Made by a program: the position numbers and the translations under genes | IMG/VR virus record: IMGVR_UViG_3300021389_001814 | Location: 4,467-68,466 of that record | DNA: 64,000 bases | Origin: a virus | Direction: 5' to 3' (one strand) | Shown here: positions 1-64,000 of the stretch, piece after piece | Layout: every line of letters begins with the position of its first letter | Numbering within the stretch: the first letter of the stretch is position 1 | The notes under the pieces: generated by a model | Database searches by the model: none | What the model saw: only the letters and a program-made list of their open reading frames with translations | What the model was told of the DNA's origin: nothing

Positions 1-2
1 TT

Positions 3-30
3 AAAGGGCGGGATTAATCCTGCCCTTTTT
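3..30. terminator. Probable bidirectional intrinsic terminator
   Basis: AAAGGGCGGGAT-TA-ATCCTGCCCTTTTT hairpin with A/T tails, downstream of the minus-strand ORF ending at 69. Confidence 0.7.
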
Positions 31-68
31 CTTTTGTCCAGATACTTTAATTTAAATTATTTGAGACT

Positions 69-395
69 TTATTCAATAACTCTTTTAGTTTTTGAATCAC
101 CATGTAACTTTACCCCCTTGCCGCGAATAAGGTCTGCCATCACTTGCGGGTTTTCACAAGCAGATTGGTACAAAGTTTTTTCGTCAACATCACTCCAGAA
201 TACCCAAATTTCTGGACTACGATGCGGATTGAATCTTGCACGTAATGTCATCTTATTGATAAGCGATGCAATTTCTTTTTGTGGGTCTTCTTCATCGTAT
301 AATGCTGCTTCGGCGCGATGATGGTCATCACATGTAATATCTATAATGCTTTCAAACCCTTCGTTATCAAAGAGTGTTATATATCTGAAACTCAT
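69..395 (-). CDS. Hypothetical phage protein (likely early-expressed)
   Basis: 108-aa ORF with AAGGA RBS, upstream sigma70-like promoter and downstream terminator. Confidence 0.75.
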   Translation of the reverse strand: MSFRYITLFDNEGFESIIDITCDDHHRAEAALYDEEDPQKEIASLINKMTLRARFNPHRSPEIWVFWSDVDEKTLYQSACENPQVMADLIRGKGVKLHGDSKTKRVIE

Positions 396-425
396 AGTGA
401 TTCCTTTTATTTGTTATATAGAATA

Positions 426-454
426 AAAATACCACAACAAAAGGAAGATGTCAA
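426..454 (-). promoter_or_regulatory. Sigma70-type promoter for ORF 69..395
   Basis: Minus strand TTGACA-17 nt-TATTTT with an extended -10 TG. Confidence 0.6.
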
Positions 455-1191
455 CCGATAATGAATCCATATCCGCCACCACCCGCAACAAACATTTTTA
501 AATCATTTTCTAATTTTTCTAGTTCTGCTAGTGCATCACTTCTTAGAGAATCTGCATTAAGCGTTGTTCCGCCTTGCGGGCCAGCAATAGTATTATATTT
601 GCCACGGGCTTCTGCAAGCATAAGTTTGCTTTGTGATAATGCATAATCTTTTATCCATGGTCCTGCATATACGTCATTAAATAAATTCTCTTCTGGTCTA
701 TAATTATATATGTGAAGATAAACATCATCGTCGCTACGCATTCTGCGATGAATGAATAAGTTTTTAGTAACGCGATTAAAAGTGAAATTCAAATCCGCCC
801 CGAACATTCTGCCCAATAATTCACGATGTTGTGCCAATGCGTCATATACTGCAAGGCCACCTGCACGACCACTGTGCATCATATACTGGTTTAAAAATTG
901 TGCTTCAAATGGTTCGAAATCATAACTTGAGCCTGAGCTAACCCCTGTGCTTCTGCGGTAAATTTTTCTTACTTCAATAACTTCATCTGGTAGAGTATAA
1001 TCAGTTTTTTCAACTTGGAGGGTCAAAGAAAGGAAGCTTTCTTCCACGGCGTTCTCACTACGCTGTCTATATTTTTCAAGAGACTTTGTTATTGCAAGAT
1101 GATAGTCATCTGGGTCTAATTCTACATCTATCATAGAGCCACCAAGGCGCTGTTCAATTTCTTTTATTATAGTATCGCGGGTTATAGCCAT
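451..1191 (-). CDS. gp13: Neck protein, T4 gp13-like
   Basis: RLGGSMIDVEL N-terminus, WIKDYAL...KYNTIAGPQGGTTLNAD and C-terminal GFIIG typical of gp13; next to gp14/gp15. Confidence 0.85.
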   Translation of the reverse strand: MAITRDTIIKEIEQRLGGSMIDVELDPDDYHLAITKSLEKYRQRSENAVEESFLSLTLQVEKTDYTLPDEVIEVRKIYRRSTGVSSGSSYDFEPFEAQFLNQYMMHSGRAGGLAVYDALAQHRELLGRMFGADLNFTFNRVTKNLFIHRRMRSDDDVYLHIYNYRPEENLFNDVYAGPWIKDYALSQSKLMLAEARGKYNTIAGPQGGTTLNADSLRSDALAELEKLENDLKMFVAGGGGYGFIIG

Positions 1192-1214
1192 AAAGAATAC
1201 TCCTATTATAGTAT

Positions 1215-1231
1215 TATTTATTGAATAAATA
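1215..1231. promoter_or_regulatory. Back-to-back T4-type late promoters
   Basis: TATTTATT-G-AATAAATA inverted repeat between divergent gp13 and gp14. Confidence 0.65.
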
Positions 1232-1252
1232 TAAAGATAAGGAGTTCACTCT

Positions 1253-2341
1253 ATGGCAAAATTAACTATGTGGAAACCACAAAAAACAAAAGACTATCAT
1301 TATATGGATAGAATAATAAAAGAACAATTCTTTGTAGGAGGAACTGGCGCGTATATACATAAGTATATTGGCCCATATCAAACCGTGGATAAAAGCGATA
1401 AATCGCAACCAAACTACACTGAGGGAAATGAAACTGATCCCATTACTGGAGAATTAACAAATCCAAACGGATGGGTCAATGAAACTAAAATTCAGGATTT
1501 GCTGTTCTTAGAAAATCGCGATAGAAAATATGAAGCTGATGTTTACGAATTGCGTGGTGTTTATAATGTCACCGATAATGATTTTGATTTAACACAGTTC
1601 GGCGTTTTTCTAACCAACGATACACTTTATATGACATTTCATATAAATGACATGGTAGACACAATTGGTAGAAAATTGATGAGCGGCGACGTTATAGAAT
1701 TGCCACATCTTGCAGATGATTTAGGATTAGAAATAACAGAAAAGCCAATACCAAAATATTATGTTGTTCAAGATGCAAATCGTGGTGGTGAAGGATTTAG
1801 TCAAACTTGGTGGCCGCATATATGGAGAATTAAAATGGGTCCAATAACTGATAGCCAAGAGTTTGCAGGAATTTTGAAAGAACCCGGAGAAAACGACAGG
1901 GATGAAGCAACCAAACTTTACAATCGTGTTTTGGATGCAAACAAACAAGTAGTTCAATATGCCAAAGATAATGCAGAATCTTATACTACTAGTTTGGCAG
2001 AACATTTGTTTGGTTACGACGGAACAAGTAATTCAAATGAAGTAAGTTATGACTCTAACATTCCAACCGGAATATCATTTCCAAATGATCCAAATCAAGG
2101 AGACTATTTTGTTAGAACAGATTTTAATCCAAATAGATTGTTTGTAAGACGTGGAACAAGATGGCACAGAATTTTTGACCAAACTGGCGCAGGAGATACT
2201 TGGGAACAAAAAACATTCAACGCTGGTGGTTTCGTTAATAACGAAGAACCAACTATGGCAACAAATGATAGAATTTTTGCAGAAAGACAAACTATTACCA
2301 ATCCAGTTCCGCCGATTGTGGATAGCGAAGGGAGCGAATAA
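1253..2341 (+). CDS. gp14: Neck/head-completion protein, T4 gp14-like, C-terminally extended
   Basis: LTQFGVFLTNDTLYMTFH...GDVIELP motif; position between gp13 and gp15; AAGGAG RBS. Confidence 0.7.
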   Translation: MAKLTMWKPQKTKDYHYMDRIIKEQFFVGGTGAYIHKYIGPYQTVDKSDKSQPNYTEGNETDPITGELTNPNGWVNETKIQDLLFLENRDRKYEADVYELRGVYNVTDNDFDLTQFGVFLTNDTLYMTFHINDMVDTIGRKLMSGDVIELPHLADDLGLEITEKPIPKYYVVQDANRGGEGFSQTWWPHIWRIKMGPITDSQEFAGILKEPGENDRDEATKLYNRVLDANKQVVQYAKDNAESYTTSLAEHLFGYDGTSNSNEVSYDSNIPTGISFPNDPNQGDYFVRTDFNPNRLFVRRGTRWHRIFDQTGAGDTWEQKTFNAGGFVNNEEPTMATNDRIFAERQTITNPVPPIVDSEGSE

Positions 2342-3693
2342 TGCAGTATTTTTACGATAATCAGATTAGAAGATACCTTGCACAAGTTATTAGATTATTT
2401 TCAGACTTTAGTGTAAAAGTTGGTGACAGTGCTGACGGACAGCCTATATTCAGAACAGTTCCAGTGAACTATGGTGATATGTCCAGAATGAGTTCTCACA
2501 TTATGAAAAACAATAGCGAGAATGTTTTAACTAGTGCGCCATTTATTAGTATATACATAACTGACATTTCAATGGCAGGGAACCGTAGAACATATCAACA
2601 ATTTACTCACAGTAGTTATATTACTGAAAAAAAGTTTGATGAAACTACAGGACAATATAGTAACGAACCTGGCGATAGATATGAAGTTATAAAACATAAT
2701 CCAGTCCCATATGATATGAGCATTAGTGTTGATATTTGGACTACAAACTTAGAACAAAAGTTTCAGCTTTTTGAACAAATATCTGCGCTTTACAATCCGC
2801 ATATAAATTTGAAAACTAATAGTAGCCCCGTTGATTGGAGTTCATTAAGCTATATGGAAATGGTTGGAAATAATTTTAGCGGAAGAAGTATTCCTAGCGG
2901 GGTAGATGATGTTATAGACGTTTTAACTTTTAATTTTATGATTCCAATATACATAAACCCACCCGCAAAGATTAGAAGAGAACGACTAATTCATACAATT
3001 ATAAGTAAGTTAGACGTAGTTGATAGTGAAAATATAAACTACTTCAAACAGAAAGAAGATTTTGCATCGCAATTCACATCATATACTGTGATAACTGTAG
3101 AAAATTACAAGTTGCAATTTGACGAGAATCGTGTTACACTGATGTCAAAGACTGGTTCGAGTGTAAATCAGGATGGAACAAGTATAAGATGGGATGAATT
3201 AATTAAGTTGTATGAATGTGATATTAGAGAAAATGTAAGTCAGATTCGTCTAAGAAGAACAGACGACATAACCGACGACTCGCAGGATATTATAGGAACT
3301 ATAGCTATAGACGAAACTGATCCTCAAAAACTTATTTTCAATGTAGACACCGATACTCTTCCTATAAACACATTAGGAACTATTGATTCTATCATAGAGC
3401 CAACACAGACATATCCTAGTGATGGAAACTTACCTGCTGCACAGACTGGCCAAAAGTATCTGATAACACATGAAACCGGAGAAAATGGATTATGGGGCGT
3501 AACTGCTAATCAAAACGATATAATACAATTCAATGGCACAGAGTGGGAATTATTTTTTGATTCTAGTGAAAGCACTGGACCAGAGATAGTTTACGATACT
3601 AACACACAGGACCAATACGAATGGGACGGAACAGTATGGAAAAAAAGTTATGAAGGAATATATAATGCAGGATATTGGAGATTGTATCTATGA
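2341..3693 (+). CDS. gp15: Tail sheath stabiliser/terminator, T4 gp15-like, with C-terminal extension
   Basis: YFYDNQIRRY, VPVNYGD and PVPYD...EQI...NP motifs of gp15; TAATG coupling to gp14. Confidence 0.8.
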   Translation: MQYFYDNQIRRYLAQVIRLFSDFSVKVGDSADGQPIFRTVPVNYGDMSRMSSHIMKNNSENVLTSAPFISIYITDISMAGNRRTYQQFTHSSYITEKKFDETTGQYSNEPGDRYEVIKHNPVPYDMSISVDIWTTNLEQKFQLFEQISALYNPHINLKTNSSPVDWSSLSYMEMVGNNFSGRSIPSGVDDVIDVLTFNFMIPIYINPPAKIRRERLIHTIISKLDVVDSENINYFKQKEDFASQFTSYTVITVENYKLQFDENRVTLMSKTGSSVNQDGTSIRWDELIKLYECDIRENVSQIRLRRTDDITDDSQDIIGTIAIDETDPQKLIFNVDTDTLPINTLGTIDSIIEPTQTYPSDGNLPAAQTGQKYLITHETGENGLWGVTANQNDIIQFNGTEWELFFDSSESTGPEIVYDTNTQDQYEWDGTVWKKSYEGIYNAGYWRLYL

Positions 3694-4169
3694 TTAGTGC
3701 AAGCGGTTGTTTGTTTTTGGCAATAGATACTGGAAGAGTTTGTTTGCAACTTAGAAGCGACAATTCTACATATAGCGGAACTTGGAGTTTTTGGGGAGGC
3801 AAACAGGAACAAAATGAAACACCATTTGAAACTCTTCTACGAGAACTAACCGAAGAAATTGGAATTATTCCAGATGTTGAAAAAGTTTATCCACTACATA
3901 AGTATATAAGCAGAGACAAAAATTTTGAATACAATTCTTATGTTCTAACTGTGTATGAAGAATTTGTTCCACAGCTTAATGGCGAAAGTAGCGGCTATGC
4001 TTGGGTAGATATTGGCATCTACCCAAGACCACTACATCGCGGAGCAAAGACTGTTTTGCTTAACAAGAAAATGACAGAAAAAATAAAGACTATCTTAAAG
4101 AATCAAAAAGAAAACAACGAAGATATCAACTATCTAGAAAATTTTTCAAAACCTAAAAAGATAGCCTAA
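3690..4169 (+). CDS. NUDIX hydrolase
   Basis: Nudix box GGKQEQNETPFETLLRELTEEIG; start moved to the ATGA overlap at 3690. Confidence 0.9.
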   Translation: MISASGCLFLAIDTGRVCLQLRSDNSTYSGTWSFWGGKQEQNETPFETLLRELTEEIGIIPDVEKVYPLHKYISRDKNFEYNSYVLTVYEEFVPQLNGESSGYAWVDIGIYPRPLHRGAKTVLLNKKMTEKIKTILKNQKENNEDINYLENFSKPKKIA

Positions 4170-4685
4170 ACCATTTGAAAAGTATTCTCTGCAATATATT
4201 TTTTCTTTATTAAAGTCGTGGAGCGTTTCTTGTTCACTTTGACGATTAGGGTCTGTAAATGTTGGCGTTTCTTTCCAATCAAACCCGTAAACTGATACAT
4301 TTTTAGTTTCAAAATGCGAAAGCAAGTCTAACACCATCAACCCAGTTGTTGGTGTTTCTATTTTCGATTTTACTTTTAAGTTATGTAGATAAACTGGATC
4401 ATATACGGCGACGTGTGGAGCATCTACGGGAATCCAAGAAGCCATTTGTATTACAGTTTCGGGTTCTACTATATTCGCATTTTCATATTCACGATGTCTC
4501 CACATCGCCCATACATCAGTTCTTGAACCATGCGTTAGTTGTGAATCAAATCTTTCATACAGCATTGCCGCACGATTCATTCTGATTATTATATCGTGAT
4601 TATCTATTTCTCCACCGTATCTTCTATTGAAAAGATACTGTGCATTTCCTATTACCGCTATACTTTTATTCGTAAAATCTCTCAT
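4146..4685 (-). CDS. Glycosyltransferase family 29 (sialyltransferase-like)
   Basis: Sialylmotif L-like IAVIGNA...IDNHDIIIRMN...GSRTD, S-like PTTGL...VYGFD, VS-like HDFNKE. Confidence 0.75.
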   Translation of the reverse strand: MRDFTNKSIAVIGNAQYLFNRRYGGEIDNHDIIIRMNRAAMLYERFDSQLTHGSRTDVWAMWRHREYENANIVEPETVIQMASWIPVDAPHVAVYDPVYLHNLKVKSKIETPTTGLMVLDLLSHFETKNVSVYGFDWKETPTFTDPNRQSEQETLHDFNKEKIYCREYFSNGLGYLFRF

Positions 4686-5215
4686 TTAAATATAAACCAT
4701 GTTGGATATTCACTCCAAACACTGTTTGGTTCGTGGCAATCAATAAGATGCAAATCTCTATTCACTTTTGAAGAAAAATCATTTACACATTTTTTAACAA
4801 GAGGCCAATTATCATGATAATCATCTCCTGCCATTATTCCACTATTTTTTAATTTGGGATACCAATCACTAAATGTTTTTCCATTTTCTTCGCCAGTATG
4901 TGCATAGCCGTCTACATATATGAAATCGAAATAATTGTCTGGGAATAATTCTAGAGCATTTTGAAACTTTAATTTTATTATAGTATTTCTATCACGATAT
5001 GGCTCTAATCTTTTTATTACACGCTTATATTGGTCATCATCGTGTCCTCTGTCTCCTGCCCACATGTCTACGCTATAGTGATAATAGTTTTGTGTATTTC
5101 TCAAAACACGTTCGCTGAATTCACCTTCTGCAACTCCGAGTTCTATGCCAACCCCATTGGGATTGGCAAATTTCATTACGTCTTCACGCTTGTTTAAAAA
5201 ACTGTGTTTAATCAT
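4682..5215 (-). CDS. Class I SAM-dependent methyltransferase (Methyltransf_24-like)
   Basis: GIELGVAEG motif I, FDFIYVDGYAH, GIMAGDDY. Confidence 0.85.
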   Translation of the reverse strand: MIKHSFLNKREDVMKFANPNGVGIELGVAEGEFSERVLRNTQNYYHYSVDMWAGDRGHDDDQYKRVIKRLEPYRDRNTIIKLKFQNALELFPDNYFDFIYVDGYAHTGEENGKTFSDWYPKLKNSGIMAGDDYHDNWPLVKKCVNDFSSKVNRDLHLIDCHEPNSVWSEYPTWFIFK

Positions 5216-8200
5216 TTATTTTCCTAAAATGAAAATCACCATCTACATTTGTGTTTGAAAAGTTTGAAATTAATTCAAATCCGAACTTTTTCATATAATC
5301 TATTACTTTATCTTTATTTGGTGCGCCTATGTTATATTCAACATGTTGTAATTCTATAATAACATCTTTACAATTGGATAAGCACTTTGTTGCACCCTTT
5401 AAAATATCAAGCTCTGAACCTTGGACGTCTATTTTTATAAAATCAGGCAAAGGCCAATTTCTTTTTTCCACAACAGTATCAAGTGTTGATGTTTTCTTTT
5501 TCACAATTTTATCTTTACCAAAAAGAATATTTGCATCATTTGAATGTTTTGGGTTCTCTCGGTAATATGAGTTACCTCCAGGATGAATTTTATTTTCATA
5601 GAATTCTATAATTCTATCATCTTTATCAGAAAGAACACCAATGTTATAATTTGGAAATCCCTTTTCTTGATATATTTCTTCCACGTCATCCATTGCCTCA
5701 AACAAGAAAAAGTTAGAATTATTCCATTTTTCTTTTGCTACTGAACACCAATGAGTTACGCATGAGCCAATATCATAAATGACTTTTGGTTCTATCGACA
5801 TTTCATTAAGATAGTCAACATGTGTTTTTGGCAATAATCTTTTATTAGACAGTGCTTTTAGACTTTTTTTTTCGTCAGATATGGAACTTATTTCCGCATT
5901 AGGGTTTTGGTCAACTATGAATTTTGTATTCCCAATATGTTCACAATGTATACTGCTGTCTGCCCACAGTTTGAATCCATGCTTTCTTGCTTTGATAGCA
6001 AAATCAATATCTTCACTTATTGTGTCGCGATGATTTAGTGCAGAATGGTATTCAAAGTGCGGATAAGGTATAGTTCTAAATACTTCACTTTTGATAAGAA
6101 CACAACCAAACCCACATCCTGCTATCTCAACGATACCACGATTTTTAATTAATTCATATGGCATATTTGTGCATCCACCGTTTGGCGTATCCATATAAAC
6201 CTCTAGTGTATGTGTATTTGGAATTCGCTGAATATACAATCCACTAATTATATCTTTATCTGCTGCAATAAAGTTTCTTAGTGTATTTTTTGGAAGAACA
6301 ATGTCACTATCTACAGAGAATAAGTAATCGTAATGTTTCGCCCATTCTGCGATCAAGTTGCGAACCTGGTCTACGCGATACCCATAAAAGAATTGAAACT
6401 CAGTTTCATATCCTTCTGGAATATCCAAATCATAAAGAGATTTAAACGTTTCCGGTTCTATATATTTTGAAGTAGGTATTGCTATTAGTATTCGTTTTTT
6501 TCGTTGCATATGGGTTTCTTTTTTTATAGTTTGTTCTTTGATTACATTTTTTTCTGATTGCTTGCCTAAGTGCTCGGATAATTTAACTCCACTATTTTTG
6601 TTAAGTATCTTTGCTGCATTGCGACTTTGTTCATCGCCATTTATTTTATAGTCATTTATTGGATTTATATCATTATAAGCATAAACAATTTCTTTTAGCG
6701 CAATTATATTGTCTGGATTGGCCCGCTCAATCAAACTATAAAATACACTACCATCGCCACCAGCACGATACCATTCGCCATTTTCATCTTTGAATTCACT
6801 TTGGTCAATACTATTGATTAGAGATTTGCGGAAAGTTCTTAGGTGTGTGTATGGCATATTCCAGTTAAATTTGTGTTCGCGATAGGAACGATTTTGCTTT
6901 ACACTTTCTGGATAATCTTGTGCTACAAGCGGAATATTGTCTACTAGACTCCAACAGCTACCGTATGTGAACTCTGCTCCATAATTATAATAATCATTGT
7001 AAAGATGAAATAGTGTATTGTTGTTTACTAGCCAATCATCACCATCCAATAGCATAACAATGTCATCATCTTCGCCGTGAATATCAATCGCAGTTATTTG
7101 GTTATATACTGCTCCACGATTTGTAAGATTCTTTTGTAGAGAAAATTTAGAACGAACTTCTGGTGGCAAACTATCTATTGTCTGTCGGGCAACTTCAAAA
7201 CTATTATCAGTTGAACAATCATCAATCAAAACATGTACGTAATTATCATAATCTTGTTGTGCCACACTAAGAATACAATTGCTAATATATTTTTCACAGT
7301 TATAAAAAGGTGATACAATTAGTATCCCGCGCTGCTTTCCAAAACTAATATATTCACGATAGTTTGGCATATTGTTAACTCTGCCAAAGACACGATTTAC
7401 TTTTTGACTAATAATTTTAGCAACACGATAATCTTCTGCTGGTAAAAACTTTCCTAGCTTGTGGTGGAAAAATCTTTTCCATTCTATAGCAACACTATCC
7501 CATCCTGCAACATCGTGAACTACACTGCAATAATTTTGCTTTTGTTGTAGTAAGTAAGGATTATTATACGCATCAACAGTCAGTTGAACAAATTGTTTTA
7601 CTTGTCCTTCTTTGTTAATATATGGAAACAAATTGTTTGGTTCTATAGCAAAATCCATAGTATAACATGCGCCAGCAACAGCAGTTTCTTCAAGTGCGCC
7701 AAATTTTGTAGTTATCAGTGGCGTATTGTATAAAAGAGATTCTAGTGTAGATATTCCAAATGTTTCTGGAAATGCACCAGGATACAACATAAAAGTTGCG
7801 TTTGTAAGTATTTCAGCAATTTTTGGTTGAGGAATCACATCCGTAAAAGTAATGTCTAGTTCTTTTAGTCTATCATCTTCTACCAATTTTCTAAGTGTTT
7901 TTTCTTGTGCATCTGGTTCTGCACCTTCGCGAAAACGATAATATCCACCAATTACTGTAAGATGCGCCTGTGGTATTTGTTTTTTAACTTCTGGCCATAT
8001 GTGTTCTAATAGAGGAACCAAACCCTTTGTCACACTTGCATTATAAACAAAATGATTTCTATCTTTTTTGCTAAGGTCAACTTCATCTATATGTTTTACT
8101 GCGCCATTTCTTGTTTGAAATACTTTATGTTTAAGAACTTCATAGTTTCTTTTTTGACCGTGATCGCAGTTCAATACATAATCAGTATGAAAATCACTGA

Positions 8201-8606
8201 GTGTAAAAATATAATCTATTTCACCAGATAATGCCAAATTTTGAACATGTTGGTCTCCCTCACAAAAGGTATCGTGCAACCACAATGCTTTCATCTTTGC
8301 AGATTTCAAAAATGGATATCTATTTTTATTTAAAAATGGTTCTGCGGTTCTGCTAACAATAACTATATCATATTCTTCATTATGATTTGCTGCATTTGAA
8401 TTATCAATATATCTAACACCATTATAAGTTCCTTCACTAGAATGTGTGCTATCATTGCAATTGTTGAATACAGTTACGTTAAATCCTAATTGTTGTAATT
8501 CTTTTGACATAAGAATGACAGCACTTTCGCTGCCACCTAGTCCATTTTTTTCTAGCGTTGTGCCATCATAACACAATCCAATCTTATCACATATTGCTAT
8601 TTTCAT
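5208..8606 (-). CDS. Multidomain glycosyltransferase: GT4 + GT2 + GT2-like + FkbM methyltransferase
   Basis: GLGGSE and ETFGISTLES (GT-B); SPFYN...IDDCSTD...LDGDDWL (GT-A); LFSVDSDIV...GFGCVLIK...SEDIDF (second GT-A); YDIGS...IKIDVQGSELDILKG (FkbM). Confidence 0.9.
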   Translation of the reverse strand: MKIAICDKIGLCYDGTTLEKNGLGGSESAVILMSKELQQLGFNVTVFNNCNDSTHSSEGTYNGVRYIDNSNAANHNEEYDIVIVSRTAEPFLNKNRYPFLKSAKMKALWLHDTFCEGDQHVQNLALSGEIDYIFTLSDFHTDYVLNCDHGQKRNYEVLKHKVFQTRNGAVKHIDEVDLSKKDRNHFVYNASVTKGLVPLLEHIWPEVKKQIPQAHLTVIGGYYRFREGAEPDAQEKTLRKLVEDDRLKELDITFTDVIPQPKIAEILTNATFMLYPGAFPETFGISTLESLLYNTPLITTKFGALEETAVAGACYTMDFAIEPNNLFPYINKEGQVKQFVQLTVDAYNNPYLLQQKQNYCSVVHDVAGWDSVAIEWKRFFHHKLGKFLPAEDYRVAKIISQKVNRVFGRVNNMPNYREYISFGKQRGILIVSPFYNCEKYISNCILSVAQQDYDNYVHVLIDDCSTDNSFEVARQTIDSLPPEVRSKFSLQKNLTNRGAVYNQITAIDIHGEDDDIVMLLDGDDWLVNNNTLFHLYNDYYNYGAEFTYGSCWSLVDNIPLVAQDYPESVKQNRSYREHKFNWNMPYTHLRTFRKSLINSIDQSEFKDENGEWYRAGGDGSVFYSLIERANPDNIIALKEIVYAYNDINPINDYKINGDEQSRNAAKILNKNSGVKLSEHLGKQSEKNVIKEQTIKKETHMQRKKRILIAIPTSKYIEPETFKSLYDLDIPEGYETEFQFFYGYRVDQVRNLIAEWAKHYDYLFSVDSDIVLPKNTLRNFIAADKDIISGLYIQRIPNTHTLEVYMDTPNGGCTNMPYELIKNRGIVEIAGCGFGCVLIKSEVFRTIPYPHFEYHSALNHRDTISEDIDFAIKARKHGFKLWADSSIHCEHIGNTKFIVDQNPNAEISSISDEKKSLKALSNKRLLPKTHVDYLNEMSIEPKVIYDIGSCVTHWCSVAKEKWNNSNFFLFEAMDDVEEIYQEKGFPNYNIGVLSDKDDRIIEFYENKIHPGGNSYYRENPKHSNDANILFGKDKIVKKKTSTLDTVVEKRNWPLPDFIKIDVQGSELDILKGATKCLSNCKDVIIELQHVEYNIGAPNKDKVIDYMKKFGFELISNFSNTNVDGDFHFRKIND

Positions 8607-9178
8607 TATCTAAAACTCGGTCCTTCTACCCAACTTACTAACGATTTTCTGGTTCCACCTGTTACTGTAGTTACACGATGACTCAAAAATGATGGAAAAA
8701 CAAATACCGTTCCTTTTGTTCGTAATGCGTTTGGGTCTGGTTGCGGATACTGTGGGTCAAGTTCAAAGAACCCACCTTCGTAATCAGTCATACCATCGCT
8801 TAGTTGCATTATTACTGAAATTTTTCTATCATATGGATTATTTGCATCCCAGAAAGTATCACTGTGCCATTCGTATTTACCAGCTTCGCTTCCATGATAT
8901 TCCGTATATTGTATATCATTTACTGTATCTATATGGAAACCGAAAGCGTTACGATTTGCCATTTGTGCAAAATCATATATTAATTCTTTTATCCATCTGC
9001 TTTCTGGATTATTGCCATGAACCCAACGAACATTACTTTTCCTATAGCTGCTGTCTGGTCTGGTATTTTCTACGCCTAGCGCAGCTTCGTGAACTTGATA
9101 TTTTTCACATTCTTGTATAATAGCATTGACCGTATCATCACTTAGTTGATTCGGCCACATTTGCCACATTGCTTTCAT
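8606..9178 (-). CDS. 2OG-Fe(II) oxygenase (prolyl-4-hydroxylase/PKHD-like)
   Basis: HxD (WHSD), RKIS, GG, FPSFLSHRVTTVTGGTRKSLVSW. Confidence 0.9.
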   Translation of the reverse strand: MKAMWQMWPNQLSDDTVNAIIQECEKYQVHEAALGVENTRPDSSYRKSNVRWVHGNNPESRWIKELIYDFAQMANRNAFGFHIDTVNDIQYTEYHGSEAGKYEWHSDTFWDANNPYDRKISVIMQLSDGMTDYEGGFFELDPQYPQPDPNALRTKGTVFVFPSFLSHRVTTVTGGTRKSLVSWVEGPSFR

Positions 9179-9195
9179 ACTATTAACTCCTAAGT

Positions 9196-9235
9196 TATTT
9201 ATTAATAGTATATATCATTTTTATGATTCTGTCAA
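9196..9235 (-). promoter_or_regulatory. Sigma70 promoter plus late-type promoter of the modification operon
   Basis: TTGACA (9235-9230)-17 nt-TATACT (9212-9207), followed by AATAAATA (9203-9196) and AGGAG RBS. Confidence 0.75.
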
Positions 9236-9242
9236 TATAAAA

Positions 9243-9539
9243 TTATATTTTTTTGTAAGTCATTATCCACGATTGAGTGGTTTCATCCCATTCGTAAATA
9301 TCCTCTTCGTCGGGGAGAGGTGTTGGCGAATCCCAATATTTGTTAGTTTCATTCCAAATCCAACTATCAAATGGTTTTGGTGGACGAAACCCTTCGGTTT
9401 CTGTGTGAGTGTATCCTACACTAACATCGTCATAATTATTATAAACAATCCAATGTCCATCCATATTGTTTACATAAGTGTCATCACAAACAATAGTATC
9501 AGTCACTATATTATTTTCTATTTTTGCCTCGTATCTCAT
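9243..9539 (-). CDS. Small fibre-associated/assembly protein
   Basis: FRPPKPFDSWIWNE...WDSPTPLP...YEWDETTQSW motif common downstream of Gly-rich phage fibre genes; ATGA overlap. Confidence 0.6.
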   Translation of the reverse strand: MRYEAKIENNIVTDTIVCDDTYVNNMDGHWIVYNNYDDVSVGYTHTETEGFRPPKPFDSWIWNETNKYWDSPTPLPDEEDIYEWDETTQSWIMTYKKI

Positions 9540-10288
9540 TTTTTATACCTTACGTAGACACCGCCACTGGCACCAGATAAAGAACCAGAAGCACGAGCAC
9601 CGCCGCTTCCAGAACCACTAATTCCGCCACCACTGCTTGCTCTACCTATTCCGGTTGCTCCCGTTCCGCCGCCAGCATAAGTATCATTTTGTCCTTTAAA
9701 ATTTACTAATAGCGGGGAACCTCCGGTTGGTTGTCCGCCATTGCTTCCTGCTCCCCCGCCGCCGCCGCCGCGACGTGAATTCCCATTAGAACTTCCTACG
9801 CCATTTCCTCCCCTATTTCCTTGTCCAGAAATACCAGAACCTCCAGTAAAAGCCAAAGATGTGGTGTAAGCAGCGCCGCCTCCGCCAGAACCTCCAGAGC
9901 TTCCAGAAGTCGTTGACCCGCCATTTCCTCCACCGCTTGATGTTAATCCATTAAATGAAGAAGAACCACCACTTCCGCCAACAGTTGTGTTATAAGTTCC
10001 AGAAGGCAATATTATGGGGTTTCCTATTGTATGCCGAACCCCGCCACCGCCGCCAGCGCCTGGAGCATATGTGTTACTTTGGCCAATGCTCCCTCCACGG
10101 CCTCCACCGCCTACGACCAAGTATTCCAAATCCGGATTATCTATATCGCCTTCTCGTATGATATTAATACTAGAAGAAGAAGAGAAACTGTGAACTTTGT
10201 ATATTACTCCATTTATATTATGTTCTGATATTGCTCCGCCCGTGGCAATATGCTTTGGTTTTGATGAAATAACACTACAAATTAACAT
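9536..10288 (-). CDS. Glycine-rich domain fibre tip/adhesin-like protein
   Basis: EYLVVGGGGRGG...GGGGGV...GGVYVRY Gly-rich domain; start reassigned to TAATG at 10288 (MLICSVISS). Confidence 0.7.
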   Translation of the reverse strand: MLICSVISSKPKHIATGGAISEHNINGVIYKVHSFSSSSSINIIREGDIDNPDLEYLVVGGGGRGGSIGQSNTYAPGAGGGGGVRHTIGNPIILPSGTYNTTVGGSGGSSSFNGLTSSGGGNGGSTTSGSSGGSGGGGAAYTTSLAFTGGSGISGQGNRGGNGVGSSNGNSRRGGGGGGAGSNGGQPTGGSPLLVNFKGQNDTYAGGGTGATGIGRASSGGGISGSGSGGARASGSLSGASGGVYVRYKK

Positions 10289-10755
10289 TATGCCAAATCT
10301 CCATATAGATACCATGTATTCGCGGCAAGCTTTGCAGCGGTTGCCATAGAATATTGAACCGCGAGTTGATTAGTTAATCCATTTCTTATCCTAACGGTCA
10401 CGCCCGCTTCGCTTCCTATCGTAACAGAGCCAGTTCCATCCCGTGTAAAGTGGACAACTGTTCCTATCGGAAAGTCCAAAGTTGTATCATTTGGAATAGT
10501 ATATGTGACTGTCGTAGAAGCAGTAGAAAACAGCATACTGTTTGAATCTGTTAGAATTAATGTTCTGCTGACGGATACTGGTATTATTCCACCAATCGGA
10601 GAACCATTGAGTCCATCTTGTCCTGCTGTCCCTATGCTGCCAGTGTATCCTAGACTCCCAAAAGAACCAGTATATCCGATTGCACCCTGAGAACCAGAAT
10701 AACCAGTATCTCCGATAAAATCGCTTCCTAATAAACTACTTAAACTTACTGCCAT
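10288..10755 (-). CDS. Short collagen-like fibre adaptor
   Basis: GYSGSQG/GYTGS triplets followed by a C-terminal domain ending WYLYGDLA. Confidence 0.7.
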   Translation of the reverse strand: MAVSLSSLLGSDFIGDTGYSGSQGAIGYTGSFGSLGYTGSIGTAGQDGLNGSPIGGIIPVSVSRTLILTDSNSMLFSTASTTVTYTIPNDTTLDFPIGTVVHFTRDGTGSVTIGSEAGVTVRIRNGLTNQLAVQYSMATAAKLAANTWYLYGDLA

Positions 10756-10767
10756 ATTTTTATCCTT

Positions 10768-13700
10768 TTATGCCTGTGATTCGCTCCAAGTAATTCTAGC
10801 ACTAGCATTGTATGGTGAATTTGCGCTAATATCACTTGTATCACTTACCCTTACCGCAACAGTAAGAAGGTCGGGGCCATTTGGGAAAACACCATCTCCA
10901 CCTAAAATACTATTACCCATGTCAGTAATTTCTCTCAAATCAAAGTTTGATGCTGCCGATAATCTTCTTCCGGTAGAATCCTCGGTTCCGCCAGATGCAC
11001 GGAAACTAAATATTTCAGTTCCACCAATAACAACATCGCCTTGTTGATGTGTTATAAGATTTGACAGAGATGGGTCTTGAACATTGCTAAATCCAATATT
11101 ACTTAGATTTCCGTTAAGTATTAGAGCAACCTCACTATCATGGGAAAGAACCATACCAACTTCGTTCAATTTAAGTTGCATTCTATTAATAATTTCTCTT
11201 TCTCCAAGATTTCCGGTAATACCGTTATCAACACTTGGCGCAAGTCTAATACTAATCAGTGGAATAGTAGATTTAGACAAATCAGTTCCATCTCCACCGC
11301 TTGCTGGTTGTCCAATACTGACAGCCGTTCCACTAGCAACAACAGGATAATTAGAAGGAGTATTAAACTGTGTTGTCAAGTATATATAAACACGATAGCT
11401 TGAACCACTGTATGTTGCGCTATCAACCACCTGTCCATTTAATTGTTCGTTAACGGTATATAACGATGTTCCGGTAGTAAATTTACTTGCATCCGATGAT
11501 GCAAAAGATAAACGAACATACCAATCGTATGACCTTTTGTCTCGGTTCCATTGTCTATCCAATACAGAATTAGCGTTTGTAGTTGCACTAAGTCCCTGAC
11601 CGTTAGTGAACGAAAGATTATTTGATGCTGCCGTGAACAAATATGCTTTATCGTCATTGAATGTTCCGTCCATGATGACTGATGTTCCCCAGTGGAATAG
11701 ATTTGGTACATATGTTGCGGTATCGGTATTTTCAATTTCATATCTTGCTGGAATGTTACCAGAACGCATATAAGCTTCTGTGAGTTTATTGTTGTGAACA
11801 AACTCATGAACATATTTGACGTGACCTTTTCTATCTTTGAAACCGAAACGAATTTTACCAGCACCATACCAGCTATAGTCCATATATGCCATCTGTATTT
11901 TTGTTACATCTAAATCAAATCCGCTAGGACCATTTCCGTCACATCTATCTAAATTCCATTCGCTTTGTGGAATTTTTGTGTCTACTGTTTTAGTAAGTAC
12001 AACTCCATTGGCAGACACACCTTTGTATGCTGGTTGAATAACTGCTTCTGTTCTACTTTTTATTTTTGTAACTTTATAGGTCTGACCTCTAATTACAATG
12101 GTTTCTCCCTGAGAAAGTTGTCCACTAAAGTTTGTTCCATTTCCTAACAATAAATTAGAATTATTGATCACAGTTCCGGTTCCGCTAACTTGTTGTGTTG
12201 AACTACGACGAACTGCGTATATTTGGCTACCATCGTATTCATAAAAGAAACCATTTTGGAAATCAAACATACCCGCACGAACAGCACTTCCAGTCCATCC
12301 ATTAATATTAAAAGATATTAGACCTCTTGGAATTGATGTTGTAGGAATAGATAACAATTCATACGTGAATACAAATTCATCTTGGACTGTATCTACTACA
12401 TAATCTCCATTATATTCCGTATCTAAACTGTCTCTAATGGTTACACTATTGTTAGTAGTCAATCCATGTGGGTATTTTGTTCTTACTGTTACAGTTGTTC
12501 CGTTTGAAAATATGTCTTCTACCAATATAGGAGGATTAAAGTTTATAGCTAGAGAAACTTGAATACCTTTACCCGACTGATAGCGGAAATATTTACGAGT
12601 TTGTCTAACGATTTGACTATAAGGACTTGTTCCAGCATTGATTTCAACACCGCCATCAAATGGCCTATGCAATGTTGCGCCATCTGGTCTGACATACAGT
12701 GCAGTAGGGACCATCAATTTAGTAGCAGCAGAAGTAAAGCTAGGCGCTTCTGTTAATACCATTTCCACATCGTCAACAACAGTAGACACTGTAAATTCTT
12801 CTAGTCTTCCTGGGGTCGTTCCATCATTTACTATTAATATCTTATCTCCAGATTTATAATATGTTTTAAAAATGCTGCCAGTATCCCCAATTATAGTTTT
12901 TGAATTTTCAGTAACACTTATATCTTCTGGGACAGGAATGAGACCGTTTACAGATTCTGATGAAAATACGTGTATTTCACCAGAAGTTACACTAGCCCAA
13001 TCAATTAATATAAAAGAATTTACAAGTATGTCATCCGGCGATGCTGCAATTCTTATATAATTTGGGTCTTCAACAAATGCATAATATGTAGTATTATCAA
13101 CTAGGCCAGGCAAATCGGCATTTCCGTTATTACTGTAAATTATTGGAGTGTAATTAGCAAGGTTATGATAACTAGGAAAATAGAAATGGTCGGTTACGGT
13201 TTGGTCATCAACCACAATTCCTACCCGTTTCGAATCTGCTCTGAAGGGTAATTCAAATGTCATAGTAGTTTCGTTAGGAACATCGGTAACAGCATACACA
13301 CCATCAGCAGTTCCATATTGATTTCCAACATCTTGGAATATAATTGTTTCTGTTCCGCTGTTGGTCAGATTCAATTCAGTTCCTATATCATTTTTCAATC
13401 TAAATCTATTATTCGAAATAACATCTACATTATATTCGCCAAGCAAATCAAGGGACGGGTATGAGTAATCGCTCGCTAGTCTTTCTAGTATTCTGGTATC
13501 CAAATTACCGATATATGTACTGTCAATATTTATTGCATCTGGAACCCTAAGTGCAACAACTACATTCACATAGTCAGTCATAGAACCATATAAGAATGTA
13601 TAATGGTTGTTTGTACCACGGGTAGATACGGGTTTATTAAATGTTCCGCTATCCCATGCATTTTTTCTAAGAACTATATTGTAAAATAAGAAACTATCTC

Positions 13701-16317
13701 TTCCTGTGGTCTGAAAATATTGAGCAGTTCTTGCATAACGAATATCAGTAGTAACTGCTCCTTCTGTTGTATAAACTGCAGGATTTACCGTTCCTGCAAA
13801 CTGATTTAATATCCCAGATGCATAATTAGAATTCACAACAAAATACATTCTAGTGTCATGTGCGATATTTTCCGGACCAATTATTAATGTGCTAAAATAT
13901 GGAATAGTTTTGTCAACCACATAAGATTCTCCAATTATTTTGAATCCCCTTCCTTGCATTCCTAATCCTGTTCCCAAATCTTCAACATTTCCTGTAAACA
14001 TATTAGAAAAGTTTGTAGCATTGTTTAAACTATAAGCTCCATATTGAGAGCTAACATATCCTTCAAGATACGCATAATTTATGGTGCTGGAGGTTTCCAT
14101 TCCAGTATTAAAAATTTGCCTAGCATTTGGTCCATTCATATACATATCTGTATATGTCTGGCTTGTTGCTGTTTCCGATTCTGCTATAAAATCTTCTATC
14201 CCGCTATTAATAATTTGATAAAGTGTTTCAACATCAGAATCCGATGCAGTATATGTAATGTCACCAGTTTCGGCAGTTGGGAGAACACCCAAAGCTTCAA
14301 CATCTATTTTTAGTCTACTATCATTTGACAGACCATGATTTTCTATATAAAAACTGTTTTTAGTTTGTTTTTCAACTATAGCAGTTAAATCATACACCCC
14401 AGAAGCATCATGAACTCTATATGCAGTGGAACCGCTTTTTATTCTGAATCTATCATTTGAAACTATTTCTATGGTGTCTACAGAAGAATCCGTTATATTT
14501 ACAGGATTGTAAACTGACGTATAATTGTTAACAACTGTGGTCGAACGTGTTGGGGTATTTCCGCTAGTGGTTGCCCAAGCAATGCTCTGGCCATCTTCAA
14601 GTCCATGATCTTGTATGTAAAACGTATCACGTTCTGTATCATAATTTAGAGGAATAAAGAACATTTCTCCGCGACCGAAATTATAGGTTCCGTTAGACCA
14701 ATAATAAGACAGGTTTCTGTACAAATAAGTAGTAGCAAAAGACACATTATTCGCTCTAAATGTATCTTGGCCTGTATAACGAGTTATATCTTCAATGAAA
14801 TTAAATGTATTTGGCGAAGCACCGTTATCAGGTATTGTCATGTCTGCGTCATAACGAGGACTGTAATATGGTTTGTTCCAAACAACATCGTAGCTGCTAG
14901 TTCCATACCAAGCAGTATTAGTGCCTTTAAAAAATAGAGGAAGGAAATCTGGCCTTGATCTCATTTTTCCGTAGCCATTGGCTCTCAAATCCCATCCTGA
15001 TCCTGATCCAAAGCGATGCCCTGGTGTTCTCCAATATTCATTATAACGCCTATACACAGAGTCTGCATTACTTATTTCATATGCAATCATGAATTGTCCG
15101 CGACCAAAATTGTAGGTTCCGGCTGAAGTGATTGTTATAGGACTTCCGTTAAATGTTGCTTTTAATTGAAAATCGTCAGTTGTTGGATTTGTGATATAAT
15201 ATACATCAAAACTCGATAACCCACCAATTGAAGTATCTCCTGCGGGCTTTATATATAAAACACAATCGTCTTCCCTAAATTCGTGGCCTTCCCAAAGTAT
15301 TCTATCGTTTGCCACATCTACGTCAGCGGCAAGTATCTTTTTACTATAAGCGCCAACCAGTTGTTTCGTTTCGGTAAGGCTACCATTTACTGATTGTGTA
15401 TCAGATACCGTATCTTGTGGGTCAACATAAGGTTCGCCATCGGGCGCATTGCTTGTGGTAACATCGTCCAAAACAAGTGTTCTGGGGCTTACTGTATTAA
15501 GAAGATAAAAGCTTGATCCTGCCTTAAACCCATGTTCATATGGTGTAGTGATAGTAATAGTAGATGGTGTCAGTGTATCGGTTGTCATTCCGTTTTCTTC
15601 TGCATAAGCAACTCTACTACCCGTATAAAATTCACCAGGTATAATGGTAGTATAAGGCCCGCTTATTGTTGCTACCCGAGATTGTAGTTTTCTTGCTTTA
15701 TAAGTGAAACTAAAGTCGTCTACGATACTACTAACTAGATATTTTCCTTCTGCAGTATTGGAATCCAATCCATTAACATCAATTGGCGAACCTTTAGACA
15801 ATCCATGCGGCTGATTGAAATCTACACGAATAACATCAGAACCATTTATAGAAGAAACTTTTTGAAGACCAATAATAGATTGTCCAGTAGAATAAAAACT
15901 AGGAACATTGTTTAGTAATTCAAGTGTTTCCCATTTTGAATTTTGCAGGCCATATTCAAAATCGGTGTCAATTAGGTTTTCTGGATTACTGACTCGAATT
16001 TTACTAACTGGGTCAATAAAAGATTCACTAAATTCAACTTCTTGATGATCGTGGTCAATAAAGATTTGCAAATGGTCGGTGTCTTGTGCACCAAGTGCTA
16101 CTACATCTGCAACTAGGTTAATTATAGTATATTCGTTATCATCATGTGTTATGCTGTTGTAACCAAAATTTGGGTCACCAAAATTATAGATTACTTTATT
16201 TATGGTGACATCTGTTATTAATAGAAATTTTTCAGGAAATATTTTTTCCTTAATAGTAATAGTTCCATTAGCAGTGTCAAAAGTATAATTGTCTATAAAA
16301 AGTTTTCTCTTAGCCAT
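10768..16317 (-). CDS. Large virion structural protein (1849 aa)
   Basis: Multiple HGL/HGF beta repeats; RKYFRYQSGK, DGNGPSG and WYGAG motifs shared with 47524 and 50897. Confidence 0.75.
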   Translation of the reverse strand: MAKRKLFIDNYTFDTANGTITIKEKIFPEKFLLITDVTINKVIYNFGDPNFGYNSITHDDNEYTIINLVADVVALGAQDTDHLQIFIDHDHQEVEFSESFIDPVSKIRVSNPENLIDTDFEYGLQNSKWETLELLNNVPSFYSTGQSIIGLQKVSSINGSDVIRVDFNQPHGLSKGSPIDVNGLDSNTAEGKYLVSSIVDDFSFTYKARKLQSRVATISGPYTTIIPGEFYTGSRVAYAEENGMTTDTLTPSTITITTPYEHGFKAGSSFYLLNTVSPRTLVLDDVTTSNAPDGEPYVDPQDTVSDTQSVNGSLTETKQLVGAYSKKILAADVDVANDRILWEGHEFREDDCVLYIKPAGDTSIGGLSSFDVYYITNPTTDDFQLKATFNGSPITITSAGTYNFGRGQFMIAYEISNADSVYRRYNEYWRTPGHRFGSGSGWDLRANGYGKMRSRPDFLPLFFKGTNTAWYGTSSYDVVWNKPYYSPRYDADMTIPDNGASPNTFNFIEDITRYTGQDTFRANNVSFATTYLYRNLSYYWSNGTYNFGRGEMFFIPLNYDTERDTFYIQDHGLEDGQSIAWATTSGNTPTRSTTVVNNYTSVYNPVNITDSSVDTIEIVSNDRFRIKSGSTAYRVHDASGVYDLTAIVEKQTKNSFYIENHGLSNDSRLKIDVEALGVLPTAETGDITYTASDSDVETLYQIINSGIEDFIAESETATSQTYTDMYMNGPNARQIFNTGMETSSTINYAYLEGYVSSQYGAYSLNNATNFSNMFTGNVEDLGTGLGMQGRGFKIIGESYVVDKTIPYFSTLIIGPENIAHDTRMYFVVNSNYASGILNQFAGTVNPAVYTTEGAVTTDIRYARTAQYFQTTGRDSFLFYNIVLRKNAWDSGTFNKPVSTRGTNNHYTFLYGSMTDYVNVVVALRVPDAINIDSTYIGNLDTRILERLASDYSYPSLDLLGEYNVDVISNNRFRLKNDIGTELNLTNSGTETIIFQDVGNQYGTADGVYAVTDVPNETTMTFELPFRADSKRVGIVVDDQTVTDHFYFPSYHNLANYTPIIYSNNGNADLPGLVDNTTYYAFVEDPNYIRIAASPDDILVNSFILIDWASVTSGEIHVFSSESVNGLIPVPEDISVTENSKTIIGDTGSIFKTYYKSGDKILIVNDGTTPGRLEEFTVSTVVDDVEMVLTEAPSFTSAATKLMVPTALYVRPDGATLHRPFDGGVEINAGTSPYSQIVRQTRKYFRYQSGKGIQVSLAINFNPPILVEDIFSNGTTVTVRTKYPHGLTTNNSVTIRDSLDTEYNGDYVVDTVQDEFVFTYELLSIPTTSIPRGLISFNINGWTGSAVRAGMFDFQNGFFYEYDGSQIYAVRRSSTQQVSGTGTVINNSNLLLGNGTNFSGQLSQGETIVIRGQTYKVTKIKSRTEAVIQPAYKGVSANGVVLTKTVDTKIPQSEWNLDRCDGNGPSGFDLDVTKIQMAYMDYSWYGAGKIRFGFKDRKGHVKYVHEFVHNNKLTEAYMRSGNIPARYEIENTDTATYVPNLFHWGTSVIMDGTFNDDKAYLFTAASNNLSFTNGQGLSATTNANSVLDRQWNRDKRSYDWYVRLSFASSDASKFTTGTSLYTVNEQLNGQVVDSATYSGSSYRVYIYLTTQFNTPSNYPVVASGTAVSIGQPASGGDGTDLSKSTIPLISIRLAPSVDNGITGNLGEREIINRMQLKLNEVGMVLSHDSEVALILNGNLSNIGFSNVQDPSLSNLITHQQGDVVIGGTEIFSFRASGGTEDSTGRRLSAASNFDLREITDMGNSILGGDGVFPNGPDLLTVAVRVSDTSDISANSPYNASARITWSESQA

Positions 16318-16326
16318 TTTTAATCC

Positions 16327-16575
16327 TTATGATAGCGCGATTGCAAAAGCAATTGCACTTGTGTCCGTTTTTGCTTCCCATTTTTCGGTTTCAGCATTAT
16401 ATATTAGAGATGCACCATCCGTGAGTCCTGTGGTATCTATATTATCAGAACTATCTTCTAGGTCTTCCCTTAAACTCCATCTTTGCCCATCCCAAACCCA
16501 CGTATTACTATCTACAGTATATGTAAAACTTCCATCGGTTGGTTGTCCAGTTGTATCAGGAAAACTTAGTGCCAT
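16327..16575 (-). CDS. Small fibre linker protein
   Basis: N-terminal MALSFP...WVWDGQRW motif; C-terminal AIAFAIALS; GGAG RBS and late promoter upstream. Confidence 0.7.
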   Translation of the reverse strand: MALSFPDTTGQPTDGSFTYTVDSNTWVWDGQRWSLREDLEDSSDNIDTTGLTDGASLIYNAETEKWEAKTDTSAIAFAIALS

Positions 16576-16593
16576 TTTTTATCTCCATTATTA

Positions 16594-16601
16594 TATTTAT
16601 A
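16594..16601 (-). promoter_or_regulatory. T4-type late promoter
   Basis: TATAAATA upstream of 16575. Confidence 0.55.
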
Positions 16602-16602
16602 T

Positions 16603-17982
16603 TTATCCAAAAAGAATACTCATTGCAACACTGAACCCACGATTCCCACTAGCCGCACTTCCAGTATAACCAACTGAACCTACGTTTGTTATGACTTGCC
16701 ATATTGAACCATCATATACAAATTCAGCTTTACTTTGTCCTATATCTAAAAGCAAATCGTCATTTATTATGTCTTCAATTTGATTTCCGTTTCTTCCAAC
16801 CGTGAGTGGATTTGTGGACCAATCACCGCCATCTGCAATCATGACAAAATCTCCCACACTAGGAGATGGTGGAAGATTTATAGTAAAAGAACCACCAGTA
16901 GTGTCTGCAATTATACCATCTTTATTCTGCGAAGTTATTCCGTCATCGGTTACTGTGTATACTTTCCAATTATATACCTGACCAATGCTTCCGTTATAAC
17001 CACGACTTCCTGCATATCCGGATATTCCAAGACTTCCGGTATATCCACGAATGCCTTGCGGTCCGGTTGCACCCAACCAAGTTCCGTCATAATAAACATT
17101 CAAACTTGCATCATTTGAATTGAACCACAAATATCCGTTTGTTAAGTTTGGGTTAATTGGTGCGGTATCTGTTACTTGTGCACTAAATCCACGGCTACCA
17201 CTATATCCGGTGCTTCCGGTATAACCTATTCCTTTACTTCCTGTATATCCTAGTTCGCCTTTTGGTCCAATTGGTCCACTGACAACTACCCATTGACTTG
17301 TATCACCATCATCATAATATACTTTTAATGTTCCGTCTTCGGTGTCAAACCACATTTGACCATTAACTGGAGTAAGTGGTGGTGAATTTAGTGTTTCAGT
17401 TACGGTTCCGTCATCGCCACGACTTCCGGTAAATCCCAAGTCTCCTTGCGATCCACGGCTTCCAGTATAACCAAATTCTCCACGACTACCAAGATACCCA
17501 CGAGAACCAGCGTATCCAACATTTCCCTGAATGCCTTGCGAACCTATAAAACCTGTGTCACCTCTGCTGCCAGTGAAACCTATGCTTCCGGTGTATCCTA
17601 GTGTTCCTCGTGAACCTATAAAACCAGTAATACCACGACTGCCCGTGTATCCTGCCCCAGTGCTTCCAGTATATCCTAGTATTCCTTGTGAACCTATAAA
17701 CCCAGTAATACCACGGCTACCAGTGTACCCTGCACCTGCTGGACCTTGTAATCCACGACTGCCAGTATATCCTAAAACACCTTGACTGCCAGTATACCCA
17801 TCCCCTGTTCCAAAAGATATACTACCAAGAAATCCTAATCCTACAAAATTTCCATCACTGTCTATAACAAGTTTTGAATTAACTTTGAGACTATTAATAT
17901 CTAATGATGGTGAAGATATTTTTAAATCTTCACCATCATTTGTTTCAATTTCGTTAGTAGGATGTTTTATATTAATTGCCAT
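16603..17982 (-). CDS. Collagen-like fibre protein
   Basis: GYTGS triplets, two WFxxxD...YYDG knob domains, one IADTTGGSFTINLP...YDGSIWQV domain, ends VAMSILFG. Confidence 0.8.
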   Translation of the reverse strand: MAINIKHPTNEIETNDGEDLKISSPSLDINSLKVNSKLVIDSDGNFVGLGFLGSISFGTGDGYTGSQGVLGYTGSRGLQGPAGAGYTGSRGITGFIGSQGILGYTGSTGAGYTGSRGITGFIGSRGTLGYTGSIGFTGSRGDTGFIGSQGIQGNVGYAGSRGYLGSRGEFGYTGSRGSQGDLGFTGSRGDDGTVTETLNSPPLTPVNGQMWFDTEDGTLKVYYDDGDTSQWVVVSGPIGPKGELGYTGSKGIGYTGSTGYSGSRGFSAQVTDTAPINPNLTNGYLWFNSNDASLNVYYDGTWLGATGPQGIRGYTGSLGISGYAGSRGYNGSIGQVYNWKVYTVTDDGITSQNKDGIIADTTGGSFTINLPPSPSVGDFVMIADGGDWSTNPLTVGRNGNQIEDIINDDLLLDIGQSKAEFVYDGSIWQVITNVGSVGYTGSAASGNRGFSVAMSILFG

Positions 17983-17987
17983 ATATA

Positions 17988-17995
17988 TATTTATA
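17988..17995 (-). promoter_or_regulatory. Late promoter, possibly giving a leaderless mRNA
   Basis: TATAAATA 5 nt before the ATG at 17982; no RBS. Confidence 0.5.
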
Positions 17996-18440
17996 TTGGC
18001 TTAACAGGCCACTCTACTGTTTCTGGAAATCCTTGTTGATCGGTTATATCACGCAATGCTTGGCGATATTCTGCCATTTCTGCTGCTAGTGTAACGTCGC
18101 TTAAAGCAAGATAATCAGTTTCTGACAACAATTGATTTCTTTGACTTCTTATACTATTGGCTTTTACTTCTATCCATTCCGCAATTTCAGTTTGAGTTTT
18201 TTCAACTACGTTCCAAATTTTAGTCCAGTTTCCACTTTCATCTTGAACAAACCCACCGTCTTTTAATTTTTGTGTTTTTTTATCATAAGTTGGCTGTTCT
18301 TGTTGTATATATGGATACACATCAAATCTTGCTAATATCTCATTTGATATTGTTTTTGGAAATGATACGTTTTTATTATCACGGCGCAATTTTCCGATTG
18401 TATAAATTTCGGGTTCACCGTTTGTTAGTTTGATATACAT
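17991..18440 (-). CDS. Tail fibre assembly chaperone-like protein
   Basis: IRSQRNQLLSETDY...YRQALRDIT.Q.GFP...WPVKP C-terminus. Confidence 0.75.
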   Translation of the reverse strand: MYIKLTNGEPEIYTIGKLRRDNKNVSFPKTISNEILARFDVYPYIQQEQPTYDKKTQKLKDGGFVQDESGNWTKIWNVVEKTQTEIAEWIEVKANSIRSQRNQLLSETDYLALSDVTLAAEMAEYRQALRDITDQQGFPETVEWPVKPI

Positions 18441-18441
18441 T

Positions 18442-19203
18442 TTATTCTCCTATTAGATTGAGTGCTACTTGACTGCCTTGAAAACCGCCAAACTCTGTAA
18501 CAGTGCCAGTGATAGTTTGCGAAGTTGCTAATGCAGCAGGATTGCCTATAAGAGCAGTTGTTCTCAAGTTATCGTAGCTTCCTGTTGAAAATATGTTTGC
18601 ACTGTAGATTTTTGCAAATCCATCGCCAGTATCAATTGAAAGACTTCCAGCATTTCTGTTATCACTGGTATTTACCTGCGCCATAAACAGTGCAGGAGTT
18701 CTGTTTAGAGTAAGACCAGTAGAAGGATAGTTGATTGATAAATTGTTGCTTTGGGCACTTTGTCCTACCAACTCCACTGACGAAACTCCAGTGGCTGCAA
18801 ATGCTTGAAATGTTCTGCGACCTGCACCGTTTGCTTGCAGTCCCGGCCCTGTCACACCAAACGCACCGTGACTTGACAAGGTACTGCCGCTGGTAACAAA
18901 AACGCTGTGTTCAAAGCCTCCCGATGTTCTATTGTAGTTAGCATAGATATATGTGCTTGCAGAAGTAGCAGTTGAAGAAGTAGCAACTCCGATAGTGTCT
19001 GATGTCGGAGAAGTGCCATCCCACCAGGTTGACACTTGCATTATTACAGTATATGCACTTGACTTCCAAGCTGTGGGTATTGTAACAAACTCCCAATCAG
19101 TGTCCCAGATATATGTATTAAGTGTTATGTTAGTAGAATCTACAAAAATACTAGATTCTAAGGCACTGGACCCTGCTGCACCAATTGCACTATGAAATAA
19201 CAT
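18442..19203 (-). CDS. Putative fibre tip/receptor-binding protein
   Basis: Ser/Thr-rich beta protein coupled (TAATG) between a collagen adaptor and a chaperone gene. Confidence 0.55.
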   Translation of the reverse strand: MLFHSAIGAAGSSALESSIFVDSTNITLNTYIWDTDWEFVTIPTAWKSSAYTVIMQVSTWWDGTSPTSDTIGVATSSTATSASTYIYANYNRTSGGFEHSVFVTSGSTLSSHGAFGVTGPGLQANGAGRRTFQAFAATGVSSVELVGQSAQSNNLSINYPSTGLTLNRTPALFMAQVNTSDNRNAGSLSIDTGDGFAKIYSANIFSTGSYDNLRTTALIGNPAALATSQTITGTVTEFGGFQGSQVALNLIGE

Positions 19204-19754
19204 TACGATCCATCTCCCACTAAAGCGCCATAAACTGTGCCATTAACTTTCCATAATGCTATAACTGTATAATTTCCACTATCTGGCCATGCTGGCGCAG
19301 AACCACCATTATTAACCCATTCTACAGTTGTCCAAGTTGTTACGCTTCCACTACCGCTATTATCATTAATCATTAGTGTAACAACTTCTCCATCAACAAA
19401 ATTTGTTACATCAATAGTTCTACTTGCTCCCAATGCGGTCAGATACTGTATACTTCCATTTGCTGGTTCAATAGTAATAGTGGCAGCATCAGTTAGTGCG
19501 AAAGTTTGTTCTTGTATTGATCCCGTAAATATCGCTTCACTTGAATTAAAAGAACCAGTGCTACCAGTGTATCCCAACGTTCCTTGCGATCCAGTATATC
19601 CTGCGCCAGTGCTACCAGTGTATCCCAACGTTCCTTGCGATCCTTGCGATCCAGTATATCCTGCGCCAGTGCTACCAGTGTATCCCAAATTGCCTTGGGA
19701 ACCAGTATATCCAGTATATGTTTGGTTCAAAAAGTCATTTAAATTTATTGTCAT
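19203..19754 (-). CDS. Short collagen-like fibre adaptor
   Basis: GYTGS repeats plus a C-terminal domain (NGSIQ...WKVNGTVYGALVGD) paralogous to 20825. Confidence 0.75.
   Translation of the reverse strand: MTINLNDFLNQTYTGYTGSQGNLGYTGSTGAGYTGSQGSQGTLGYTGSTGAGYTGSQGTLGYTGSTGSFNSSEAIFTGSIQEQTFALTDAATITIEPANGSIQYLTALGASRTIDVTNFVDGEVVTLMINDNSGSGSVTTWTTVEWVNNGGSAPAWPDSGNYTVIALWKVNGTVYGALVGDGS
19555..19688. repeat. Tandem 51/60-bp repeat in collagen coding region
   Basis: Unit starting ccagtgctaccagtgtatcccaa at 19555, 19606 and 19666; the second interval has a 9-bp duplication. Confidence 0.85.
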
Positions 19755-19778
19755 ATGTGTTTCTCCAGATATAAGTAT

Positions 19779-20825
19779 TTATTGTATTTTTTCAACAATT
19801 TGAAGGATTATAGTTCCACTAATAGACGAACCATCGTAAATTTGTGTAATATTAGAAAATTGGTTATTACTCCAATCGGCATAGTAAAAATTTTTATCTG
19901 CTTGAAAATATATCCTGCTTTCATTTTCTATCCAAAAAATCGCTCTTATTTCGGAACTAGCGTTGGGAATATCGGAAAATGTTATATTATCTAAAGAAGA
20001 AGTTCCGAAACCAGTTCCTTGTGTGTACTGAATTGCTTCAATCGTCCCAGTTGTAGTTATCCAAAAAATAGTATCACCAGCATCATTAACAATAGCAGGA
20101 AAGTTGAAAACAGAAGTTGTATGTATTCTAACTGTGCCGAAACCAGTAGTATCGTCCCATTCGTAAACATATATTGCATTTTGCCAATCAACCACGATAA
20201 CATGTGAATCGTCTTTAAACCAATAAGGTTCAGTTGCTACATAATCTTGAGATGGTTTTGATGCAGGATTAGAATACAATGATCCTACTGTTCCAGTTGT
20301 TTGGTTAAAACTATAAAAATATAATATATTAGTTGCACCTGTGAAACTTGACAAAACTGTTCCAGAATTATTAAAAGAAACTGTTGCAAAAGTTCCGGTA
20401 CTGTATGGTCCTATATATGACCCAACTCCTACAGAATCTGTATAATTCCACAAATATATTGCACTCAAATCCCCAGACGTAGCAATATATTTCCCATTTG
20501 GAGAAAATGCGCCACTCTGTGATCTGTTGCCACCTGTACTTGAAGTTAAACCAGTGCTTAATTCTCCACTGTTTTTGTCGAAATTTAAAGGCAACACATA
20601 AGGAGTACCATTATACCTTATCATGGCTACTGCATTTTGTTCAGGGTTCATTTGTAAATCATATATATAAATGTCGTTGTTATAAGTTGAAATATTGCCA
20701 GTATCTATCGAATTGCCATTTTCTATCAATGTCGAAGAAATAACATTTGAAGAAACATTAATCCATATTAATGCAATAGGAGACCCAGAAACACTAGATG
20801 CTCTTAAAATTTTACTACGAATCAT
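19779..20825 (-). CDS. Beta-propeller (WD40-like) fibre tip protein
   Basis: AFSPNGKYIATSGD...IYLWN type repeats; start reassigned to TAATG at 20825 (MIRSKILRASS). Confidence 0.65.
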   Translation of the reverse strand: MIRSKILRASSVSGSPIALIWINVSSNVISSTLIENGNSIDTGNISTYNNDIYIYDLQMNPEQNAVAMIRYNGTPYVLPLNFDKNSGELSTGLTSSTGGNRSQSGAFSPNGKYIATSGDLSAIYLWNYTDSVGVGSYIGPYSTGTFATVSFNNSGTVLSSFTGATNILYFYSFNQTTGTVGSLYSNPASKPSQDYVATEPYWFKDDSHVIVVDWQNAIYVYEWDDTTGFGTVRIHTTSVFNFPAIVNDAGDTIFWITTTGTIEAIQYTQGTGFGTSSLDNITFSDIPNASSEIRAIFWIENESRIYFQADKNFYYADWSNNQFSNITQIYDGSSISGTIILQIVEKIQ

Positions 20826-21730
20826 TATGCAACATCTCCGACATATGCAGCATAAAGTGTAGTTCCGACTTTCCAAAATTCTATAACACTATAACCAGTT
20901 GTAGCTAGTGTTGGGCCACTTCCTCCCACCCAAGATGTTCCAGTTGGCCAAGTAATTACATATCCAGTAGCATCTACCGTCATAAGAGTAATATATTCTC
21001 CACTTAATAGTGAATCTGTATATGTAGTATCTGCCGCAATTGTTTGCGTTTGTATTGTGCCATTACTTGCATCTAATGATGGAGTTGCACCTTCTGTAGT
21101 CAAATCATAGACCTGTTCTGCAACTGCACCAGTAAAACTAATATCCGTATTAAATGTGCTTGGTATGACACCTTCTGGTCCTTGGCTTCCAGCATATCCC
21201 AATGTCCCTTGTGAACCTATGAATCCGATTTCTCCCTGACTTCCAGTATAACCAATATCTCCTTGTTTGCCGATATTAGTCAATACCTGCCACGTTGTTC
21301 CATCATATATAAATTCTACCCTTATTCCACTTATATTAAGAATAAAATCGTCGCTGATTCCTTCAATTGTTTCTAAACTGGTAAGATTTCTAGCAACGGT
21401 GAGAGGGTTTGTTTCCCAACTTGCCCCATCGGTGATTTCTACTATGCTTCCAACGCTAGGACTTTCTGGCAAATAAACGGTAAAAGAACCACCACTAGTA
21501 TCTGCGATTATAGAATCAGTATTTTGCAATTGATATATTGAAGTCTTTAGACTCCAATTCATAGTACCACGACTACCAGTGTATCCGTTACTTCCGGTAT
21601 ATCCATTACTTCCAGTATATCCTATGGGAATAGTATTTTCTAGCGCCCAGTATGTTCCGGTCCATGTATATGTTTTGCCAGAATATTCATATGTTGTTGC
21701 TATATTCGGGTCTGGAAAGTTTAATGGCAT
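20825..21730 (-). CDS. Collagen-like fibre adaptor
   Basis: MPLNFP...W N-terminal motif, GYTGS triplets, IADTSGGSF domain, C-terminal domain ending YVGDVA. Confidence 0.8.
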   Translation of the reverse strand: MPLNFPDPNIATTYEYSGKTYTWTGTYWALENTIPIGYTGSNGYTGSNGYTGSRGTMNWSLKTSIYQLQNTDSIIADTSGGSFTVYLPESPSVGSIVEITDGASWETNPLTVARNLTSLETIEGISDDFILNISGIRVEFIYDGTTWQVLTNIGKQGDIGYTGSQGEIGFIGSQGTLGYAGSQGPEGVIPSTFNTDISFTGAVAEQVYDLTTEGATPSLDASNGTIQTQTIAADTTYTDSLLSGEYITLMTVDATGYVITWPTGTSWVGGSGPTLATTGYSVIEFWKVGTTLYAAYVGDVA

Positions 21731-21757
21731 TTGTAAATCCTCAATATATTATTATAG

Positions 21758-21765
21758 TATTTATA
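21758..21765 (-). promoter_or_regulatory. T4-type late promoter
   Basis: TATAAATA upstream of 21730. Confidence 0.6.
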
Positions 21766-22186
21766 TTGGTTTAGTTGGCCAAACTACATTCCATGGGTCA
21801 ATATCATTCAAGTTATTATATAAATCTCGCAATTCTTGACGATAGGCTACATAATTTGGATCAATCGCAATGCCCGTTTCTATTGCTTTGATTACCTTAT
21901 AATCGGTTTCAGCTAATAATCTATCGCATTCTCTTCTTAATTCATCCCAACGCGCCATTATCTCACTATCATTAGGCGATCTGACAACCCATTGCACATT
22001 TTCACCATCCCATTCCAGTTTGTTGGGATATTCTGCAATAGGGGGATTTTCGACTTGAACGTAGCCCGCATCTACGATTTCTTGTTCTGTGAATGTTGTG
22101 CGGTCTGATCTAATTTTTCCATTTGATAGTCGAATCATATGCGGAATTTGATTTGGATATTCTCGGTTTTTTGTATATAATGTCAT
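21761..22186 (-). CDS. Tail fibre assembly chaperone-like protein
   Basis: LRRECDRLLAETDY...YRQELRDL...WPTKP. Confidence 0.75.
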   Translation of the reverse strand: MTLYTKNREYPNQIPHMIRLSNGKIRSDRTTFTEQEIVDAGYVQVENPPIAEYPNKLEWDGENVQWVVRSPNDSEIMARWDELRRECDRLLAETDYKVIKAIETGIAIDPNYVAYRQELRDLYNNLNDIDPWNVVWPTKPI

Positions 22187-22947
22187 AGCCTACATAGTCC
22201 TGTTATTGTGTTTTCTTCTAATGCCGCGCCAGTAGAAGGCGTTATTTCTGTTGTTGAAGATAGTGGATTGGTGTTATAGCCATATGTTAACCATTCACCC
22301 GACCCGTAATCAAATGACCCGTCGTTTCCGAAATTTGGCAGAGTGCCTGTTGAAGAATTCTGCGAACTGGTAACTGATATTGCCCAACTTCCCCCACCAG
22401 TGTTGAGCGTTACATTATTCGGGGTTCCAGCAAACGCATTTCCGGTATAATCAATAGTGTTTGAAGTAACCGGAGACGTAAAAGAAACCAATCCTGTATG
22501 ATACATACTATTTTGGTAATTTATGCTATAGGACGAAGTTGTTCCAAGTGAGCCGTTATCAACAATTCTAAAATACGTTATAGCGTGTAAATATATGGTG
22601 GGGTTTGTAGTATTCAAAGTTTGATATTCTACCGGAGTCATTTCAATCCCACCCAAGATGAAGGAATTGAAATTCACGGGTGTTACACTTGCGTTAGTAA
22701 TTGATCCGACAATAATCCATATTTCTCTGTCAGAATGTGCGGTTCCCAAATTTATTGTTCCGCTTACAGAAGTGCTTGCGTGTATTGGATGTGCACCAGT
22801 TCCTTGAAATCCATAAGGAGTTACAAACTTCGTAGACCAAACACTTCGTCTATTGTAAACATATTGGTCCACCAAGTTCCAAACACCGTTTGGTCTCGTG
22901 TCTGCGGTTGGTGTTATGTCTTTTCCTATGAGTTTACCGTTTGTCAT
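22183..22947 (-). CDS. Putative fibre tip protein
   Basis: N-terminal NGKLIG...NGVWNL..QY motif, Ser/Thr-rich body; ATGA overlaps. Confidence 0.6.
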   Translation of the reverse strand: MTNGKLIGKDITPTADTRPNGVWNLVDQYVYNRRSVWSTKFVTPYGFQGTGAHPIHASTSVSGTINLGTAHSDREIWIIVGSITNASVTPVNFNSFILGGIEMTPVEYQTLNTTNPTIYLHAITYFRIVDNGSLGTTSSYSINYQNSMYHTGLVSFTSPVTSNTIDYTGNAFAGTPNNVTLNTGGGSWAISVTSSQNSSTGTLPNFGNDGSFDYGSGEWLTYGYNTNPLSSTTEITPSTGAALEENTITGLCRL

Positions 22948-24167
22948 GATATTTTATACACCTGAAGTCCGTCCCACCATATGCTACTTCCCGTCCCTCC
23001 TGTTTGCGGACCATCTAGCCTAAGCTGAATATACCTCACATCTGAGTTATTGATAGTGAAACTGGTTTTGATCTCTTTCCATTCTGTATCAAATTGAACC
23101 GTTCCCTGTTTTATATCACCACCTGTATTAGCCCAAATGCCATCAGCCCTTGTCCCAAATAGGTAAATTTGACCATCTACCAATCCTGTTTGACCTGCCT
23201 TTACTAATACTCTCATTTCCCACGTCTCTCCGGTTACTGCCGGTGCGATATTCCATGTGTATCCTCCGATGTTAGAATATGTTCCAACTTGAGGATCATT
23301 TCCGTCTCCAGTAATATCCATTCTCATTGGTATTCCTCCGAATGGAGAATCAGTAACTGAAGAATCTCTAGATATGTTACAATTTAATCCAGTTGTGATA
23401 GCTCCGTCTCGACCAACCCACCCGTAAATATCTATTGGATTGCCTACTAGATTGAATTTATTAGCGGAACCCCGCCATAACGGTATTGAATTATAATAAG
23501 TAGAAGACAAATTCCAAATACCACTTTGCGCTGTTTGAATGATATTTTCTGTTGAATTCGCCAATTGATTTCCATAAAAAGTCAACACAGAAGCGCCTGA
23601 TGTGCCAGCACTCCAAACTGTAGATGGTTCTCCAGTAGGCCCGTCATTAGTGGTTGCAAGATAGTTTCCTGCGTTTGATCCAGACCAATTACCATTCTCA
23701 AGAGAACTACCGTTAGTAGTTAATCTTTCTCCTTTTAGCATTCCGTCTATCCAAAGTCTTACTCTACCCGGATTTGTTTGAAATTCCCAAACAACATTAT
23801 GAACTTGATTGTCCATTGGGAAATCCGTGATATCTAAAACTGCAGCATTTGTCGTGCTACCACTTAGGGAAACGCCATCTCCAGCCCTGACCCTAAAAAC
23901 GGTTCCCCCATCACGCAAACCAACCCAACATCCAGTTCCTGAACCTCCCATTTTGAAGATTTGGCCATCTGCTGGTGATGATGAAAATAAAACGTCACAC
24001 GAAAAAACCGCATTTTGTCCACGTTCAGTTGACGTATATGAAGTAAATGTGGACGCAACACTTTCGGTATAAGTGGTGGTCAAATCTTCGCCCCAAACAG
24101 TAATAGTTTCGGACAACGCATAGTCAGGAGAATCCCCAACAATACCGCCAAACCCTCTCCACAACAT
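22944..24167 (-). CDS. Fibre tip protein with LamG-like and CBM-like domains
   Basis: VHNVVW...VRLWIDG (LamG-like); WKEIKTSFT...IWWDGLQV (CBM-like). Confidence 0.6.
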   Translation of the reverse strand: MLWRGFGGIVGDSPDYALSETITVWGEDLTTTYTESVASTFTSYTSTERGQNAVFSCDVLFSSSPADGQIFKMGGSGTGCWVGLRDGGTVFRVRAGDGVSLSGSTTNAAVLDITDFPMDNQVHNVVWEFQTNPGRVRLWIDGMLKGERLTTNGSSLENGNWSGSNAGNYLATTNDGPTGEPSTVWSAGTSGASVLTFYGNQLANSTENIIQTAQSGIWNLSSTYYNSIPLWRGSANKFNLVGNPIDIYGWVGRDGAITTGLNCNISRDSSVTDSPFGGIPMRMDITGDGNDPQVGTYSNIGGYTWNIAPAVTGETWEMRVLVKAGQTGLVDGQIYLFGTRADGIWANTGGDIKQGTVQFDTEWKEIKTSFTINNSDVRYIQLRLDGPQTGGTGSSIWWDGLQVYKIS

Positions 24168-24538
24168 TATACAGTATCCGTAATTATTTCATAAGAACAT
24201 ACTGCCTGCAAATCGCCATCTGCACTAGCAATTCCTTGAAGCAAGTCATCTTCTTCTAAATAAATGCCCATATCTTTTGATACTGCAATCAATGTAGAAT
24301 TTGCAGGAACAGTAATAGTAGATGCTAACGCAACCGTAGTTGTTCCGCCTCTTATGATGTTTATAGTAACAGCGGCGTCATTTATTCCGTCTATATTTGA
24401 GACTACTACCGAGTTTATTTTGTATACACTTCCACTAGCAGCAGAATTGCTCGTAATAGTATCCCCAACAGTTGTTAAATCTGTTAAATCAATTTTTGCA
24501 GTTATCGTTGTTACATTTACTATATTAGGTGCTGCCAT
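24167..24538 (-). CDS. Small conserved virion connector protein
   Basis: MAAPNIVNV...VSNIDG...ITVPANSTL...YLEEDD...CSYEII, a recurrent phage structural-gene motif. Confidence 0.7.
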   Translation of the reverse strand: MAAPNIVNVTTITAKIDLTDLTTVGDTITSNSAASGSVYKINSVVVSNIDGINDAAVTINIIRGGTTTVALASTITVPANSTLIAVSKDMGIYLEEDDLLQGIASADGDLQAVCSYEIITDTV

Positions 24539-24598
24539 CTTTAATCAATCCTTTATTATTATTATATTTATCCGAAAAATAAACAAATGCTTTCATAG

Positions 24599-26173
24599 TT
24601 AACCTCCAAAAACAATTGTCATTGCAATGGCTTTACCAGTAACATCGGCAGTCGGTCCTTGGCTTCCGGTGTATCCAACATCTCCCTTTTCACCAATGTT
24701 GCTTATAACTTGCCAAGTTGTTCCATCATATATAAATTCAGTTCTATTACTTCCGATATCAAGTATTATGTCGTCACTAACACCTTCAATAGTAGAACCA
24801 TTTCTTAAAATTGTTAATGGATTAATTGACCAATTGCTTGCATCTGCAAACACAACTGTATTTCCTTGTAAGGGCGATGCTGGCAAACTTATACTAAAAC
24901 TTGCACTGCTTGTATCTGCTAATATTGCTTCTAAGTTACTTGCAACATACAAATCGTTTGTGTTGTCTAAATAGACCCAATCGTGGAATTTCCCAGTAGA
25001 ACCTACAAACCCGGTAATCCCGCGACTTCCAGTATACCCTATGTTTCCTTGACTACCACTATATCCACGTAATCCTCTTGGTCCGGTAGCACCTACCCAA
25101 GTTTCATCATAATAAACATTCAAACTCGCATCTGTTGAATTAAACCATAAATACCCATTTGAAATATCAGGAGTTGACGGTGCCGTGTCAGTTACTTGTG
25201 CACTAAATCCGCGACTACCACTATATCCGACACTTCCGCTATATCCTTGACTTCCAGCGAAACCAATTTCACCTTGTGGACCAATTGGTCCACTAACAAC
25301 TACCCATTGCGTCGTGTCGCCATCGTCGTAATATACTTTCAGAGACCCATCTTCAGTGTCAAACCACATTTGACCATTAACTGGATTACTAGGCGGGGAG
25401 CTAAGTGTTTCAGTTAATATACCAGTTATACCCTTACTTCCACTGAATCCGCGACTTCCGATATATCCAATACTTCCGGCATAACCTTGGCTACCTTGGA
25501 AACCTTGCGAACCATTAAACCCCTGACTTCCAGTCCATCCTTGTGAACCAGTATATCCTATTATACCTTGACTTCCGGTATATCCCTGACTACCTTGGAA
25601 ACCTTGCGAACCATTAAACCCCTGACTTCCAGTCCATCCTTGTGAACCAGTATATCCTATTATACCTTGACTTCCGGTATATCCCTGACTACCTTGGAAA
25701 CCTTGACTTCCGGTCCATCCTTGTGAACCAGTGTATCCTTGACTTCCTGCCCATCCTTGTGAACCAGTATATCCTATTATACCCTGACTTCCGGTGTATC
25801 CCTGCGAACCCGTATATCCGCGAGAACCAGTATAAGCACGACTGCCAGTATATCCAATTATTCCCTGAGAACCAGTATATCCCTGCGACCCATTAAACCC
25901 CTGACTTCCGGTGTATCCCTGCGAACCAGTATATGCACGAGAACCAGTATACCCCAATATACCCTGACTTCCAATGAAACCAGTTATACCCTGACTTCCG
26001 CTGAACCCACGAATACCACCATAGGGCAAACTGGCCCAATCAGTAACACCATCGCCTATTTTAAATTGTCTAGTATCAGTTTCTAATGCTATTTCGCCAA
26101 CGGCTAAAACTGGATTTGCATCATTCCATTCAAATTGGGTTCCGCGTCTAAATTGAAATTGAATAAACGCCAT
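24599..26173 (-). CDS. Collagen-like fibre protein with Mtd_N-like N-terminus
   Basis: QFRRGT..EW...NPVLAVGE...ETDT..FKIGDG...W..LPY; long GxTGSQ repeat; ends KAIAMTIVFGG; start reassigned to TAATG at 26173. Confidence 0.85.
   Translation of the reverse strand: MAFIQFQFRRGTQFEWNDANPVLAVGEIALETDTRQFKIGDGVTDWASLPYGGIRGFSGSQGITGFIGSQGILGYTGSRAYTGSQGYTGSQGFNGSQGYTGSQGIIGYTGSRAYTGSRGYTGSQGYTGSQGIIGYTGSQGWAGSQGYTGSQGWTGSQGFQGSQGYTGSQGIIGYTGSQGWTGSQGFNGSQGFQGSQGYTGSQGIIGYTGSQGWTGSQGFNGSQGFQGSQGYAGSIGYIGSRGFSGSKGITGILTETLSSPPSNPVNGQMWFDTEDGSLKVYYDDGDTTQWVVVSGPIGPQGEIGFAGSQGYSGSVGYSGSRGFSAQVTDTAPSTPDISNGYLWFNSTDASLNVYYDETWVGATGPRGLRGYSGSQGNIGYTGSRGITGFVGSTGKFHDWVYLDNTNDLYVASNLEAILADTSSASFSISLPASPLQGNTVVFADASNWSINPLTILRNGSTIEGVSDDIILDIGSNRTEFIYDGTTWQVISNIGEKGDVGYTGSQGPTADVTGKAIAMTIVFGG
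25491..25705. repeat. Perfect 99-bp tandem duplication (11 collagen triplets)
   Basis: Unit starting ctaccttggaaaccttg at 25491, 25590 and (partial) 25689. Confidence 0.9.
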
Positions 26174-26466
26174 TAAGAAACACCTCCGCAATTAATATTA
26201 AATCCTACAGAAAAATCTGTATAAGGTGTTCCTGCATCATAAATTATTGGACTTGGCGCACCCACACTTCCGGTATAACCACGGCTTCCGGTATATCCAA
26301 ATCCACCTGTTCCGCCGCCACCAGTGGATACCAGTTCCCAGTTTCCATCACCAGTTCCAATTAATAATTGTTTTGTTTCAGTGTCATAATATAATCTATC
26401 TTTGTCAATTTTTAAATTGTCAAGTAATAAATTTTTGTTTGTAGACCAGATTTTTAAAACAGGCAT
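26173..26466 (-). CDS. Small collagen-like linker protein
   Basis: YYDTETKQLLIG..GNW knob, GYTGS x2, ends INCGGVS; TAATG coupling to next gene. Confidence 0.7.
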   Translation of the reverse strand: MPVLKIWSTNKNLLLDNLKIDKDRLYYDTETKQLLIGTGDGNWELVSTGGGGTGGFGYTGSRGYTGSVGAPSPIIYDAGTPYTDFSVGFNINCGGVS

Positions 26467-26471
26467 AGAAC

Positions 26472-26708
26472 TTAATCCTCCTGTTCGCCATCTTCATCCA
26501 AAAACTCATCCTGAAGCAATTCACTGGCAACTTTAGATTCTTTACCAAGACCTGCTTTTGCCAATTCTAATTTTTGTTGAAGGGGAGGAACCATTACCTC
26601 TTTTTCATCATTGGTTTCAGATGAATTATCCATATCTACATCGACTTCGCCATTTTCTCCAAAGCGAATGTTTATTGGGATATTAATTGCGAATTCACGG
26701 TATCTCAT
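26472..26708 (-). CDS. Small acidic hypothetical protein
   Basis: 78-aa ORF with AAGGA RBS and upstream AATAAATA; MVPPLQQKLEL motif. Confidence 0.65.
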   Translation of the reverse strand: MRYREFAINIPINIRFGENGEVDVDMDNSSETNDEKEVMVPPLQQKLELAKAGLGKESKVASELLQDEFLDEDGEQED

Positions 26709-26770
26709 TTATAATTATCCTTTTAAGTATACTAGTTATATTTATTAAAAAGATACCGTGATTTATTTCA

Positions 26771-27244
26771 TTAGGGTTTTGTTGGCCAAGTTACTGCATA
26801 CGGAAAGTTTTCTTGTTTAGGAATATCTCTTAACGCTTGACGATAATCTTTCCATTCTTGTGGAACACTGATACCATCTTCAAGATATTTAATAGGAACC
26901 CAATCGGTCTCAGTAAGATTTTCGTCTCTTATGGAACGAATTTTATTTTCCAATGCAAGTTTTTCGCTATCAATAGTTTCCTGCGATTTTTGAATAGTAT
27001 CCCATCCTACAATCCAATTATTATCTTTTAATACTGGTGTAGATTTTTTAGAAAGTATCTGTGTGATACTGTCATAATCTGGTTTAACATCCTCGTAAAC
27101 AGGACGAACATTTTTTTGTATTAAGAATGTGTTATTCAATACTTTTGGAAAGCTTGTATTTTTATTGTCTGCGCGAAACATATCCAAAGTATAAGGATAC
27201 TGTTCTATTTCCCCTGCATTATTTAGTTTTACAAAAAGTAACAT
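26771..27244 (-). CDS. Tail fibre assembly chaperone-like protein
   Basis: IRSIRDENLTETDW...WKDYRQALRDIPKQ..FP...WPTKP; paralogous to 17991. Confidence 0.8.
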   Translation of the reverse strand: MLLFVKLNNAGEIEQYPYTLDMFRADNKNTSFPKVLNNTFLIQKNVRPVYEDVKPDYDSITQILSKKSTPVLKDNNWIVGWDTIQKSQETIDSEKLALENKIRSIRDENLTETDWVPIKYLEDGISVPQEWKDYRQALRDIPKQENFPYAVTWPTKP

Positions 27245-27268
27245 ATATTTATCTCCTTATACATATAT

Positions 27269-30200
27269 TTATTGTGGATTATCTGAATTTTTTATTTTTT
27301 CTAAACCGTATATACGATTTCCATTGTCCGAAACATATAATTCTACAATGGTACTACTTCCTCTTGCTGGTATCTGCGGTGGGCTATCATTTTCCCAATT
27401 TATACCAGTTGGCCATATGATCATAGGACTATATGTTGCAATTGTGTATGAATATATAGAATTATTACCGTCTCCCAACATAAACATTTTTGATCCGCTA
27501 TAATCAAATCCAACATCTGCCATAGGTATAGTAGGAACTGCGGTAAATGCTTTTCCATCATAAGATGCAGTTGTTATGTCCCACGGCGTTGACATTGTGA
27601 ATTGGAATATATCGTCACGGTCTAGACCATAAATAAACAATTTATCACCTAGTGGACTTATATAGAATGTTGTAAGATTTCTTTCATTCACATCTATTCT
27701 AAAATGTTCTTGGAATACTGCGGTTTGAGAATTGTCTATACTACTCAAGTCCCACGCGGTGTTTAAAACGTATTCCACGACGGTATTATCGTATGTTCCC
27801 ATTACATACAATCTTGTTCCATCTGGCTTGAATTGTATTTTTGTATATGGGTCAATCGTGTAATTTACATTGATATCCGCAAAATAGGCGTCATAAGGAT
27901 ATGTTTTTCCTCGGCCCCAAACTATGCGAACCGCGCCATCGCCGCCGTCAGTTGTTCCAGAAGTATTTCTATCGTCACTTCTTGCACCATACCCAAAAAC
28001 GGCGGATGCTAGTGTTCCATTTGATACATTTATGGAACCATTTCCGCCGTTTCCGCCATTATACACGCCAGCAGCACCGTCACTGCCAATTCCATAGATT
28101 CCGACAGCGCCACCGACGCCGCCAAGGTATCCATTGGAACCACCGCCGCCACCGCCGCCTGCCCCGCCAGCACCAGCAGTAGCTAATCCAGTATAAAAGC
28201 CACCATTGCCGCCATTTCCAAGATATCCTCCGGCACCACCACCGCCACTTGCAAATGAAGAAGATGTGCTACTACTCCCATTTCCTCCATTTCCGCCACC
28301 GTCACCGACATATGTGCCGCCAGTGTACCGATTTGCACCACTGCCCAATACTGTGCCAGTCGTCGTAAAATAACTAGCTCCGCCAGAATTTGAAGAATTG
28401 GATAAATATACACCTGCACCGCCTGCACCCACCACAACAGTATACGATTGTCCTGGAATAACAGGTATGTCATTTTTCCAACCAAGCCCGCCGCCGCCAC
28501 CAGAACGAGCGTAATAGGCATCTCCCGCGACACCACCGCCGCCGCCGCCTATACATACTGCGCTAACACTAGTAACTCCATTCGGACAAGTCCAGCTATA
28601 AGTTCCGGGTGTTGTGTAAATTGCTTCACCATGGTAGTCTGCTGGATTTGGAAGTGTAACCGTAGTCCCAGAATATGATTGACCGCCTGAATCAAATCCC
28701 AATTCCCACGCAATATCTAAATCATATTGACTAATTGTTCCATTGGCAGAACCAATCGCATACAATATAGTTCCATCTTCATTAAACATAAATCCACTAG
28801 AATTACTATCCTGTAAACCAACATTTAAGAAACCACTAGGACCAGATGCAGATATAGAAGACAAATCATATTGTATATCACAATTGTATTGTAGTATTAT
28901 AGGGCTTATGTTTCCAAGAACATAAAGTCTGAATCCATCTTTGCCCCATCTAAATGCGATAATATCTTCATCCCCTGCTTTCGTTGTTGGGTTAAATGTT
29001 ATTCCATCACTGCTATAATTTTCTAAATCCCATTCACCATAATCAATATCATATTGATATACGCGGTCGGTGTTATAATCACATAGATATAGATGCTCTC
29101 CATCTGGGCTTACGCAGATATCACTAAATGTAGTCCCGCCTATTCCACTAAATTCTATCGTTTTTCCAGTAAAAGATGCAGTGCTAACACGGAAAGGCGT
29201 AGACAATCTAAATTGACTTACGCTCTTTAATGTTCGGTCCATAATAAACATATGGCGTCCATCTTCGGTGAACGATATACCATGAAAACTTATGCCATAT
29301 GTTGTTCCTAAGTTGTAACTATATGTATTTGTTAAAGTTTTGTTTCCTAGAGTCCATGGAGCATCTAGCACATACTGATATACAATTTCACTTATTCCTA
29401 AAATATAAAAATTTAGTCCATCGCTACTAAACCACATTCCATATGGGATACTTTCTTGTGCGCCAATATAACCATTATCTACATACGATGCAGTTGTTAT
29501 ATCCCAAGGGGTTGACATTAAATACATTCTAACACGGTCAGTACTTGTTCCAACAATATAAAAATATTTTCCATCGGGCGAGACGTATATCGCAGTAGGA
29601 GAAGTTTCTGCGGAACCTATATAAAATTCTTTATGTTGATATCTTGCACTAGTTATATCCCAAGGCGTATTTAAAACATAATAATGAACCTTATCGTCGT
29701 TACTTGAAACTGCATACATCCTAGTTCCATCATGAGTGACAAATAACCCTTCAATTGTTTCCATATGTTTATTCATGCTATAATAACCAGAATATGATGC
29801 ACTAGAAACTGTCCAATCAGTTATGGTATATTTGTGTATTCGGTAATTCGAAGATTCTGCATAAAACATTTCTGTTCCATCAGGATTAAAGAACACACTT
29901 CTTCCAGCAGTAGAAATACTAGCAAAACTATAACTATCGTCTGCGCCAGCACTTCCTAAAATATTCCAAGCAGAATTTAAGTCATACATATAAACACGAT
30001 CTGTTGCCCCGCCAAATACATATAATTTTAATCCATCGCTTTGTCTAATATACATTTGTATGGGAGAACTATCTTCCGCAGTAACCGACAATTCTTGGAA
30101 AACATAACTTAATGGGGTAGGACTGCCATCAGAGAAAACCCATGCAGTATTAAGAGAATATTGAAAAATCTTGTTTTCGCTATCAGAAAGTAAGAACATA

Positions 30201-30907
30201 GTTTTTCCGGCAGAATAATGTCCATCATCTCTAAAGTATACACTTTGTAAATTTGTTCCTTGAACGCTCGCGTCGTATGATTCGTCTGGCGTAATAAAAT
30301 TACCACTAGTTATATCCCAAGCAGTTGAAAGAATAACGTGATAAACAAATTGAGTATTATTTGTCAAGTATGCGTGTAATCCATCATTGCTAATATATAA
30401 TCCATTCACTCCGCTTATTGCGGAAACACTTGCAACTTTATCTATCGTGTTTATATCCCATGGATCACTTAGTGCACCACTTTGTATTTGTCCAATATTA
30501 TCAACTAAGAATATTTTTGTTCCATCTGGAGAAAAAAACATGTGATCTACACTAGTTTCCAAAAATTCGCTATAAAGATTAGTGCTACCCTTATAAACAC
30601 TAGTATCAATATCCATTTCACCGATGTTACCATTTCGTTCCATAGTGATACTTAATTTTGAGCTTTTGTTTTGTGGGATATTTTGTAGACGCAATCTTGA
30701 ACCAATATTTGTATCCAAGTCTATTCTGGCATTGTTTCCATTTGCAATATCAATATCCACGTTTATAGTATTGGAACCATAATCCTGCGATGTGGTACTG
30801 AATGTTTGTTGTGTTAGTGACCAGCTTTCACCGTTCCAAGTAAAAACTGTATTATTAGCAGTGAAGGTTTCACCTACTGTTGGATTGCTTGGAAAATTGA
30901 TTGCCAT
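27269..30907 (-). CDS. Large fibre/adhesin protein with beta-propeller repeats and an inserted Gly-rich domain
   Basis: Many FxxDGxxxY...YxLxTxWDIxxA repeats; Gly-rich block at about 27900-28630; MAINFP N-terminal motif. Confidence 0.8.
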   Translation of the reverse strand: MAINFPSNPTVGETFTANNTVFTWNGESWSLTQQTFSTTSQDYGSNTINVDIDIANGNNARIDLDTNIGSRLRLQNIPQNKSSKLSITMERNGNIGEMDIDTSVYKGSTNLYSEFLETSVDHMFFSPDGTKIFLVDNIGQIQSGALSDPWDINTIDKVASVSAISGVNGLYISNDGLHAYLTNNTQFVYHVILSTAWDITSGNFITPDESYDASVQGTNLQSVYFRDDGHYSAGKTMFLLSDSENKIFQYSLNTAWVFSDGSPTPLSYVFQELSVTAEDSSPIQMYIRQSDGLKLYVFGGATDRVYMYDLNSAWNILGSAGADDSYSFASISTAGRSVFFNPDGTEMFYAESSNYRIHKYTITDWTVSSASYSGYYSMNKHMETIEGLFVTHDGTRMYAVSSNDDKVHYYVLNTPWDITSARYQHKEFYIGSAETSPTAIYVSPDGKYFYIVGTSTDRVRMYLMSTPWDITTASYVDNGYIGAQESIPYGMWFSSDGLNFYILGISEIVYQYVLDAPWTLGNKTLTNTYSYNLGTTYGISFHGISFTEDGRHMFIMDRTLKSVSQFRLSTPFRVSTASFTGKTIEFSGIGGTTFSDICVSPDGEHLYLCDYNTDRVYQYDIDYGEWDLENYSSDGITFNPTTKAGDEDIIAFRWGKDGFRLYVLGNISPIILQYNCDIQYDLSSISASGPSGFLNVGLQDSNSSGFMFNEDGTILYAIGSANGTISQYDLDIAWELGFDSGGQSYSGTTVTLPNPADYHGEAIYTTPGTYSWTCPNGVTSVSAVCIGGGGGGVAGDAYYARSGGGGGLGWKNDIPVIPGQSYTVVVGAGGAGVYLSNSSNSGGASYFTTTGTVLGSGANRYTGGTYVGDGGGNGGNGSSSTSSSFASGGGGAGGYLGNGGNGGFYTGLATAGAGGAGGGGGGGSNGYLGGVGGAVGIYGIGSDGAAGVYNGGNGGNGSINVSNGTLASAVFGYGARSDDRNTSGTTDGGDGAVRIVWGRGKTYPYDAYFADINVNYTIDPYTKIQFKPDGTRLYVMGTYDNTVVEYVLNTAWDLSSIDNSQTAVFQEHFRIDVNERNLTTFYISPLGDKLFIYGLDRDDIFQFTMSTPWDITTASYDGKAFTAVPTIPMADVGFDYSGSKMFMLGDGNNSIYSYTIATYSPMIIWPTGINWENDSPPQIPARGSSTIVELYVSDNGNRIYGLEKIKNSDNPQ

Positions 30908-30931
30908 ATTTTATTATATCCTTTGAACATA

Positions 30932-32200
30932 TTATATATTATTTATTATCTGTCTAGCATAGTAAGTAATGCCATTATCTGGTGTTTGCATTTCGTATAA
31001 TGCAGAGTTATTTAAATCTGGCGTATCAGGGGTAGTGTCGTATTCCCATTTTACATTTTCAGGCCAAATTACATCACACACTGAATCCACGGTTACATTT
31101 GACGAACTATATTGATTAACTTGTTGCGAACTATTCAAATAATACATTTTTGAACCATCACTATTAAATTCAAAACTATACATATTATTGGATAATATAT
31201 TGTTTTCATTAGAATTTAATCTTACTAAACTTGCAGTAGACACCTGCCACTGTTCTGATAATTCGTATTGACGAAATTCATTAGTATTTCTATCCGATAT
31301 AAACATATATCGTCCATCTTCTGAGAATCTTATTTTACTGTATGCAATGGTGGGATTATTTCCTATTATTTTAAATGTTCCGACTAGCGTGGAACCACCG
31401 CTAAAATCAAAATTCGAATTTAATTCATATTGCCAGATAGCATCTGCGCTAGTTTGACCAACTTCATAAATATATAAATAATCTCCATTTGTGGAAAACG
31501 TGAAACTATTAAATGCAGAACTGGCGAATGCCAAATAGGTGGAAAAAGTCGGATTCGTTATATCCCATGGAGAAGACAAATCGTATTCATTTATAGCGTT
31601 TGCACTGGTTCCTCCAGTAACGTATAATTTTAGTCCGTCATTGGATATGCAAAAATCTGACAGGTCAGTTACATTCAATGTTCCTGTAAGACTGGTAGAT
31701 ACCGTAGATGTTCCTATACTAGTTAAATCAAATGGATTTCCTAGCTCATATCGTCTTACAGCTTCAACTTCTCTTTCCAATACATAAAGATATTCTCCGC
31801 CTGTAACTGGTCCACCAAATTTAAAACTAAATACACTGTATACTGATAAATCTTCTGTTTGTATATTATCATATACTAAATTGTTAATATCATAACTTGT
31901 GATATTAGTATCACTATAATCGCCAGTTGTGTTAATTTTTACGAAAAATCTTGAATTAGTATCGCCAGAAGATACATTTTCAAAATTTATGGCAGTAGTC
32001 GTAGAAACATCTATATCAAAAAAGTTTGCATTTGATAAATCCAAAATTGCATCATTGTCTACATCGGGCGTGACATTTTCTTTTCTAACAATATAGGAAC
32101 GACGAATTGGTTGCCATTTTTTACCATCATATTCGTAAAAATATGAACCTTCTTGGTGTATATCTCCTAGCGTGGGTGATGTAGGGAAATTAAGAGCCAT
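30932..32200 (-). CDS. Beta-propeller fibre/adhesin protein
   Basis: Same propeller repeat as 27269; MALNFP N-terminal motif. Confidence 0.75.
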   Translation of the reverse strand: MALNFPTSPTLGDIHQEGSYFYEYDGKKWQPIRRSYIVRKENVTPDVDNDAILDLSNANFFDIDVSTTTAINFENVSSGDTNSRFFVKINTTGDYSDTNITSYDINNLVYDNIQTEDLSVYSVFSFKFGGPVTGGEYLYVLEREVEAVRRYELGNPFDLTSIGTSTVSTSLTGTLNVTDLSDFCISNDGLKLYVTGGTSANAINEYDLSSPWDITNPTFSTYLAFASSAFNSFTFSTNGDYLYIYEVGQTSADAIWQYELNSNFDFSGGSTLVGTFKIIGNNPTIAYSKIRFSEDGRYMFISDRNTNEFRQYELSEQWQVSTASLVRLNSNENNILSNNMYSFEFNSDGSKMYYLNSSQQVNQYSSSNVTVDSVCDVIWPENVKWEYDTTPDTPDLNNSALYEMQTPDNGITYYARQIINNI

Positions 32201-32211
32201 CGTTTATTCCT

Positions 32212-33792
32212 TTATCCATTGTAAATCGTATCTGCAATAAGTATTCCATCAAACTTATAAAATTCTATTATTTGAGAAGAATTTGTATCAACGCTAGGCG
32301 CAAACCCATTTGCCCAAAGAATTTGAGTTGGCCAATTTATGCTATAATTTACTTCTCCATTGTTATTTAATTTTAACAAAAAGTTGTCTGTTCCAATAAC
32401 GCTAGTTATATCAACGGTATATTCTGGGTTAACTATAACACGCTGATAATCAGTTAGTGTTCCTTTTTCAAGCTGTGCGCCCCATACATACATTCCTTTT
32501 GTAGAATCCCCATCATATATCAGTTGTTGGGAATCATTTTCAGTATAAATGAATGCATAATGGTATCCTATAAACCCAGTCTTTCCAGTTATAGAAACGC
32601 GATACCAACCATTTGGTTCTTCTGTTATAGCAGAGTCAGATATCACGGCATTTCCTACGCTATCAACTCCCCCAGTAACCGTATTTACTGTTAAACTTCC
32701 GAAATCGAATTCAGCATCAATAAATGAATTAAATGTGTTTGTTGCAATTCTAATCATACCATATCGTCTTTGTTGTTTTTTAACATAAAACGAAAGAGTG
32801 TAATCTTGATTTATATCATCTACCGTATGATTATAAACCAAATAGTATGAAACCCCGGTTCCGTTGGTTTCTAGAATTAAGTCACCAGTGAGTGTATTAT
32901 CTGGTGCTAGAATAGTATCTTTTGTTATAGTTGTGTTTGCTTTGAACCAAACATTGTTTTCAAATTCTTGTGTATATATTAATTTATTTTTATATCCGGG
33001 TCTATAATAATCACTAAGTTCGCCTTCTTCAAGAACTGCTCCCCAAACATACAAACCAGAACTGCCATCACCATTATAAGCAGAATATACATCATTTCCT
33101 GTAGTTGCATTTTCTATTATACGAAATTGCGTACTATAATATATTCCATTTGACGCTGCTGATGCAGTTATCCAGCATCTATACCAATCATTGCCAACAT
33201 TTTCTACCCCAGCACTATAATCCCCAGATACAGCAATATGCGCAACTTCGGTATCAAGATTGAAGGCAACTCCTATGTAATTACCATATATTACATTATT
33301 CAATACCATTCCAAAATGTCTGTTACCAGAAGACCTTTTGACGTATACACTATGCGTATATTTTTTTCCTGCGTTATACGGACCGCCATATTTTTGAAAA
33401 TATCGTGCAACGCTTGCAGTAGAATCCTCTGTTATCAAGTCAGCAGTTGTGTTACCATCTATCGCTACTGCTTGATTCAGTGTCACACTTCCATACAATA
33501 CACTACTAAACGTGAACCAACTATTTCCAGACAAATCTTCCGGAAAATCCCAAAAATTATATTTTTTTCCAATATCATATTCTACAAAATTATAAAGATT
33601 GGTATTAACCGATATTTTAGGAATATCATTATCAGTTAATTCATATCTTTTGTAATCAGTAAATTCACTTGAAATTAAACTGTTATTTTCAATTGGACCA
33701 GTGATCCATTTTTTTCCATTCCACTTATAAATCTTTTCACCAAATGAATATATCTGGCCAAGTGTTGGATTATTTGGAAAATTTATTGCCAT
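32212..33792 (-). CDS. Fibre protein with two tandem head-spike/CBM-like domains
   Basis: Duplicated T(A/G)DLIxE...WYRxxIT...GDxxxGxYVWGAxLExG domain; MAINFP N-terminal motif. Confidence 0.7.
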   Translation of the reverse strand: MAINFPNNPTLGQIYSFGEKIYKWNGKKWITGPIENNSLISSEFTDYKRYELTDNDIPKISVNTNLYNFVEYDIGKKYNFWDFPEDLSGNSWFTFSSVLYGSVTLNQAVAIDGNTTADLITEDSTASVARYFQKYGGPYNAGKKYTHSVYVKRSSGNRHFGMVLNNVIYGNYIGVAFNLDTEVAHIAVSGDYSAGVENVGNDWYRCWITASAASNGIYYSTQFRIIENATTGNDVYSAYNGDGSSGLYVWGAVLEEGELSDYYRPGYKNKLIYTQEFENNVWFKANTTITKDTILAPDNTLTGDLILETNGTGVSYYLVYNHTVDDINQDYTLSFYVKKQQRRYGMIRIATNTFNSFIDAEFDFGSLTVNTVTGGVDSVGNAVISDSAITEEPNGWYRVSITGKTGFIGYHYAFIYTENDSQQLIYDGDSTKGMYVWGAQLEKGTLTDYQRVIVNPEYTVDITSVIGTDNFLLKLNNNGEVNYSINWPTQILWANGFAPSVDTNSSQIIEFYKFDGILIADTIYNG

Positions 33793-33803
33793 ATTTTATA
33801 TCC

Positions 33804-35489
33804 TTATCCTAAGTCGCCAGTTAATACCCATTCATTCTCGTCAATTTTTGTAACACGAATAACACTGTATTGACCAGATGTTCTTGGAGTTGTTCCACTT
33901 TTTCTATAAATGGTAACGCCGCTTGCGCCGCTCACTGTAATAGTTGCGCTGTTAAATTGCATTATATGAAATGTTGTTCCAACTGAAAATTGAGTATTTG
34001 TATAATTTGGGATGGTCACAGTTGTTGGATTAATAGTATTGAAAGCAAAAATCTTACCGTTATCGCCCACTTGTGGTGTTAATGACGTTGCATTGGTTTT
34101 TTCACTTTGCGTGATATAATTCCCAGGAACACCTTGCGGACCCTGTTTTCCACTGACAACTACCCATTGACTTGTATCACCATCATTATAATAAACACTT
34201 AATGTTGCATCATCTGGGTCAAACCACAATTTTCCTACAATTTCTTCTGGTGTAGTTGTAATATCTGTCAGTGTTCCTGTGAGACCGCGAGAACCAGTAA
34301 ATCCGGTATCACCGTCGTTTCCAGTAGAACCAGTAAATCCGATAGAACCGGACTCTCCGACCGGACCCTGCGGTCCACTCGTTACAACCCACTGCGGACT
34401 ACCATCTCCATCATCATAATATACGCTCAATGTTCCATCAGTAGTATCAAACCACATATGTCCTGTGAGAACAGATTTTGATTCTGTTGGGTCTGTTTCG
34501 CCAACGTCTGCGCGAAAACCTTGAGAACCACTATATCCTAAGCTTCCATTAAATCCACGAATACCGCTAGAACCAACAAACCCTACATCACCTTTGTTTG
34601 CAACTTGCTGCCAAGTTGACCCATCATAGAAAAATTCTATTCTACTATTTGAAACATTTGCATTATACGTTTGCGATGCTCCTTCTATGAGTTCGCCAGT
34701 ACCAGCGTCTATAGTTAAAGGATTGAGTCCCCAATTTGCACCATCCATAAATGTAACAACATCGCCAAATTCTGGCGGATTAGGAAGATTTACAGTAAAA
34801 GAACCACCGCTAGTATTTGCAATTATTGCTTGTAAGTCATTTGAATTATATCCACCATTTGCTACTGTTAGGTAAATCCAATCAGCGAATCCACCTTTTG
34901 CACCTGTATCTCCTTTTTTGCCAATGTTTGTTAATATTTGCCAGGTGTCTCCGTCATAAATAAATTCTACTCTAATTCCAGTAATGTTTAAAGTAAAATT
35001 ATCTGCAAGTCCTTCTATTGTTTCTAATGAAATTAGATTTCTAGACACAGTTAATGGATTTAATTCCCAATCAGCACCATCTGTTATTTCTACAATTGAA
35101 CCAACTGTTGGCGATTGTGGAAGATATAACGTAAATGATCCACCGCTGGTGTCTGCAATAATTGCTTCTAAATTTTCCATTTGATAGTCTGAAGTTTTTA
35201 AACTCCAGTTCATAGCACCACGAGAACCAGTGTATCCTATTATTCCCTGACTTCCAGTATATCCTTGTGAACCATTAAAACCTCGACTTCCAGTATATCC
35301 CTGACTACCAGTCCATCCTTGGCTACCCGTAAATCCTTGGCTACCTGTAAATCCTTGAATTCCTTGACTGCCTGTATATCCACGTGATCCAGTATATGCA
35401 CGAGAACCAGTATAGCCAATTATACCCTGTGAGCCTGTGAAGCCAACAAAACTAGTTCCCAAAAAATCACTAACATTAATAGTTGCCAT
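33804..35489 (-). CDS. Collagen-like fibre protein
   Basis: GxTGSQ repeats, two IA(D/N)TSGGSF domains, two WFD knob domains, ends WVLTGDLG. Confidence 0.8.
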   Translation of the reverse strand: MATINVSDFLGTSFVGFTGSQGIIGYTGSRAYTGSRGYTGSQGIQGFTGSQGFTGSQGWTGSQGYTGSRGFNGSQGYTGSQGIIGYTGSRGAMNWSLKTSDYQMENLEAIIADTSGGSFTLYLPQSPTVGSIVEITDGADWELNPLTVSRNLISLETIEGLADNFTLNITGIRVEFIYDGDTWQILTNIGKKGDTGAKGGFADWIYLTVANGGYNSNDLQAIIANTSGGSFTVNLPNPPEFGDVVTFMDGANWGLNPLTIDAGTGELIEGASQTYNANVSNSRIEFFYDGSTWQQVANKGDVGFVGSSGIRGFNGSLGYSGSQGFRADVGETDPTESKSVLTGHMWFDTTDGTLSVYYDDGDGSPQWVVTSGPQGPVGESGSIGFTGSTGNDGDTGFTGSRGLTGTLTDITTTPEEIVGKLWFDPDDATLSVYYNDGDTSQWVVVSGKQGPQGVPGNYITQSEKTNATSLTPQVGDNGKIFAFNTINPTTVTIPNYTNTQFSVGTTFHIMQFNSATITVSGASGVTIYRKSGTTPRTSGQYSVIRVTKIDENEWVLTGDLG

Positions 35490-35519
35490 ACAGTTCTCCT
35501 ACTTTATTATACTTATTTA

Positions 35520-36248
35520 TCATTCTATAATTATCCAAAATGCTATCTGTATTGTTGGGTCACTTCCGCTAACACCATACACCGTATTAATAGGATCATT
35601 ATTTGGGCCATTCCAAATTTTATACTGACTTGCGACATAATCAAAATTACTATGATCAACAACCTGATCCGAACTTGGATTTGAAGTTGCAGCAAATGTT
35701 GTACTATTTGTATAAAAATAATGAAAAGAAATAGCACCCTGATCTGGATTAATAGTTGGTGAATTTATAGATATATTAGTATTAGTTGAGTTCGAAAAAT
35801 CATAATTTCCATAAAAAACGTCCGTTATAGTATTTCCGTCCAAGTTCCTAAAAATATATAGCTGATCATAATCATTTACAGTCGGAGAACTAATAAAACT
35901 TATATTAGTTCCTCGATCTGAAATTTCAAATTTTTTAAATGATGCAGCAATTCTATAGGCACTAAAAGAATAATCACCGACCAATGTCCACCCAGGCTGT
36001 GTTCCAAAAACAACATTTACGGCTGACATTTCTAGCAATATTCCAAAATGTGTATCATCTACATAATTTGGTATAGCCCCGCCTGTGTCATTTGTAAAAC
36101 TTATGATCTCAACGAGTTCAATTTGAATGGGTGGTGCGAATCCATAAACAAGTTCGCTACCATAATAAACCCTATCTGCTAGTGAATTTCCTACATATAA
36201 ATCATCTGGATATGTGTTTCCAAATCTAAATTTTGTAACTTCTGCCAT
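35520..36248 (-). CDS. Putative fibre tip protein
   Basis: N-terminal LYVGNSLADRVYYGSELVY motif; directly follows the collagen gene. Confidence 0.55.
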   Translation of the reverse strand: MAEVTKFRFGNTYPDDLYVGNSLADRVYYGSELVYGFAPPIQIELVEIISFTNDTGGAIPNYVDDTHFGILLEMSAVNVVFGTQPGWTLVGDYSFSAYRIAASFKKFEISDRGTNISFISSPTVNDYDQLYIFRNLDGNTITDVFYGNYDFSNSTNTNISINSPTINPDQGAISFHYFYTNSTTFAATSNPSSDQVVDHSNFDYVASQYKIWNGPNNDPINTVYGVSGSDPTIQIAFWIIIE

Positions 36249-36253
36249 TCACT

Positions 36254-38371
36254 TTATCCCGATACTATATATAATATATTTGCCGATGGGGTCAACGCAT
36301 CGTATTCTGTTTGTGTAACAATTCTTATATCACTAATATCAGTAGTAAGTTGTCCTTTACTTCCAGTATATCCAGATTCGCCCTTTTCACCAATGTTCGA
36401 AACTAGTTGCCATGTTGTACCGTCATAAACGAAGTCATTTCTAGATTCACCAATATCAAAAACGAAATCTAATTCTAATCCTTCAATGGTTTCCAGTGAT
36501 ACTGGATTTCTTGCAACAGTTAGAGGATTATCGCTCCAATTTGCACCATCAATGAAAAGAACAGCATCACCGTCGTTTGGTGTTTCTGGCAAATAAACAG
36601 TAAAAGAACCTCCGCTTGTATTTGCAATAATACCTTCAATGTTATTAGTAACATAACCATCGTCCGTTACATCCAAGTATGACCAATTTGCAAATCCACC
36701 ATCATTGCCTCTTGATCCAGTATATCCTATACTTCCCGTGTATCCGTCTACACCGTCTACACCATCAGAACCTGCAACACCTTGACTACCAACGAACCCA
36801 ACGCTTCCCGTGTATCCTATACTTCCGGTGTATCCTATACTTCCCACAAATCCAGTATCACCTTGAATACCTTGGGAACCTATAAAACCTGTGTCGCCTT
36901 TACTACCAGTGTAACCTATGCTACCAGTATACCCATCACGTCCAATTATACCATCTAGCCCACGGGAACCAGTGTACCCCAGTTCGCCTCGCGAACCCGT
37001 GTATCCTTCACCGCTTGAACCAGTATATCCCAATTCGCCCTGAATACCTTGGCTACCAGAAAATCCCGTATCTCCGCGACTACCAGTATAACCTTGGCTA
37101 CCTGTAAATCCTAAATCACCGCTTGAACCAGTATAACCTACGCTACCTATAAATCCATCAACACCGTCTGTTCCAGAAGACCCTCGTGAACCAGTGTATC
37201 CTATACTTCCTGTATATCCTATACTTCCTGTGAAACCAACAGCGCCGAAATCACCAGAATCACCCTTTTCGCCTCGTGAACCAGTATAGCCGATACTTCC
37301 TGAAAATCCGGTTTCACCCTGAATTCCTTGTACGCCCTGAGAACCAGCAAATCCGGTATCGCCTTTGCTACCAGTATAACCTACGCTACCAGTATATCCT
37401 ATAGAACCAGCTTCACCCGACAAACCTTGGCTACCAGTGAAACCTATGCTTCCTGTGTATCCTAGTTCACCCTGAATACCACGACTACCAGCAAATCCAA
37501 CGGTTCCTCTTGAACCAGTATAGCCAACACTACCAGCAAATCCTGTTTCGCCTTGGATACCATGGCTACCTGTAAAACCAATACTACCAGTATAACCAAC
37601 ACTACCAGTATATCCCAATGTTCCCCTAGAACCTACAAATCCAGAAATACCTTGGCTACCAGTATATCCGATAGAGCCAGTGTATCCCAATTCACCTTGC
37701 AGACCCTGAGTACCAGTACTACCAGCATATCCGGCTTCACCTTTGCTACCAGTATAACCAACACTGCCAGTATATCCTATTTCACCCTGAGTTCCTTGAC
37801 TGCCAACAAATCCAACAATACCTTGTGATCCGGTGTATCCAATGCTGCCAGTATATCCTAGTTGACCTTGATCACCTTGAATACCACGACTACCACTATA
37901 TCCAGTTGCACCTTGGCTACCAGAGTAGCCGACACTGCCAGTATATCCCTGACTTCCGGTATAGCCTATAAATCTACCAGCATCTTGCCATTGTGTTCCA
38001 TTCCAAATATAAATGTGTTCATCGGATGCAACAATATAGGCATCGCCAATTGTATTTCCAGTAGCTGGCAAATCCCCAACAGTTGGCAATACATCTAAAA
38101 CAAACAATCCTTTGCCTTGTGAACCAGTATATCCGATAGAACCAGTGAATCCTAAATCGCCGCGCGAACCAGCAAATCCTCGTGAACCCGTATATCCAGT
38201 TGCATCAATCCAATACCTGCTTCCATCCAAATCGCCAGCAAGTATTTTTCCATCACCAGATGGTAAACCTAAATCCGGTTCTGCATTGTCGAGACTAAGA
38301 AACTCATAGCGTTCTGGATCAGCTTCTGCACTCGGCGTTTTTCTTATTCTATCAGATAATAGCTTTGACAT
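36254..38371 (-). CDS. Long collagen-like fibre protein
   Basis: About 420 aa of near-continuous G-x-x (GYTGS) repeat; ends VTQTEYDALTPSANILYIVSG. Confidence 0.85.
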   Translation of the reverse strand: MSKLLSDRIRKTPSAEADPERYEFLSLDNAEPDLGLPSGDGKILAGDLDGSRYWIDATGYTGSRGFAGSRGDLGFTGSIGYTGSQGKGLFVLDVLPTVGDLPATGNTIGDAYIVASDEHIYIWNGTQWQDAGRFIGYTGSQGYTGSVGYSGSQGATGYSGSRGIQGDQGQLGYTGSIGYTGSQGIVGFVGSQGTQGEIGYTGSVGYTGSKGEAGYAGSTGTQGLQGELGYTGSIGYTGSQGISGFVGSRGTLGYTGSVGYTGSIGFTGSHGIQGETGFAGSVGYTGSRGTVGFAGSRGIQGELGYTGSIGFTGSQGLSGEAGSIGYTGSVGYTGSKGDTGFAGSQGVQGIQGETGFSGSIGYTGSRGEKGDSGDFGAVGFTGSIGYTGSIGYTGSRGSSGTDGVDGFIGSVGYTGSSGDLGFTGSQGYTGSRGDTGFSGSQGIQGELGYTGSSGEGYTGSRGELGYTGSRGLDGIIGRDGYTGSIGYTGSKGDTGFIGSQGIQGDTGFVGSIGYTGSIGYTGSVGFVGSQGVAGSDGVDGVDGYTGSIGYTGSRGNDGGFANWSYLDVTDDGYVTNNIEGIIANTSGGSFTVYLPETPNDGDAVLFIDGANWSDNPLTVARNPVSLETIEGLELDFVFDIGESRNDFVYDGTTWQLVSNIGEKGESGYTGSKGQLTTDISDIRIVTQTEYDALTPSANILYIVSG

Positions 38372-38373
38372 TA

Positions 38374-38838
38374 TTATTCTACTCCGATGTGTTCGTTAGT
38401 TGCTTTTTCTTCCGCTGATGACCATACATTAAATATATTGTCAACTTCTGCGCGAACTTGAATTCTATCTCCATTGGCACTGTTTGCATCTCTTTTAAAA
38501 ATACTTCTACCTTGTAGTGGAATAAACGCAGTATCTTCTTTTGGCACATAAACTTTTGCCATTTCAATAATTGTTCCATCTTCTTTTACAAGTTGAACTT
38601 CTATCCATCTTGTTACTGTGTCTTTGTTTTTCGCAGCAAGTGGCGTTAAAAAGAAAATTTCACCGGGCCTAATTGCACGGGTAGTATCAAGTGGGTCTCT
38701 TGTTGCGTAACGATTTGATGTATCTGGTATAGAAAAATCGGAAGATTCTGCTATAGTGACATAATCTGTAGTTACTGTATTTGATGTAACGCTGATTGGT
38801 CGTCCAGTAGATGGTGTGCGGCACGTAATTCTAGCCAT
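38374..38838 (-). CDS. Small virion connector protein (distant paralogue of 24167)
   Basis: VYVPKEDTAFI...GDRIQVRA...VWSSAEE resembles ITVPANSTLI...DDLLQGIA...VCSYEI. Confidence 0.55.
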   Translation of the reverse strand: MARITCRTPSTGRPISVTSNTVTTDYVTIAESSDFSIPDTSNRYATRDPLDTTRAIRPGEIFFLTPLAAKNKDTVTRWIEVQLVKEDGTIIEMAKVYVPKEDTAFIPLQGRSIFKRDANSANGDRIQVRAEVDNIFNVWSSAEEKATNEHIGVE

Positions 38839-38840
38839 AA

Positions 38841-41384
38841 TTAAAAACTCCTTGCAATTGCTGCTCTAGTTGCAATTCTGTTAACTGCGGTATCAAACGG
38901 CGGTCCGCTAAGTTCACCAGTATCTGCATTTATTTCCATTCCGCCAATAAATAATGCGGAACCTTTGTCGTCTTGTCCACTAGCAATAACTTGTCCACGA
39001 TCCAATTCTAGAATACTTTCTTGTATTGTGTTTTGGTTATTAACTGGTGGTATTTTTGTAAGCGCAACACCAGCCATAATACCAGTCCAAGTGTGGCCTA
39101 TTGCGGTAATCGTAGAAGGCTCACTTTGTTTAGTTGGATTCATTATTGTTTTTGTTATTGCGTTTATTGTTTCATTTATAATATCTGCTGTATCTGGGCC
39201 GGTATTTATATCTACAGATATTATTGAAATTATCTGATCTCTCATATATTCCCAAGAATATATGAATGCACCCAATAGTGTTTTGTTTTCTACATTTATG
39301 TATCGTAGAACATCGTTGGTAATATCATTAGTATTGTTTATAATAAGATCGTATGAATCTTTGTAATCTGCGCTTACCCAATCTGTTGCAGGCAATAGTT
39401 TGACTGGTGGTGTTCCGTCGCTACTTATTGTTCCAATTATATCATCAATTCTTGATAGTACAAAGGCCACGCCATCCCCAGTTACGGCATCTGCTGTGAA
39501 ATATCCAGAAATTATATTTTTCAACTCACTGTATGCTGCGAGTGTTGCTGCCTTCTCGCCTGTTCCTAACTGAGACTGGGTTCCGACGAAATATGCAATT
39601 GCGGCATTGTAAGTTTCAAGATTTCCACCATATGTCAAATCATAAGTAATTGCATCTATAATATAACCAACATCTCGTCTACAAGCGACTGCATCATAAG
39701 TGAAAGACGTAGTGAATGGAGATATATTTCCACTTATTTGGGCTGCAATCCAAGTATCCAAATCATCTTGAATTTCTGTTTTGTTTGTGGTTAACGAGAC
39801 TCTTGCATCCCCGTATCCAATCAGATAGGTATTATTATATCCAGTCGGATAAGAATACGCATATGGGTCTGCTGCAGTTGTTCCATTTTGTATTATATCT
39901 AATAATTCCGTAAATAGTGCATTTGATCTTGAAAGCGAAACAGAGTCGCTAGGATTTATATAAGATTCCAATACTTGTTGCTGTCGTGTTATTGCTTGAA
40001 TGGTAACATCTAATTGATCATTAACTACTTTGCTTGCATTTTGTCTATAATACGCCAATCCTGCATTTATTGTTCTAACATTACTGTCGAACATAATGTC
40101 ATAGGCAATTGCCTGATTGATCAATAGAGTGTCACGATAGCATTTATCATAATCATATGACGCTTCTACAAACGCCCTGTTTCCAGTTGTATCAAAAAAT
40201 CCTTTGGCAAAATCTTTTACAGGAGTTTCATCAGCAGTTTGCAACATCCACACCAATGATTGAATAAACAATCCGGCATCTCTCTCTGTTAAAGTTTCAT
40301 AGTCAGATGGCCAATCTGTGGTGAAACTATTATTATTTAAATCAGTTATTAATCCTGATATTATCAAGTCGGTTGCGGTGTTTATTAGCTGCGCAGAACT
40401 TTCGTCAACGGTTAAAGAAACTGTGGCGCTTACATTATATGGAACAATTAAATCTCTTGTCCCTTTTGCCACAAGAGTATAATCTCCGAATTGTGTTGAA
40501 CATGCTGAAAGAATAATTTGACCACCATCAATGGCATAAAAATGTTTATGCGCCCATAGACTTATAGCATTAACTGCGTTTATTAGTGCGCCATTTTTTG
40601 CACAATATCCGATACCATTGTGTGATACTGGTGTTGCTCCCCACGTCATAATGTTTGGGAATATGCTATCTGGGTCCAATACCGAGGCATCTGCGAGAAC
40701 AACCCCGCCACCACGACCAGCCAATGGATTTCCATTTTCTCTATCAAGCGGAGGTGCAATTGTAGTCCAATATGGCACAGTTCTGACTGCAATTTTATGC
40801 GCATAAGGAACTCTTGTTATTTTTGCGCCTGGTCTGAACACAACAGCAAATCCTTCGGTCGGATTTTCTAAATCGTCTAATCTCCAATTTTCAAAAATTA
40901 TACCTTCTAAAAAGCAACCAGAACCAAGTCTAAAAACATTTCTTTCTTCAAACCCTGAAATCGGCCTTACAAATACACTCCGGTGGACTGCTTGAATAAC
41001 TGTGTTATCTGGAACATCTAGGTGTCCTTCTGTTTCATATATGCCAGGGCCAATTTTTATAAGAGTTAACCCATTTCTAAGTTCTGCGGCCAATAATGCG
41101 GCTTCTATGGTTCCAAAAGCAGCACCCCATGTGTCACCATCGTTTGAATCGCTTCCTAATTTTTGAACATATATTGTATTTTCTACTGGACCAGATGAGG
41201 GGAATTCTACTATTTCTTCTTCTGTTACAGTTTGCTGAATTTCGGTATCAAAATATTCTTTAAATGTTTTTAAAAATATTTTTCCATCATAGGTATTAAC
41301 TGCGAATTCACCCAATTCCAAATCACTTAATAGTGGAATTTTACCGTTTACACCAGATTGTTTTTGAATTATTTGTGATGACAT
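38841..41384 (-). CDS. Virion structural/tailspike-like protein (beta-helix plus helical CxRD repeats)
   Basis: LELGEFAVNTYDGKIF N-terminal motif, YVQKLGSDSNDG...IKIGPGIY pectin-lyase-type cap, KCYRD/ACRRD repeats. Confidence 0.7.
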   Translation of the reverse strand: MSSQIIQKQSGVNGKIPLLSDLELGEFAVNTYDGKIFLKTFKEYFDTEIQQTVTEEEIVEFPSSGPVENTIYVQKLGSDSNDGDTWGAAFGTIEAALLAAELRNGLTLIKIGPGIYETEGHLDVPDNTVIQAVHRSVFVRPISGFEERNVFRLGSGCFLEGIIFENWRLDDLENPTEGFAVVFRPGAKITRVPYAHKIAVRTVPYWTTIAPPLDRENGNPLAGRGGGVVLADASVLDPDSIFPNIMTWGATPVSHNGIGYCAKNGALINAVNAISLWAHKHFYAIDGGQIILSACSTQFGDYTLVAKGTRDLIVPYNVSATVSLTVDESSAQLINTATDLIISGLITDLNNNSFTTDWPSDYETLTERDAGLFIQSLVWMLQTADETPVKDFAKGFFDTTGNRAFVEASYDYDKCYRDTLLINQAIAYDIMFDSNVRTINAGLAYYRQNASKVVNDQLDVTIQAITRQQQVLESYINPSDSVSLSRSNALFTELLDIIQNGTTAADPYAYSYPTGYNNTYLIGYGDARVSLTTNKTEIQDDLDTWIAAQISGNISPFTTSFTYDAVACRRDVGYIIDAITYDLTYGGNLETYNAAIAYFVGTQSQLGTGEKAATLAAYSELKNIISGYFTADAVTGDGVAFVLSRIDDIIGTISSDGTPPVKLLPATDWVSADYKDSYDLIINNTNDITNDVLRYINVENKTLLGAFIYSWEYMRDQIISIISVDINTGPDTADIINETINAITKTIMNPTKQSEPSTITAIGHTWTGIMAGVALTKIPPVNNQNTIQESILELDRGQVIASGQDDKGSALFIGGMEINADTGELSGPPFDTAVNRIATRAAIARSF

Positions 41385-41416
41385 ACTTCTTTATCCTATT
41401 ATATTGATGTTTATAG

Positions 41417-41424
41417 TATTTATA
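41417..41424 (-). promoter_or_regulatory. T4-type late promoter
   Basis: TATAAATA upstream of 41384. Confidence 0.6.
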
Positions 41425-41427
41425 CTA

Positions 41428-41913
41428 TTAATATGTTCCGCCTTCTATTCTTCCTTCAAACAGTGTGGCAGTCACGGTTCCGTCAACATCTATTTCACTT
41501 TGTGGGTCTATTTTATTAAATCCTACATAACCAGTATCGCTATCAACAAAAACAGATGCGTTTGTTATACTATTTCCAGTAAAAGTTGGATTCATATAAT
41601 ATCCACTGTTTGTAAATGATGCAGTTATGCTTCCAGCATTATAAACGTTTATCACGTCTTCTGTGCCATCATTTTCTATTTTTACACCAGTATCTAAATC
41701 ATCATTTAATATGAAATTACCAATTGGCATCCAATTTGTTTCATCTTTTACTTCAAACACGCCCTTTTCACTATTATACCTCATTGAACCAACGTATTCG
41801 CTTGCGCGTTCAGCAGTATTACCAACAGGCAATACAATATTACCAGTCATAGAGTATTCAACTTCGTTTGTTTTTGAAACAATCTGATTTATTTGATATG
41901 TTACTAATGACAT
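41428..41913 (-). CDS. Small fibre protein
   Basis: LPVGNTAER...GSMRYNSE...FE fibre motif, GYVGFNKIDP..EIDVDG, ends IEGGTY. Confidence 0.7.
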   Translation of the reverse strand: MSLVTYQINQIVSKTNEVEYSMTGNIVLPVGNTAERASEYVGSMRYNSEKGVFEVKDETNWMPIGNFILNDDLDTGVKIENDGTEDVINVYNAGSITASFTNSGYYMNPTFTGNSITNASVFVDSDTGYVGFNKIDPQSEIDVDGTVTATLFEGRIEGGTY

Positions 41914-41936
41914 AAAAATTCTCCTAACAATATAAC

Positions 41937-41953
41937 TATTTATCCTATAAATA
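41937..41953. promoter_or_regulatory. Back-to-back late promoters
   Basis: TATTTATCCTATAAATA between the divergent genes starting at 41913 and 41979. Confidence 0.65.
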
Positions 41954-41978
41954 CTAAAATAGATTAGGAGAAGTGATC

Positions 41979-44213
41979 GTGGCCAATAAATATGTGAATT
42001 TCGGATTCAGAAGAGATAAGAACCTGTCAGATTCCACAAGTGGGAGAAATGTATTAGCAAATATACTAGACAACTTGGCAATTAGCCAAAATGAATCATT
42101 TGTTCCAGAAGACATTTATGTTATAAATGGGTTAAAGGGAACTAATATAACAACCAACGATTTTACTCAATTGGCAAACACGCATGAACTAGTATATGAT
42201 ACAGACATACAGTCAATTATTTCAGCAAGGCCACATGTCACACTTAATGATAGGATAGCGAATTATAAAGTTTTCACGGGAGACCCAGTATATGGCCCAG
42301 GGGGAACTGGACTAGAAGCTATTGCAATCCCACAATCAAATATAGTAAATTCAATAGACAATACAACAAACGGTGATACAATTTTTACAGACGACGACAA
42401 TGTTGTTGAACCTTTTGTTTTTTGGGATGACGGTATATTTAATTTTAGCAATTATATTTATCCAACATTTGTAGATCAAAAAGGCATGTTACAATGGAAT
42501 GGATACTTTACTCCTAATTTTGCAACCATAAACAATTCTATAGAGGTAAGCACTACTGGGTTTGTATTAATAGAAGAAAATAGAGAAGATACAGTAGATG
42601 GCTGGGTTACTAAACTATTTTTATACGAAAAAGAACATCAGATATCATTGGATGTACCTTCTGAAATTACTACAAATGTAATAGATTTGGGAGATGACTT
42701 TATATTTGCTTTTGTAGGTCAAACTATAAATGAATTTCCAAATGTAATTATAACGAACATTAATCCAGACAATAATACAATAATATTAGACCAAGATATA
42801 ACTCTTTTTGCTGGTATAAATTTACTGACATTAAATAGCAATATAGGCGAAGATGATTTAAGAAGTACGTTTAGGTTATTAAGCCTTTCAAAAAACGAAA
42901 AAATAAGAATAAGAATAACCGTTTGGTGGCCAGACGATTTACCATCTGGCCAATTTTATAATAACCGAACAATAAGATTTGACTATCTGGGCAACACTGG
43001 AGGAAACTCAGCGCCTTTTCCATATTTTAGTACAACTTCTGAAAATGCAGACTTTAGTAATTCGCCAGAAAAAATAGAATTATTTATAGATTCTAGATTA
43101 AGCGGAACCAATGATTATACCGAAGATGATTTTTTTGTTGCTAACAAGTTATTGATAACTTATCAACCGCCACTTCTTATGTCAGAAAAAGTAATATATG
43201 AAAATAAAACAACTGCATCATATTATGGGAGAAAACATGTAATTGCACCAAGCGATATATTCTCAACATGTAAAGAAGGAGATTGGTTGCTCGTATCTGA
43301 CGAAAGTGATCAAAATGCAAAAGCTTATAAAATAGAAGAAATAAGAAGCCAATCGTCTGTATTTTTAAAAGAAGAAATAGATTTAATAGGGCCATATCCG
43401 CAAGAATTTAGTTTCCGTGTAGTAAAAAATTCCGGGCTTGTTGGCATATATTACCAACAAACAAATTCGGTGTTTTCTTTAATAGATAATTTTAGCTCAG
43501 AAAATGTGAATTTTTCTTTAGATGATTTGCGAAGTGACCACATATTTTGTTTTGCATCTGTTTTTGAAGGTGTAAATACTGATTTTTATAGATTGAATAA
43601 TATAAATTATTCAACAGGCGCGTATGAATATCAGAATTTTCAAAGTCTTCCCGACAATCTTTCTGGACTATATGGGTTAGTATTTGTCTACTCCGACAAG
43701 GGATTAGAGGATAGAAGTAAAGAAGCATTTTGTCAAGGAGTATTATCAAAGGAATTAACACAAATAGCATCCTCTGGAACAAATATATTAAGTGTAACAA
43801 ATACTACTGGATTAGAATTAGACGATTATGTGCAATTATCTGGATTTATTGAAAATGGAACACAAATAGATAGTTTGGACGAAATTAATAATACAGTTAC
43901 TCTTAAAAATTCAACAACACCTATAATAACATCGGATATCCCAAACGGAACTACTATAACAGTTTCTCCAGATTCTGTAAACCGAGAACAATGTTCCGTT
44001 GTTCTGAACACTGCCCCACCATTTGAGGGGACAGATACCGGACTAAAGACACAATCATCTAGTTCTGGTGTATGGGCAAATGAAATAAAATATGATAATA
44101 TGAATTTAACTACATCTAATCCAACTGAAGAACTGCTAAGTGCATCAAACAATTATACAAAAACAATAGATATTATATGCGCAGGAGCTAATTATAAATT
44201 ACTTATTCAGTAA
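41979..44213 (+). CDS. Virion structural protein (possible PA14-like domain), inverted relative to neighbours
   Basis: About 744-aa ORF; AGGAG RBS favours GTG at 41979; end motifs shared with 44203/45158. Confidence 0.7.
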   Translation: MANKYVNFGFRRDKNLSDSTSGRNVLANILDNLAISQNESFVPEDIYVINGLKGTNITTNDFTQLANTHELVYDTDIQSIISARPHVTLNDRIANYKVFTGDPVYGPGGTGLEAIAIPQSNIVNSIDNTTNGDTIFTDDDNVVEPFVFWDDGIFNFSNYIYPTFVDQKGMLQWNGYFTPNFATINNSIEVSTTGFVLIEENREDTVDGWVTKLFLYEKEHQISLDVPSEITTNVIDLGDDFIFAFVGQTINEFPNVIITNINPDNNTIILDQDITLFAGINLLTLNSNIGEDDLRSTFRLLSLSKNEKIRIRITVWWPDDLPSGQFYNNRTIRFDYLGNTGGNSAPFPYFSTTSENADFSNSPEKIELFIDSRLSGTNDYTEDDFFVANKLLITYQPPLLMSEKVIYENKTTASYYGRKHVIAPSDIFSTCKEGDWLLVSDESDQNAKAYKIEEIRSQSSVFLKEEIDLIGPYPQEFSFRVVKNSGLVGIYYQQTNSVFSLIDNFSSENVNFSLDDLRSDHIFCFASVFEGVNTDFYRLNNINYSTGAYEYQNFQSLPDNLSGLYGLVFVYSDKGLEDRSKEAFCQGVLSKELTQIASSGTNILSVTNTTGLELDDYVQLSGFIENGTQIDSLDEINNTVTLKNSTTPIITSDIPNGTTITVSPDSVNREQCSVVLNTAPPFEGTDTGLKTQSSSSGVWANEIKYDNMNLTTSNPTEELLSASNNYTKTIDIICAGANYKLLIQ

Positions 44214-45156
44214 GTAATAGGTAATATAATTCGCCATTTACCATAACTGGTATTTTATGAGTTGCATCTATACTTGTTGACGGAATCGTAGTGACAGTTG
44301 GACCTGTTATATCTGGGTCAGTTAAAAATATATTTCCAACTGTCATTTGCGTTGATTGGGTAGTATTATAACCGCCGTTAGTGGTTGTGTCCCAAGGGTT
44401 TGTATTGTCGCCAAATGCCCGTAACGGGTTCAATTCTTCAGATATAATATATACGCCAGAATCTGTATCTTCTAGCGTTTCTTGTATTTGGACTTTATTT
44501 CCAAATTCGTCCAAGTTTAAAACTTTTACACTGCCTTCAATTTCTAGTTTATCATATAATAAGTTTTCTTTATTTAATAATATAGAATTGCTTTTCTTGT
44601 ATATATAATTGTTAACAACATTATCAATTTCTGTTATCAACGAGTTTATAGAATATTGTCCATAAATATCAGTTATATTTTCTGTTCCGGATTCCGATAC
44701 AACGCTGGCGGCAGACAATTCGGTTTGATTTGAATCATTTGATGTTTTAGTTGGTGGATATCTATCTGGAGATAAATTTAATATATTTTCGTATGTGACT
44801 GAATCATTTCTTACCATATCACCAGTAGGAATATACGAAGACCCATTTACTCTTCTAAGTTTAAATTTATCAAGTCCGTTTGATTCGTACACATACGCGG
44901 TTATCCCATCTACTTGAATTTTATTATTATTTGCAAATGGTATTATTGTAGCGTTTGTCAATATTATAAGTTCACCATCTAATTCATACTCATCTGAGTA
45001 TATTGTGCTAGTATTTCTAAAATTGTTAATAAACAATTCAATATCTGCAGATGCCCCAACACCGGATTCGGAAGTAAGGTTGTCAAGAATTAATCTGTCT
45101 TTTCCGGCAGTATCGCTTTCGTTTAGTGCGCGTTTTATGATGTGTCCTATAGCCAT
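44203..45156 (-). CDS. Hypothetical virion protein
   Basis: 317-aa ORF ending HKIPVMVNGELYYLL; closely spaced in the structural operon. Confidence 0.7.
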   Translation of the reverse strand: MAIGHIIKRALNESDTAGKDRLILDNLTSESGVGASADIELFINNFRNTSTIYSDEYELDGELIILTNATIIPFANNNKIQVDGITAYVYESNGLDKFKLRRVNGSSYIPTGDMVRNDSVTYENILNLSPDRYPPTKTSNDSNQTELSAASVVSESGTENITDIYGQYSINSLITEIDNVVNNYIYKKSNSILLNKENLLYDKLEIEGSVKVLNLDEFGNKVQIQETLEDTDSGVYIISEELNPLRAFGDNTNPWDTTTNGGYNTTQSTQMTVGNIFLTDPDITGPTVTTIPSTSIDATHKIPVMVNGELYYLLLTE

Positions 45157-45157
45157 G

Positions 45158-47524
45158 TTATAACAATATGCTCCAATTTTGTGTATTTCTCAAAAATTCT
45201 ATTTTTTGATTTACTGTTTCGTCAGAATTTATATCCGCAAGATTATAGTTATTTCCTAAAAGATTGACACGAACGTTAGCTCTGTTACGCAAATTCCAAT
45301 TTTCATACAAATCATCTATTATAGACTTTATAGATGAAGTAGTTAAATTATTGTTGGCAATATTTAAATCTCTTAATTCAGTATTTTCTACAAATGAACC
45401 ACTATTATAAAAATCAAATGAATTGTTAGAGTAGTTTAATATTTGAATTCTAGGACAACCGGACATTGATGTAATCGGACCACTTAAATTATTTGAATAA
45501 ACATACAATCTTCTTAGATTTGCACAAAGTAATTCTGGAAAAATATTGATAGAATCGCTTTGTAAGTTATTTCTGGAAATATCTATTACTAATATGTTTT
45601 GTAAAGATATGTTAGGGACATTTCCAGAAAATTCTGAATTCATCAAATACAAGTATCGCAATAATATATTTTCATCAAAATTTGGAATTATCCCTGACAA
45701 ACTGGTATTGGTTATGTATATTCTGAACAAGTCTGTGTTTCTAGAAAAATCTGGGAGTGGCCCAGTTATATTTCTATTACTATAAGCATACACATTTTTC
45801 AAATTTGGCGTATTATAGAATGTTTGACTTTCGAAAAAATCACCACTATAAAGAGAGCCAGCTATATATAAATTTTGTAAGTTTTGCGCAGTAGCAAAGG
45901 TGGCATTTTCAAGAGAACCACTCAACCGTGTCCATCTTAAATCAGCAGTTGTTAGTGAGTCTAGTCCAGAAAATACTTGTGCAATATCACCTTCTGCGTC
46001 TGTTGCGTATATCGTAATTTTTTCAAGAGAAGGACAATTTGCTATTTTTCCAACGAATGATTTATCTCCAGTGAGATTTCTACTATAAGTATGTTCGTAA
46101 TAAGTCAGATTATTTTGATTACTCATATCAATTATATTATGAGGATTACTGCTACTTTTAAAATACGTCATGTTGGTTGAAGAAACCCGCAATTCGGTGC
46201 TACCAAGATATTCTTCGCTCAACTCAGTTATATTATTCAAATGTATATCTAAAATTTTTAAGTTTGTTGCCTCAGCTATAGAAACTTCAAGTTTTCTAAA
46301 TCGTTGGTTCTGTATCCTGTATTCCTCTATCGTGCTAGAATTTACAACTGGTGTTTCGTCAACATATTCCATAAATCTTTGACTTCCGCCGTAATAGTAT
46401 GAATTCATAGTAACGGATTTCAAGCTGGTCAAAGAAGATAAATCCAATAATTCATTATAATCAAAACATCCACTAATGTTTAAGGTTTCAAGTGTATTTG
46501 GTATTCTAGATATTTGTTCAGATAATGTCAAATCTGTTCTAGTTAAATTATTTCCAAGTATGTTTAATACACGTAGCGAAGGCGCTATACTATCAAAATT
46601 TGGCATTTCTCTTAAATCATTATTTGAAAAGTCTACCTGTATAAGAGAATCCATCGTTGTTAGCGGAAATTCAGATATGTTCATAGAAGGCATAAGTATT
46701 TTTGTTATTCTACTAGGAACATAATAGAATTCAATATTTCTCTCGCGCGATGCAATATCTTGAAATTGTAAAGTAAAAGTAGAACTTACATTTTCGTATT
46801 CGTATTCTATATTATTTTCAGTGTTTTGAACTCTCCACGATGGGCTTATGATACCATCAGGATTCACATTTATAGAAAACGATGCAGACTTAAAGAACCC
46901 TGTAAACGATAGAGGAATTCCTCTCATTGCATAGAATTTTTGAACAGTTCCATTTATTTCCATTTCTACTAAATGTGTTGCTACTTCTGCAGAATATCTT
47001 ATAGGAGATGGAGTATGCGTAGTATTCAATCCTGTGACCCTTAGTTTACTCTGGGACGTAATAGTATCTGGTATTATTTCCAAATCACCTCCATAAAAAA
47101 TGGGAGAAGTTGGTGTTGGGGGATTGTCAAAAGAAGACCAAGAAGAAACGCGACTAGTAGAAATGTCAGATGACTTTATTTCAACATTTTCAAAATCTAT
47201 ATACTTATATTTTATAGCTTTTGCGGCTAGTCTAGAATTTGCATTTAGATTAGAAGGTTGTGGGTCTTTTGCTATAGGAAATTCTTCTAAAATTTGTATA
47301 TATCTATTTGTTGCAAAATCCAAACTTATAAGTTCTTTTTTTACATCCACCTCTAATCCGCTTATAGTTTTTATATCATTGCTGGATACGCCGACCTCAT
47401 TTATGCCTCTAATTATGTTTACATCATCAATGTCTATCCCTATATTGCTAAGTGATACACGAGTATCCTCAATATCGTTAAGGTAGTTAGAGGTATTTAA
47501 CCCATAGTAAAATTTTGAAGCCAT
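45158..47524 (-). CDS. Leucine-rich repeat protein
   Basis: Many LxxLxIxxNxL(S/T)G repeats, e.g. LRRLYVYSNNLSGPI. Confidence 0.85.
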   Translation of the reverse strand: MASKFYYGLNTSNYLNDIEDTRVSLSNIGIDIDDVNIIRGINEVGVSSNDIKTISGLEVDVKKELISLDFATNRYIQILEEFPIAKDPQPSNLNANSRLAAKAIKYKYIDFENVEIKSSDISTSRVSSWSSFDNPPTPTSPIFYGGDLEIIPDTITSQSKLRVTGLNTTHTPSPIRYSAEVATHLVEMEINGTVQKFYAMRGIPLSFTGFFKSASFSINVNPDGIISPSWRVQNTENNIEYEYENVSSTFTLQFQDIASRERNIEFYYVPSRITKILMPSMNISEFPLTTMDSLIQVDFSNNDLREMPNFDSIAPSLRVLNILGNNLTRTDLTLSEQISRIPNTLETLNISGCFDYNELLDLSSLTSLKSVTMNSYYYGGSQRFMEYVDETPVVNSSTIEEYRIQNQRFRKLEVSIAEATNLKILDIHLNNITELSEEYLGSTELRVSSTNMTYFKSSSNPHNIIDMSNQNNLTYYEHTYSRNLTGDKSFVGKIANCPSLEKITIYATDAEGDIAQVFSGLDSLTTADLRWTRLSGSLENATFATAQNLQNLYIAGSLYSGDFFESQTFYNTPNLKNVYAYSNRNITGPLPDFSRNTDLFRIYITNTSLSGIIPNFDENILLRYLYLMNSEFSGNVPNISLQNILVIDISRNNLQSDSINIFPELLCANLRRLYVYSNNLSGPITSMSGCPRIQILNYSNNSFDFYNSGSFVENTELRDLNIANNNLTTSSIKSIIDDLYENWNLRNRANVRVNLLGNNYNLADINSDETVNQKIEFLRNTQNWSILL

Positions 47525-50500
47525 TATTGTTCCCTCATAGTTACGCTCAAGCTTATATCACCACTTGCAGAAATGTCAGAAGCAGAAAATACATATGCGA
47601 TGTTATTTCTAAGACCTCTTGTTATATATTTTCTATCTGACCCAAATATATTATTCATATTAATTTTATTTACTATGTTTTGATCGGCAAAGGTAGTATA
47701 CACAGTTGTCCCCGGTCTTAATGGTTGTGTTGTTTGCGTGTCAAATCTTACATAGCTGTTCTCTCCAACGTCGTTGAAATTCGTTGGCGTAAGTGCAGAA
47801 GAAGAGTTTCCGCTATTAACCACATATGAAATTGGATTATCTAATTCATCAACGGAAACACTGCTGGTTATCCATGTTGGACTGTATGAATAATTCCCAG
47901 TCTGTATTAACTCTTCTATAACAATTCCATTTATTTTTGCATAATCATACATTCCGATAATAGGATACAGATATTGTGATTCAAATTTTAGGTTTTTCTG
48001 TTGTTTTTCAAATTTATAAGAAAATAAAGGATTTCCACTAGGGTCAGTAGAATTTAATAAAAAGTTACTTTCTAACGAAACAAGTTTAACTTGTATTTCT
48101 GTCCCATTTGAGATTGAACTAGTGTCACCAGAAACAAGATAATAATACTTTGTGACTTCTATTAAGTTTTCAACGACAGTTTCACTCTGTAATACAGATT
48201 CAACAATTATATCGGTTATTTGCCCATTGACGCCTATATTAATATATCCGACATCATTTTCTGATATACTTGGTGCCAGTCCAGAACTCTGAAAATACAA
48301 CCTAGTAAATGGCGAATCTGCCTGAACGTCGGTAACGGTATAATTTTCAATCTTTACTTCCCCATAAAGTTCAGAAATTTTTCCGGTGTCTGACCCATTG
48401 GGATTTGGCAATCTCGGATCAATATCGTATTTTGTCCCATATCCTGGTCCCCATTCTGTATATTCAGCACCATTTTTATTTAGATTTTCTGTATCATGAC
48501 TATAATGCATAGATATACGGTCGTTCATTATATCGTATTTTTCTTCATTTATTCCAAAACGAAGTTCATCACTTTCTACGCTAGTTTCGGGATCAACTAC
48601 GGTAACAATAGCTGGTTCCTTGTCAGTTACTGAAATTCTAAAATCGGAAAAATGTCTATTATTGTAGGAAGGATCGCGTGAAATCGGGTTTAGCCAATGT
48701 ATTTTAAATTTATTGCTTGATATTTTTTCAGGAGAAGCCAAAAGTGCATCATTGCCGCCAGTCAATCTTCCCGAAAATAGTTGCAAACTTGGGTCTAATT
48801 CAGTTCCATCAGTAAGTTGAACAAGGTCTCCCAACTCGCGTTCCACCTCTTGATAACGCAAATCGCCCTGTCTTGATTTTCTAAGGATACTTGCTTCTCC
48901 CGTAGTAACACTATTTTGATCAAGTTTTATATAACAATTATATAACCCATCTGATATTATTTTTTTATAATCGTCTTCTTCAGTAAAAGATTCAGGTGCT
49001 TGTATAGTAACACGGTCTCTTGTCTCATTTACTAAAAGAGTTACTTCTCTGCTTTTTGTATTTATCTGATTGTGCAAACTTGGATTATAACAATAATGTT
49101 GCCCACTTGGCGAACATATTATTTCTTTTAAGTTTATTTTTACAGGTTCAGTGGTTCTTATTTCTAAATCGTTTGGATATGATATTGACTTGTTTAAAAT
49201 AGGAAAGCCGTCACTATTATAAATGTATTCTTTTGGCATAAGCGCGATAATGCCAGTATCTGTGTCAAAAGTTTTTGTGTCAGATGAAACTGAATTTATT
49301 TTAAGTGTTCCTTCATCGCCGCCATCAATGTAATAAGATGCACCATATTTATAGATGTACATTGGCTCATTTACATATTGGGTATCACGAATATACATAG
49401 AATATTTAAACTTAAATTCTGGATTTTTCAAACATGGTTGTCCTAATCCGTTTTCAATTACTAGAGTGTGAATTAACACCCATCTTGCACCATCATTTCC
49501 AGTGGGAATATAAGCATAAAATTTTGCACCAATTGCGCCATACCAACCAAATTCAATCTTATACATAGTAACATTTTGATTATCGAGAATATACCCACTT
49601 GGCCCATTTCCGTCCAAGCTATCACCATTAAATCTACTTCGTGGTATATTTAACTCGTATAATGGTTGTGAATTGTTTAAATCATTTACATAAACAGATT
49701 TTTCTTCGCTTGCACTAAAACCCAATCTTTCTTCCATCCCAGGATTTCCATTGAACAAACTAATAGTGCTCCTACGAACGATGTTAAATTGTGAACCTTT
49801 TATTTGGAACATATACTGATCTGTATCGTTTGATGCGCCCCATTCTATAATATTACTAAGAGATTCTGTTGTTGTTTTTGCACGAACTCCAAAAGTAAAT
49901 CCACTGATTCTTCCTGGCTGATAACGATATGATTTTTGGCTTTGTAAAATACCATAGTAAGACGATATATTGCTTTGTCCAAGACGAGTAATATTGGCAG
50001 TTTCTAATATTCCCTGATACAAATCAATTCTAGAATTGAACCCACTAAACGGCGACACATATTCTTGATTTATTATATCGGTATATGTTTGTGTGAATCT
50101 TTCTATTTGGTCCATAGCATATTGGAAATTATCTTCATCGTATTTTACATCATAAAACAGAGTATCTCCAAAGAATCCATTAGAATTTAACCCATATTGG
50201 GATATGGGTATTTCCTGATCATTGCTGTCAACTATAGTAACAAAATCTCCTAAAAAGTTATTTTCTGCATATTTTTCATATCCATTTATAAAAAAATAAT
50301 TATATAGTAATTTTCCAATAGCAATAAATCTTATATATTCTACGAATGTATTTTCATTATATCTTCCAACACCTCCCCATTTTGGACCAAATGGGAATGA
50401 ATATTGAACTGGATATGCACGGAACGCCAGTGCCTGTTCTTCAGTATATTCCTTAAATTCGACGCCTGTTCTTTCCCCATGTATCGGATTTACTCTATTA

Positions 50501-50895
50501 TACCATTCTGAAGGATAATATAGAGGAGAATTAAAAGTATAATAATCCCAATCATCTGTGTTTATTCCATAGGTAGAAACATCGCTAAACAAACTTAACT
50601 GTAACTCTGCACGAGGAACGCCTAGAATTGAGGAACTGACTTCGCTAGTAATTGCAAACTGTTCTTCAACTGCCAAATTATTTATATTAGCAAAATCACT
50701 TCCATTGTTTATATGAACGGGGGCAGAACTATCCTCACTAAGAAAAACAAAGCTTTCACTTTGTTCGTTAGTGTAAAGTATGTTTCCAGCATTATCACGC
50801 AATGGTGTTCCGCTATTAATATCGTATAGCGGAACAAAACTTTTTTGTAATGGCGCTGGGACTTTATCAAATCCCAGTTTGATTTGTTTACTCAT
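47524..50895 (-). CDS. Large virion structural protein (paralogue of 50897)
   Basis: SEV.SSILGVPRAE..L.LF.DV.TY, YRYQPGR, YKIEFGWYGA, KYGASYYIDGGD. Confidence 0.8.
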   Translation of the reverse strand: MSKQIKLGFDKVPAPLQKSFVPLYDINSGTPLRDNAGNILYTNEQSESFVFLSEDSSAPVHINNGSDFANINNLAVEEQFAITSEVSSSILGVPRAELQLSLFSDVSTYGINTDDWDYYTFNSPLYYPSEWYNRVNPIHGERTGVEFKEYTEEQALAFRAYPVQYSFPFGPKWGGVGRYNENTFVEYIRFIAIGKLLYNYFFINGYEKYAENNFLGDFVTIVDSNDQEIPISQYGLNSNGFFGDTLFYDVKYDEDNFQYAMDQIERFTQTYTDIINQEYVSPFSGFNSRIDLYQGILETANITRLGQSNISSYYGILQSQKSYRYQPGRISGFTFGVRAKTTTESLSNIIEWGASNDTDQYMFQIKGSQFNIVRRSTISLFNGNPGMEERLGFSASEEKSVYVNDLNNSQPLYELNIPRSRFNGDSLDGNGPSGYILDNQNVTMYKIEFGWYGAIGAKFYAYIPTGNDGARWVLIHTLVIENGLGQPCLKNPEFKFKYSMYIRDTQYVNEPMYIYKYGASYYIDGGDEGTLKINSVSSDTKTFDTDTGIIALMPKEYIYNSDGFPILNKSISYPNDLEIRTTEPVKINLKEIICSPSGQHYCYNPSLHNQINTKSREVTLLVNETRDRVTIQAPESFTEEDDYKKIISDGLYNCYIKLDQNSVTTGEASILRKSRQGDLRYQEVERELGDLVQLTDGTELDPSLQLFSGRLTGGNDALLASPEKISSNKFKIHWLNPISRDPSYNNRHFSDFRISVTDKEPAIVTVVDPETSVESDELRFGINEEKYDIMNDRISMHYSHDTENLNKNGAEYTEWGPGYGTKYDIDPRLPNPNGSDTGKISELYGEVKIENYTVTDVQADSPFTRLYFQSSGLAPSISENDVGYINIGVNGQITDIIVESVLQSETVVENLIEVTKYYYLVSGDTSSISNGTEIQVKLVSLESNFLLNSTDPSGNPLFSYKFEKQQKNLKFESQYLYPIIGMYDYAKINGIVIEELIQTGNYSYSPTWITSSVSVDELDNPISYVVNSGNSSSALTPTNFNDVGENSYVRFDTQTTQPLRPGTTVYTTFADQNIVNKINMNNIFGSDRKYITRGLRNNIAYVFSASDISASGDISLSVTMREQ

Positions 50896-50896
50896 A

Positions 50897-53800
50897 TTAC
50901 TGCTCTTCCCAAGTAGTTCCTATTCCAATAGTCCCGCTGCTGGCGATACTTGACAGATTTATTTCATCATCACTATCTACTGCATAATAAAGAGTTTCTG
51001 CAACATTTGTCAGAGGATACGACAGATATTCTTTATTATAATCAAAATAAGAAGCCAAGTCCATATGCTCTGTTCCTGGTTGTATATAAAGTGTAGCAAT
51101 AATAGAACCAGTGTTTGGGATAGGGACTTGGGAATCTGTTGAAATAACAACAGAACTCAATCCTTCTTTTTCTTCTGTTATTTTTGTTGTTCCAGATAGA
51201 TCGGTTCCAATTGGGTCAAATCGTTTATCTGCCAAGAAATCACCAGTTATAATAACAGTTCCATTGTATGTTTCTTTCAACTCAAAATAATAATCATTTC
51301 CAAGTTTATAAATTTTTCCAAATACAGTTATAGATTCTGTTTCTCCAAGAGTCGCGCGGAACCACCCATATATTTCTTCTCCATCTGCTAGATATGTTGA
51401 AGAAGATGTGTCTAGTACATTTCTTTCAGATGTAATTGTGAAATCACTATCAAGAGTAAATGTTCCAGTTGGGACTACGTTCGTTTGGAATATAGGAGTT
51501 TTCTTCATTCTTAGACGGAATGGATCACTGCTTCCAATATTAATAGTTGACAATTTGGTAGGATAAACCTGAACACGATTTCTTACTTTTTGTCCCTGTT
51601 TACTTACTATTTCTTCTTTTGTTTCTATTCCGTAAACAGTGTTCGCTCTATCTGGTATAAGTCTTATATTTACAGTATCGCTTGGCTGTCTTGATAGATA
51701 CAGTTTCGTGGCATCTGCAAAAATAACACGTATATTTTGGTCTGTTCTATTATTCGTTTTTATTTTTGAATTCATAAAGAATGTATTATCTGGAAAATTT
51801 GCTATTCCAGATGTATCAATCGAATTATCAACGGAGCTAAATGTTCCGGCAGATGCGTCAAAAATTCTACCATACACTTCGGCAAGTTCGTCATTGTTGT
51901 GACTATAAAGTCTTACGGTTCCACGGTCTCCGCCGTCAATATAATAAGATGCGCCATACTTAACAATATAGTGACTGTCATTTCCATAACCGTAGTTTTC
52001 AGTTTCTGCGTCGCCATATGACAATTCATCCCCGCCGCCATAAACATTATATGTTATTGGAAGGGTAGCATTCCCAAGTGATGATATTTTTAATTGATTT
52101 GATGCTCGTAAATGATGAACACGAACCCATCTTGCCTCTCCATTACTTACAGGAACATATGCCAAGAACAATGCACCAACCGCGCCATACCAACTAAATT
52201 CAATTTTAAGCATGGTGACTTTTGTAAAGTCAAAATCATAAGCACTAGTAGTCGTTTCTTGTGTTCCCAATTCGTTAAGGACAGGCTGCCCAGGTCTAAC
52301 TTTGCCACTTGTTCCTACGGCAACATCGCTATACACTAATTTATTTTCTTCACCATTTAACTGGTCAGTGCTGAATCTACTTCTTGGTACACGATATTCG
52401 TATACGCCGTAATATTCTGGTTTTACATTATTTTTTATCCAGTTTATATATTCTGGAACAAAGTTTACGCTATCTATCTGTGCAGCAAGTGTGATTGCAT
52501 TTTCCGAAGTAGATGTATCAATTGCAGTATCAATAAACCCTATATGCTGGTCTTCTGTTGATTTTGGTAGTATACCAGTTTCACTATACATATACGGGAA
52601 CATAGCGCCCGCTGGATAAGGGTCTCCGTCTGGATACGAACCATTTGCAATATAAGTAGTAGGGTCATAATCTTTGGGGAATACAAACGGGTTAACCAAT
52701 TGAAAACTTACTTCTTGTGTGCTACTATGCGTTAAAACGTTTCCATCTTCATCTTCTAGGTCAAATACTGTTCCGCGATTATCATAAATTGTGCCAACTT
52801 TATATAATCCACCATCTTGCAAATCTACACTTAATTGTGCTCCACCGTTTTCTGTGAATAATTTTATATGTTGACCGAACGTAACAGTTCCGCTTGTTAA
52901 TTTAAATCGGTTTGATGCTTGTGCAAATCCTTTTATTCTTACTTTTTCTTTTAAAAGGGAAGGGTCAAACACAGCAGCATGAACGAGAAGTAGGCCATCA
53001 CGTAACAGTATTGCGTTTCCAGCAATTCCTCTATCCCCGTAAATTGTGTTATTCGTGTCTTCAACGCTAAAATTGTTTATTATAAGGTTGGCGAGTGATA
53101 AGAATTTTGTCTCAATTGTAGCACTTACCGTTCCAATAAAATAAGTATCATTCAAGTCTGTTTGAATTTTATCTCTTAGGTGCGTATGGCGAGAAATTTC
53201 TGCTGGCAATCCGCCTTCTAACTGACTGTAGACAGTTAGATCATTTGAACTGTTTGTATTATAGAACATACTTGCATTGTATTTTGTCGCAGCATTTCCG
53301 CCACTAATTATGTCGTCACGGTAGCCTTCGCAAACATATACCATATCGCGAATACATTTGTCTTTAATTACCTGAATTCTTTCATCGGCAGTAGAACCAT
53401 ACGGATATGATGCTCCTGGGTCCGTGTATGTCAATACTAAACCACCATCGTCGTATTCGTTAACATAATATGCCCAGTAATATTTTCTACTATCAAAAAC
53501 AGTATCCAACCGAGATTTTGTTCCAAAAGCGGTAGGTGCTGGATAACTTACGCTCGTGTCAATACTATTAAAGAATGTTATAGTTATATCTATTAGGTCA
53601 GAAAGTTTGCTGACACCACTTGCAGCCATATCTGCAAAGTTAGTATATCCTCCATCAACAATTGCTTTCATTTTGGTATACATATAGTGTTCAAACTTGC
53701 CTTTTGCATTTGCCACAGCTTCACTAGTTTCAAAATTTCTAGTATTAAAACTTGTATGACCATCACTGTTATATAGCATGTCAAGCAAATAAACTTCAAT

Positions 53801-54751
53801 CCAATAATTAACATCGCGAGGACATTTTGCGGTTACTGTGTCTATTTGTGTTTGTGTTGGTGTTCCGCCATAAACAACCGTAGCAAAGTCGGTATAGAAA
53901 TCCCCAGAATACGTATATCCTGCCCCAAACGCTGGGTCTGCCGCAGCATAATCAGTTTCTACAGTAGAGATAACTTCGTCAATAAATTCAAAACGATATG
54001 CTTCTAATATTGATTTATCTTTTAGATATAATGTACTCGCTGATATGTTAGTATTTGGTGCTTTTCCTGATATACGATAATCATCTAACTGGTCCACGGT
54101 TATTACATCGGTTTGTGCATTTACATCACTTCCGCGTAGTGTAGTTCCAGAAACTCCAAAAGTGCTGGCAGGGGATTTATACAGGCTTTGTGTTCTACGA
54201 ACAGTAGTAAAATTATCGTCTTCACCACTTTGACGAGTTTCCCAATAATAACCATCATAGTTATCGTAAATTCCATATTTTCTTATTACTGGATTTTTTG
54301 CAAATGCAAGCCGACTAACGGTTGATTTGATGCCAAATGTTGCGGCGCTGACACGACCGGGCTGATACCTAAAGAATCTTTTTGATGTTAGAATACTATT
54401 TTCATTTCTAGGTGCGTCAATTCTTGCACCAGCTTCTTCTGGAATATGCTTAATTCCAAATCCTTCAACATAATTGCTTGGATTAGTTGACCATTCGCTT
54501 GGATTTACATCATATGTATTAACGTCTGCAAAAATGCCCAATGCAACCTCTGCACGAGGAATTCCTAATAGTGATAATGCAACCTCACTTTGAATTTTGT
54601 TTTGTTCAACAACTGGTATGGCATTTTCTGGTTGGTTAGAAACATAGACCGGAATAGATTTTTCTGGCGGTTGTTTGCCAGGTTTAACTGGTGTAGTTCT
54701 TCCTACACTTACAACACTGCTGTTGTTATTGATGTTAGTTATACTGCTCAT
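50897..54751 (-). CDS. Large virion structural protein with CxRD helical insert
   Basis: SEVALSLLGIPRAE, FRYQPGR, KIEFSWYGA, KYGASYYIDGGD; KCPRD/KCIRD repeats. Confidence 0.8.
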   Translation of the reverse strand: MSSITNINNNSSVVSVGRTTPVKPGKQPPEKSIPVYVSNQPENAIPVVEQNKIQSEVALSLLGIPRAEVALGIFADVNTYDVNPSEWSTNPSNYVEGFGIKHIPEEAGARIDAPRNENSILTSKRFFRYQPGRVSAATFGIKSTVSRLAFAKNPVIRKYGIYDNYDGYYWETRQSGEDDNFTTVRRTQSLYKSPASTFGVSGTTLRGSDVNAQTDVITVDQLDDYRISGKAPNTNISASTLYLKDKSILEAYRFEFIDEVISTVETDYAAADPAFGAGYTYSGDFYTDFATVVYGGTPTQTQIDTVTAKCPRDVNYWIEVYLLDMLYNSDGHTSFNTRNFETSEAVANAKGKFEHYMYTKMKAIVDGGYTNFADMAASGVSKLSDLIDITITFFNSIDTSVSYPAPTAFGTKSRLDTVFDSRKYYWAYYVNEYDDGGLVLTYTDPGASYPYGSTADERIQVIKDKCIRDMVYVCEGYRDDIISGGNAATKYNASMFYNTNSSNDLTVYSQLEGGLPAEISRHTHLRDKIQTDLNDTYFIGTVSATIETKFLSLANLIINNFSVEDTNNTIYGDRGIAGNAILLRDGLLLVHAAVFDPSLLKEKVRIKGFAQASNRFKLTSGTVTFGQHIKLFTENGGAQLSVDLQDGGLYKVGTIYDNRGTVFDLEDEDGNVLTHSSTQEVSFQLVNPFVFPKDYDPTTYIANGSYPDGDPYPAGAMFPYMYSETGILPKSTEDQHIGFIDTAIDTSTSENAITLAAQIDSVNFVPEYINWIKNNVKPEYYGVYEYRVPRSRFSTDQLNGEENKLVYSDVAVGTSGKVRPGQPVLNELGTQETTTSAYDFDFTKVTMLKIEFSWYGAVGALFLAYVPVSNGEARWVRVHHLRASNQLKISSLGNATLPITYNVYGGGDELSYGDAETENYGYGNDSHYIVKYGASYYIDGGDRGTVRLYSHNNDELAEVYGRIFDASAGTFSSVDNSIDTSGIANFPDNTFFMNSKIKTNNRTDQNIRVIFADATKLYLSRQPSDTVNIRLIPDRANTVYGIETKEEIVSKQGQKVRNRVQVYPTKLSTINIGSSDPFRLRMKKTPIFQTNVVPTGTFTLDSDFTITSERNVLDTSSSTYLADGEEIYGWFRATLGETESITVFGKIYKLGNDYYFELKETYNGTVIITGDFLADKRFDPIGTDLSGTTKITEEKEGLSSVVISTDSQVPIPNTGSIIATLYIQPGTEHMDLASYFDYNKEYLSYPLTNVAETLYYAVDSDDEINLSSIASSGTIGIGTTWEEQ

Positions 54752-56952
54752 AATACAAATCCTTTAGCCATTATAAATTTATTTATTATAGTTATATTTC
54801 CGAGAGATTCGGTATTTTGTCCTATGCTGACAATATTACCCTCATATCTTATAACTACTTCTGTTAGTCCTGCGGTCGTACTTAGTGAATATATCTCACC
54901 GATTTCACTAACGCCACTATCGAGTTGGAAGCCATCGTGGCCTTCAATTAATACGGGTGCACCCACATAAAGGTATCTTGCATCTTGAACAAGTATTTTA
55001 TAATCATATTGCTGCGTTTGTATTTCTCCTGCTACTGACCCAAGTGGTATTATAGTCCCTGCGGGGACATATTCCTCTAATAATGCACGGTAAACGATGC
55101 CTTCGTGATTTCCATTTACTTGTCTCATATCAGTTACAGAATAATCATTAATAATAGAATTTACACTCAATTGAGGTATTGCAAATTTGAAATCACCTTC
55201 TTCTGGAATTACTTCAGAATCTATTACATTGCTTATAGTAATATCTGTCAATTGCTCATACAGTCGTTCTATACCATCACTTGTTTTTTCAAGTTTCCAT
55301 ACATCATATTGAACATTATTTCTTTCATGCGAAACAATATCAAATGGCTCACCGTTTTCGCTATATGACATAACACTGCTTTGAAATGGTGTGTTATTTT
55401 CTAGTATTATGTTTACACTATCATATTCGCTATTAAGTATATCTGGGTTAGGCAATAATTCATCTGCTGGACCCATTAAAACATTTGGAGACGATATAAA
55501 AAATCTGCTACCATAAATGTATACTCCGGTCCCACAATTTTCTATTATATTATTCAATACTACACCTTTGTAACTTAAACTAAAATTTAAGTAGTTTGAA
55601 AAATTATTAAATCCGTTTCCACTTACAATAATATCGGTTGAATTATTTGCCACAATAGGACTAAAGTCATATCGGTCACTTAGTGCACTATCACGTATTT
55701 CACTGTCTGTTATTTTGAATCTATTTGAATATGGTGCATAAACCCCACCGCCGATTACATTATATATTCTATTTTTATTCAGAACACATTGGTTACTTTC
55801 AAACCCTAAATTAACCGCGTAATTCATTTGTTCAGAAGATTCGTCTGATGCCAAAACTTGTTCTAGCATGTTTCCGTCTATGTCAAAATCTATCAACGAT
55901 ACTTTTGGATTGTTTGCAGTAGTATCACAATTAAGCATTATATTATCTACTGTTCCATCACGATAAACACTCCATGGAAGTTTTTTTAATTTTGATAGAT
56001 TTGGGACACCGCTTATTGCGAAATCATCTGGTATTACAAGGCCAGATACCGCATAAGTTTTTCCACCAAGATTTAGATTTTTTAGATTATAATCGTTATA
56101 TAACGTATCTATTCTAGTTTGTAATAGCTCGGTGTCATCGTGAGATATATTAACAACCAAATTTCCAGTATCTGCCACAATGTCTTCTGTTAAAAAGATG
56201 GTGTTACCAATATAATCAACTGCTTCTATGGTTGCATCCGTCCATCCTTTTTTCGGACTAGTGGGTGGAGTTGTGGGGACATGCACAATGCTATCAGGAT
56301 AAGTATTATCTCCTATATTTTTCCCAGACCATGCGGTATAATCAAAAGTGTAGTAATCAATATAAGATTGTTGATAATCTTTTGGACCAAGAACCGCACA
56401 AAGTTTATAGTTACTGGCATCGCCAACACTTCTGTAAACAAGAATTGCATTATTTTCGTTTGGGGTATTTGTGAATGTAAGCTTTATAAATCTTTCAACA
56501 GAAAATTCATCAATTGGAAATAAAACATTAATGCTATATGCGCCGCTTGATTGTGATATTAGACCATTAGTTAAATCAAAATCTGCTATCTTATAATAAA
56601 ATGACGTAGAACTAAATGGGTCATCTAGTGTGCTTGGTGGGGAATATAACTGGATTGTAGTATTTGGTGTATCTAGCGTTTGACTAAATCCTTGCGGAGA
56701 TGCATTATAAATTCTAATTTTATCACCACTATTAAAATTGTTAACAAATTCAACATTTTCTAGCGTTTTTGAAAGAGAACCAGTTAAATCAGTAAAGATA
56801 GCACTACACTTAGTTATACTATCATTCTGAGGGGGTTGTCCAACAAATCCGCTTACGAGCAAGTCACCGTTAACTTGCATATTACCAGTAGATTCAATAT
56901 CACCATCAACGAATAAATCTTGGCTTAATCTGGTCTGATTATTATTAGCCAT
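54748..56952 (-). CDS. Virion protein with right-handed beta-helix region
   Basis: DDTELLQ..ID, IDGN, NIIENCGTGVYIYGS parallel beta-helix-like repeats; AGGAG RBS. Confidence 0.7.
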   Translation of the reverse strand: MANNNQTRLSQDLFVDGDIESTGNMQVNGDLLVSGFVGQPPQNDSITKCSAIFTDLTGSLSKTLENVEFVNNFNSGDKIRIYNASPQGFSQTLDTPNTTIQLYSPPSTLDDPFSSTSFYYKIADFDLTNGLISQSSGAYSINVLFPIDEFSVERFIKLTFTNTPNENNAILVYRSVGDASNYKLCAVLGPKDYQQSYIDYYTFDYTAWSGKNIGDNTYPDSIVHVPTTPPTSPKKGWTDATIEAVDYIGNTIFLTEDIVADTGNLVVNISHDDTELLQTRIDTLYNDYNLKNLNLGGKTYAVSGLVIPDDFAISGVPNLSKLKKLPWSVYRDGTVDNIMLNCDTTANNPKVSLIDFDIDGNMLEQVLASDESSEQMNYAVNLGFESNQCVLNKNRIYNVIGGGVYAPYSNRFKITDSEIRDSALSDRYDFSPIVANNSTDIIVSGNGFNNFSNYLNFSLSYKGVVLNNIIENCGTGVYIYGSRFFISSPNVLMGPADELLPNPDILNSEYDSVNIILENNTPFQSSVMSYSENGEPFDIVSHERNNVQYDVWKLEKTSDGIERLYEQLTDITISNVIDSEVIPEEGDFKFAIPQLSVNSIINDYSVTDMRQVNGNHEGIVYRALLEEYVPAGTIIPLGSVAGEIQTQQYDYKILVQDARYLYVGAPVLIEGHDGFQLDSGVSEIGEIYSLSTTAGLTEVVIRYEGNIVSIGQNTESLGNITIINKFIMAKGFVL

Positions 56953-56976
56953 TGCGAAACTCCTATATTATTATAG

Positions 56977-56984
56977 TATTTATA
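56977..56984 (-). promoter_or_regulatory. T4-type late promoter
   Basis: TATAAATA upstream of 56952. Confidence 0.65.
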
Positions 56985-56986
56985 AT

Positions 56987-57046
56987 TTAAGGAGCAGTGT
57001 ATTCAAATACTAGATTTCCACAATCCCAGTATCTACGATAAGTCAT
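56987..57046 (-). pseudogene. 19-aa remnant resembling the C-terminus of a Hef-like phage homing endonuclease
   Basis: Hand translation MTYRRYWDCGNLVFEYTAP*; the YxRxWDCGN motif is recalled as the C-terminal end of this family. Confidence 0.55.
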
Positions 57047-57051
57047 AGGCA

Positions 57052-57082
57052 TATTTATATCACAGAAGGAACTCTATGTCAA
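57052..57082 (-). promoter_or_regulatory. Overlapping sigma70 and late promoter
   Basis: TTGACA (57082-57077)-17 nt-TATAAA(TA) with extended -10 TG. Confidence 0.65.
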
Positions 57083-57090
57083 CGATTTAT

Positions 57091-57118
57091 AAAAGAAAAA
57101 CGGCCCGAAGGCCGTTTT
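57091..57118 (-). terminator. Intrinsic terminator after gp23
   Basis: AAAACGGCC-TTCG-GGCCGTTTTTCTTTT with C(UUCG)G tetraloop. Confidence 0.9.
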
Positions 57119-57144
57119 CCACTATCTTTGCTGTGTCTTCTCTA

Positions 57145-58311
57145 TTAGGAGAATGATAGATTTGCAGTAGTAACTTCAATCTTGTTTAGGTAGTCAGCAG
57201 CGTTGCCAAGTGAGCTTGCGCTGTTTGACAATTCAACATAACCGTAACGAGTCATGAAACCAACAACTGGTTCTAGAGTATTTGGATCAAGAACAGTTCC
57301 GGTGCTCATTAGAGGAACATATGGGCAGTAGAATGCAGCCGCATCGCTTTCGCTCTGACCTTTATAACCAACTAGAATATCATCGTTAGTTGCATACTGG
57401 TTTACATAAACTTTCATAGTGTTGTTTAGAGTTCCAACTAGCTTAGTGTTCGTTGGAGCTTCAAATGCACCTTCAGTAGTTCTTGCAAATGCACTAGTCG
57501 TTGCAGACTGTAGAACAGTTAGGATGCTTGGACTAACAACTATCCAGTTACCAGCACCACGGCGCGTTCTTGCCGCGATGTCGTTTGCTGCTTTGTTGAT
57601 GATAACCGCAAGTGCAGCATGTTCGTCACCAACGAAAGTTGCAGTTCCGCTAACAGCACCTTGGTCAAAGGTATACGCGGAGCCACCAGCTAGGCTTGAA
57701 AGTGATGCAAGAATTTCTTGGTCAATTTCAGTAGTGATTTCTTGTGCAAGAGCAGCCATGATTTCTGCTTCAACATCGATTCCGTGCATCGCTTGTGCGT
57801 CTTGCGCGGATTCAAAAGTCCAACGTGCGCTCAACTTACGTGATTTTGCTTCAACCGTCTGCTTAACGATCTGGATGTTCAACTTGCGACCAACCTGACC
57901 TTCAAGGGTACTAGTAGATGACGGTTTTCCGTTAGGGAAGGACGCGCCATTTCCTGAATAACCATTTGCAATTGCGAATGGACTTAGTGCTTCCTGACCA
58001 GCAGTAACACCAGCAGCACTTTCTGCATAGCGAACACGTAGAGTGTGAATTTGTCCAACGGGACCAGTCATTGGTTGAACACCAATTAGTTCGTTGGCAA
58101 TAACAGTTGGCATAACACGACGAATAACAGGTAGAATTACCTTGTTTAGTGTCGCGATGTTACCTGCCATAGTTGCGCCTGCAGTTGCGCTTTCAGTTAG
58201 GTTTCTTCTTGTATTTTCCAATACAGATTCCATAACTACTTTTTTATTTCCTGTCAGCCCGTCAGTTAGTGCTTCTTTAGTAGCTGACCAATGTTCAAAT
58301 AGGTTTGCCAT
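57145..58311 (-). CDS. gp23: Major capsid protein, T4 gp23-like
   Basis: GVQPMTGPVGQI, KSRKLSARWTFE.AQD, EIDQEI, FYCPYVPL, FMTRYG. Confidence 0.97.
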   Translation of the reverse strand: MANLFEHWSATKEALTDGLTGNKKVVMESVLENTRRNLTESATAGATMAGNIATLNKVILPVIRRVMPTVIANELIGVQPMTGPVGQIHTLRVRYAESAAGVTAGQEALSPFAIANGYSGNGASFPNGKPSSTSTLEGQVGRKLNIQIVKQTVEAKSRKLSARWTFESAQDAQAMHGIDVEAEIMAALAQEITTEIDQEILASLSSLAGGSAYTFDQGAVSGTATFVGDEHAALAVIINKAANDIAARTRRGAGNWIVVSPSILTVLQSATTSAFARTTEGAFEAPTNTKLVGTLNNTMKVYVNQYATNDDILVGYKGQSESDAAAFYCPYVPLMSTGTVLDPNTLEPVVGFMTRYGYVELSNSASSLGNAADYLNKIEVTTANLSFS

Positions 58312-58330
58312 TTTTATATCTCCTTAGCGT

Positions 58331-59434
58331 TTATAATCCGGCTAATTTTCTAATTCTAATAATTTCGGCGGAACCTTCAGTCTCTGGCTGGGTTCGTGAA
58401 GCTCTATCACCAGTGACAACGGTTTTGCCTTCGGTTAGCTTTGCCTTATTTTTTGAAGTTGTGGGTTTACTTTCATTTAATACAGTCGGTAAGTATTTGT
58501 CGAAAGTATCACGTAGCTTTTCAGTTTTTACACTTTCAAGCAGCGATACCATAACTTCGCGTTGACTTTTGTTTAATGGGGACAACATTTCATTCATGAT
58601 AGCTTTACGATTGCTCAAATCGCGAACGATTGTAGCGGAACGTTTGGCTTCCATAATTGCTTTATCCTTTTCTTCAAGAGTTTTGGCGCTTTCTTGTAAC
58701 TTAGATTCAGTGAATTTAAGCTTTTTAGAAAGCTTAGAAATTTGTGTTCCTTCTGAAAGGGCACTAGTCATAAATTCAGTTGCAAAAGTTTCGAAAATCT
58801 TTCTACCAAATTTATTTTCTTTTGCAGTTTTAATGTCTTCTTTTAGGACATTAATTTCACCACGAAGAGAATTCTCGATAAGTTTTTCTGTTCTTGCAGC
58901 AGCTTTCTTTATGAACTGAGAACGGGCTTCTTCAATAACACGCTTTCCTTCTTTAGCCATATGGACACGCTGTTCTACCAACGCTTTTTTGTCAATATGG
59001 AATTCGTTTAGTTCTTCTGTCAATTTTGCCAAAACAAATTTTTCTAGGTTGGCAACATTGTTTTTTTGCTGGTTTCTATCTTCGTTAAGTTCAGCAATTT
59101 CTTTCTTCAGCGATTCGTTGATGTGTTTGTCAAGAATTTTTGCATGTTCATGAATAGATTTGCGATATGCAACTCTATCTTCTTGTAGTGCTTTTTTATC
59201 TTGAGTAAATTCATTCAACTCTTCTTTGATAACATCAGTAAGCATAGCATCCATTGCTTCAACAATTTGTGCTTTGTCATTTTCATAACGCGCAGCAAAT
59301 TCTTCACGCAACTCAGCAGCGATTTCTTCGCGCATATCAGATACTTTTGCTTCCCAAGCTTCAGAAATGTTTGCTTTGACTTCATCTGATAGAAACTCGG
59401 AGTTCATTATATTTTCGAATGTTTTATTCATCAT
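58331..59434 (-). CDS. gp22: Prohead core scaffold protein, gp22-like
   Basis: Coiled-coil Glu/Lys-rich protein with GRKIFETFATEF, between protease and capsid. Confidence 0.85.
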   Translation of the reverse strand: MMNKTFENIMNSEFLSDEVKANISEAWEAKVSDMREEIAAELREEFAARYENDKAQIVEAMDAMLTDVIKEELNEFTQDKKALQEDRVAYRKSIHEHAKILDKHINESLKKEIAELNEDRNQQKNNVANLEKFVLAKLTEELNEFHIDKKALVEQRVHMAKEGKRVIEEARSQFIKKAAARTEKLIENSLRGEINVLKEDIKTAKENKFGRKIFETFATEFMTSALSEGTQISKLSKKLKFTESKLQESAKTLEEKDKAIMEAKRSATIVRDLSNRKAIMNEMLSPLNKSQREVMVSLLESVKTEKLRDTFDKYLPTVLNESKPTTSKNKAKLTEGKTVVTGDRASRTQPETEGSAEIIRIRKLAGL

Positions 59435-60066
59435 TTTCTCCCAAGGTCTCTAATGAAATTCACAGCCTCATTTTGGAGGTGCTTTTGTGCACTTGGGTCA
59501 TACTTCGCAGCATTTGCAGCGTCCCAAATGACATTACCTCTACGATGATTCATAAGATGTTCATAAATCGGGGTAGGGTAAGCATTTGGTGCACTTGGAT
59601 TCGCAACAATATCAACAGTTATTATTTCAAATCCACTTACATTTCCATTTGCGTCAACGTCGCCGCTTCCTCTGGAACTAACTCCAAGCTTGACGCCACT
59701 TTCTAGTAGCGTTTTACAAACATTGCCCATGGGAGTGGGCAACATTTTAAGTTTGCCAATACCATCATTTCCGTTCATGTTAATTTCTGTAATAACATGA
59801 CTAACTCGGTCTAGATTAATATTGAGGTCTTCTGGGTGATCTGCTTCTCCAAGAACCGAAAATCCTTTTGAAATTTTTTCTTTTAGTGTTTTAACGGCAC
59901 CGACAATTTCATTAACAGGATAAATACGCTGGTTCTGGTTTCTCACACCACCTTCAATGAAAATTCCACGCATATACAAATCCTTGCCGCCATTTCCATC
60001 TTCAACGGATTCGGTAACAATATTTGCATTTTGTGGTGTCATTATTTCCCTAAGTGGTGTTAACAT
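59431..60066 (-). CDS. gp21: Prohead protease, gp21-like
   Basis: NQNQRIYP, GEADHP, VSH, GVSSRGSG, DIVANPSAPNA. Confidence 0.95.
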   Translation of the reverse strand: MLTPLREIMTPQNANIVTESVEDGNGGKDLYMRGIFIEGGVRNQNQRIYPVNEIVGAVKTLKEKISKGFSVLGEADHPEDLNINLDRVSHVITEINMNGNDGIGKLKMLPTPMGNVCKTLLESGVKLGVSSRGSGDVDANGNVSGFEIITVDIVANPSAPNAYPTPIYEHLMNHRRGNVIWDAANAAKYDPSAQKHLQNEAVNFIRDLGRK

Positions 60067-60072
60067 ATCACA

Positions 60073-60948
60073 TTAACCTTTCATTTTACGAACTGATGCT
60101 GGTTTTAGTTTTGTTCCAACAGATTCTGGACCATCATAGCCCATTTCTTTTGGTTTTTCTGCTTTACCGCCAGTTTCAGTAGTATTCTTGATAGCATCTT
60201 TCATTGGCTTACCAAGCTTGTCACCTTTGCCTTTTGCAACTGGTGAAGCTTTGCCGTCGTCTCCGCCTTTCATAGCAGGTTCGGAAACTTTCTTTAGGTT
60301 AACGCTTTCTTTGATTTCTTCTTCATCTTCGTCTTCCATGTCCATATCCATGTCCATTTCGCCGTTCATTTCGGAATCATCACCTTCTTCGTCATATTCA
60401 TAATCGTCAGCCGCGAATTCATCTTCGGATTCTTCGTCTGGTTCATCGCCAACTAAATCGGCAAAATATGATTTCAATTCTTCTAGTGCATCTTCAACAT
60501 TCATGAATACCTCGTCTGCATCGGATGCGCCTTCGTCGCCCATTTCATCACCCATTTCATCGGATAAATCCATTTCATCGTCCATTTCATCACCCATTTC
60601 ATCGGATAAATCCATTTCTGCGTCGTCCATGTCCATTTCGTCATCCATGTCCATTTCTTCGTCGTCGTCGGCTTCATACATTTCTTCAGAGTCAATTTCA
60701 GAATCATACGTGTTAATTCTTTCGGAAACATCATCTTCTAAATCGTCTTCCATATCAGAAACGTCAAAGTCATACTCATCATCGTCTGCTTCTGACATAA
60801 TTCTTTCTAGGTCTTCGTCTTCTTTAACCATATCTAGGTAAATGGTACGTGCTTTTTCAACAAAAATATCATGCAGAAGATCACTTGCTTTATCGTTTTC
60901 TTCATTAATGATAAGTTGCAATACACGCTCTAATTTCTTATTGCTCAT
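60073..60948 (-). CDS. Highly acidic prohead core-like protein
   Basis: Asp/Glu/Met-rich low-complexity middle, basic C-terminus; position between portal and protease. Confidence 0.7.
   Translation of the reverse strand: MSNKKLERVLQLIINEENDKASDLLHDIFVEKARTIYLDMVKEDEDLERIMSEADDDEYDFDVSDMEDDLEDDVSERINTYDSEIDSEEMYEADDDEEMDMDDEMDMDDAEMDLSDEMGDEMDDEMDLSDEMGDEMGDEGASDADEVFMNVEDALEELKSYFADLVGDEPDEESEDEFAADDYEYDEEGDDSEMNGEMDMDMDMEDEDEEEIKESVNLKKVSEPAMKGGDDGKASPVAKGKGDKLGKPMKDAIKNTTETGGKAEKPKEMGYDGPESVGTKLKPASVRKMKG
60540..60618. repeat. 42-bp period tandem repeat (EMDLSDEMGDEM)
   Basis: ccatttcatcacccatttcatcggataaatccatttc at 60540 and 60582. Confidence 0.8.
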
Positions 60949-61001
60949 TATCTAATACTCCTTTAAATATGTGACACAGCGTTGTCATATACAATCGTTT
61001 T

Positions 61002-61009
61002 TATTTATA
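61002..61009 (-). promoter_or_regulatory. T4-type late promoter for the head operon
   Basis: TATAAATA upstream of 60948. Confidence 0.65.
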
Positions 61010-61056
61010 TAATAACGAAAAAAAATGCGTTTTTGTACAAAAAAATGCGATTTTTA

Positions 61057-61272
61057 TTAAAATTCTAATCCGCCGCCACTTTCTTCTCCACTTGAACCAT
61101 AAATTACTTTAAATCTTTCAATTCTAGCTTGATTTTCTAAGTTCTGTAGCTCACGCCTTTTTCTCAATAAGTTAAGATGTCTCAGCGTAAGATGAACTTT
61201 TCTTGTATCGTCCGGATAATGTTTTGTGAACTCATCATCTCGTGCTTCATAATATTCGTTAATAATAGACAT
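61057..61272 (-). CDS. Small head-module protein
   Basis: DTRKVHLTLRHLNLLRK motif; TAATG-coupled to portal. Confidence 0.75.
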   Translation of the reverse strand: MSIINEYYEARDDEFTKHYPDDTRKVHLTLRHLNLLRKRRELQNLENQARIERFKVIYGSSGEESGGGLEF

Positions 61273-62981
61273 TATACAGTTCCTTGTGTATCTTGCGGCT
61301 CACCGCCTTCGGCTCCAGTTATGGGCGATTCTACCCCAAATTCGCCTTCGCCAAAATCGCCTTCGCCACCAAATTCGCCTTCGCCAAATTCGCCCATCTC
61401 TTCGTCAAAATCTCCGGTTCTAAAGCCCATGTCTTCCATCCCAGAGCCGCCACTAAGGTCACTGCCAGCGATTTCAGAAAACTTGTCGCCATTTTCTTCA
61501 TAGAACATACGCTCATTTTCAAGAATGTCGTCGTCAGTGAGTCCAAGATATCTTTTAAGAATAAATCTACGACTTAGATATTGTGTTCCTTCAACCTGAC
61601 CAAATACACCAGCACGTGCACTATCAAGTTCAATTTGACGATAATCACTAAAGCTCTGTGGTTCTGCAAATCTTAGATCAAAAATACTACTATCAATATT
61701 AAATCCACGATTCTTCATAAATCTTTTAAATTCGCGGTCAAACACTGGTTGAATAATATTTTGCAATCTCATGCAGTATTTGTTAAAACGGAATTCCTGA
61801 ATGAAGCTAGTTCCTACACGACCATCTGTAAAGTTTGGGCCGCTATCGTCGTGAGCCATTGGCATATAGCTTGACGGAATTCTAAGTCCTCGCATCATTT
61901 TGTCTGTAAAGAATTGTAAGTCACTTATTTCGCCAAGATTGTCGCCACCAGGTAAAACTTCAACTTTAGAACCACGACCATCTGGTGTTTGTGCAAAAAA
62001 GTAATCCTCCAACATACTTAGTGGAGAATATTGTGCGTCCATAACATTACTGCCGCCACCTGTTTTATTTGGAATACGTTTTTGGTGAACTTCAGTCTTT
62101 ACTTTTTCAAGGAATGCAGTTGCACGGTGCGGCGGCATATCTCCTGTGTCAATATAGAAAACACGGCGTTCTGGTGCACGTTGGACACGATAAATTATAA
62201 TTGCGTCTTCTAGCAATTCTTTCTGTTTGTATGTTTTAAAAATTGGGTCTAAAATGCTTGCACCAAATGGATAATTGCCATCCATGCCTTCAGTCATTGC
62301 GATATGAACCATGTGACTACTATCAACATAAACTTCTTCATTGTTACCATAGGCTACTTGCGAACCATATGTTGTGTTCAATGTTGGATTATTAGGTTTT
62401 GTAAAATTGGTAGGAGATATTCCACCAGTTGTTTTATTAACTGTTATGGGAGTAGACGCAGTTTTGTCGCGTACATTTAAATCCAATTCTTTAAGAATAT
62501 ACTGCTCTGGGTCTTTGCCTTCGCTTTCATTTATAACAACACCAATAACATCTTGCGGATTTACATAAAGTAATTCCCAAGTTTCTGGGTCACGAATAAA
62601 AGGCTGGTCTCCATATTTAATAACATTACGAAATGTTCTGAAAATTCGTCTATCCCAGTCGTTAATGTTACACCACTGTTTTAAACTTTGTTCAATTATC
62701 TTTGCTTCACTTTCAGTTGGATTGCTCTTATAATTTATTTGGAACGGTGAAGCGGTTTTTTCGTCAACTTGTGTAGCAAATTCTGCAATAGTATCAAGAG
62801 CCATGTTTATTTCACTATCCATGTCCATTTGGTCATATTGCATATATCGTTCAACACGGTTAGGCATACCAGTATAAACTTCTGGTAGCCAACTTTGAAA
62901 TCTACTATTATATCCTTCTTTTCCACCACCAGAGCGACTATTTTTACTCTGATAAACGGTAAAATGTTTTTTCCAACTCAT
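61272..62981 (-). CDS. gp20: Portal protein, T4 gp20-like
   Basis: LLEDAIIIYRVQRAPERRVFYIDTG, MLEDYFF, LPGG. Confidence 0.95.
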   Translation of the reverse strand: MSWKKHFTVYQSKNSRSGGGKEGYNSRFQSWLPEVYTGMPNRVERYMQYDQMDMDSEINMALDTIAEFATQVDEKTASPFQINYKSNPTESEAKIIEQSLKQWCNINDWDRRIFRTFRNVIKYGDQPFIRDPETWELLYVNPQDVIGVVINESEGKDPEQYILKELDLNVRDKTASTPITVNKTTGGISPTNFTKPNNPTLNTTYGSQVAYGNNEEVYVDSSHMVHIAMTEGMDGNYPFGASILDPIFKTYKQKELLEDAIIIYRVQRAPERRVFYIDTGDMPPHRATAFLEKVKTEVHQKRIPNKTGGGSNVMDAQYSPLSMLEDYFFAQTPDGRGSKVEVLPGGDNLGEISDLQFFTDKMMRGLRIPSSYMPMAHDDSGPNFTDGRVGTSFIQEFRFNKYCMRLQNIIQPVFDREFKRFMKNRGFNIDSSIFDLRFAEPQSFSDYRQIELDSARAGVFGQVEGTQYLSRRFILKRYLGLTDDDILENERMFYEENGDKFSEIAGSDLSGGSGMEDMGFRTGDFDEEMGEFGEGEFGGEGDFGEGEFGVESPITGAEGGEPQDTQGTV

Positions 62982-63011
62982 ATTTTATAATCTCTTTCAT
63001 TTGTATTATGG

Positions 63012-63019
63012 TATTTATA
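63012..63019 (-). promoter_or_regulatory. T4-type late promoter
   Basis: TATAAATA upstream of portal. Confidence 0.65.
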
Positions 63020-63025
63020 GATTTG

Positions 63026-64000
63026 TTATCGGGGACCTTCTTCAAATGCATTTGTTAGTCTATGGTTTCCGCGTTCAACAGTTGTTGTTAAGTTATTCAT
63101 ACCCTGATCAATTTTATCTATAGCCTCTTGAAAGCTTTTTAGAAAATTATTATAGTCTATTAAAGAGTTAGGCATGACACGTTCTCCAATATCCCTAATT
63201 ACTTCTGGTGGTATCACCTCACCAGTGTTAATTGATTCAATTATTATGTTTCTGATTCCTTGATCTAACTTTTCATCAGAAACCCATCTTGCTATAACTT
63301 TATCTACCGCCTGACTTAGCTTCTCAGTTTCATATGTTATATTTTCATCATTCGCAACGGCAGGAGTATCGTATATATTTATTGCTTTTTTAAGCGGGAT
63401 TAAACTATTAATAAAACGGTTTATTGATCTAGCTTGTTCAAGTTCGGTGTACCCATAATCTCCAGCAATTTCATATCTTGAATCTTGGTTGTTTCTCAAA
63501 TATTGTAGTACTTCTTCAATCGCGTTATCTTTTATTTCTGAAATACTTCTTTGATCGTCGCCGCCAGGACCTAAAGATATATTATTAATGCTTTCTCGTG
63601 CACGGTTTAATATCTCGTTAAATCCACTAACCTGTCTTTCAGTTGCTGACGCGCCACCGAAACTTGAAGGCCAAACAGTCTGAAACCAATTCCACATTCC
63701 GTTAATAGACTCAAGTATTCTAAATAATAAATCGTCAGTATCGATACTGTCAATAAGTTTGTTTATTTGGTTCTTAGCTGCTTCTTGAGCACTAATAGAA
63801 TTTCCGTCGTCGTCTCTGAATATATCGCCAGTCTTTTGTAATGTTTCTACAGTTTTATTAAATAATGTGTCGTAGTCTACTCCTAACATTCCTGCAACAT
63901 CACTTGCGCTCATAGCCAAACTAGTTTTTAGTGTATTTGAAAATCTTTGAAGTTCAGCAGGAAGTGCAATAACACCCGTGTCTTTTATTTCTTGTAAAAC
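63026..64000 (-). CDS. C-terminal part of a long helical protein (possibly tape measure/hub-like), truncated by window edge
   Basis: Frame stays open from 63919 to 64000; helical composition. Confidence 0.5.
   Translation of the reverse strand, partial: VLQEIKDTGVIALPAELQRFSNTLKTSLAMSASDVAGMLGVDYDTLFNKTVETLQKTGDIFRDDDGNSISAQEAAKNQINKLIDSIDTDDLLFRILESINGMWNWFQTVWPSSFGGASATERQVSGFNEILNRARESINNISLGPGGDDQRSISEIKDNAIEEVLQYLRNNQDSRYEIAGDYGYTELEQARSINRFINSLIPLKKAINIYDTPAVANDENITYETEKLSQAVDKVIARWVSDEKLDQGIRNIIIESINTGEVIPPEVIRDIGERVMPNSLIDYNNFLKSFQEAIDKIDQGMNNLTTTVERGNHRLTNAFEEGPR

Follow-up and report, generated by a model that had tools for sequence, protein, structure and literature searches.

What links a cluster of collagen-like genes to a small sugar-enzyme operon in the same phage structural module? 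The DNA analysed here, a stretch of 64,000 nucleotides (the window), comes from a large uncultured marine phage and carries a module of portal, head and fibre genes that is closed on the minus strand by a four-gene operon (4146-9178). A first-pass annotation of the sequence had read these genes as a glyco-collagen system, in which dedicated enzymes build a methylated glycan on Thr or Ser of the fibres, and this interpretation was partly supported.

Proline-poor collagen-like fibre proteins

We found Gly-X-Y collagen ORFs at all eight positions where the first-pass annotation had placed proline-poor collagen genes, all on the minus strand (triplets are counted in runs of at least four):

36254..38371, minus strand, 705-aa collagen-like fibre protein; 156 Gly-X-Y triplets, no Pro, 36 strict GYTGS motifs; Pfam Collagen E 7.9e-68, Phage_tail_C tip E 4.2e-6, tail-fibre PHROGs
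33804..35489, minus strand, 561-aa collagen-like fibre protein; 54 triplets in several tracts with globular domains between; Collagen E 8.1e-20
26173..26466, minus strand, 97-aa short ORF; single GFGYTGSRGYTGSVG tract, stop overlapping the likely ATG of the collagen gene 24599..26191
24599..26191, minus strand, 530-aa collagen-like fibre protein; 92 triplets, Collagen E 7.9e-41, N-terminal Mtd_N E 4.5e-16
20825..21730, minus strand, 301-aa collagen-like fibre protein; 19 triplets, Collagen 30.9 bits, TATAAATA motif 28 nt upstream
19203..19754, minus strand, 183-aa collagen-like fibre protein; 17 triplets, C-terminal globular domain; Collagen 24.9 bits (below cut-off)
16603..17982, minus strand, 459-aa collagen-like fibre protein; 64 triplets, Collagen E 3.8e-24
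10288..10755, minus strand, 155-aa short collagen-like protein; 13 triplets, C-terminal knob; Collagen 25.7 bits (below cut-off)

The Pfam Collagen scan covered seven of these ORFs, leaving out the 97-aa ORF; five scored above the curated cut-off of 27.2 bits (30.9 to 224.6) and two slightly below it. The 155-aa protein has a 64% identical counterpart just upstream of the enzyme genes of G001, the closest large relative (317.7 kb). Together the ORFs carry 422 triplets, with Ser (149; 35.3%), Tyr (84), Phe (45) and Trp (5; aromatic residues together 134, 31.8%) at position X and Thr (113; 26.8%), Gln (81), Ile (42) and Arg (42) at position Y. Pro occupies 12 X and 3 Y positions, 1.8% of both, and the few Pro residues of the collagens occur in GPxGPxG stretches that open the collagen tracts. 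TGS was the most frequent Yaa-Gly-Xaa triplet (85 occurrences), the strict motif G[YFW]TGS occurred 91 times and the looser G[YFW][TASIVNQ]GS 137 times.

A recent DNA repeat as the origin of the GYTGS array was ruled out: in four genes, 30, 10, 13 and 8 distinct 15-mers respectively account for the 73 G[YF]TGS copies, which use both families of Ser codons (48 AGY, 25 TCN) and share a third-position identity of 0.41. Because both codon families are used and the copies have diverged at silent sites, the exposed Tyr, Thr and Ser residues of the hexad are taken to be held by selection. The predicted homotrimer of the 183-aa fibre scored 0.91, against 0.00 for the best of three controls, with runs sharing at least 90% of contacts, pLDDT of at least 76 and an interface (residues 15-69) spanning the whole Gly-X-Y tract. 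In calibration, 21 of 30 solved pairs but none of 23 single chains attained the mark for such models; since the calibration used two copies and collagen helices are abundant among solved structures, the pass may reflect memory.

The enzyme operon and its promoter

The region between the collagens and the end of the operon holds the following features:

9536..10315, minus strand, Gly_rich_2 domain protein, 259 aa (PF21722 E 1.1e-7)
9243..9539, minus strand, 98-aa Trp-rich ORF, no Pfam family matched
9207..9235, minus strand, sigma-70-type promoter-like site within the 64-base spacer ahead of the operon, TTGACA-17-TATACT
8606..9178, minus strand, 2OG-Fe(II) oxygenase, 190 aa, prolyl-hydroxylase/PKHD type (2OG-FeII_Oxy_3 E 1e-13; H105, D107, H167 and R177 invariant)
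5208..8606, minus strand, glycosyltransferase fusion, 1132 aa: GT4 (GT-B), GT2, virus-specific GT-A/Anp1-like domain, FkbM methyltransferase
4682..5215, minus strand, class I SAM methyltransferase, 177 aa (Methyltransf_24)
4146..4685, minus strand, miniature GT29-like sialyltransferase-fold enzyme, 179 aa (Glyco_transf_29 56.5 bits, cut-off 23)

Domain matches and gene overlaps of 1, 8 and 4 bases bore out a coupled operon of an oxygenase, a GT4-containing FkbM fusion, a methyltransferase and a GT29 enzyme. The operon had also been described as lying immediately downstream of the collagens, from which it is in fact separated by the Gly_rich_2 gene, the 98-aa ORF and the promoter-bearing spacer. 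As to the order GT4-GT2-GT2-FkbM proposed for the fusion, Glycos_transf_1 (residues 187-313), Glycos_transf_2 (430-596) and FkbM (966-1112) were recovered; the third domain (about residues 696-896) had no canonical Pfam GT2 match and is GT-A/Anp1-like, both by phrog_1574 (E 3e-24) and by its Atlas neighbours. DxD motifs lie at 521-523 in the GT2 domain and at 766-768 in the GT-A/Anp1-like domain. The family of the GT29 gene stood, the protein being a miniature. No membrane segment was detected in the operon enzymes (no hydrophobic 19-mer above 1.55), which are predicted to be soluble, and a domain search found no TPR or other known protein-recognition domain in them.

Four promoter-like sites in the window scored 11/12, and only the one at 9207..9235 falls in an intergenic spacer with a gene directly downstream. 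Like sites precede the first sugar gene in G001, L027 and L001, and the promoter is conserved ahead of the operon in four of ten upstream regions examined from relatives. Seven genes, six on the minus strand and one on the plus strand, have T4-type late motifs (TATAAATA; eight in all) no more than 100 nt ahead of their starts; most encode head, portal or structural proteins, and the collagens 16603-17982 and 20825-21730 are among them. A scan of upstream regions in the window found no such motif ahead of the operon. With its own sigma-70-type promoter and no late motif, the operon therefore does not simply share transcripts with the fibre genes. Gly_rich_2 proteins are encoded just upstream of sugar genes in the window, G001, L003 and L006/L008, as are homologues of the 98-aa ORF in G001, L001 and L003.

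The glycosyltransferase fusion travels with GYTGS collagen

Co-occurrence of GYTGS repeats with the enzyme set across phage genomes had been suggested as a check; it held for the fusion and was not supported for the oxygenase, the methyltransferase and GT29. A search with collagen only fetched 39 loci, eight of them of GYTGS type (37 to 127 motifs). The fusion was present in the same record in 7 of these 8 loci, at 49-62% identity to the window fusion, versus none of the 31 loci whose collagens are of other types; the eighth GYTGS locus is a fragment, 25% complete. At the level of distinct phages, five of six GYTGS phages have the fusion, L096/L097 and L110/L111 each being merged on near-identical maps, not on sequence identity. 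A search from the enzyme side gave 15 fusion loci, 12 of them distinct, and five (L005, L006, L009, L012 and L015) of the nine distinct loci of at least 10 kb carry 28 to 186 GYTGS-like motifs in a collagen ORF; the collagen ORF of fusion locus L011 has three. The 47 control loci, fetched through distant relatives of GT29 or the methyltransferase, held no GYTGS ORF and one collagen-like ORF (Fisher p about 1e-6, a value that ignores shared ancestry). These counts overstate independence, because all GYTGS phages may share ancestry. In L001, L003, L010 and L026-L028/L055 the flanks available around the fusion, which are short, hold no GYTGS ORF.

The two genes are placed in three arrangements. 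They are divergent and 26 to 110 nt apart in L009, L096/L097, L110/L111 and the complete 160-kb genome G002, in which the gap is 82 nt once the 99-base terminal repeat is closed; in L012 two small ORFs lie between the divergent pair. Fusion and collagen share a strand in L005/L006, L100 and G004, and in the window, G001, L001 and L026-L028 the fusion stands at the module end beside NUDIX and gp15. The largest collagen of the window is 28 kb from the operon. Collagen genes are paired with a glycosyltransferase in other lineages too: in L102 and L125 a stand-alone GT4 directly follows a collagen gene. A tree of the glycosyltransferases (18 rows) showed collagen linkage in both deep clades. G002 and G006 are about equally distant from the window in their backbone (major head protein 37% vs 38% identity, portal 31% vs 34%); G002 has GYTGS collagen and a fusion 54% identical to that of the window over 900 residues, whereas G006 has neither. 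Judged from genomic context, the fusion alone among the four operon genes is tied to GYTGS collagen.

Accessory enzymes

That the four genes form one dedicated set, as the first-pass annotation had it, is not supported, given their distribution and the operon's own promoter. G001 encodes the oxygenase and an 870-aa fusion that lacks FkbM; its 317.7 kb, searched throughout, yielded homologues of neither GT29 nor the stand-alone methyltransferase and hold 57 GYTGS-type triplets in three ORFs versus 422 in the window. The oxygenase gene is absent from L026-L028, L055 and L056 and missing from most fusion loci, and its relatives directly precede Pro-rich collagens in other phages. No collagen ORF lay within 10 kb of GT29 relatives in 26 other loci; elsewhere these relatives sit in collagen-free sugar-nucleotide islands with GDP-mannose dehydratase and DegT aminotransferase. 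In many relatives the fusion comes with methyltransferase domains, and these differ from relative to relative; partners of the 177-aa enzyme are 79% identical in L025-L028 and L055 and 78% identical in L056. The sugar genes of L001 comprise a sulfotransferase, GT9 and a cytidylyltransferase/cupin protein. The oxygenase, the methyltransferases and GT29 thus count as accessory enzymes.

Fibre glycosylation and its alternatives

Since distant phages keep the fusion together with the GYTGS collagen type, the enzyme probably adds a sugar coat to the fibres, and we give an even chance to the full explanation that the operon tailors GYTGS virion fibres with an O-linked glycan through this enzyme. From the anatomy of the locus, the enzyme families and folds, solubility, genomic linkage and motif selection we infer the acceptor, sugars, order of steps and benefit as follows. 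The eight ORFs would form trimeric collagen-like virion fibres, in which the hexad Gly-(Tyr/Phe/Trp)-Thr-Gly-Ser-x presents residues at exposed X and Y positions. Soluble cytoplasmic enzymes, made from the operon's own promoter, would act on the fibres ahead of assembly or in its course. As the conserved core, the GT4-GT2-GT-A fusion would start and extend an oligosaccharide on hexad Thr and/or Ser from host nucleotide sugars; in the window phage, methylation of this glycan may fall to the FkbM domain and the second methyltransferase, and the miniature GT29 may add a host-supplied, CMP-activated nonulosonic or ulosonic acid as its cap. The prolyl-hydroxylase-like oxygenase, a separable accessory, probably hydroxylates the few Pro residues of the GPxGPxG stretches. 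The glycan could stabilise the helix in place of hydroxyproline, shield it from proteases or grazers, or serve adhesion.

Capped polysaccharide synthesis similarly combines GT4, GT2, a methyltransferase and an ulosonic-acid-type transferase. The operon might instead alter glycans on the surface of the infected host cell (LPS O-chain, capsule or S-layer glycan), for instance blocking superinfection or re-adsorption of progeny, and neighbour the fibres only through a shared hypervariable host-recognition region. The early-class promoter conserved in four phages, the O-antigen-like variation of accessory enzymes, including the L001 sugar genes and the differing methyltransferases, and the collagen-free islands of GT29 relatives fit this idea, as do the glycosyltransferase domains of the fusion, which match generic polysaccharide enzymes only, far under curated cut-offs, with weak NCBIfam matches to TuaG, WcaA and EpsE. 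A pelagimyophage study, in the part available, reads tail-fibre-region glycosyltransferases likewise (PMC7029224). We nevertheless regard host remodelling, though a live alternative, as rather unlikely: the enzymes lack membrane segments, an initiating phosphoglycosyl transferase was found in none of four records searched, and the fusion follows one collagen type, not fibre regions generally, often as divergent neighbour of the collagen gene itself. Among 185,579 prokaryote genomes there was no full-length fusion relative, only four generic GT2 matches, by a method that detects close relatives only.

Gly_rich_2 proteins co-occur with the sugar genes too, which makes a different fibre protein a possible acceptor. 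Glycosylation of these proteins, of globular fibre domains or of head proteins would suit an operon that closes a portal, head and fibre module, and mycobacteriophage capsid and tail tube are glycosylated, as cited in the available part of PMC12619734; it is improbable, however, given that the reverse search with the collagen tract alone still recovered the fusion and that selection acts on the hexad's exposed residues. Aromatic and hydroxyl surfaces are typical of sugar-binding sites. The hexad could accordingly be kept for carbohydrate binding by its Tyr/Ser/Thr/Gln surface, or for lateral helix packing, with fusion and GYTGS collagen merely marking one phage lineage or a mobile fibre cassette. 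A single ancestor is possible for all fusion-bearing loci, and G001 keeps enzymes with few triplets; but adjacency survives three arrangements and two deep clades, and the contrast of G002 with G006 at equal backbone distance likewise makes linkage without function doubtful. Far less probable still is hypermodification of phage DNA, in which the oxygenase would make a hydroxylated base and the glycosyltransferases add sugars. An oxygenase is present and phage glycosyltransferases acting on DNA are known (cited in the same part of PMC12619734), but by profile and fold the oxygenase resembles protein prolyl hydroxylases and PKHD-type hydroxylases, not TET/JBP, most fusion loci do without it, and the genes lie inside a virion module.

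No published description of the GYTGS collagen and fusion pairing was found in the literature, and fibre glycosylation, our preferred reading, has counterparts elsewhere. In cyanophage S-CAM7, GT25, GT11, GT8, sugar epimerase and aminotransferase genes directly precede a collagen tail fibre. Viral collagens have anomalously frequent Thr triplets, and Thr glycosylation has been proposed to stabilise them, according to the accessible text of PMC11923368. SgtA, encoded immediately upstream of bclA3, transfers O-GlcNAc onto Thr of collagen-repeat peptides, as stated in the portion available of PMC7157674.

Results

The fusion glycosyltransferase appears to be the core of a variable operon

The minus-strand enzyme genes that follow the fibre genes overlap by 1, 8 and 4 bases and form an operon of four genes:

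8606-9178, minus strand: 2OG-Fe(II) oxygenase
5208-8606, minus strand: 1132-aa fusion glycosyltransferase (GT4-GT2-GT-A-FkbM)
4682-5215, minus strand: methyltransferase
4146-4685, minus strand: GT29-like protein of 179 aa

The GT4, GT2 and FkbM domains of the fusion exceed their Pfam cut-offs (38.5, 56.8 and 56.8 bits, respectively), its third domain is virus-specific and GT-A/Anp1-like, and both GT-A domains carry DxD motifs (DGD 521-523 and DSD 766-768). No hydrophobic segment was found in the fusion, the Pfam scan of the window's enzymes showed no TPR family, and the match of the GT2 domain to WcaA was weak (31 bits against a cut-off of 382). Among isolate phages, megablast with the operon gave zero matches, and tblastn with the fusion gave 98 records with partial domain matches only, none covering 80%; prokaryote genome contigs returned just 4 generic GT2 matches by a method that reaches close relatives only.

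The first-pass annotation had described a dedicated enzyme set. Comparison with relatives upheld this for the fusion, which was kept, and not for the oxygenase, methyltransferase and GT29 gene, which vary. The close relative G001, a viral record of 317.7 kb, is 73-79% identical across the genes concerned; it has the short collagen (10288-10755), the Gly_rich_2 gene (9536-10315), the 98-aa ORF (9243-9539), the oxygenase and an 870-aa fusion without FkbM, and no homologues of the separate methyltransferase and GT29 were found in it. Five loci fetched by similarity searches (L026-L028, L055 and L056) carry a two-part fusion together with the methyltransferase and GT29 and lack the oxygenase, and further relatives have Methyltransf_24 or Methyltransf_11 in place of FkbM. 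Locus L001 adds, ahead of its fusion (L001:635-3530), a GT9 of the heptosyltransferase family, a sulfotransferase and a cytidylyltransferase/mannose-6-P-isomerase-C/cupin protein. Since the composition of the operon differs among relatives, the fusion appears to be its core and the other genes a variable cassette. The glycan of L001 is possibly sulfated and of heptose type. Two genes from the fusion in L110 and L111 is a 544-aa ORF with a TonB-dependent-receptor Plug domain (L110:2323-3957 and L111:2302-3933; E 3.8e-18).

The fusion accompanies one type of collagen-like fibre

The eight genes claimed to carry a GYTGS repeat are all real minus-strand ORFs, with the repeat in every one; among them are:

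10288-10755, minus strand: short collagen
16603-17982, minus strand: collagen-like fibre
19203-19754, minus strand: 183-aa fibre
24599-26191, minus strand: collagen-like fibre
26173-26466, minus strand: 97-aa ORF
36254-38371, minus strand: 705-aa collagen, the largest

Over the 422 Gly-X-Y triplets of the eight ORFs, the X position is held by Ser (35.3%) or an aromatic residue (31.8%; Tyr 84, Phe 45, Trp 5) and the Y position by Thr (26.8%) or Gln (19.2%), and Pro takes 15 of the 844 X and Y positions. In bacterial collagen-like proteins, Pro fills 19% of X and Thr 31.6% of Y according to a review (PMC8968730). By that measure the Thr content of the window's collagens is ordinary; their scarcity of Pro and their aromatic X residues are unusual. 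Aromatic residues and Ser alternate in X between adjacent triplets in 195 of 393 pairs, giving rise to the hexad Gly-(Tyr/Phe/Trp)-Thr-Gly-Ser-x. In 73 copies of the motif Ser is drawn from both codon families (AGY 48, TCN 25) and third positions agree in only 41%, indicating an old repeat at the DNA level, and Tandem Repeats Finder detected short or imperfect arrays only. The X and Y side chains of a collagen triple helix face the solvent. With the hexad under selection, this exposure points to a probable surface function for its side chains. Nine of the 15 Pro residues stand at seven tract starts directly after a globular domain, three of these seven being GPxGPxG, and the 705-aa collagen has zero Pro.

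The longest uninterrupted Gly-X-Y run is at least 6 triplets in seven of the eight ORFs, ranging from 6 to 107; the 97-aa ORF has a single short tract. It was left out of the Pfam scan for PF01391 (curated cut-off 27.2 bits), in which five of the 7 ORFs scored 30.9 to 224.6 bits and the other two fell just below, at 25.7 and 24.9. Modelled in three copies, the 183-aa fibre scored 0.91, and the best of 3 controls 0.00; the fibre's score may reflect memory of solved collagens. The interface of this trimer model takes in the whole repeat tract (residues 15-69) and the C-terminal domain, with at least 90% contact agreement between runs and a pLDDT of at least 76; the mark applied to it was calibrated with two copies, and 21 of 30 solved pairs and none of 23 single chains attained it. 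Isolate phage records matching the window's Thr-rich, Pro-poor collagen numbered 1505 of 50,697, and collagen-like proteins of this kind are very common among phages.

Two of the window's collagens (16603-17982 and 24599-26191) have similar short hydrophobic C-termini (...AMSILFG and ...AMTIVFGG) after the last GYTGS tract. Lys is found more often in Y than in X (12 against 5 in seven window collagens, 47 against 0 in six related ones), and most Lys occur in KGE/KGD triplets, which have been explained as salt bridges (PMC11923368). Lysyl hydroxylation was considered and rejected, given the placement of most Lys in such triplets and an oxygenase that is not PLOD-like.

Genomic co-occurrence of the enzymes with the repeat, which the first-pass annotation had named as a check, was examined from both sides. 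Nine distinct fusion loci of at least 10 kb were collected by their enzyme, and in five of them a collagen ORF carries 28-186 GYTGS-like motifs, while a sixth has a weak one; no collagen with the hexad was present in the available flanks of the other three (L001, L003 and L010). A scan with the collagen tract of the 705-aa protein alone yielded 39 loci. The expected association was seen there too: GYTGS-type collagen, found in 8 loci, was accompanied by the fusion in 7 of the 8 records (within the locus in five, elsewhere in the record in two, the remaining one being a 25%-complete fragment), as against 0 of 31 loci of other collagen types. One of the two is the complete genome G002 (160,495 bases), in which closing the 99-base terminal repeat brings the fusion to 82 nt from a 1681-aa collagen gene, with divergent transcription. 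As background, 47 loci reached through distant GT29 or methyltransferase relatives held 0 GYTGS ORFs and 1 collagen-like ORF. Fisher tests gave p ~1e-6; since the loci are related, the real support is at most this strong.

The GT4-GT2 tree (18 rows) has two deep, well-supported clades, and linkage to GYTGS collagen occurs in both and in three gene arrangements. G002 has both the fusion, 54% identical to the window's, and GYTGS collagen, and G006 has neither; their identities to the window are alike for the major head protein (37% vs 38%) and the portal (31% vs 34%). This single contrast fits the fusion and the collagen having been transferred or retained as a pair. Glycosyltransferases also adjoin other collagen types: in L102 and L125 the collagen gene is immediately followed by a stand-alone GT4, and Synechococcus phage S-CAM7 (NC_031927.1, 162097-173626) has a GT25 directly before a collagen tail fibre of the G-A/S-T type with 138 triplets and, farther upstream, GT11, a GT8-like gene, two nucleotide-sugar epimerases, an aminotransferase and an adenylylsulfate (APS) kinase. 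The GT25 family also contains the animal collagen galactosyltransferases.

A possible tie of the 2OG oxygenase to proline in collagen

The iron triad (H105, D107 and H167; HxD...H) and the 2OG-binding R177 of the oxygenase are invariant in 7 sequences. Its profile matches are to PKHD-type hydroxylases first (E 3.5e-7) and to prolyl 4-hydroxylases next, and its model (pLDDT 81) has a double-stranded beta-helix fold whose best matches are P. putida P4H (TM 0.73), Dictyostelium PhyA (6t8m; TM 0.67), a PKHD-type hydroxylase and PHD2. Triad, arginine and modelled fold together predict a prolyl 4-hydroxylase-like 2OG-Fe(II) oxygenase. No paper on the function of PiuC was found in the literature.

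Homologues were detected in 8 loci, 6 of them distinct, and in four of the six, two or three G-P-T/G-P-Q collagen genes follow directly with overlapping starts. The oxygenases of L018-L023 (e.g. L020:3870-7261) are 39-44% identical to the window's, and the adjoining collagens share the N-terminus MAIKIRLPYNT.... Because its homologues directly precede such collagens, the oxygenase seems to be tied not to the hexad but to collagen generally and to its Pro in X. Pro is present in X in all oxygenase loci that have collagens, and the oxygenase is missing from the Pro-poor collagen loci (0-7 Pro; L009, L012, L015, L095, L100 and L110) and also within 10 kb of several Pro-rich collagens (L096, L097, L005 and L125), so that a tracking of oxygenase presence by Pro content is suggestive only.

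A 48%-identical homologue lies in L017 (589-10558) beside a second 2OG oxygenase (2OG-FeII_Oxy_5) and ORFs matching radical-SAM proteins, two above the Pfam cut-off and two below; no collagen gene was found near it.

A GT29-like miniature enzyme

The 179-aa protein scored 56.5 bits against Pfam GT29 (cut-off 23), and a PDB profile search with it returned animal GT29 enzymes only (best E 7.3e-8), HMMER aligning its motifs L and S to ST3Gal-I. The model (pLDDT 87) has a sialyltransferase-like fold. Foldseek matches were inspected to rank 50, with one chain per entry past rank 10; among the matches listed, all chains to rank 24 are animal GT29, most with TMq 0.61-0.71 (0.28 for the rank-24 chain), and bacterial sialyltransferases (Pasteurella multocida; CstII) begin at rank 25. 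In an alignment of 15 sequences, G13, N14, G24, E26, I27, D28, R35, Y133, G134, F135, H156 and E161 are invariant and T114, at the PTTG position, nearly so; we take these conserved positions to be sialyl motifs L, S and VS. A CMP-sugar synthetase (PF02348) was absent from four records, one of which, G000, is 19% complete.

No relative of the protein was found by tblastn in 50,697 isolate phage records, and GT29-like relatives occur in 31 viral-contig loci. In the 26 other GT29 loci, identity is 31-46%, mostly with 2-3 paralogues each, and no collagen ORF was found within 10 kb. The GT29-like proteins of L029-L054 are 167-193 aa long and come from contigs of uncultured phages, the longest 218 kb; in one of these (L035:1386-12889) the paralogues stand among a GDP-mannose 4,6-dehydratase, a DegT aminotransferase, a GT8 and a cytidylyltransferase-like protein. 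No paper on phage GT29 enzymes was found in the literature, and the family is of interest to glycobiology whatever its acceptor.

The operon and the virion genes appear to differ in promoter type

The window is 64 kb of one viral contig of 68,466 bases, which CheckV rated 19% complete, so that the complete genome is probably that of a jumbo phage. The minus-strand block runs from the portal (61272-62981) and major head protein (57145-58311) through large virion structural proteins and the fibre genes to the enzyme operon, and converges with genes of the plus strand, which encode a tail-sheath stabiliser resembling T4 gp15 (2341-3693) and a NUDIX hydrolase. The closest isolate relatives of the gp15-like protein are jumbo phages, e.g. 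Atu_ph07 and PA5oct (34-36% identity). The T4 late-promoter motif TATAAATA occurs in 12 minus-strand and 2 plus-strand copies in the whole window; 7 of the former precede the starts of six minus-strand genes by 6 to 100 nt, and one of the latter precedes 41973 by 27 nt, the distance to start codons being usually 25-33 nt. This recurrence ahead of start codons suggests that the phage uses T4-type late promoters. Two seawater metagenome runs contained a share of 0.94 of the window's sampled words.

Three very large virion structural proteins (10768-16317, 47524-50895 and 50897-54751; 1849, 1123 and 1284 aa) have phrog_1645 in common. The gene for the 1849-aa protein is the direct upstream neighbour of the sugar operon in L027 and L055, and no homologue of it was found in G001. 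Among the fibre genes lie three small paralogues (17991-18440, 149 aa; 21761-22186, 141 aa; 26771-27244, 157 aa) with a common C-terminal motif, ...YRQALRD...WP.KP, which are possible chaperones of fibre assembly; like them, the 98-aa ORF (9243-9539) is rich in Trp.

The 64-base spacer ahead of the oxygenase gene contains TTGACA-17-TATACT. Sites scoring 11/12 for sigma-70 numbered 4 in the window against 3.4 expected, which is not significant alone, and what gives the site weight is where it lies and that three relatives conserve it, not its score. In these, sigma-70-like sites precede the first sugar gene whichever gene is first: the oxygenase in G001 (TTGACA-17-TATTAT), the fusion in L027 (a hairpin, then a T-run, then TTGACA-16-TATACT) and the GT9 gene in L001 (TTGACA-17-TATAAT); none was seen in the other six upstream regions examined. 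Given this conservation and the absence of TATAAATA ahead of the operon, the operon is most likely its own transcription unit, read by a host-type sigma-70. Such a promoter is compatible with a supply of the enzymes early on or with a role directed at the host.

Discussion

The most economical account of the linkage is that the fusion would glycosylate the fibres on Thr and/or Ser of the hexad and that lineage-specific enzymes would elaborate the glycan. It is supported by O-glycosylation of the collagen-like BclA3 by SgtA, by a proposal that Thr-rich collagens are stabilised by glycosylated Thr and by the collagen modification that mimivirus encodes (PMC7157674, PMC11923368 and PMC9546862). 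According to a recent survey of viral collagens, Thr triplets are anomalously frequent in them and glycosylation is proposed to be the stabiliser, and whether unfolded or folded chains are glycosylated is left unsettled (PMC11923368). The main rival holds that the operon remodels a host-surface glycan, as has been proposed for pelagimyophage fibre-region glycosyltransferases, where the modification would be of the host O-chain (PMC7029224). A sigma-70 type of promoter and the O-antigen-like variability of the enzymes favour this explanation, and it sits poorly with a linkage specific to one collagen type, with soluble enzymes and with the absence of an initiating transferase from the four records examined. 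We give glycosylation of the phage fibres about an even chance.

A more elaborate form of the fibre-glycosylation reading is one that we hold only tentatively and think rather unlikely as a whole. The hexad would be a glycosylation sequon present in hundreds of copies, served by a co-evolved, phage-specific fusion and swapped with it among unrelated backbones as a substrate-plus-enzyme module; a methylated glycan would coat the helix and replace hydroxyproline in a nearly Pro-free collagen, and in some phages a sialic-acid-like cap would be added by the first GT29 transferase of a bacterial virus. No paper on glycosylated phage collagen fibres, or on the GYTGS repeat in phage, was found in the literature. 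The window supplies a concrete candidate enzyme/substrate pair in the soluble fusion and the 183-aa fibre. If the fibres are glycosylated, phage virion glycosylation would reach beyond the capsids of actinobacteriophages to the fibres of marine phages, some of the glycosyltransferase load of tail-fibre regions, now ascribed to host LPS modification, would be explained, and a route would open to stable proline-free collagen materials made in bacteria.

Several known systems resemble the proposed one in part. Dictyostelium Skp1 is modified at a single Pro by the cytoplasmic prolyl hydroxylase PhyA and then by soluble multi-domain glycosyltransferase fusions; the pairing of a prolyl hydroxylase with a soluble fusion is alike, and most relatives of the window differ in being without the hydroxylase. 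Chlorovirus PBCV-1 A064R, with two glycosyltransferase domains and a methyltransferase fused, builds an N-linked capsid glycan in a eukaryotic virus, unlike the window, and a PDB search at E 0.01 gave no sequence match to it. In Riftia cuticle collagen and the model peptide (Gly-Pro-Thr)10, galactosylated Thr in Y replaces hydroxyproline as stabiliser (Mann 1996 and Bann 2000, as cited in PMC11923368); unlike at the window, this is an animal secretory pathway, and its enzymes are encoded away from the collagen gene. Mimivirus likewise has both collagen-like proteins and genes for their hydroxylase and glycosyltransferase enzymes, L230 and R699 (PMC9546862, PMC12279948 and PMC8968730). L230/R699 and the animal LH3/COLGALT1 act on hydroxylysine, whereas the window's oxygenase belongs to the prolyl-hydroxylase/PKHD type and most relatives do without one; a hydroxylysine-type system was rejected, there being no PLOD-type oxygenase and no GT25 family among the window's enzymes.

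A parallel in gene layout is SgtA of Clostridioides difficile, which puts O-GlcNAc on Y-position Thr of BclA3 (PMC7157674): a glycosyltransferase gene adjoins a collagen-like gene with Thr in Y, as at window-type loci. SgtA has a single GT-A domain and TPR repeats, and the phage GT4-GT2-GT-A(-FkbM) fusion has no TPR. With no TPR and a weak WcaA match, the window system is not a member of the SgtA type and would at most work alike. BclA glycosylation is thought to help hydration of the helix (PMC8968730); the window collagen differs from BclA3 and from Bacillus BclA in its aromatic X and almost complete lack of Pro. Mycobacteriophage glycosyltransferases decorate virion proteins made in the cytoplasm, at the C-termini of capsid and tail-tube subunits (as cited in PMC12619734), whereas the proposed targets here are collagen tracts. 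Tail-fibre regions of pelagimyophages and cyanomyophages, which are marine T4-like phages, mix glycosyltransferase genes with collagen-repeat fibre genes, and no tie to a particular collagen type is reported there (PMC7029224). What the window locus appears to add is the specific linkage of the fusion to the hexad, together with the miniature GT29.

Follow-up and report, generated by a model that had tools for sequence, protein, structure and literature searches.

Recurring gene ends and gene starts as candidate halves of modular fibre joints in the tail-fibre super-locus of a jumbo, cyanophage-like virus

The present analysis of a 64,000-nucleotide stretch of viral DNA (hereafter the window) placed a super-locus of tail-fibre genes on the minus strand at positions 9243-41913; the virus is jumbo and cyanophage-like. 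We propose, with a probability of roughly 0.6, that the super-locus is built from mobile cassettes and that its recurring gene ends and gene starts make up protein joints, one half each. Such snap-together fibre joints are suggested because the same end motifs precede the same kind of next gene in many phages. The initial annotation of the window had proposed that, in adjacent fibre genes, specific ends are followed by specific starts, and that gene order encodes the assembly order of several fibres with exchangeable tips. All the ends and starts that it quoted were found where it had placed them. The specificity extends beyond the window and involves exchangeable parts, but the motif classes did not hold as drawn.

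The super-locus carries at least three cassettes, each closed by a Phage_tail_APC chaperone gene; a megablast search with 12 kb of it gave no match in phage records. A relative (G001) is devoid of cassettes B and C and of the giant protein and keeps the remaining joints, which points to cassette mobility. Three gene starts were corrected to coupled ATGs: 26173 replaces the TTG at 26191, and 20825 and 10288 replace upstream TTG/ATG codons. The genes are the following (C-terminal ends are quoted up to the stop codon).

41428-41913 (-): 161-aa protein ending in ..RIEGGTY, first gene of the locus; its N-terminal part matches phrog_6005 and others
38841-41384 (-): 847-aa fibre/spike protein, start MSSQIIQKQSG, end ..NRIATRAAIARSF; phrog_17885 tail fiber (E 2.4e-21), without Mtd_N
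38374-38838 (-): 154-aa connector, predicted small beta-sandwich (structure model pLDDT 77.7), with the invariant N-terminal peptide MARITCRTPSTG, predicted to be disordered
36254-38371 (-): 705-aa collagen-like fibre, conserved start MSKLLSDRIRKTPS, Phage_tail_C end (Pfam)
35520-36248 (-): 242-aa orphan protein after the Phage_tail_C end, no relatives found
33804-35489 (-): 561-aa collagen-like fibre with a GDLA-type terminal domain, end ..GDLG
27269-33792 (-): three genes (526, 422 and 1212 aa) with MAINFP-type start, beta-propeller-like repeats and Gly_rich_2
26771-27244 (-): Phage_tail_APC tail-fibre assembly chaperone closing cassette A (65.7 bits, Pfam PF16778 cutoff 26.6)
26173-26466 (-): 97-aa protein, end ..YDAGTPYTDFSVGFNINCGGVS, TAATG-coupled to the next gene
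24599-26173 (-): 524-aa Mtd_N and collagen-like fibre, whose last 12 residues GKAIAMTIVFGG (24602-24637) are the putative hydrophobic plug
24167-24538 (-): 123-aa predicted jelly-roll adaptor (structure model pLDDT 90.9), invariant N-terminal MAAPNIVNV
22183-24167 (-): two tip genes (407 and 254 aa) with N-terminal G-G-I-x-G / GVW motifs
21761-22186 (-): Phage_tail_APC chaperone closing cassette B (31.2 bits, same cutoff); by eye, its N-terminus is like that of S-SKS1 SWZG_00006
17991-21730 (-): cassette C, with a GDVA-ended fibre (301 aa), a beta-propeller-like protein (348 aa), a GDGS-ended fibre (183 aa), a 253-aa gene and a Phage_tail_APC chaperone (17991-18440, 66.4 bits)
16603-17982 (-): 459-aa paralogue (56% identity) of the 24599-26173 fibre, end ..SVAMSILFG, orphan plug
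16327-16575 (-): 82-aa two-ended linker, MALSFP start and ..AIAFAIALS plug
10768-16317 (-): 1849-aa giant virion structural protein (phrog_5838, E 2.4e-187), conserved N-terminal domain MAKRKL..NYTFD
9243-10755 (-): conserved trio of a GDLA-ended fibre (155 aa), a TAATG-coupled Gly_rich_2 gene (250 aa) and a 98-aa gene

The strongest case is the pair formed by the AIAMTIVFGG end of the 24599-26173 fibre and the start of 24167-24538, which proved to recur across genomes in both directions. In 77 of 80 loci selected by the plug, a hydrophobic C-terminal tail GKAIAMAIVFG(G) is followed by a ~120-aa predicted jelly-roll protein starting with MAAPNIVNV (69 detected by regular expression and eight N-terminal variants judged by eye). 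Conversely, 80 loci selected by the adaptor were read and, among the 77 that have an upstream ORF, 68 show an xFG tail at its end. The exact plug pattern lies 0-1 residue before the stop codon in all 80 loci read. The pair is widespread, with at least 572 confirmed cases among the 600 pattern matches listed, and is present in four of five distinct isolated phages (S-SKS1, DSL-LC04, HTVC033P and Bellamy, the fifth being S-CBWM1). Exceptions exist on both sides, since three of the 80 plugs precede something other than an adaptor and nine of the 77 adaptor genes are preceded by other gene types, often chaperone-like. In the window itself, no adaptor gene comes after the plug of 16603-17982, a fourth hydrophobic end that the first reading had overlooked. 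It should also be emphasized that locus counts and the Fisher p value overstate independence because the loci are mutually related: clustering of the adaptors leaves 13 groups at 70% identity, of which 11 have an upstream plug, and three groups at 60%.

Our analysis also revealed a second tail, ..AIAFAIALG, which is followed in 55 of 59 cases by a sister adaptor (MANxFKN..) or by a member of the giant family of 10768-16317. These come from a reverse test on metagenomes, in which 80 loci were read, 64 had terminal matches and 59 of these had a next ORF; 32 of the next ORFs match the adaptor profile, a further six belong to the same cluster of small proteins and 17 match the giant N-terminal profile. 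The sister small family aligns with the adaptor (hhalign probability 97.4, E 1e-11), and no similarity was found by hhalign between the adaptor and the giant N-terminal domain. The AIAFAIALS end reported before 10768 is indeed present, at 16327-16575, and tails of this dialect precede the giant family elsewhere (17 of the 59 ORFs above). Tail and partner vary together: xFG tails precede the adaptor in 68/77 loci and the giant protein in 4/77, whereas IALG tails precede them in 0/77 and 40/77, respectively. Neither dialect fits another 33 of the 77 upstream genes in the giant-protein set, many of which are hydrophobic variants by eye. Under a neutral hydrophobic-tail rule, 66/77 and 44/77 upstream genes of the two sets qualify, compared to 29 of 861 other ORFs of the same loci.

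Among the remaining pairs, "GG" ends had been said to precede Mtd_N-like starts. The motifs are present, ..RIEGGTY being followed by MSSQIIQKQSG after 43 nt and ..NINCGGVS being joined by TAATG to MAFIQFQFRRGT. The second start is a true Mtd_N (PF18454, residues 7-44, 59 bits compared to a cutoff of 26.3), as in Mtd of Bordetella phage BPP-1, although, unlike in the latter, the remainder of the 24599-26173 protein is a collagen-like shaft and a plug. However, the first start was rejected as Mtd_N: the first 60 residues of the 38841-41384 protein match no Pfam family at E<=5 and BLASTP gave no alignment between MSSQIIQKQSG and the true Mtd_N start. The two "GG"-ended proteins are unrelated (E=0.25) and do not form one family. 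Beyond the window, ..DCGGVS recurs before MAFIQFQFRRG, and the G001 homologue of the 41428-41913 protein ends in ..KIDGGTY and has the same next gene. The Ala/Ile-rich ends proposed to precede paralogous connectors are likewise present in pairs that recur, but paralogy between the 24167-24538 and 38374-38838 connectors was not detectable (BLASTP E=0.36). Both are predicted as small beta-sandwiches and have weak PDB matches in common (4n8m, 1xe0, 3rwn, 4k6b, 7vrn and 4dmi).

Four pairs recur in other genomes well beyond the background level, namely those with the gene start of 24167-24538 (b1), 10768-16317 (b3), 24599-26173 (a2) and 38374-38838 (b2). The last of these and the pair 41428-41913/38841-41384 (a1) are known from one lineage only (58-77% identity), within which the order ..RAAIARSF, MARITCRTPSTG, M.KLLSDR..KTPS is kept; the end of the 38841-41384 protein is conserved in 34 of 34 related loci. 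The motifs of the pair TQTEYDAL...LYIV/LYVG...VYYG are also present, and the C-terminus of the 36254-38371 protein is Phage_tail_C (PF24243, residues 681-703, 26.4 bits compared to a cutoff of 23.7). This pair is nevertheless a single occurrence, because no relatives of the 242-aa protein turned up in viral contigs or phage records and because the one other Phage_tail_C-like end that a motif search of all collected loci yielded (locus L384) has an unrelated start after it.

GD ends had been described as TAATG-coupled to unrelated tip proteins. They are the terminus of a widespread ~95-aa domain with variable downstream genes (32 clusters), and TAATG was confirmed at 10288, 19203 and 20825, but the fourth GD end (33804) is not coupled. 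TAATG occurs at six of the 29 junctions of the window, three of which follow the four GD ends (hypergeometric p ~0.02, hand arithmetic). Coupling as a signal was rejected since it equals the background, junctions of at most 5 nt amounting to 44/80 after the GDLA domain and to 159/313 among all junctions of the same loci. These loci were scanned with a six-sequence alignment, the four copies of the window being too divergent (a single-protein scan found one locus). A universal grammar of ends and starts is not supported either, as the five MAINFP-type starts are preceded by five different kinds of end.

The recurrence of pairs could reflect linked inheritance only, with cassettes travelling whole, the tail kept for shaft folding or trimer registration and neighbours that need not touch. 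We consider this unlikely. All pairs come from loci with homologous flanks to some degree, two of them are confined to the single lineage mentioned above and their tight spacing does not exceed that of other junctions, as such inheritance would have it. However, the downstream partner stays constant while the plug sits on unrelated bodies (at least 14 clusters, of 68-1261 aa), in which the upstream proteins align over the last ~13 residues only. Furthermore, the tail dialect covaries with the N-terminal peptide or the type of the partner, and a folding nucleus would need no fixed neighbour, yet 77 of the 80 loci have one.

The adaptor family has no match in Pfam or PHROGs and its Atlas clusters are all unnamed; sequence searches of the PDB with the adaptor and with the GDLA domain found nothing. 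Its model predicts a small jelly-roll, whose best match among solved structures is to Bacillus Ena endospore-appendage subunits (7a02 and 9i0y; Z 9.5, rmsd 2.9 over 101 residues). As in Ena, where such a peptide engages neighbours, the predicted jelly-roll carries a flexible N-terminal connector peptide. Unlike in Ena, this peptide has no cysteines; moreover, identity is 13% and the match ranks among many generic jelly-roll matches (Z 8-9). The likeness is an analogy only. For a donor-strand type joint, known from Ena and chaperone-usher pili, in which a terminal strand of one subunit completes the beta-sandwich of the next or docks on it, the one similarity observed is that of the fold to Ena1B.

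The gene of a fibre chaperone typically lies immediately downstream of a fibre gene, and the claim that tip genes are followed by chaperone genes is borne out by the three Phage_tail_APC genes that close cassettes, but not by 9243-9539, which has no Pfam match at E<=5 and matches only phrog_7759, of unknown function. The Phage_tail_APC likeness covers this point only and is already known biology. That the small jelly-roll itself is an assembly chaperone, shielding the hydrophobic tail during folding and then released rather than kept in the virion, appears improbable, even though it is encoded in the usual place of chaperones and nucleoplasmin-type chaperone cores are among its fold matches. 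Indeed, cassette B already ends in a Phage_tail_APC chaperone, from which two tip genes separate the adaptor, and some viral proteins of similar predicted fold bear the name virion structural protein in their sources (annotations, not experiments). Adaptor-tip fusions also exist: they are rare, three of the four matches among longer proteins being an adaptor fused to a Gly_rich_2 or LamG tip, and form clusters of one or few members in which assembly errors are possible.

Finally, a DNA-level recombination linker for module swapping, with no protein role, is highly improbable and was already disfavoured: conserved stretches do lie exactly at gene boundaries between differing modules, but all four Gly, four Ala and all Ile codons are used at near-invariant plug residues and the spacer between plug and adaptor genes varies from 1 to 38 nt. 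Because synonymous sites vary freely, selection on the plug acts at the protein level.

According to the modular-joint reading, cassettes would be ordered as shaft, joint, distal part or parts and assembly chaperone. In the clearest joint, a shaft that is probably a trimer and in many cases collagen-like would end in a hydrophobic tail of ~11 residues, which comes in the dialects ..GKAIAMAIVFG(G) and ..A(I/V)A(F/Y)(A/S)IALG. The socket would be encoded by the gene that follows, in some cases as a small jelly-roll adaptor and in others as the N-terminal domain of a giant structural protein. The invariant and presumably unstructured N-terminal peptide of the adaptor would switch with the dialect (MAAPNIVNV or MA(N/S)xFKN), and the adaptor would carry tip proteins with a common short N-terminal motif. 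We infer a contact between plug and socket, a place for the adaptor in the virion and a proximal-to-distal gene order, the evidence for binding between neighbours and for an assembly order being gene context, adaptor-tip fusions and analogy with known systems. More tentatively, the tail and the adaptor (or giant N-domain) may constitute a portable, dialect-specific connector, the tail pairing with the N-terminal peptide of the adaptor, that mounts interchangeable distal receptor-binding modules across unrelated myo-, sipho- and podo-like phages of marine and freshwater origin.

The long tail fibre of T4 is encoded by genes 34-35-36-37 in proximal-to-distal order, then chaperones 57A/38, with a small hinge protein between shafts. 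Here too, several fibre subunits are followed by a chaperone gene. Unlike in T4, the PHROGs matches include no gp35/gp36 homologues and no more than a local hit to phrog_972 ("tail fiber protein proximal subunit"), and the putative joints are portable between unrelated phage types. Anchor-branch receptor-binding systems (K1-5 gp37 adapter, G7C gp63.1/gp66, Klebsiella phages) use short conserved docking peptides (PMC6872550; see also PMC13352976). As in these systems, modular fibres or spikes would be mounted via short conserved terminal peptides (7-29 aa in those systems), enzymatic or binding parts are exchangeable and a separate adapter protein is possible (PMC6872550). However, the docking peptide is there N-terminal in the secondary protein and a T4gp10-like domain serves as the socket (PMC6872550), a family absent from the Pfam and PHROGs matches of the locus, whereas the conserved peptide is here the hydrophobic C-terminal tail of the proximal protein and its partner is either a giant protein or a ~120-aa predicted jelly-roll that itself begins with an invariant peptide. 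Short conserved N-terminal peptides on distal proteins are nevertheless found here as well: MAAPNIVNV, MARITCRTPSTG and the G-G-I-I-G type starts of the gene after the adaptor (41 of 75).

The literal motif strings are absent from the literature searched, a search that papers describing the family without printing letters would escape, and nothing relevant was found there on virion proteomics of S-SKS1. Fibres determine which hosts environmental phages can infect, and the architecture of these fibres is not yet readable from sequence. If the proposed joints are real, fibre architecture and tip/shaft compatibility could be read from sequence alone, and, with a short terminal motif predictive of the subunit that follows, multi-protein fibres would become reconstructable in uncultured cyanophages and pelagiphages. 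A large family that so far carries only the label "hypothetical protein" would gain a name and a testable role, and natural break-points for module exchange would be marked.

The small protein encoded at 24167-24538 (123 aa), hereafter the adaptor, was found by tblastn in five distinct isolated phages. Four of them, S-SKS1, DSL-LC04, the pelagiphage HTVC033P and Bellamy, have an immediately upstream gene with the terminus ..GKAIAM(A/S)(I/M)(I/V)FG or a close variant, a hydrophobic tail that we call the xFG plug, and a downstream gene that carries a G-G-I-I-G type motif at its start; S-CBWM1, the weakest of the five matches, has its adaptor relative in an unrelated context. A scan of IMG/VR confirmed at least 572 of 600 pattern matches as adaptor relatives. 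Among the 80 loci kept from it, 77 have an upstream ORF, which ends in the plug in 67 cases by regular expression and in 68 when one variant is counted; in the nine exceptions, the upstream gene is often chaperone-like. Alignment between the plug-bearing upstream proteins is confined to their last ~13 residues and, once the tail is removed, clustering separates them into 14 or more groups (68-1261 aa). The same linkage was found in the reverse direction: in each of the 80 loci read, the exact plug peptide, searched in any codons, is separated from the stop by no more than one residue, and the adaptor is the next gene in 77 of them (69 by regular expression, eight N-terminal variants by eye), another gene following in the other three. 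Since synonymous positions of the plug codons are free to vary, the constraint on the plug acts at the protein level and not on a DNA linker. Clustering of the adaptors gives 13 groups at 70% identity (11 with the plug upstream) and only three at 60%, so that the locus counts overstate independence.

Our analysis also revealed a second dialect of the tail, IALG. The 82-aa gene at 16327-16575, which ends in ..AIAFAIALS, precedes the 1849-aa protein encoded at 10768-16317 (the giant protein). The gene upstream of giant-protein homologues ends in ..YAVAYAIALGG or ..VVAFSIALG in two of the three isolated phages examined; the homologue of S-RIM32 has no IALG-type upstream end. Among 80 IMG/VR loci selected by the giant protein, 77 have an upstream ORF, with an IALG-type tail in 40 and an xFG tail in four, all of a distinct ..PLNxMF type; the other 33 fit neither dialect, many of them being hydrophobic variants by eye. 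Tail dialect tracks partner type: xFG is found 68 times before the adaptor and four times before the giant protein, IALG zero and 40 times (Fisher p = 3e-26, computed ignoring relatedness of the loci). A rule that uses no motif (the last nine positions free of charged, amide and Pro residues, and a mean hydropathy of at least 1.2) retrieves 66 of the 77 genes upstream of the adaptor and 44 of the 77 upstream of the giant protein. Of the 861 other ORFs of these loci it retrieves 29, a dozen or so of which are further true plugs. Applied to the 149 ORFs of the window, it returns exactly the three real plug genes and four antisense artefacts.

When metagenomes were searched for AIA[FY]AIA[LF]G, the pattern was terminal in 64 of the 80 loci read and internal in 16. 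The next ORF, obtained for 59 terminal cases, matches the adaptor profile in 32, belongs to the same small-protein cluster in six, matches the giant N-terminal profile in 17 and is another protein in four. By hhalign, the small proteins belong to a sister branch of the adaptors (probability 97.4, E 1e-11); they start with MA(N/S)xFKN.., not MAAPNIVNV; therefore, the N-terminal peptide of the adaptor changes with the tail dialect. Most IALG-plug genes are short (at most 150 aa for 44 of 60 complete ones), and the N-termini of these short ones, QVQFRRGT (Mtd_N-like by eye), VIKDRIKE and MALNFP, are of several kinds that are classic for fibres; the genes have the appearance of two-ended linkers. 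At two metagenome loci (L440 and L469), the gene after an AIAFAIALG end encodes a longer protein with the N-terminus M(S/A)KP(A/T)TRA(Q/T)FK.YCLR.LGFPVI.I., possibly a third partner type. The gene 16603-17982, a paralogue of the plug-bearing fibre gene, ends in ..SVAMSILFG, which is xFG dialect, and its downstream neighbour is the 82-aa IALG linker instead of an adaptor gene. Since the window holds only one adaptor gene, this plug may be a vestige or may engage that adaptor in trans.

The AlphaFold2 model of the adaptor (27-sequence alignment, pLDDT 90.9) shows an all-beta sandwich preceded by ~8 unstructured N-terminal residues, which correspond to the invariant MAAPNIVNV peptide. The solved structures that match it are generic oligomeric jelly-rolls.

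Solved structures matching the adaptor model
Ena1B, Z 9.5
Trimeric phage cement protein
Virus turret proteins
Nucleoplasmin cores
Sf6 and HS1 needle knobs

Predicted viral structures include many look-alikes of ~105-120 aa (TM 0.75-0.92), some of them named virion structural proteins by their sources (MaMV-DC, S-TIM5, S-SCSM1). The adaptor family has no match in Pfam or PHROGs, and all its Atlas clusters are unnamed. Four longer proteins match the adaptor. One is a fusion with a Gly_rich_2 tip, joined via ..MSNGGIIGP.., and two are fusions with LamG-type tips; the existence of such fusions, which are rare and could be assembly artefacts, argues that adaptor and tip work as one unit. The fourth (P0003, 225 aa) is an adaptor with an inserted domain of ~100 residues in a loop.

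Between 41913 and 9243, all real genes are on the minus strand. Pfam detected collagen repeats in five fibre genes of this locus, Mtd_N in one gene, Phage_tail_C in one and Gly_rich_2 in two, and PHROGs gave a tail fibre or virion structural protein label to most of its long genes. Pfam also detected three Phage_tail_APC chaperone genes, which divide the locus into cassettes. The succession of tip and chaperone-like genes pointed out in the initial annotation is an ordinary arrangement, chaperone genes being commonly placed after fibre genes.

Cassettes of the fibre locus
41913-26771, minus strand, cassette A, bounded by a chaperone gene
26708-21761, minus strand, cassette B, bounded by a chaperone gene
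21730-17991, minus strand, cassette C, bounded by a chaperone gene
17982-9243, minus strand, cassette D, last stretch, remainder after the third chaperone gene

The order of cassette B (plug-bearing shaft, adaptor, two tips, chaperone) is identical in S-SKS1. This cassette opens with a very acidic 78-aa protein (26472-26708, ending in ..DEFLDEDGEQED) without family match in Pfam or PHROGs. All-against-all BLASTP revealed heavy paralogy in the locus, for example between 16603-17982 and 24599-26173 (56% identity over 449 residues). At the upstream edge, a 746-aa ORF (41973-44213, plus strand) diverges from the locus.

The source IMG/VR record (68,466 bases, of which the window is most) is rated 19% complete. 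Because close relatives of one window gene sit on viral contigs of 201-382 kb, the virus is likely to be a jumbo phage. A nucleotide search with 12 kb of the locus against phage records gave no match, and tblastn with the 1849-aa structural protein retrieved mainly Synechococcus phages (127 of 169 records). On G001, a related viral contig of 318 kb, the fibre locus (~15 kb) begins with the same genes and also has MPLNFP-type genes, a single chaperone and the GDLA/Gly-rich/98-aa trio; the plug-adaptor cassette, cassette C and the giant protein are all absent from it. Immediately beyond the fibre locus, positions 5208-9178 of the window carry a 2OG-Fe(II) oxygenase gene and the gene of a 1132-aa protein that combines glycosyltransferase and methyltransferase domains; the same two genes also come after the locus of G001, and in DSL-LC04, HTVC033P and Bellamy a 2OG-Fe(II) oxygenase adjoins the plug-adaptor cassette. 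These enzymes may modify fibre proteins.

All gene ends and starts quoted in the initial annotation are present in the window, and the grammar of paired ends and starts that it proposed is retained as a handful of specific joints. It does not extend to a locus-wide rule, because five MAINFP-type starts come after five different kinds of end. These are the M(A/P)(I/L)(N/S)FP... starts at 33792, 32200, 30907, 21730 and 16575, whose upstream ends are unrelated; three other genes start with M..(I/S)(N/L)..(F/L)L(G/N)...G.TG(S/Y), also after unrelated ends. Two starts had been called Mtd_N-like: that of 24599-26173 is Mtd_N, and that of 38841-41384, examined over its first 60 residues, matches no Pfam family at a threshold as loose as E<=5 and is not similar to the true Mtd_N start. 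The GG ends preceding them belong to unrelated proteins. Of ten loci in which the MAFIQFQFRRG start (24599-26173) has close relatives, four (three distinct sequences) have an upstream ..(I/L)DCG(G/S)V(S/T/L) end, preceded by a conserved motif of ~25 residues, and six have no such end.

The small connectors described as paralogues share no BLASTP similarity (E=0.36). Relatives of 38374-38838, all close (58-77% identity), were found in 34 loci (13 distinct contexts), with an upstream ..NRIATRAAIARSF-type end in all; the downstream start is M.K.LSDR..KTP(S/P) in ten contexts and a diverged form in two, one having no called ORF. G001 also has ..KIDGGTY before MSSQIIQKQS, the start of 38841-41384. 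Both pairs are cassettes conserved within a lineage and do not count as independent recurrences. The product of 38374-38838 (154 aa) is a predicted beta-sandwich (pLDDT 77.7) with an invariant, disordered start, MARITCRTPSTG, and its weak PDB matches overlap those of the adaptor.

The GD(LA/VA/GS) ends, presented as TAATG-coupled to tip genes, proved to be the final residues of a homologous C-terminal domain of ~95 aa (GDLA domain). The coupling is at background level. TAATG is present at 6 of 29 window junctions, and a fourth copy (..GDLG, 33804-35489) lacks it. The domain ends the protein in all 80 loci examined, as in Gordonia, Sinorhizobium and Achromobacter phages. The 75 proteins downstream fall into 32 clusters, and tight spacing after the domain (44/80) is not above background (159/313). 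At L337, L383 and L385, a GDLA-type end precedes a ~110-aa protein starting with MPT(T/I)YKVLGQSAP..., similar in size to the adaptor family.

Overall, a set of protein joints is the best reading. The hydrophobic C-terminal strand of a trimeric shaft would dock on the next-encoded partner, either the jelly-roll adaptor or the N-domain of the giant protein, and the adaptor would hold the tips via their N-terminal motif. We infer this binding, the presence of the adaptor in the virion and the assembly order. Branched receptor-binding proteins dock through conserved peptides (PMC6872550). The joint proposed here would work alike, with different parts and through the opposite terminus.
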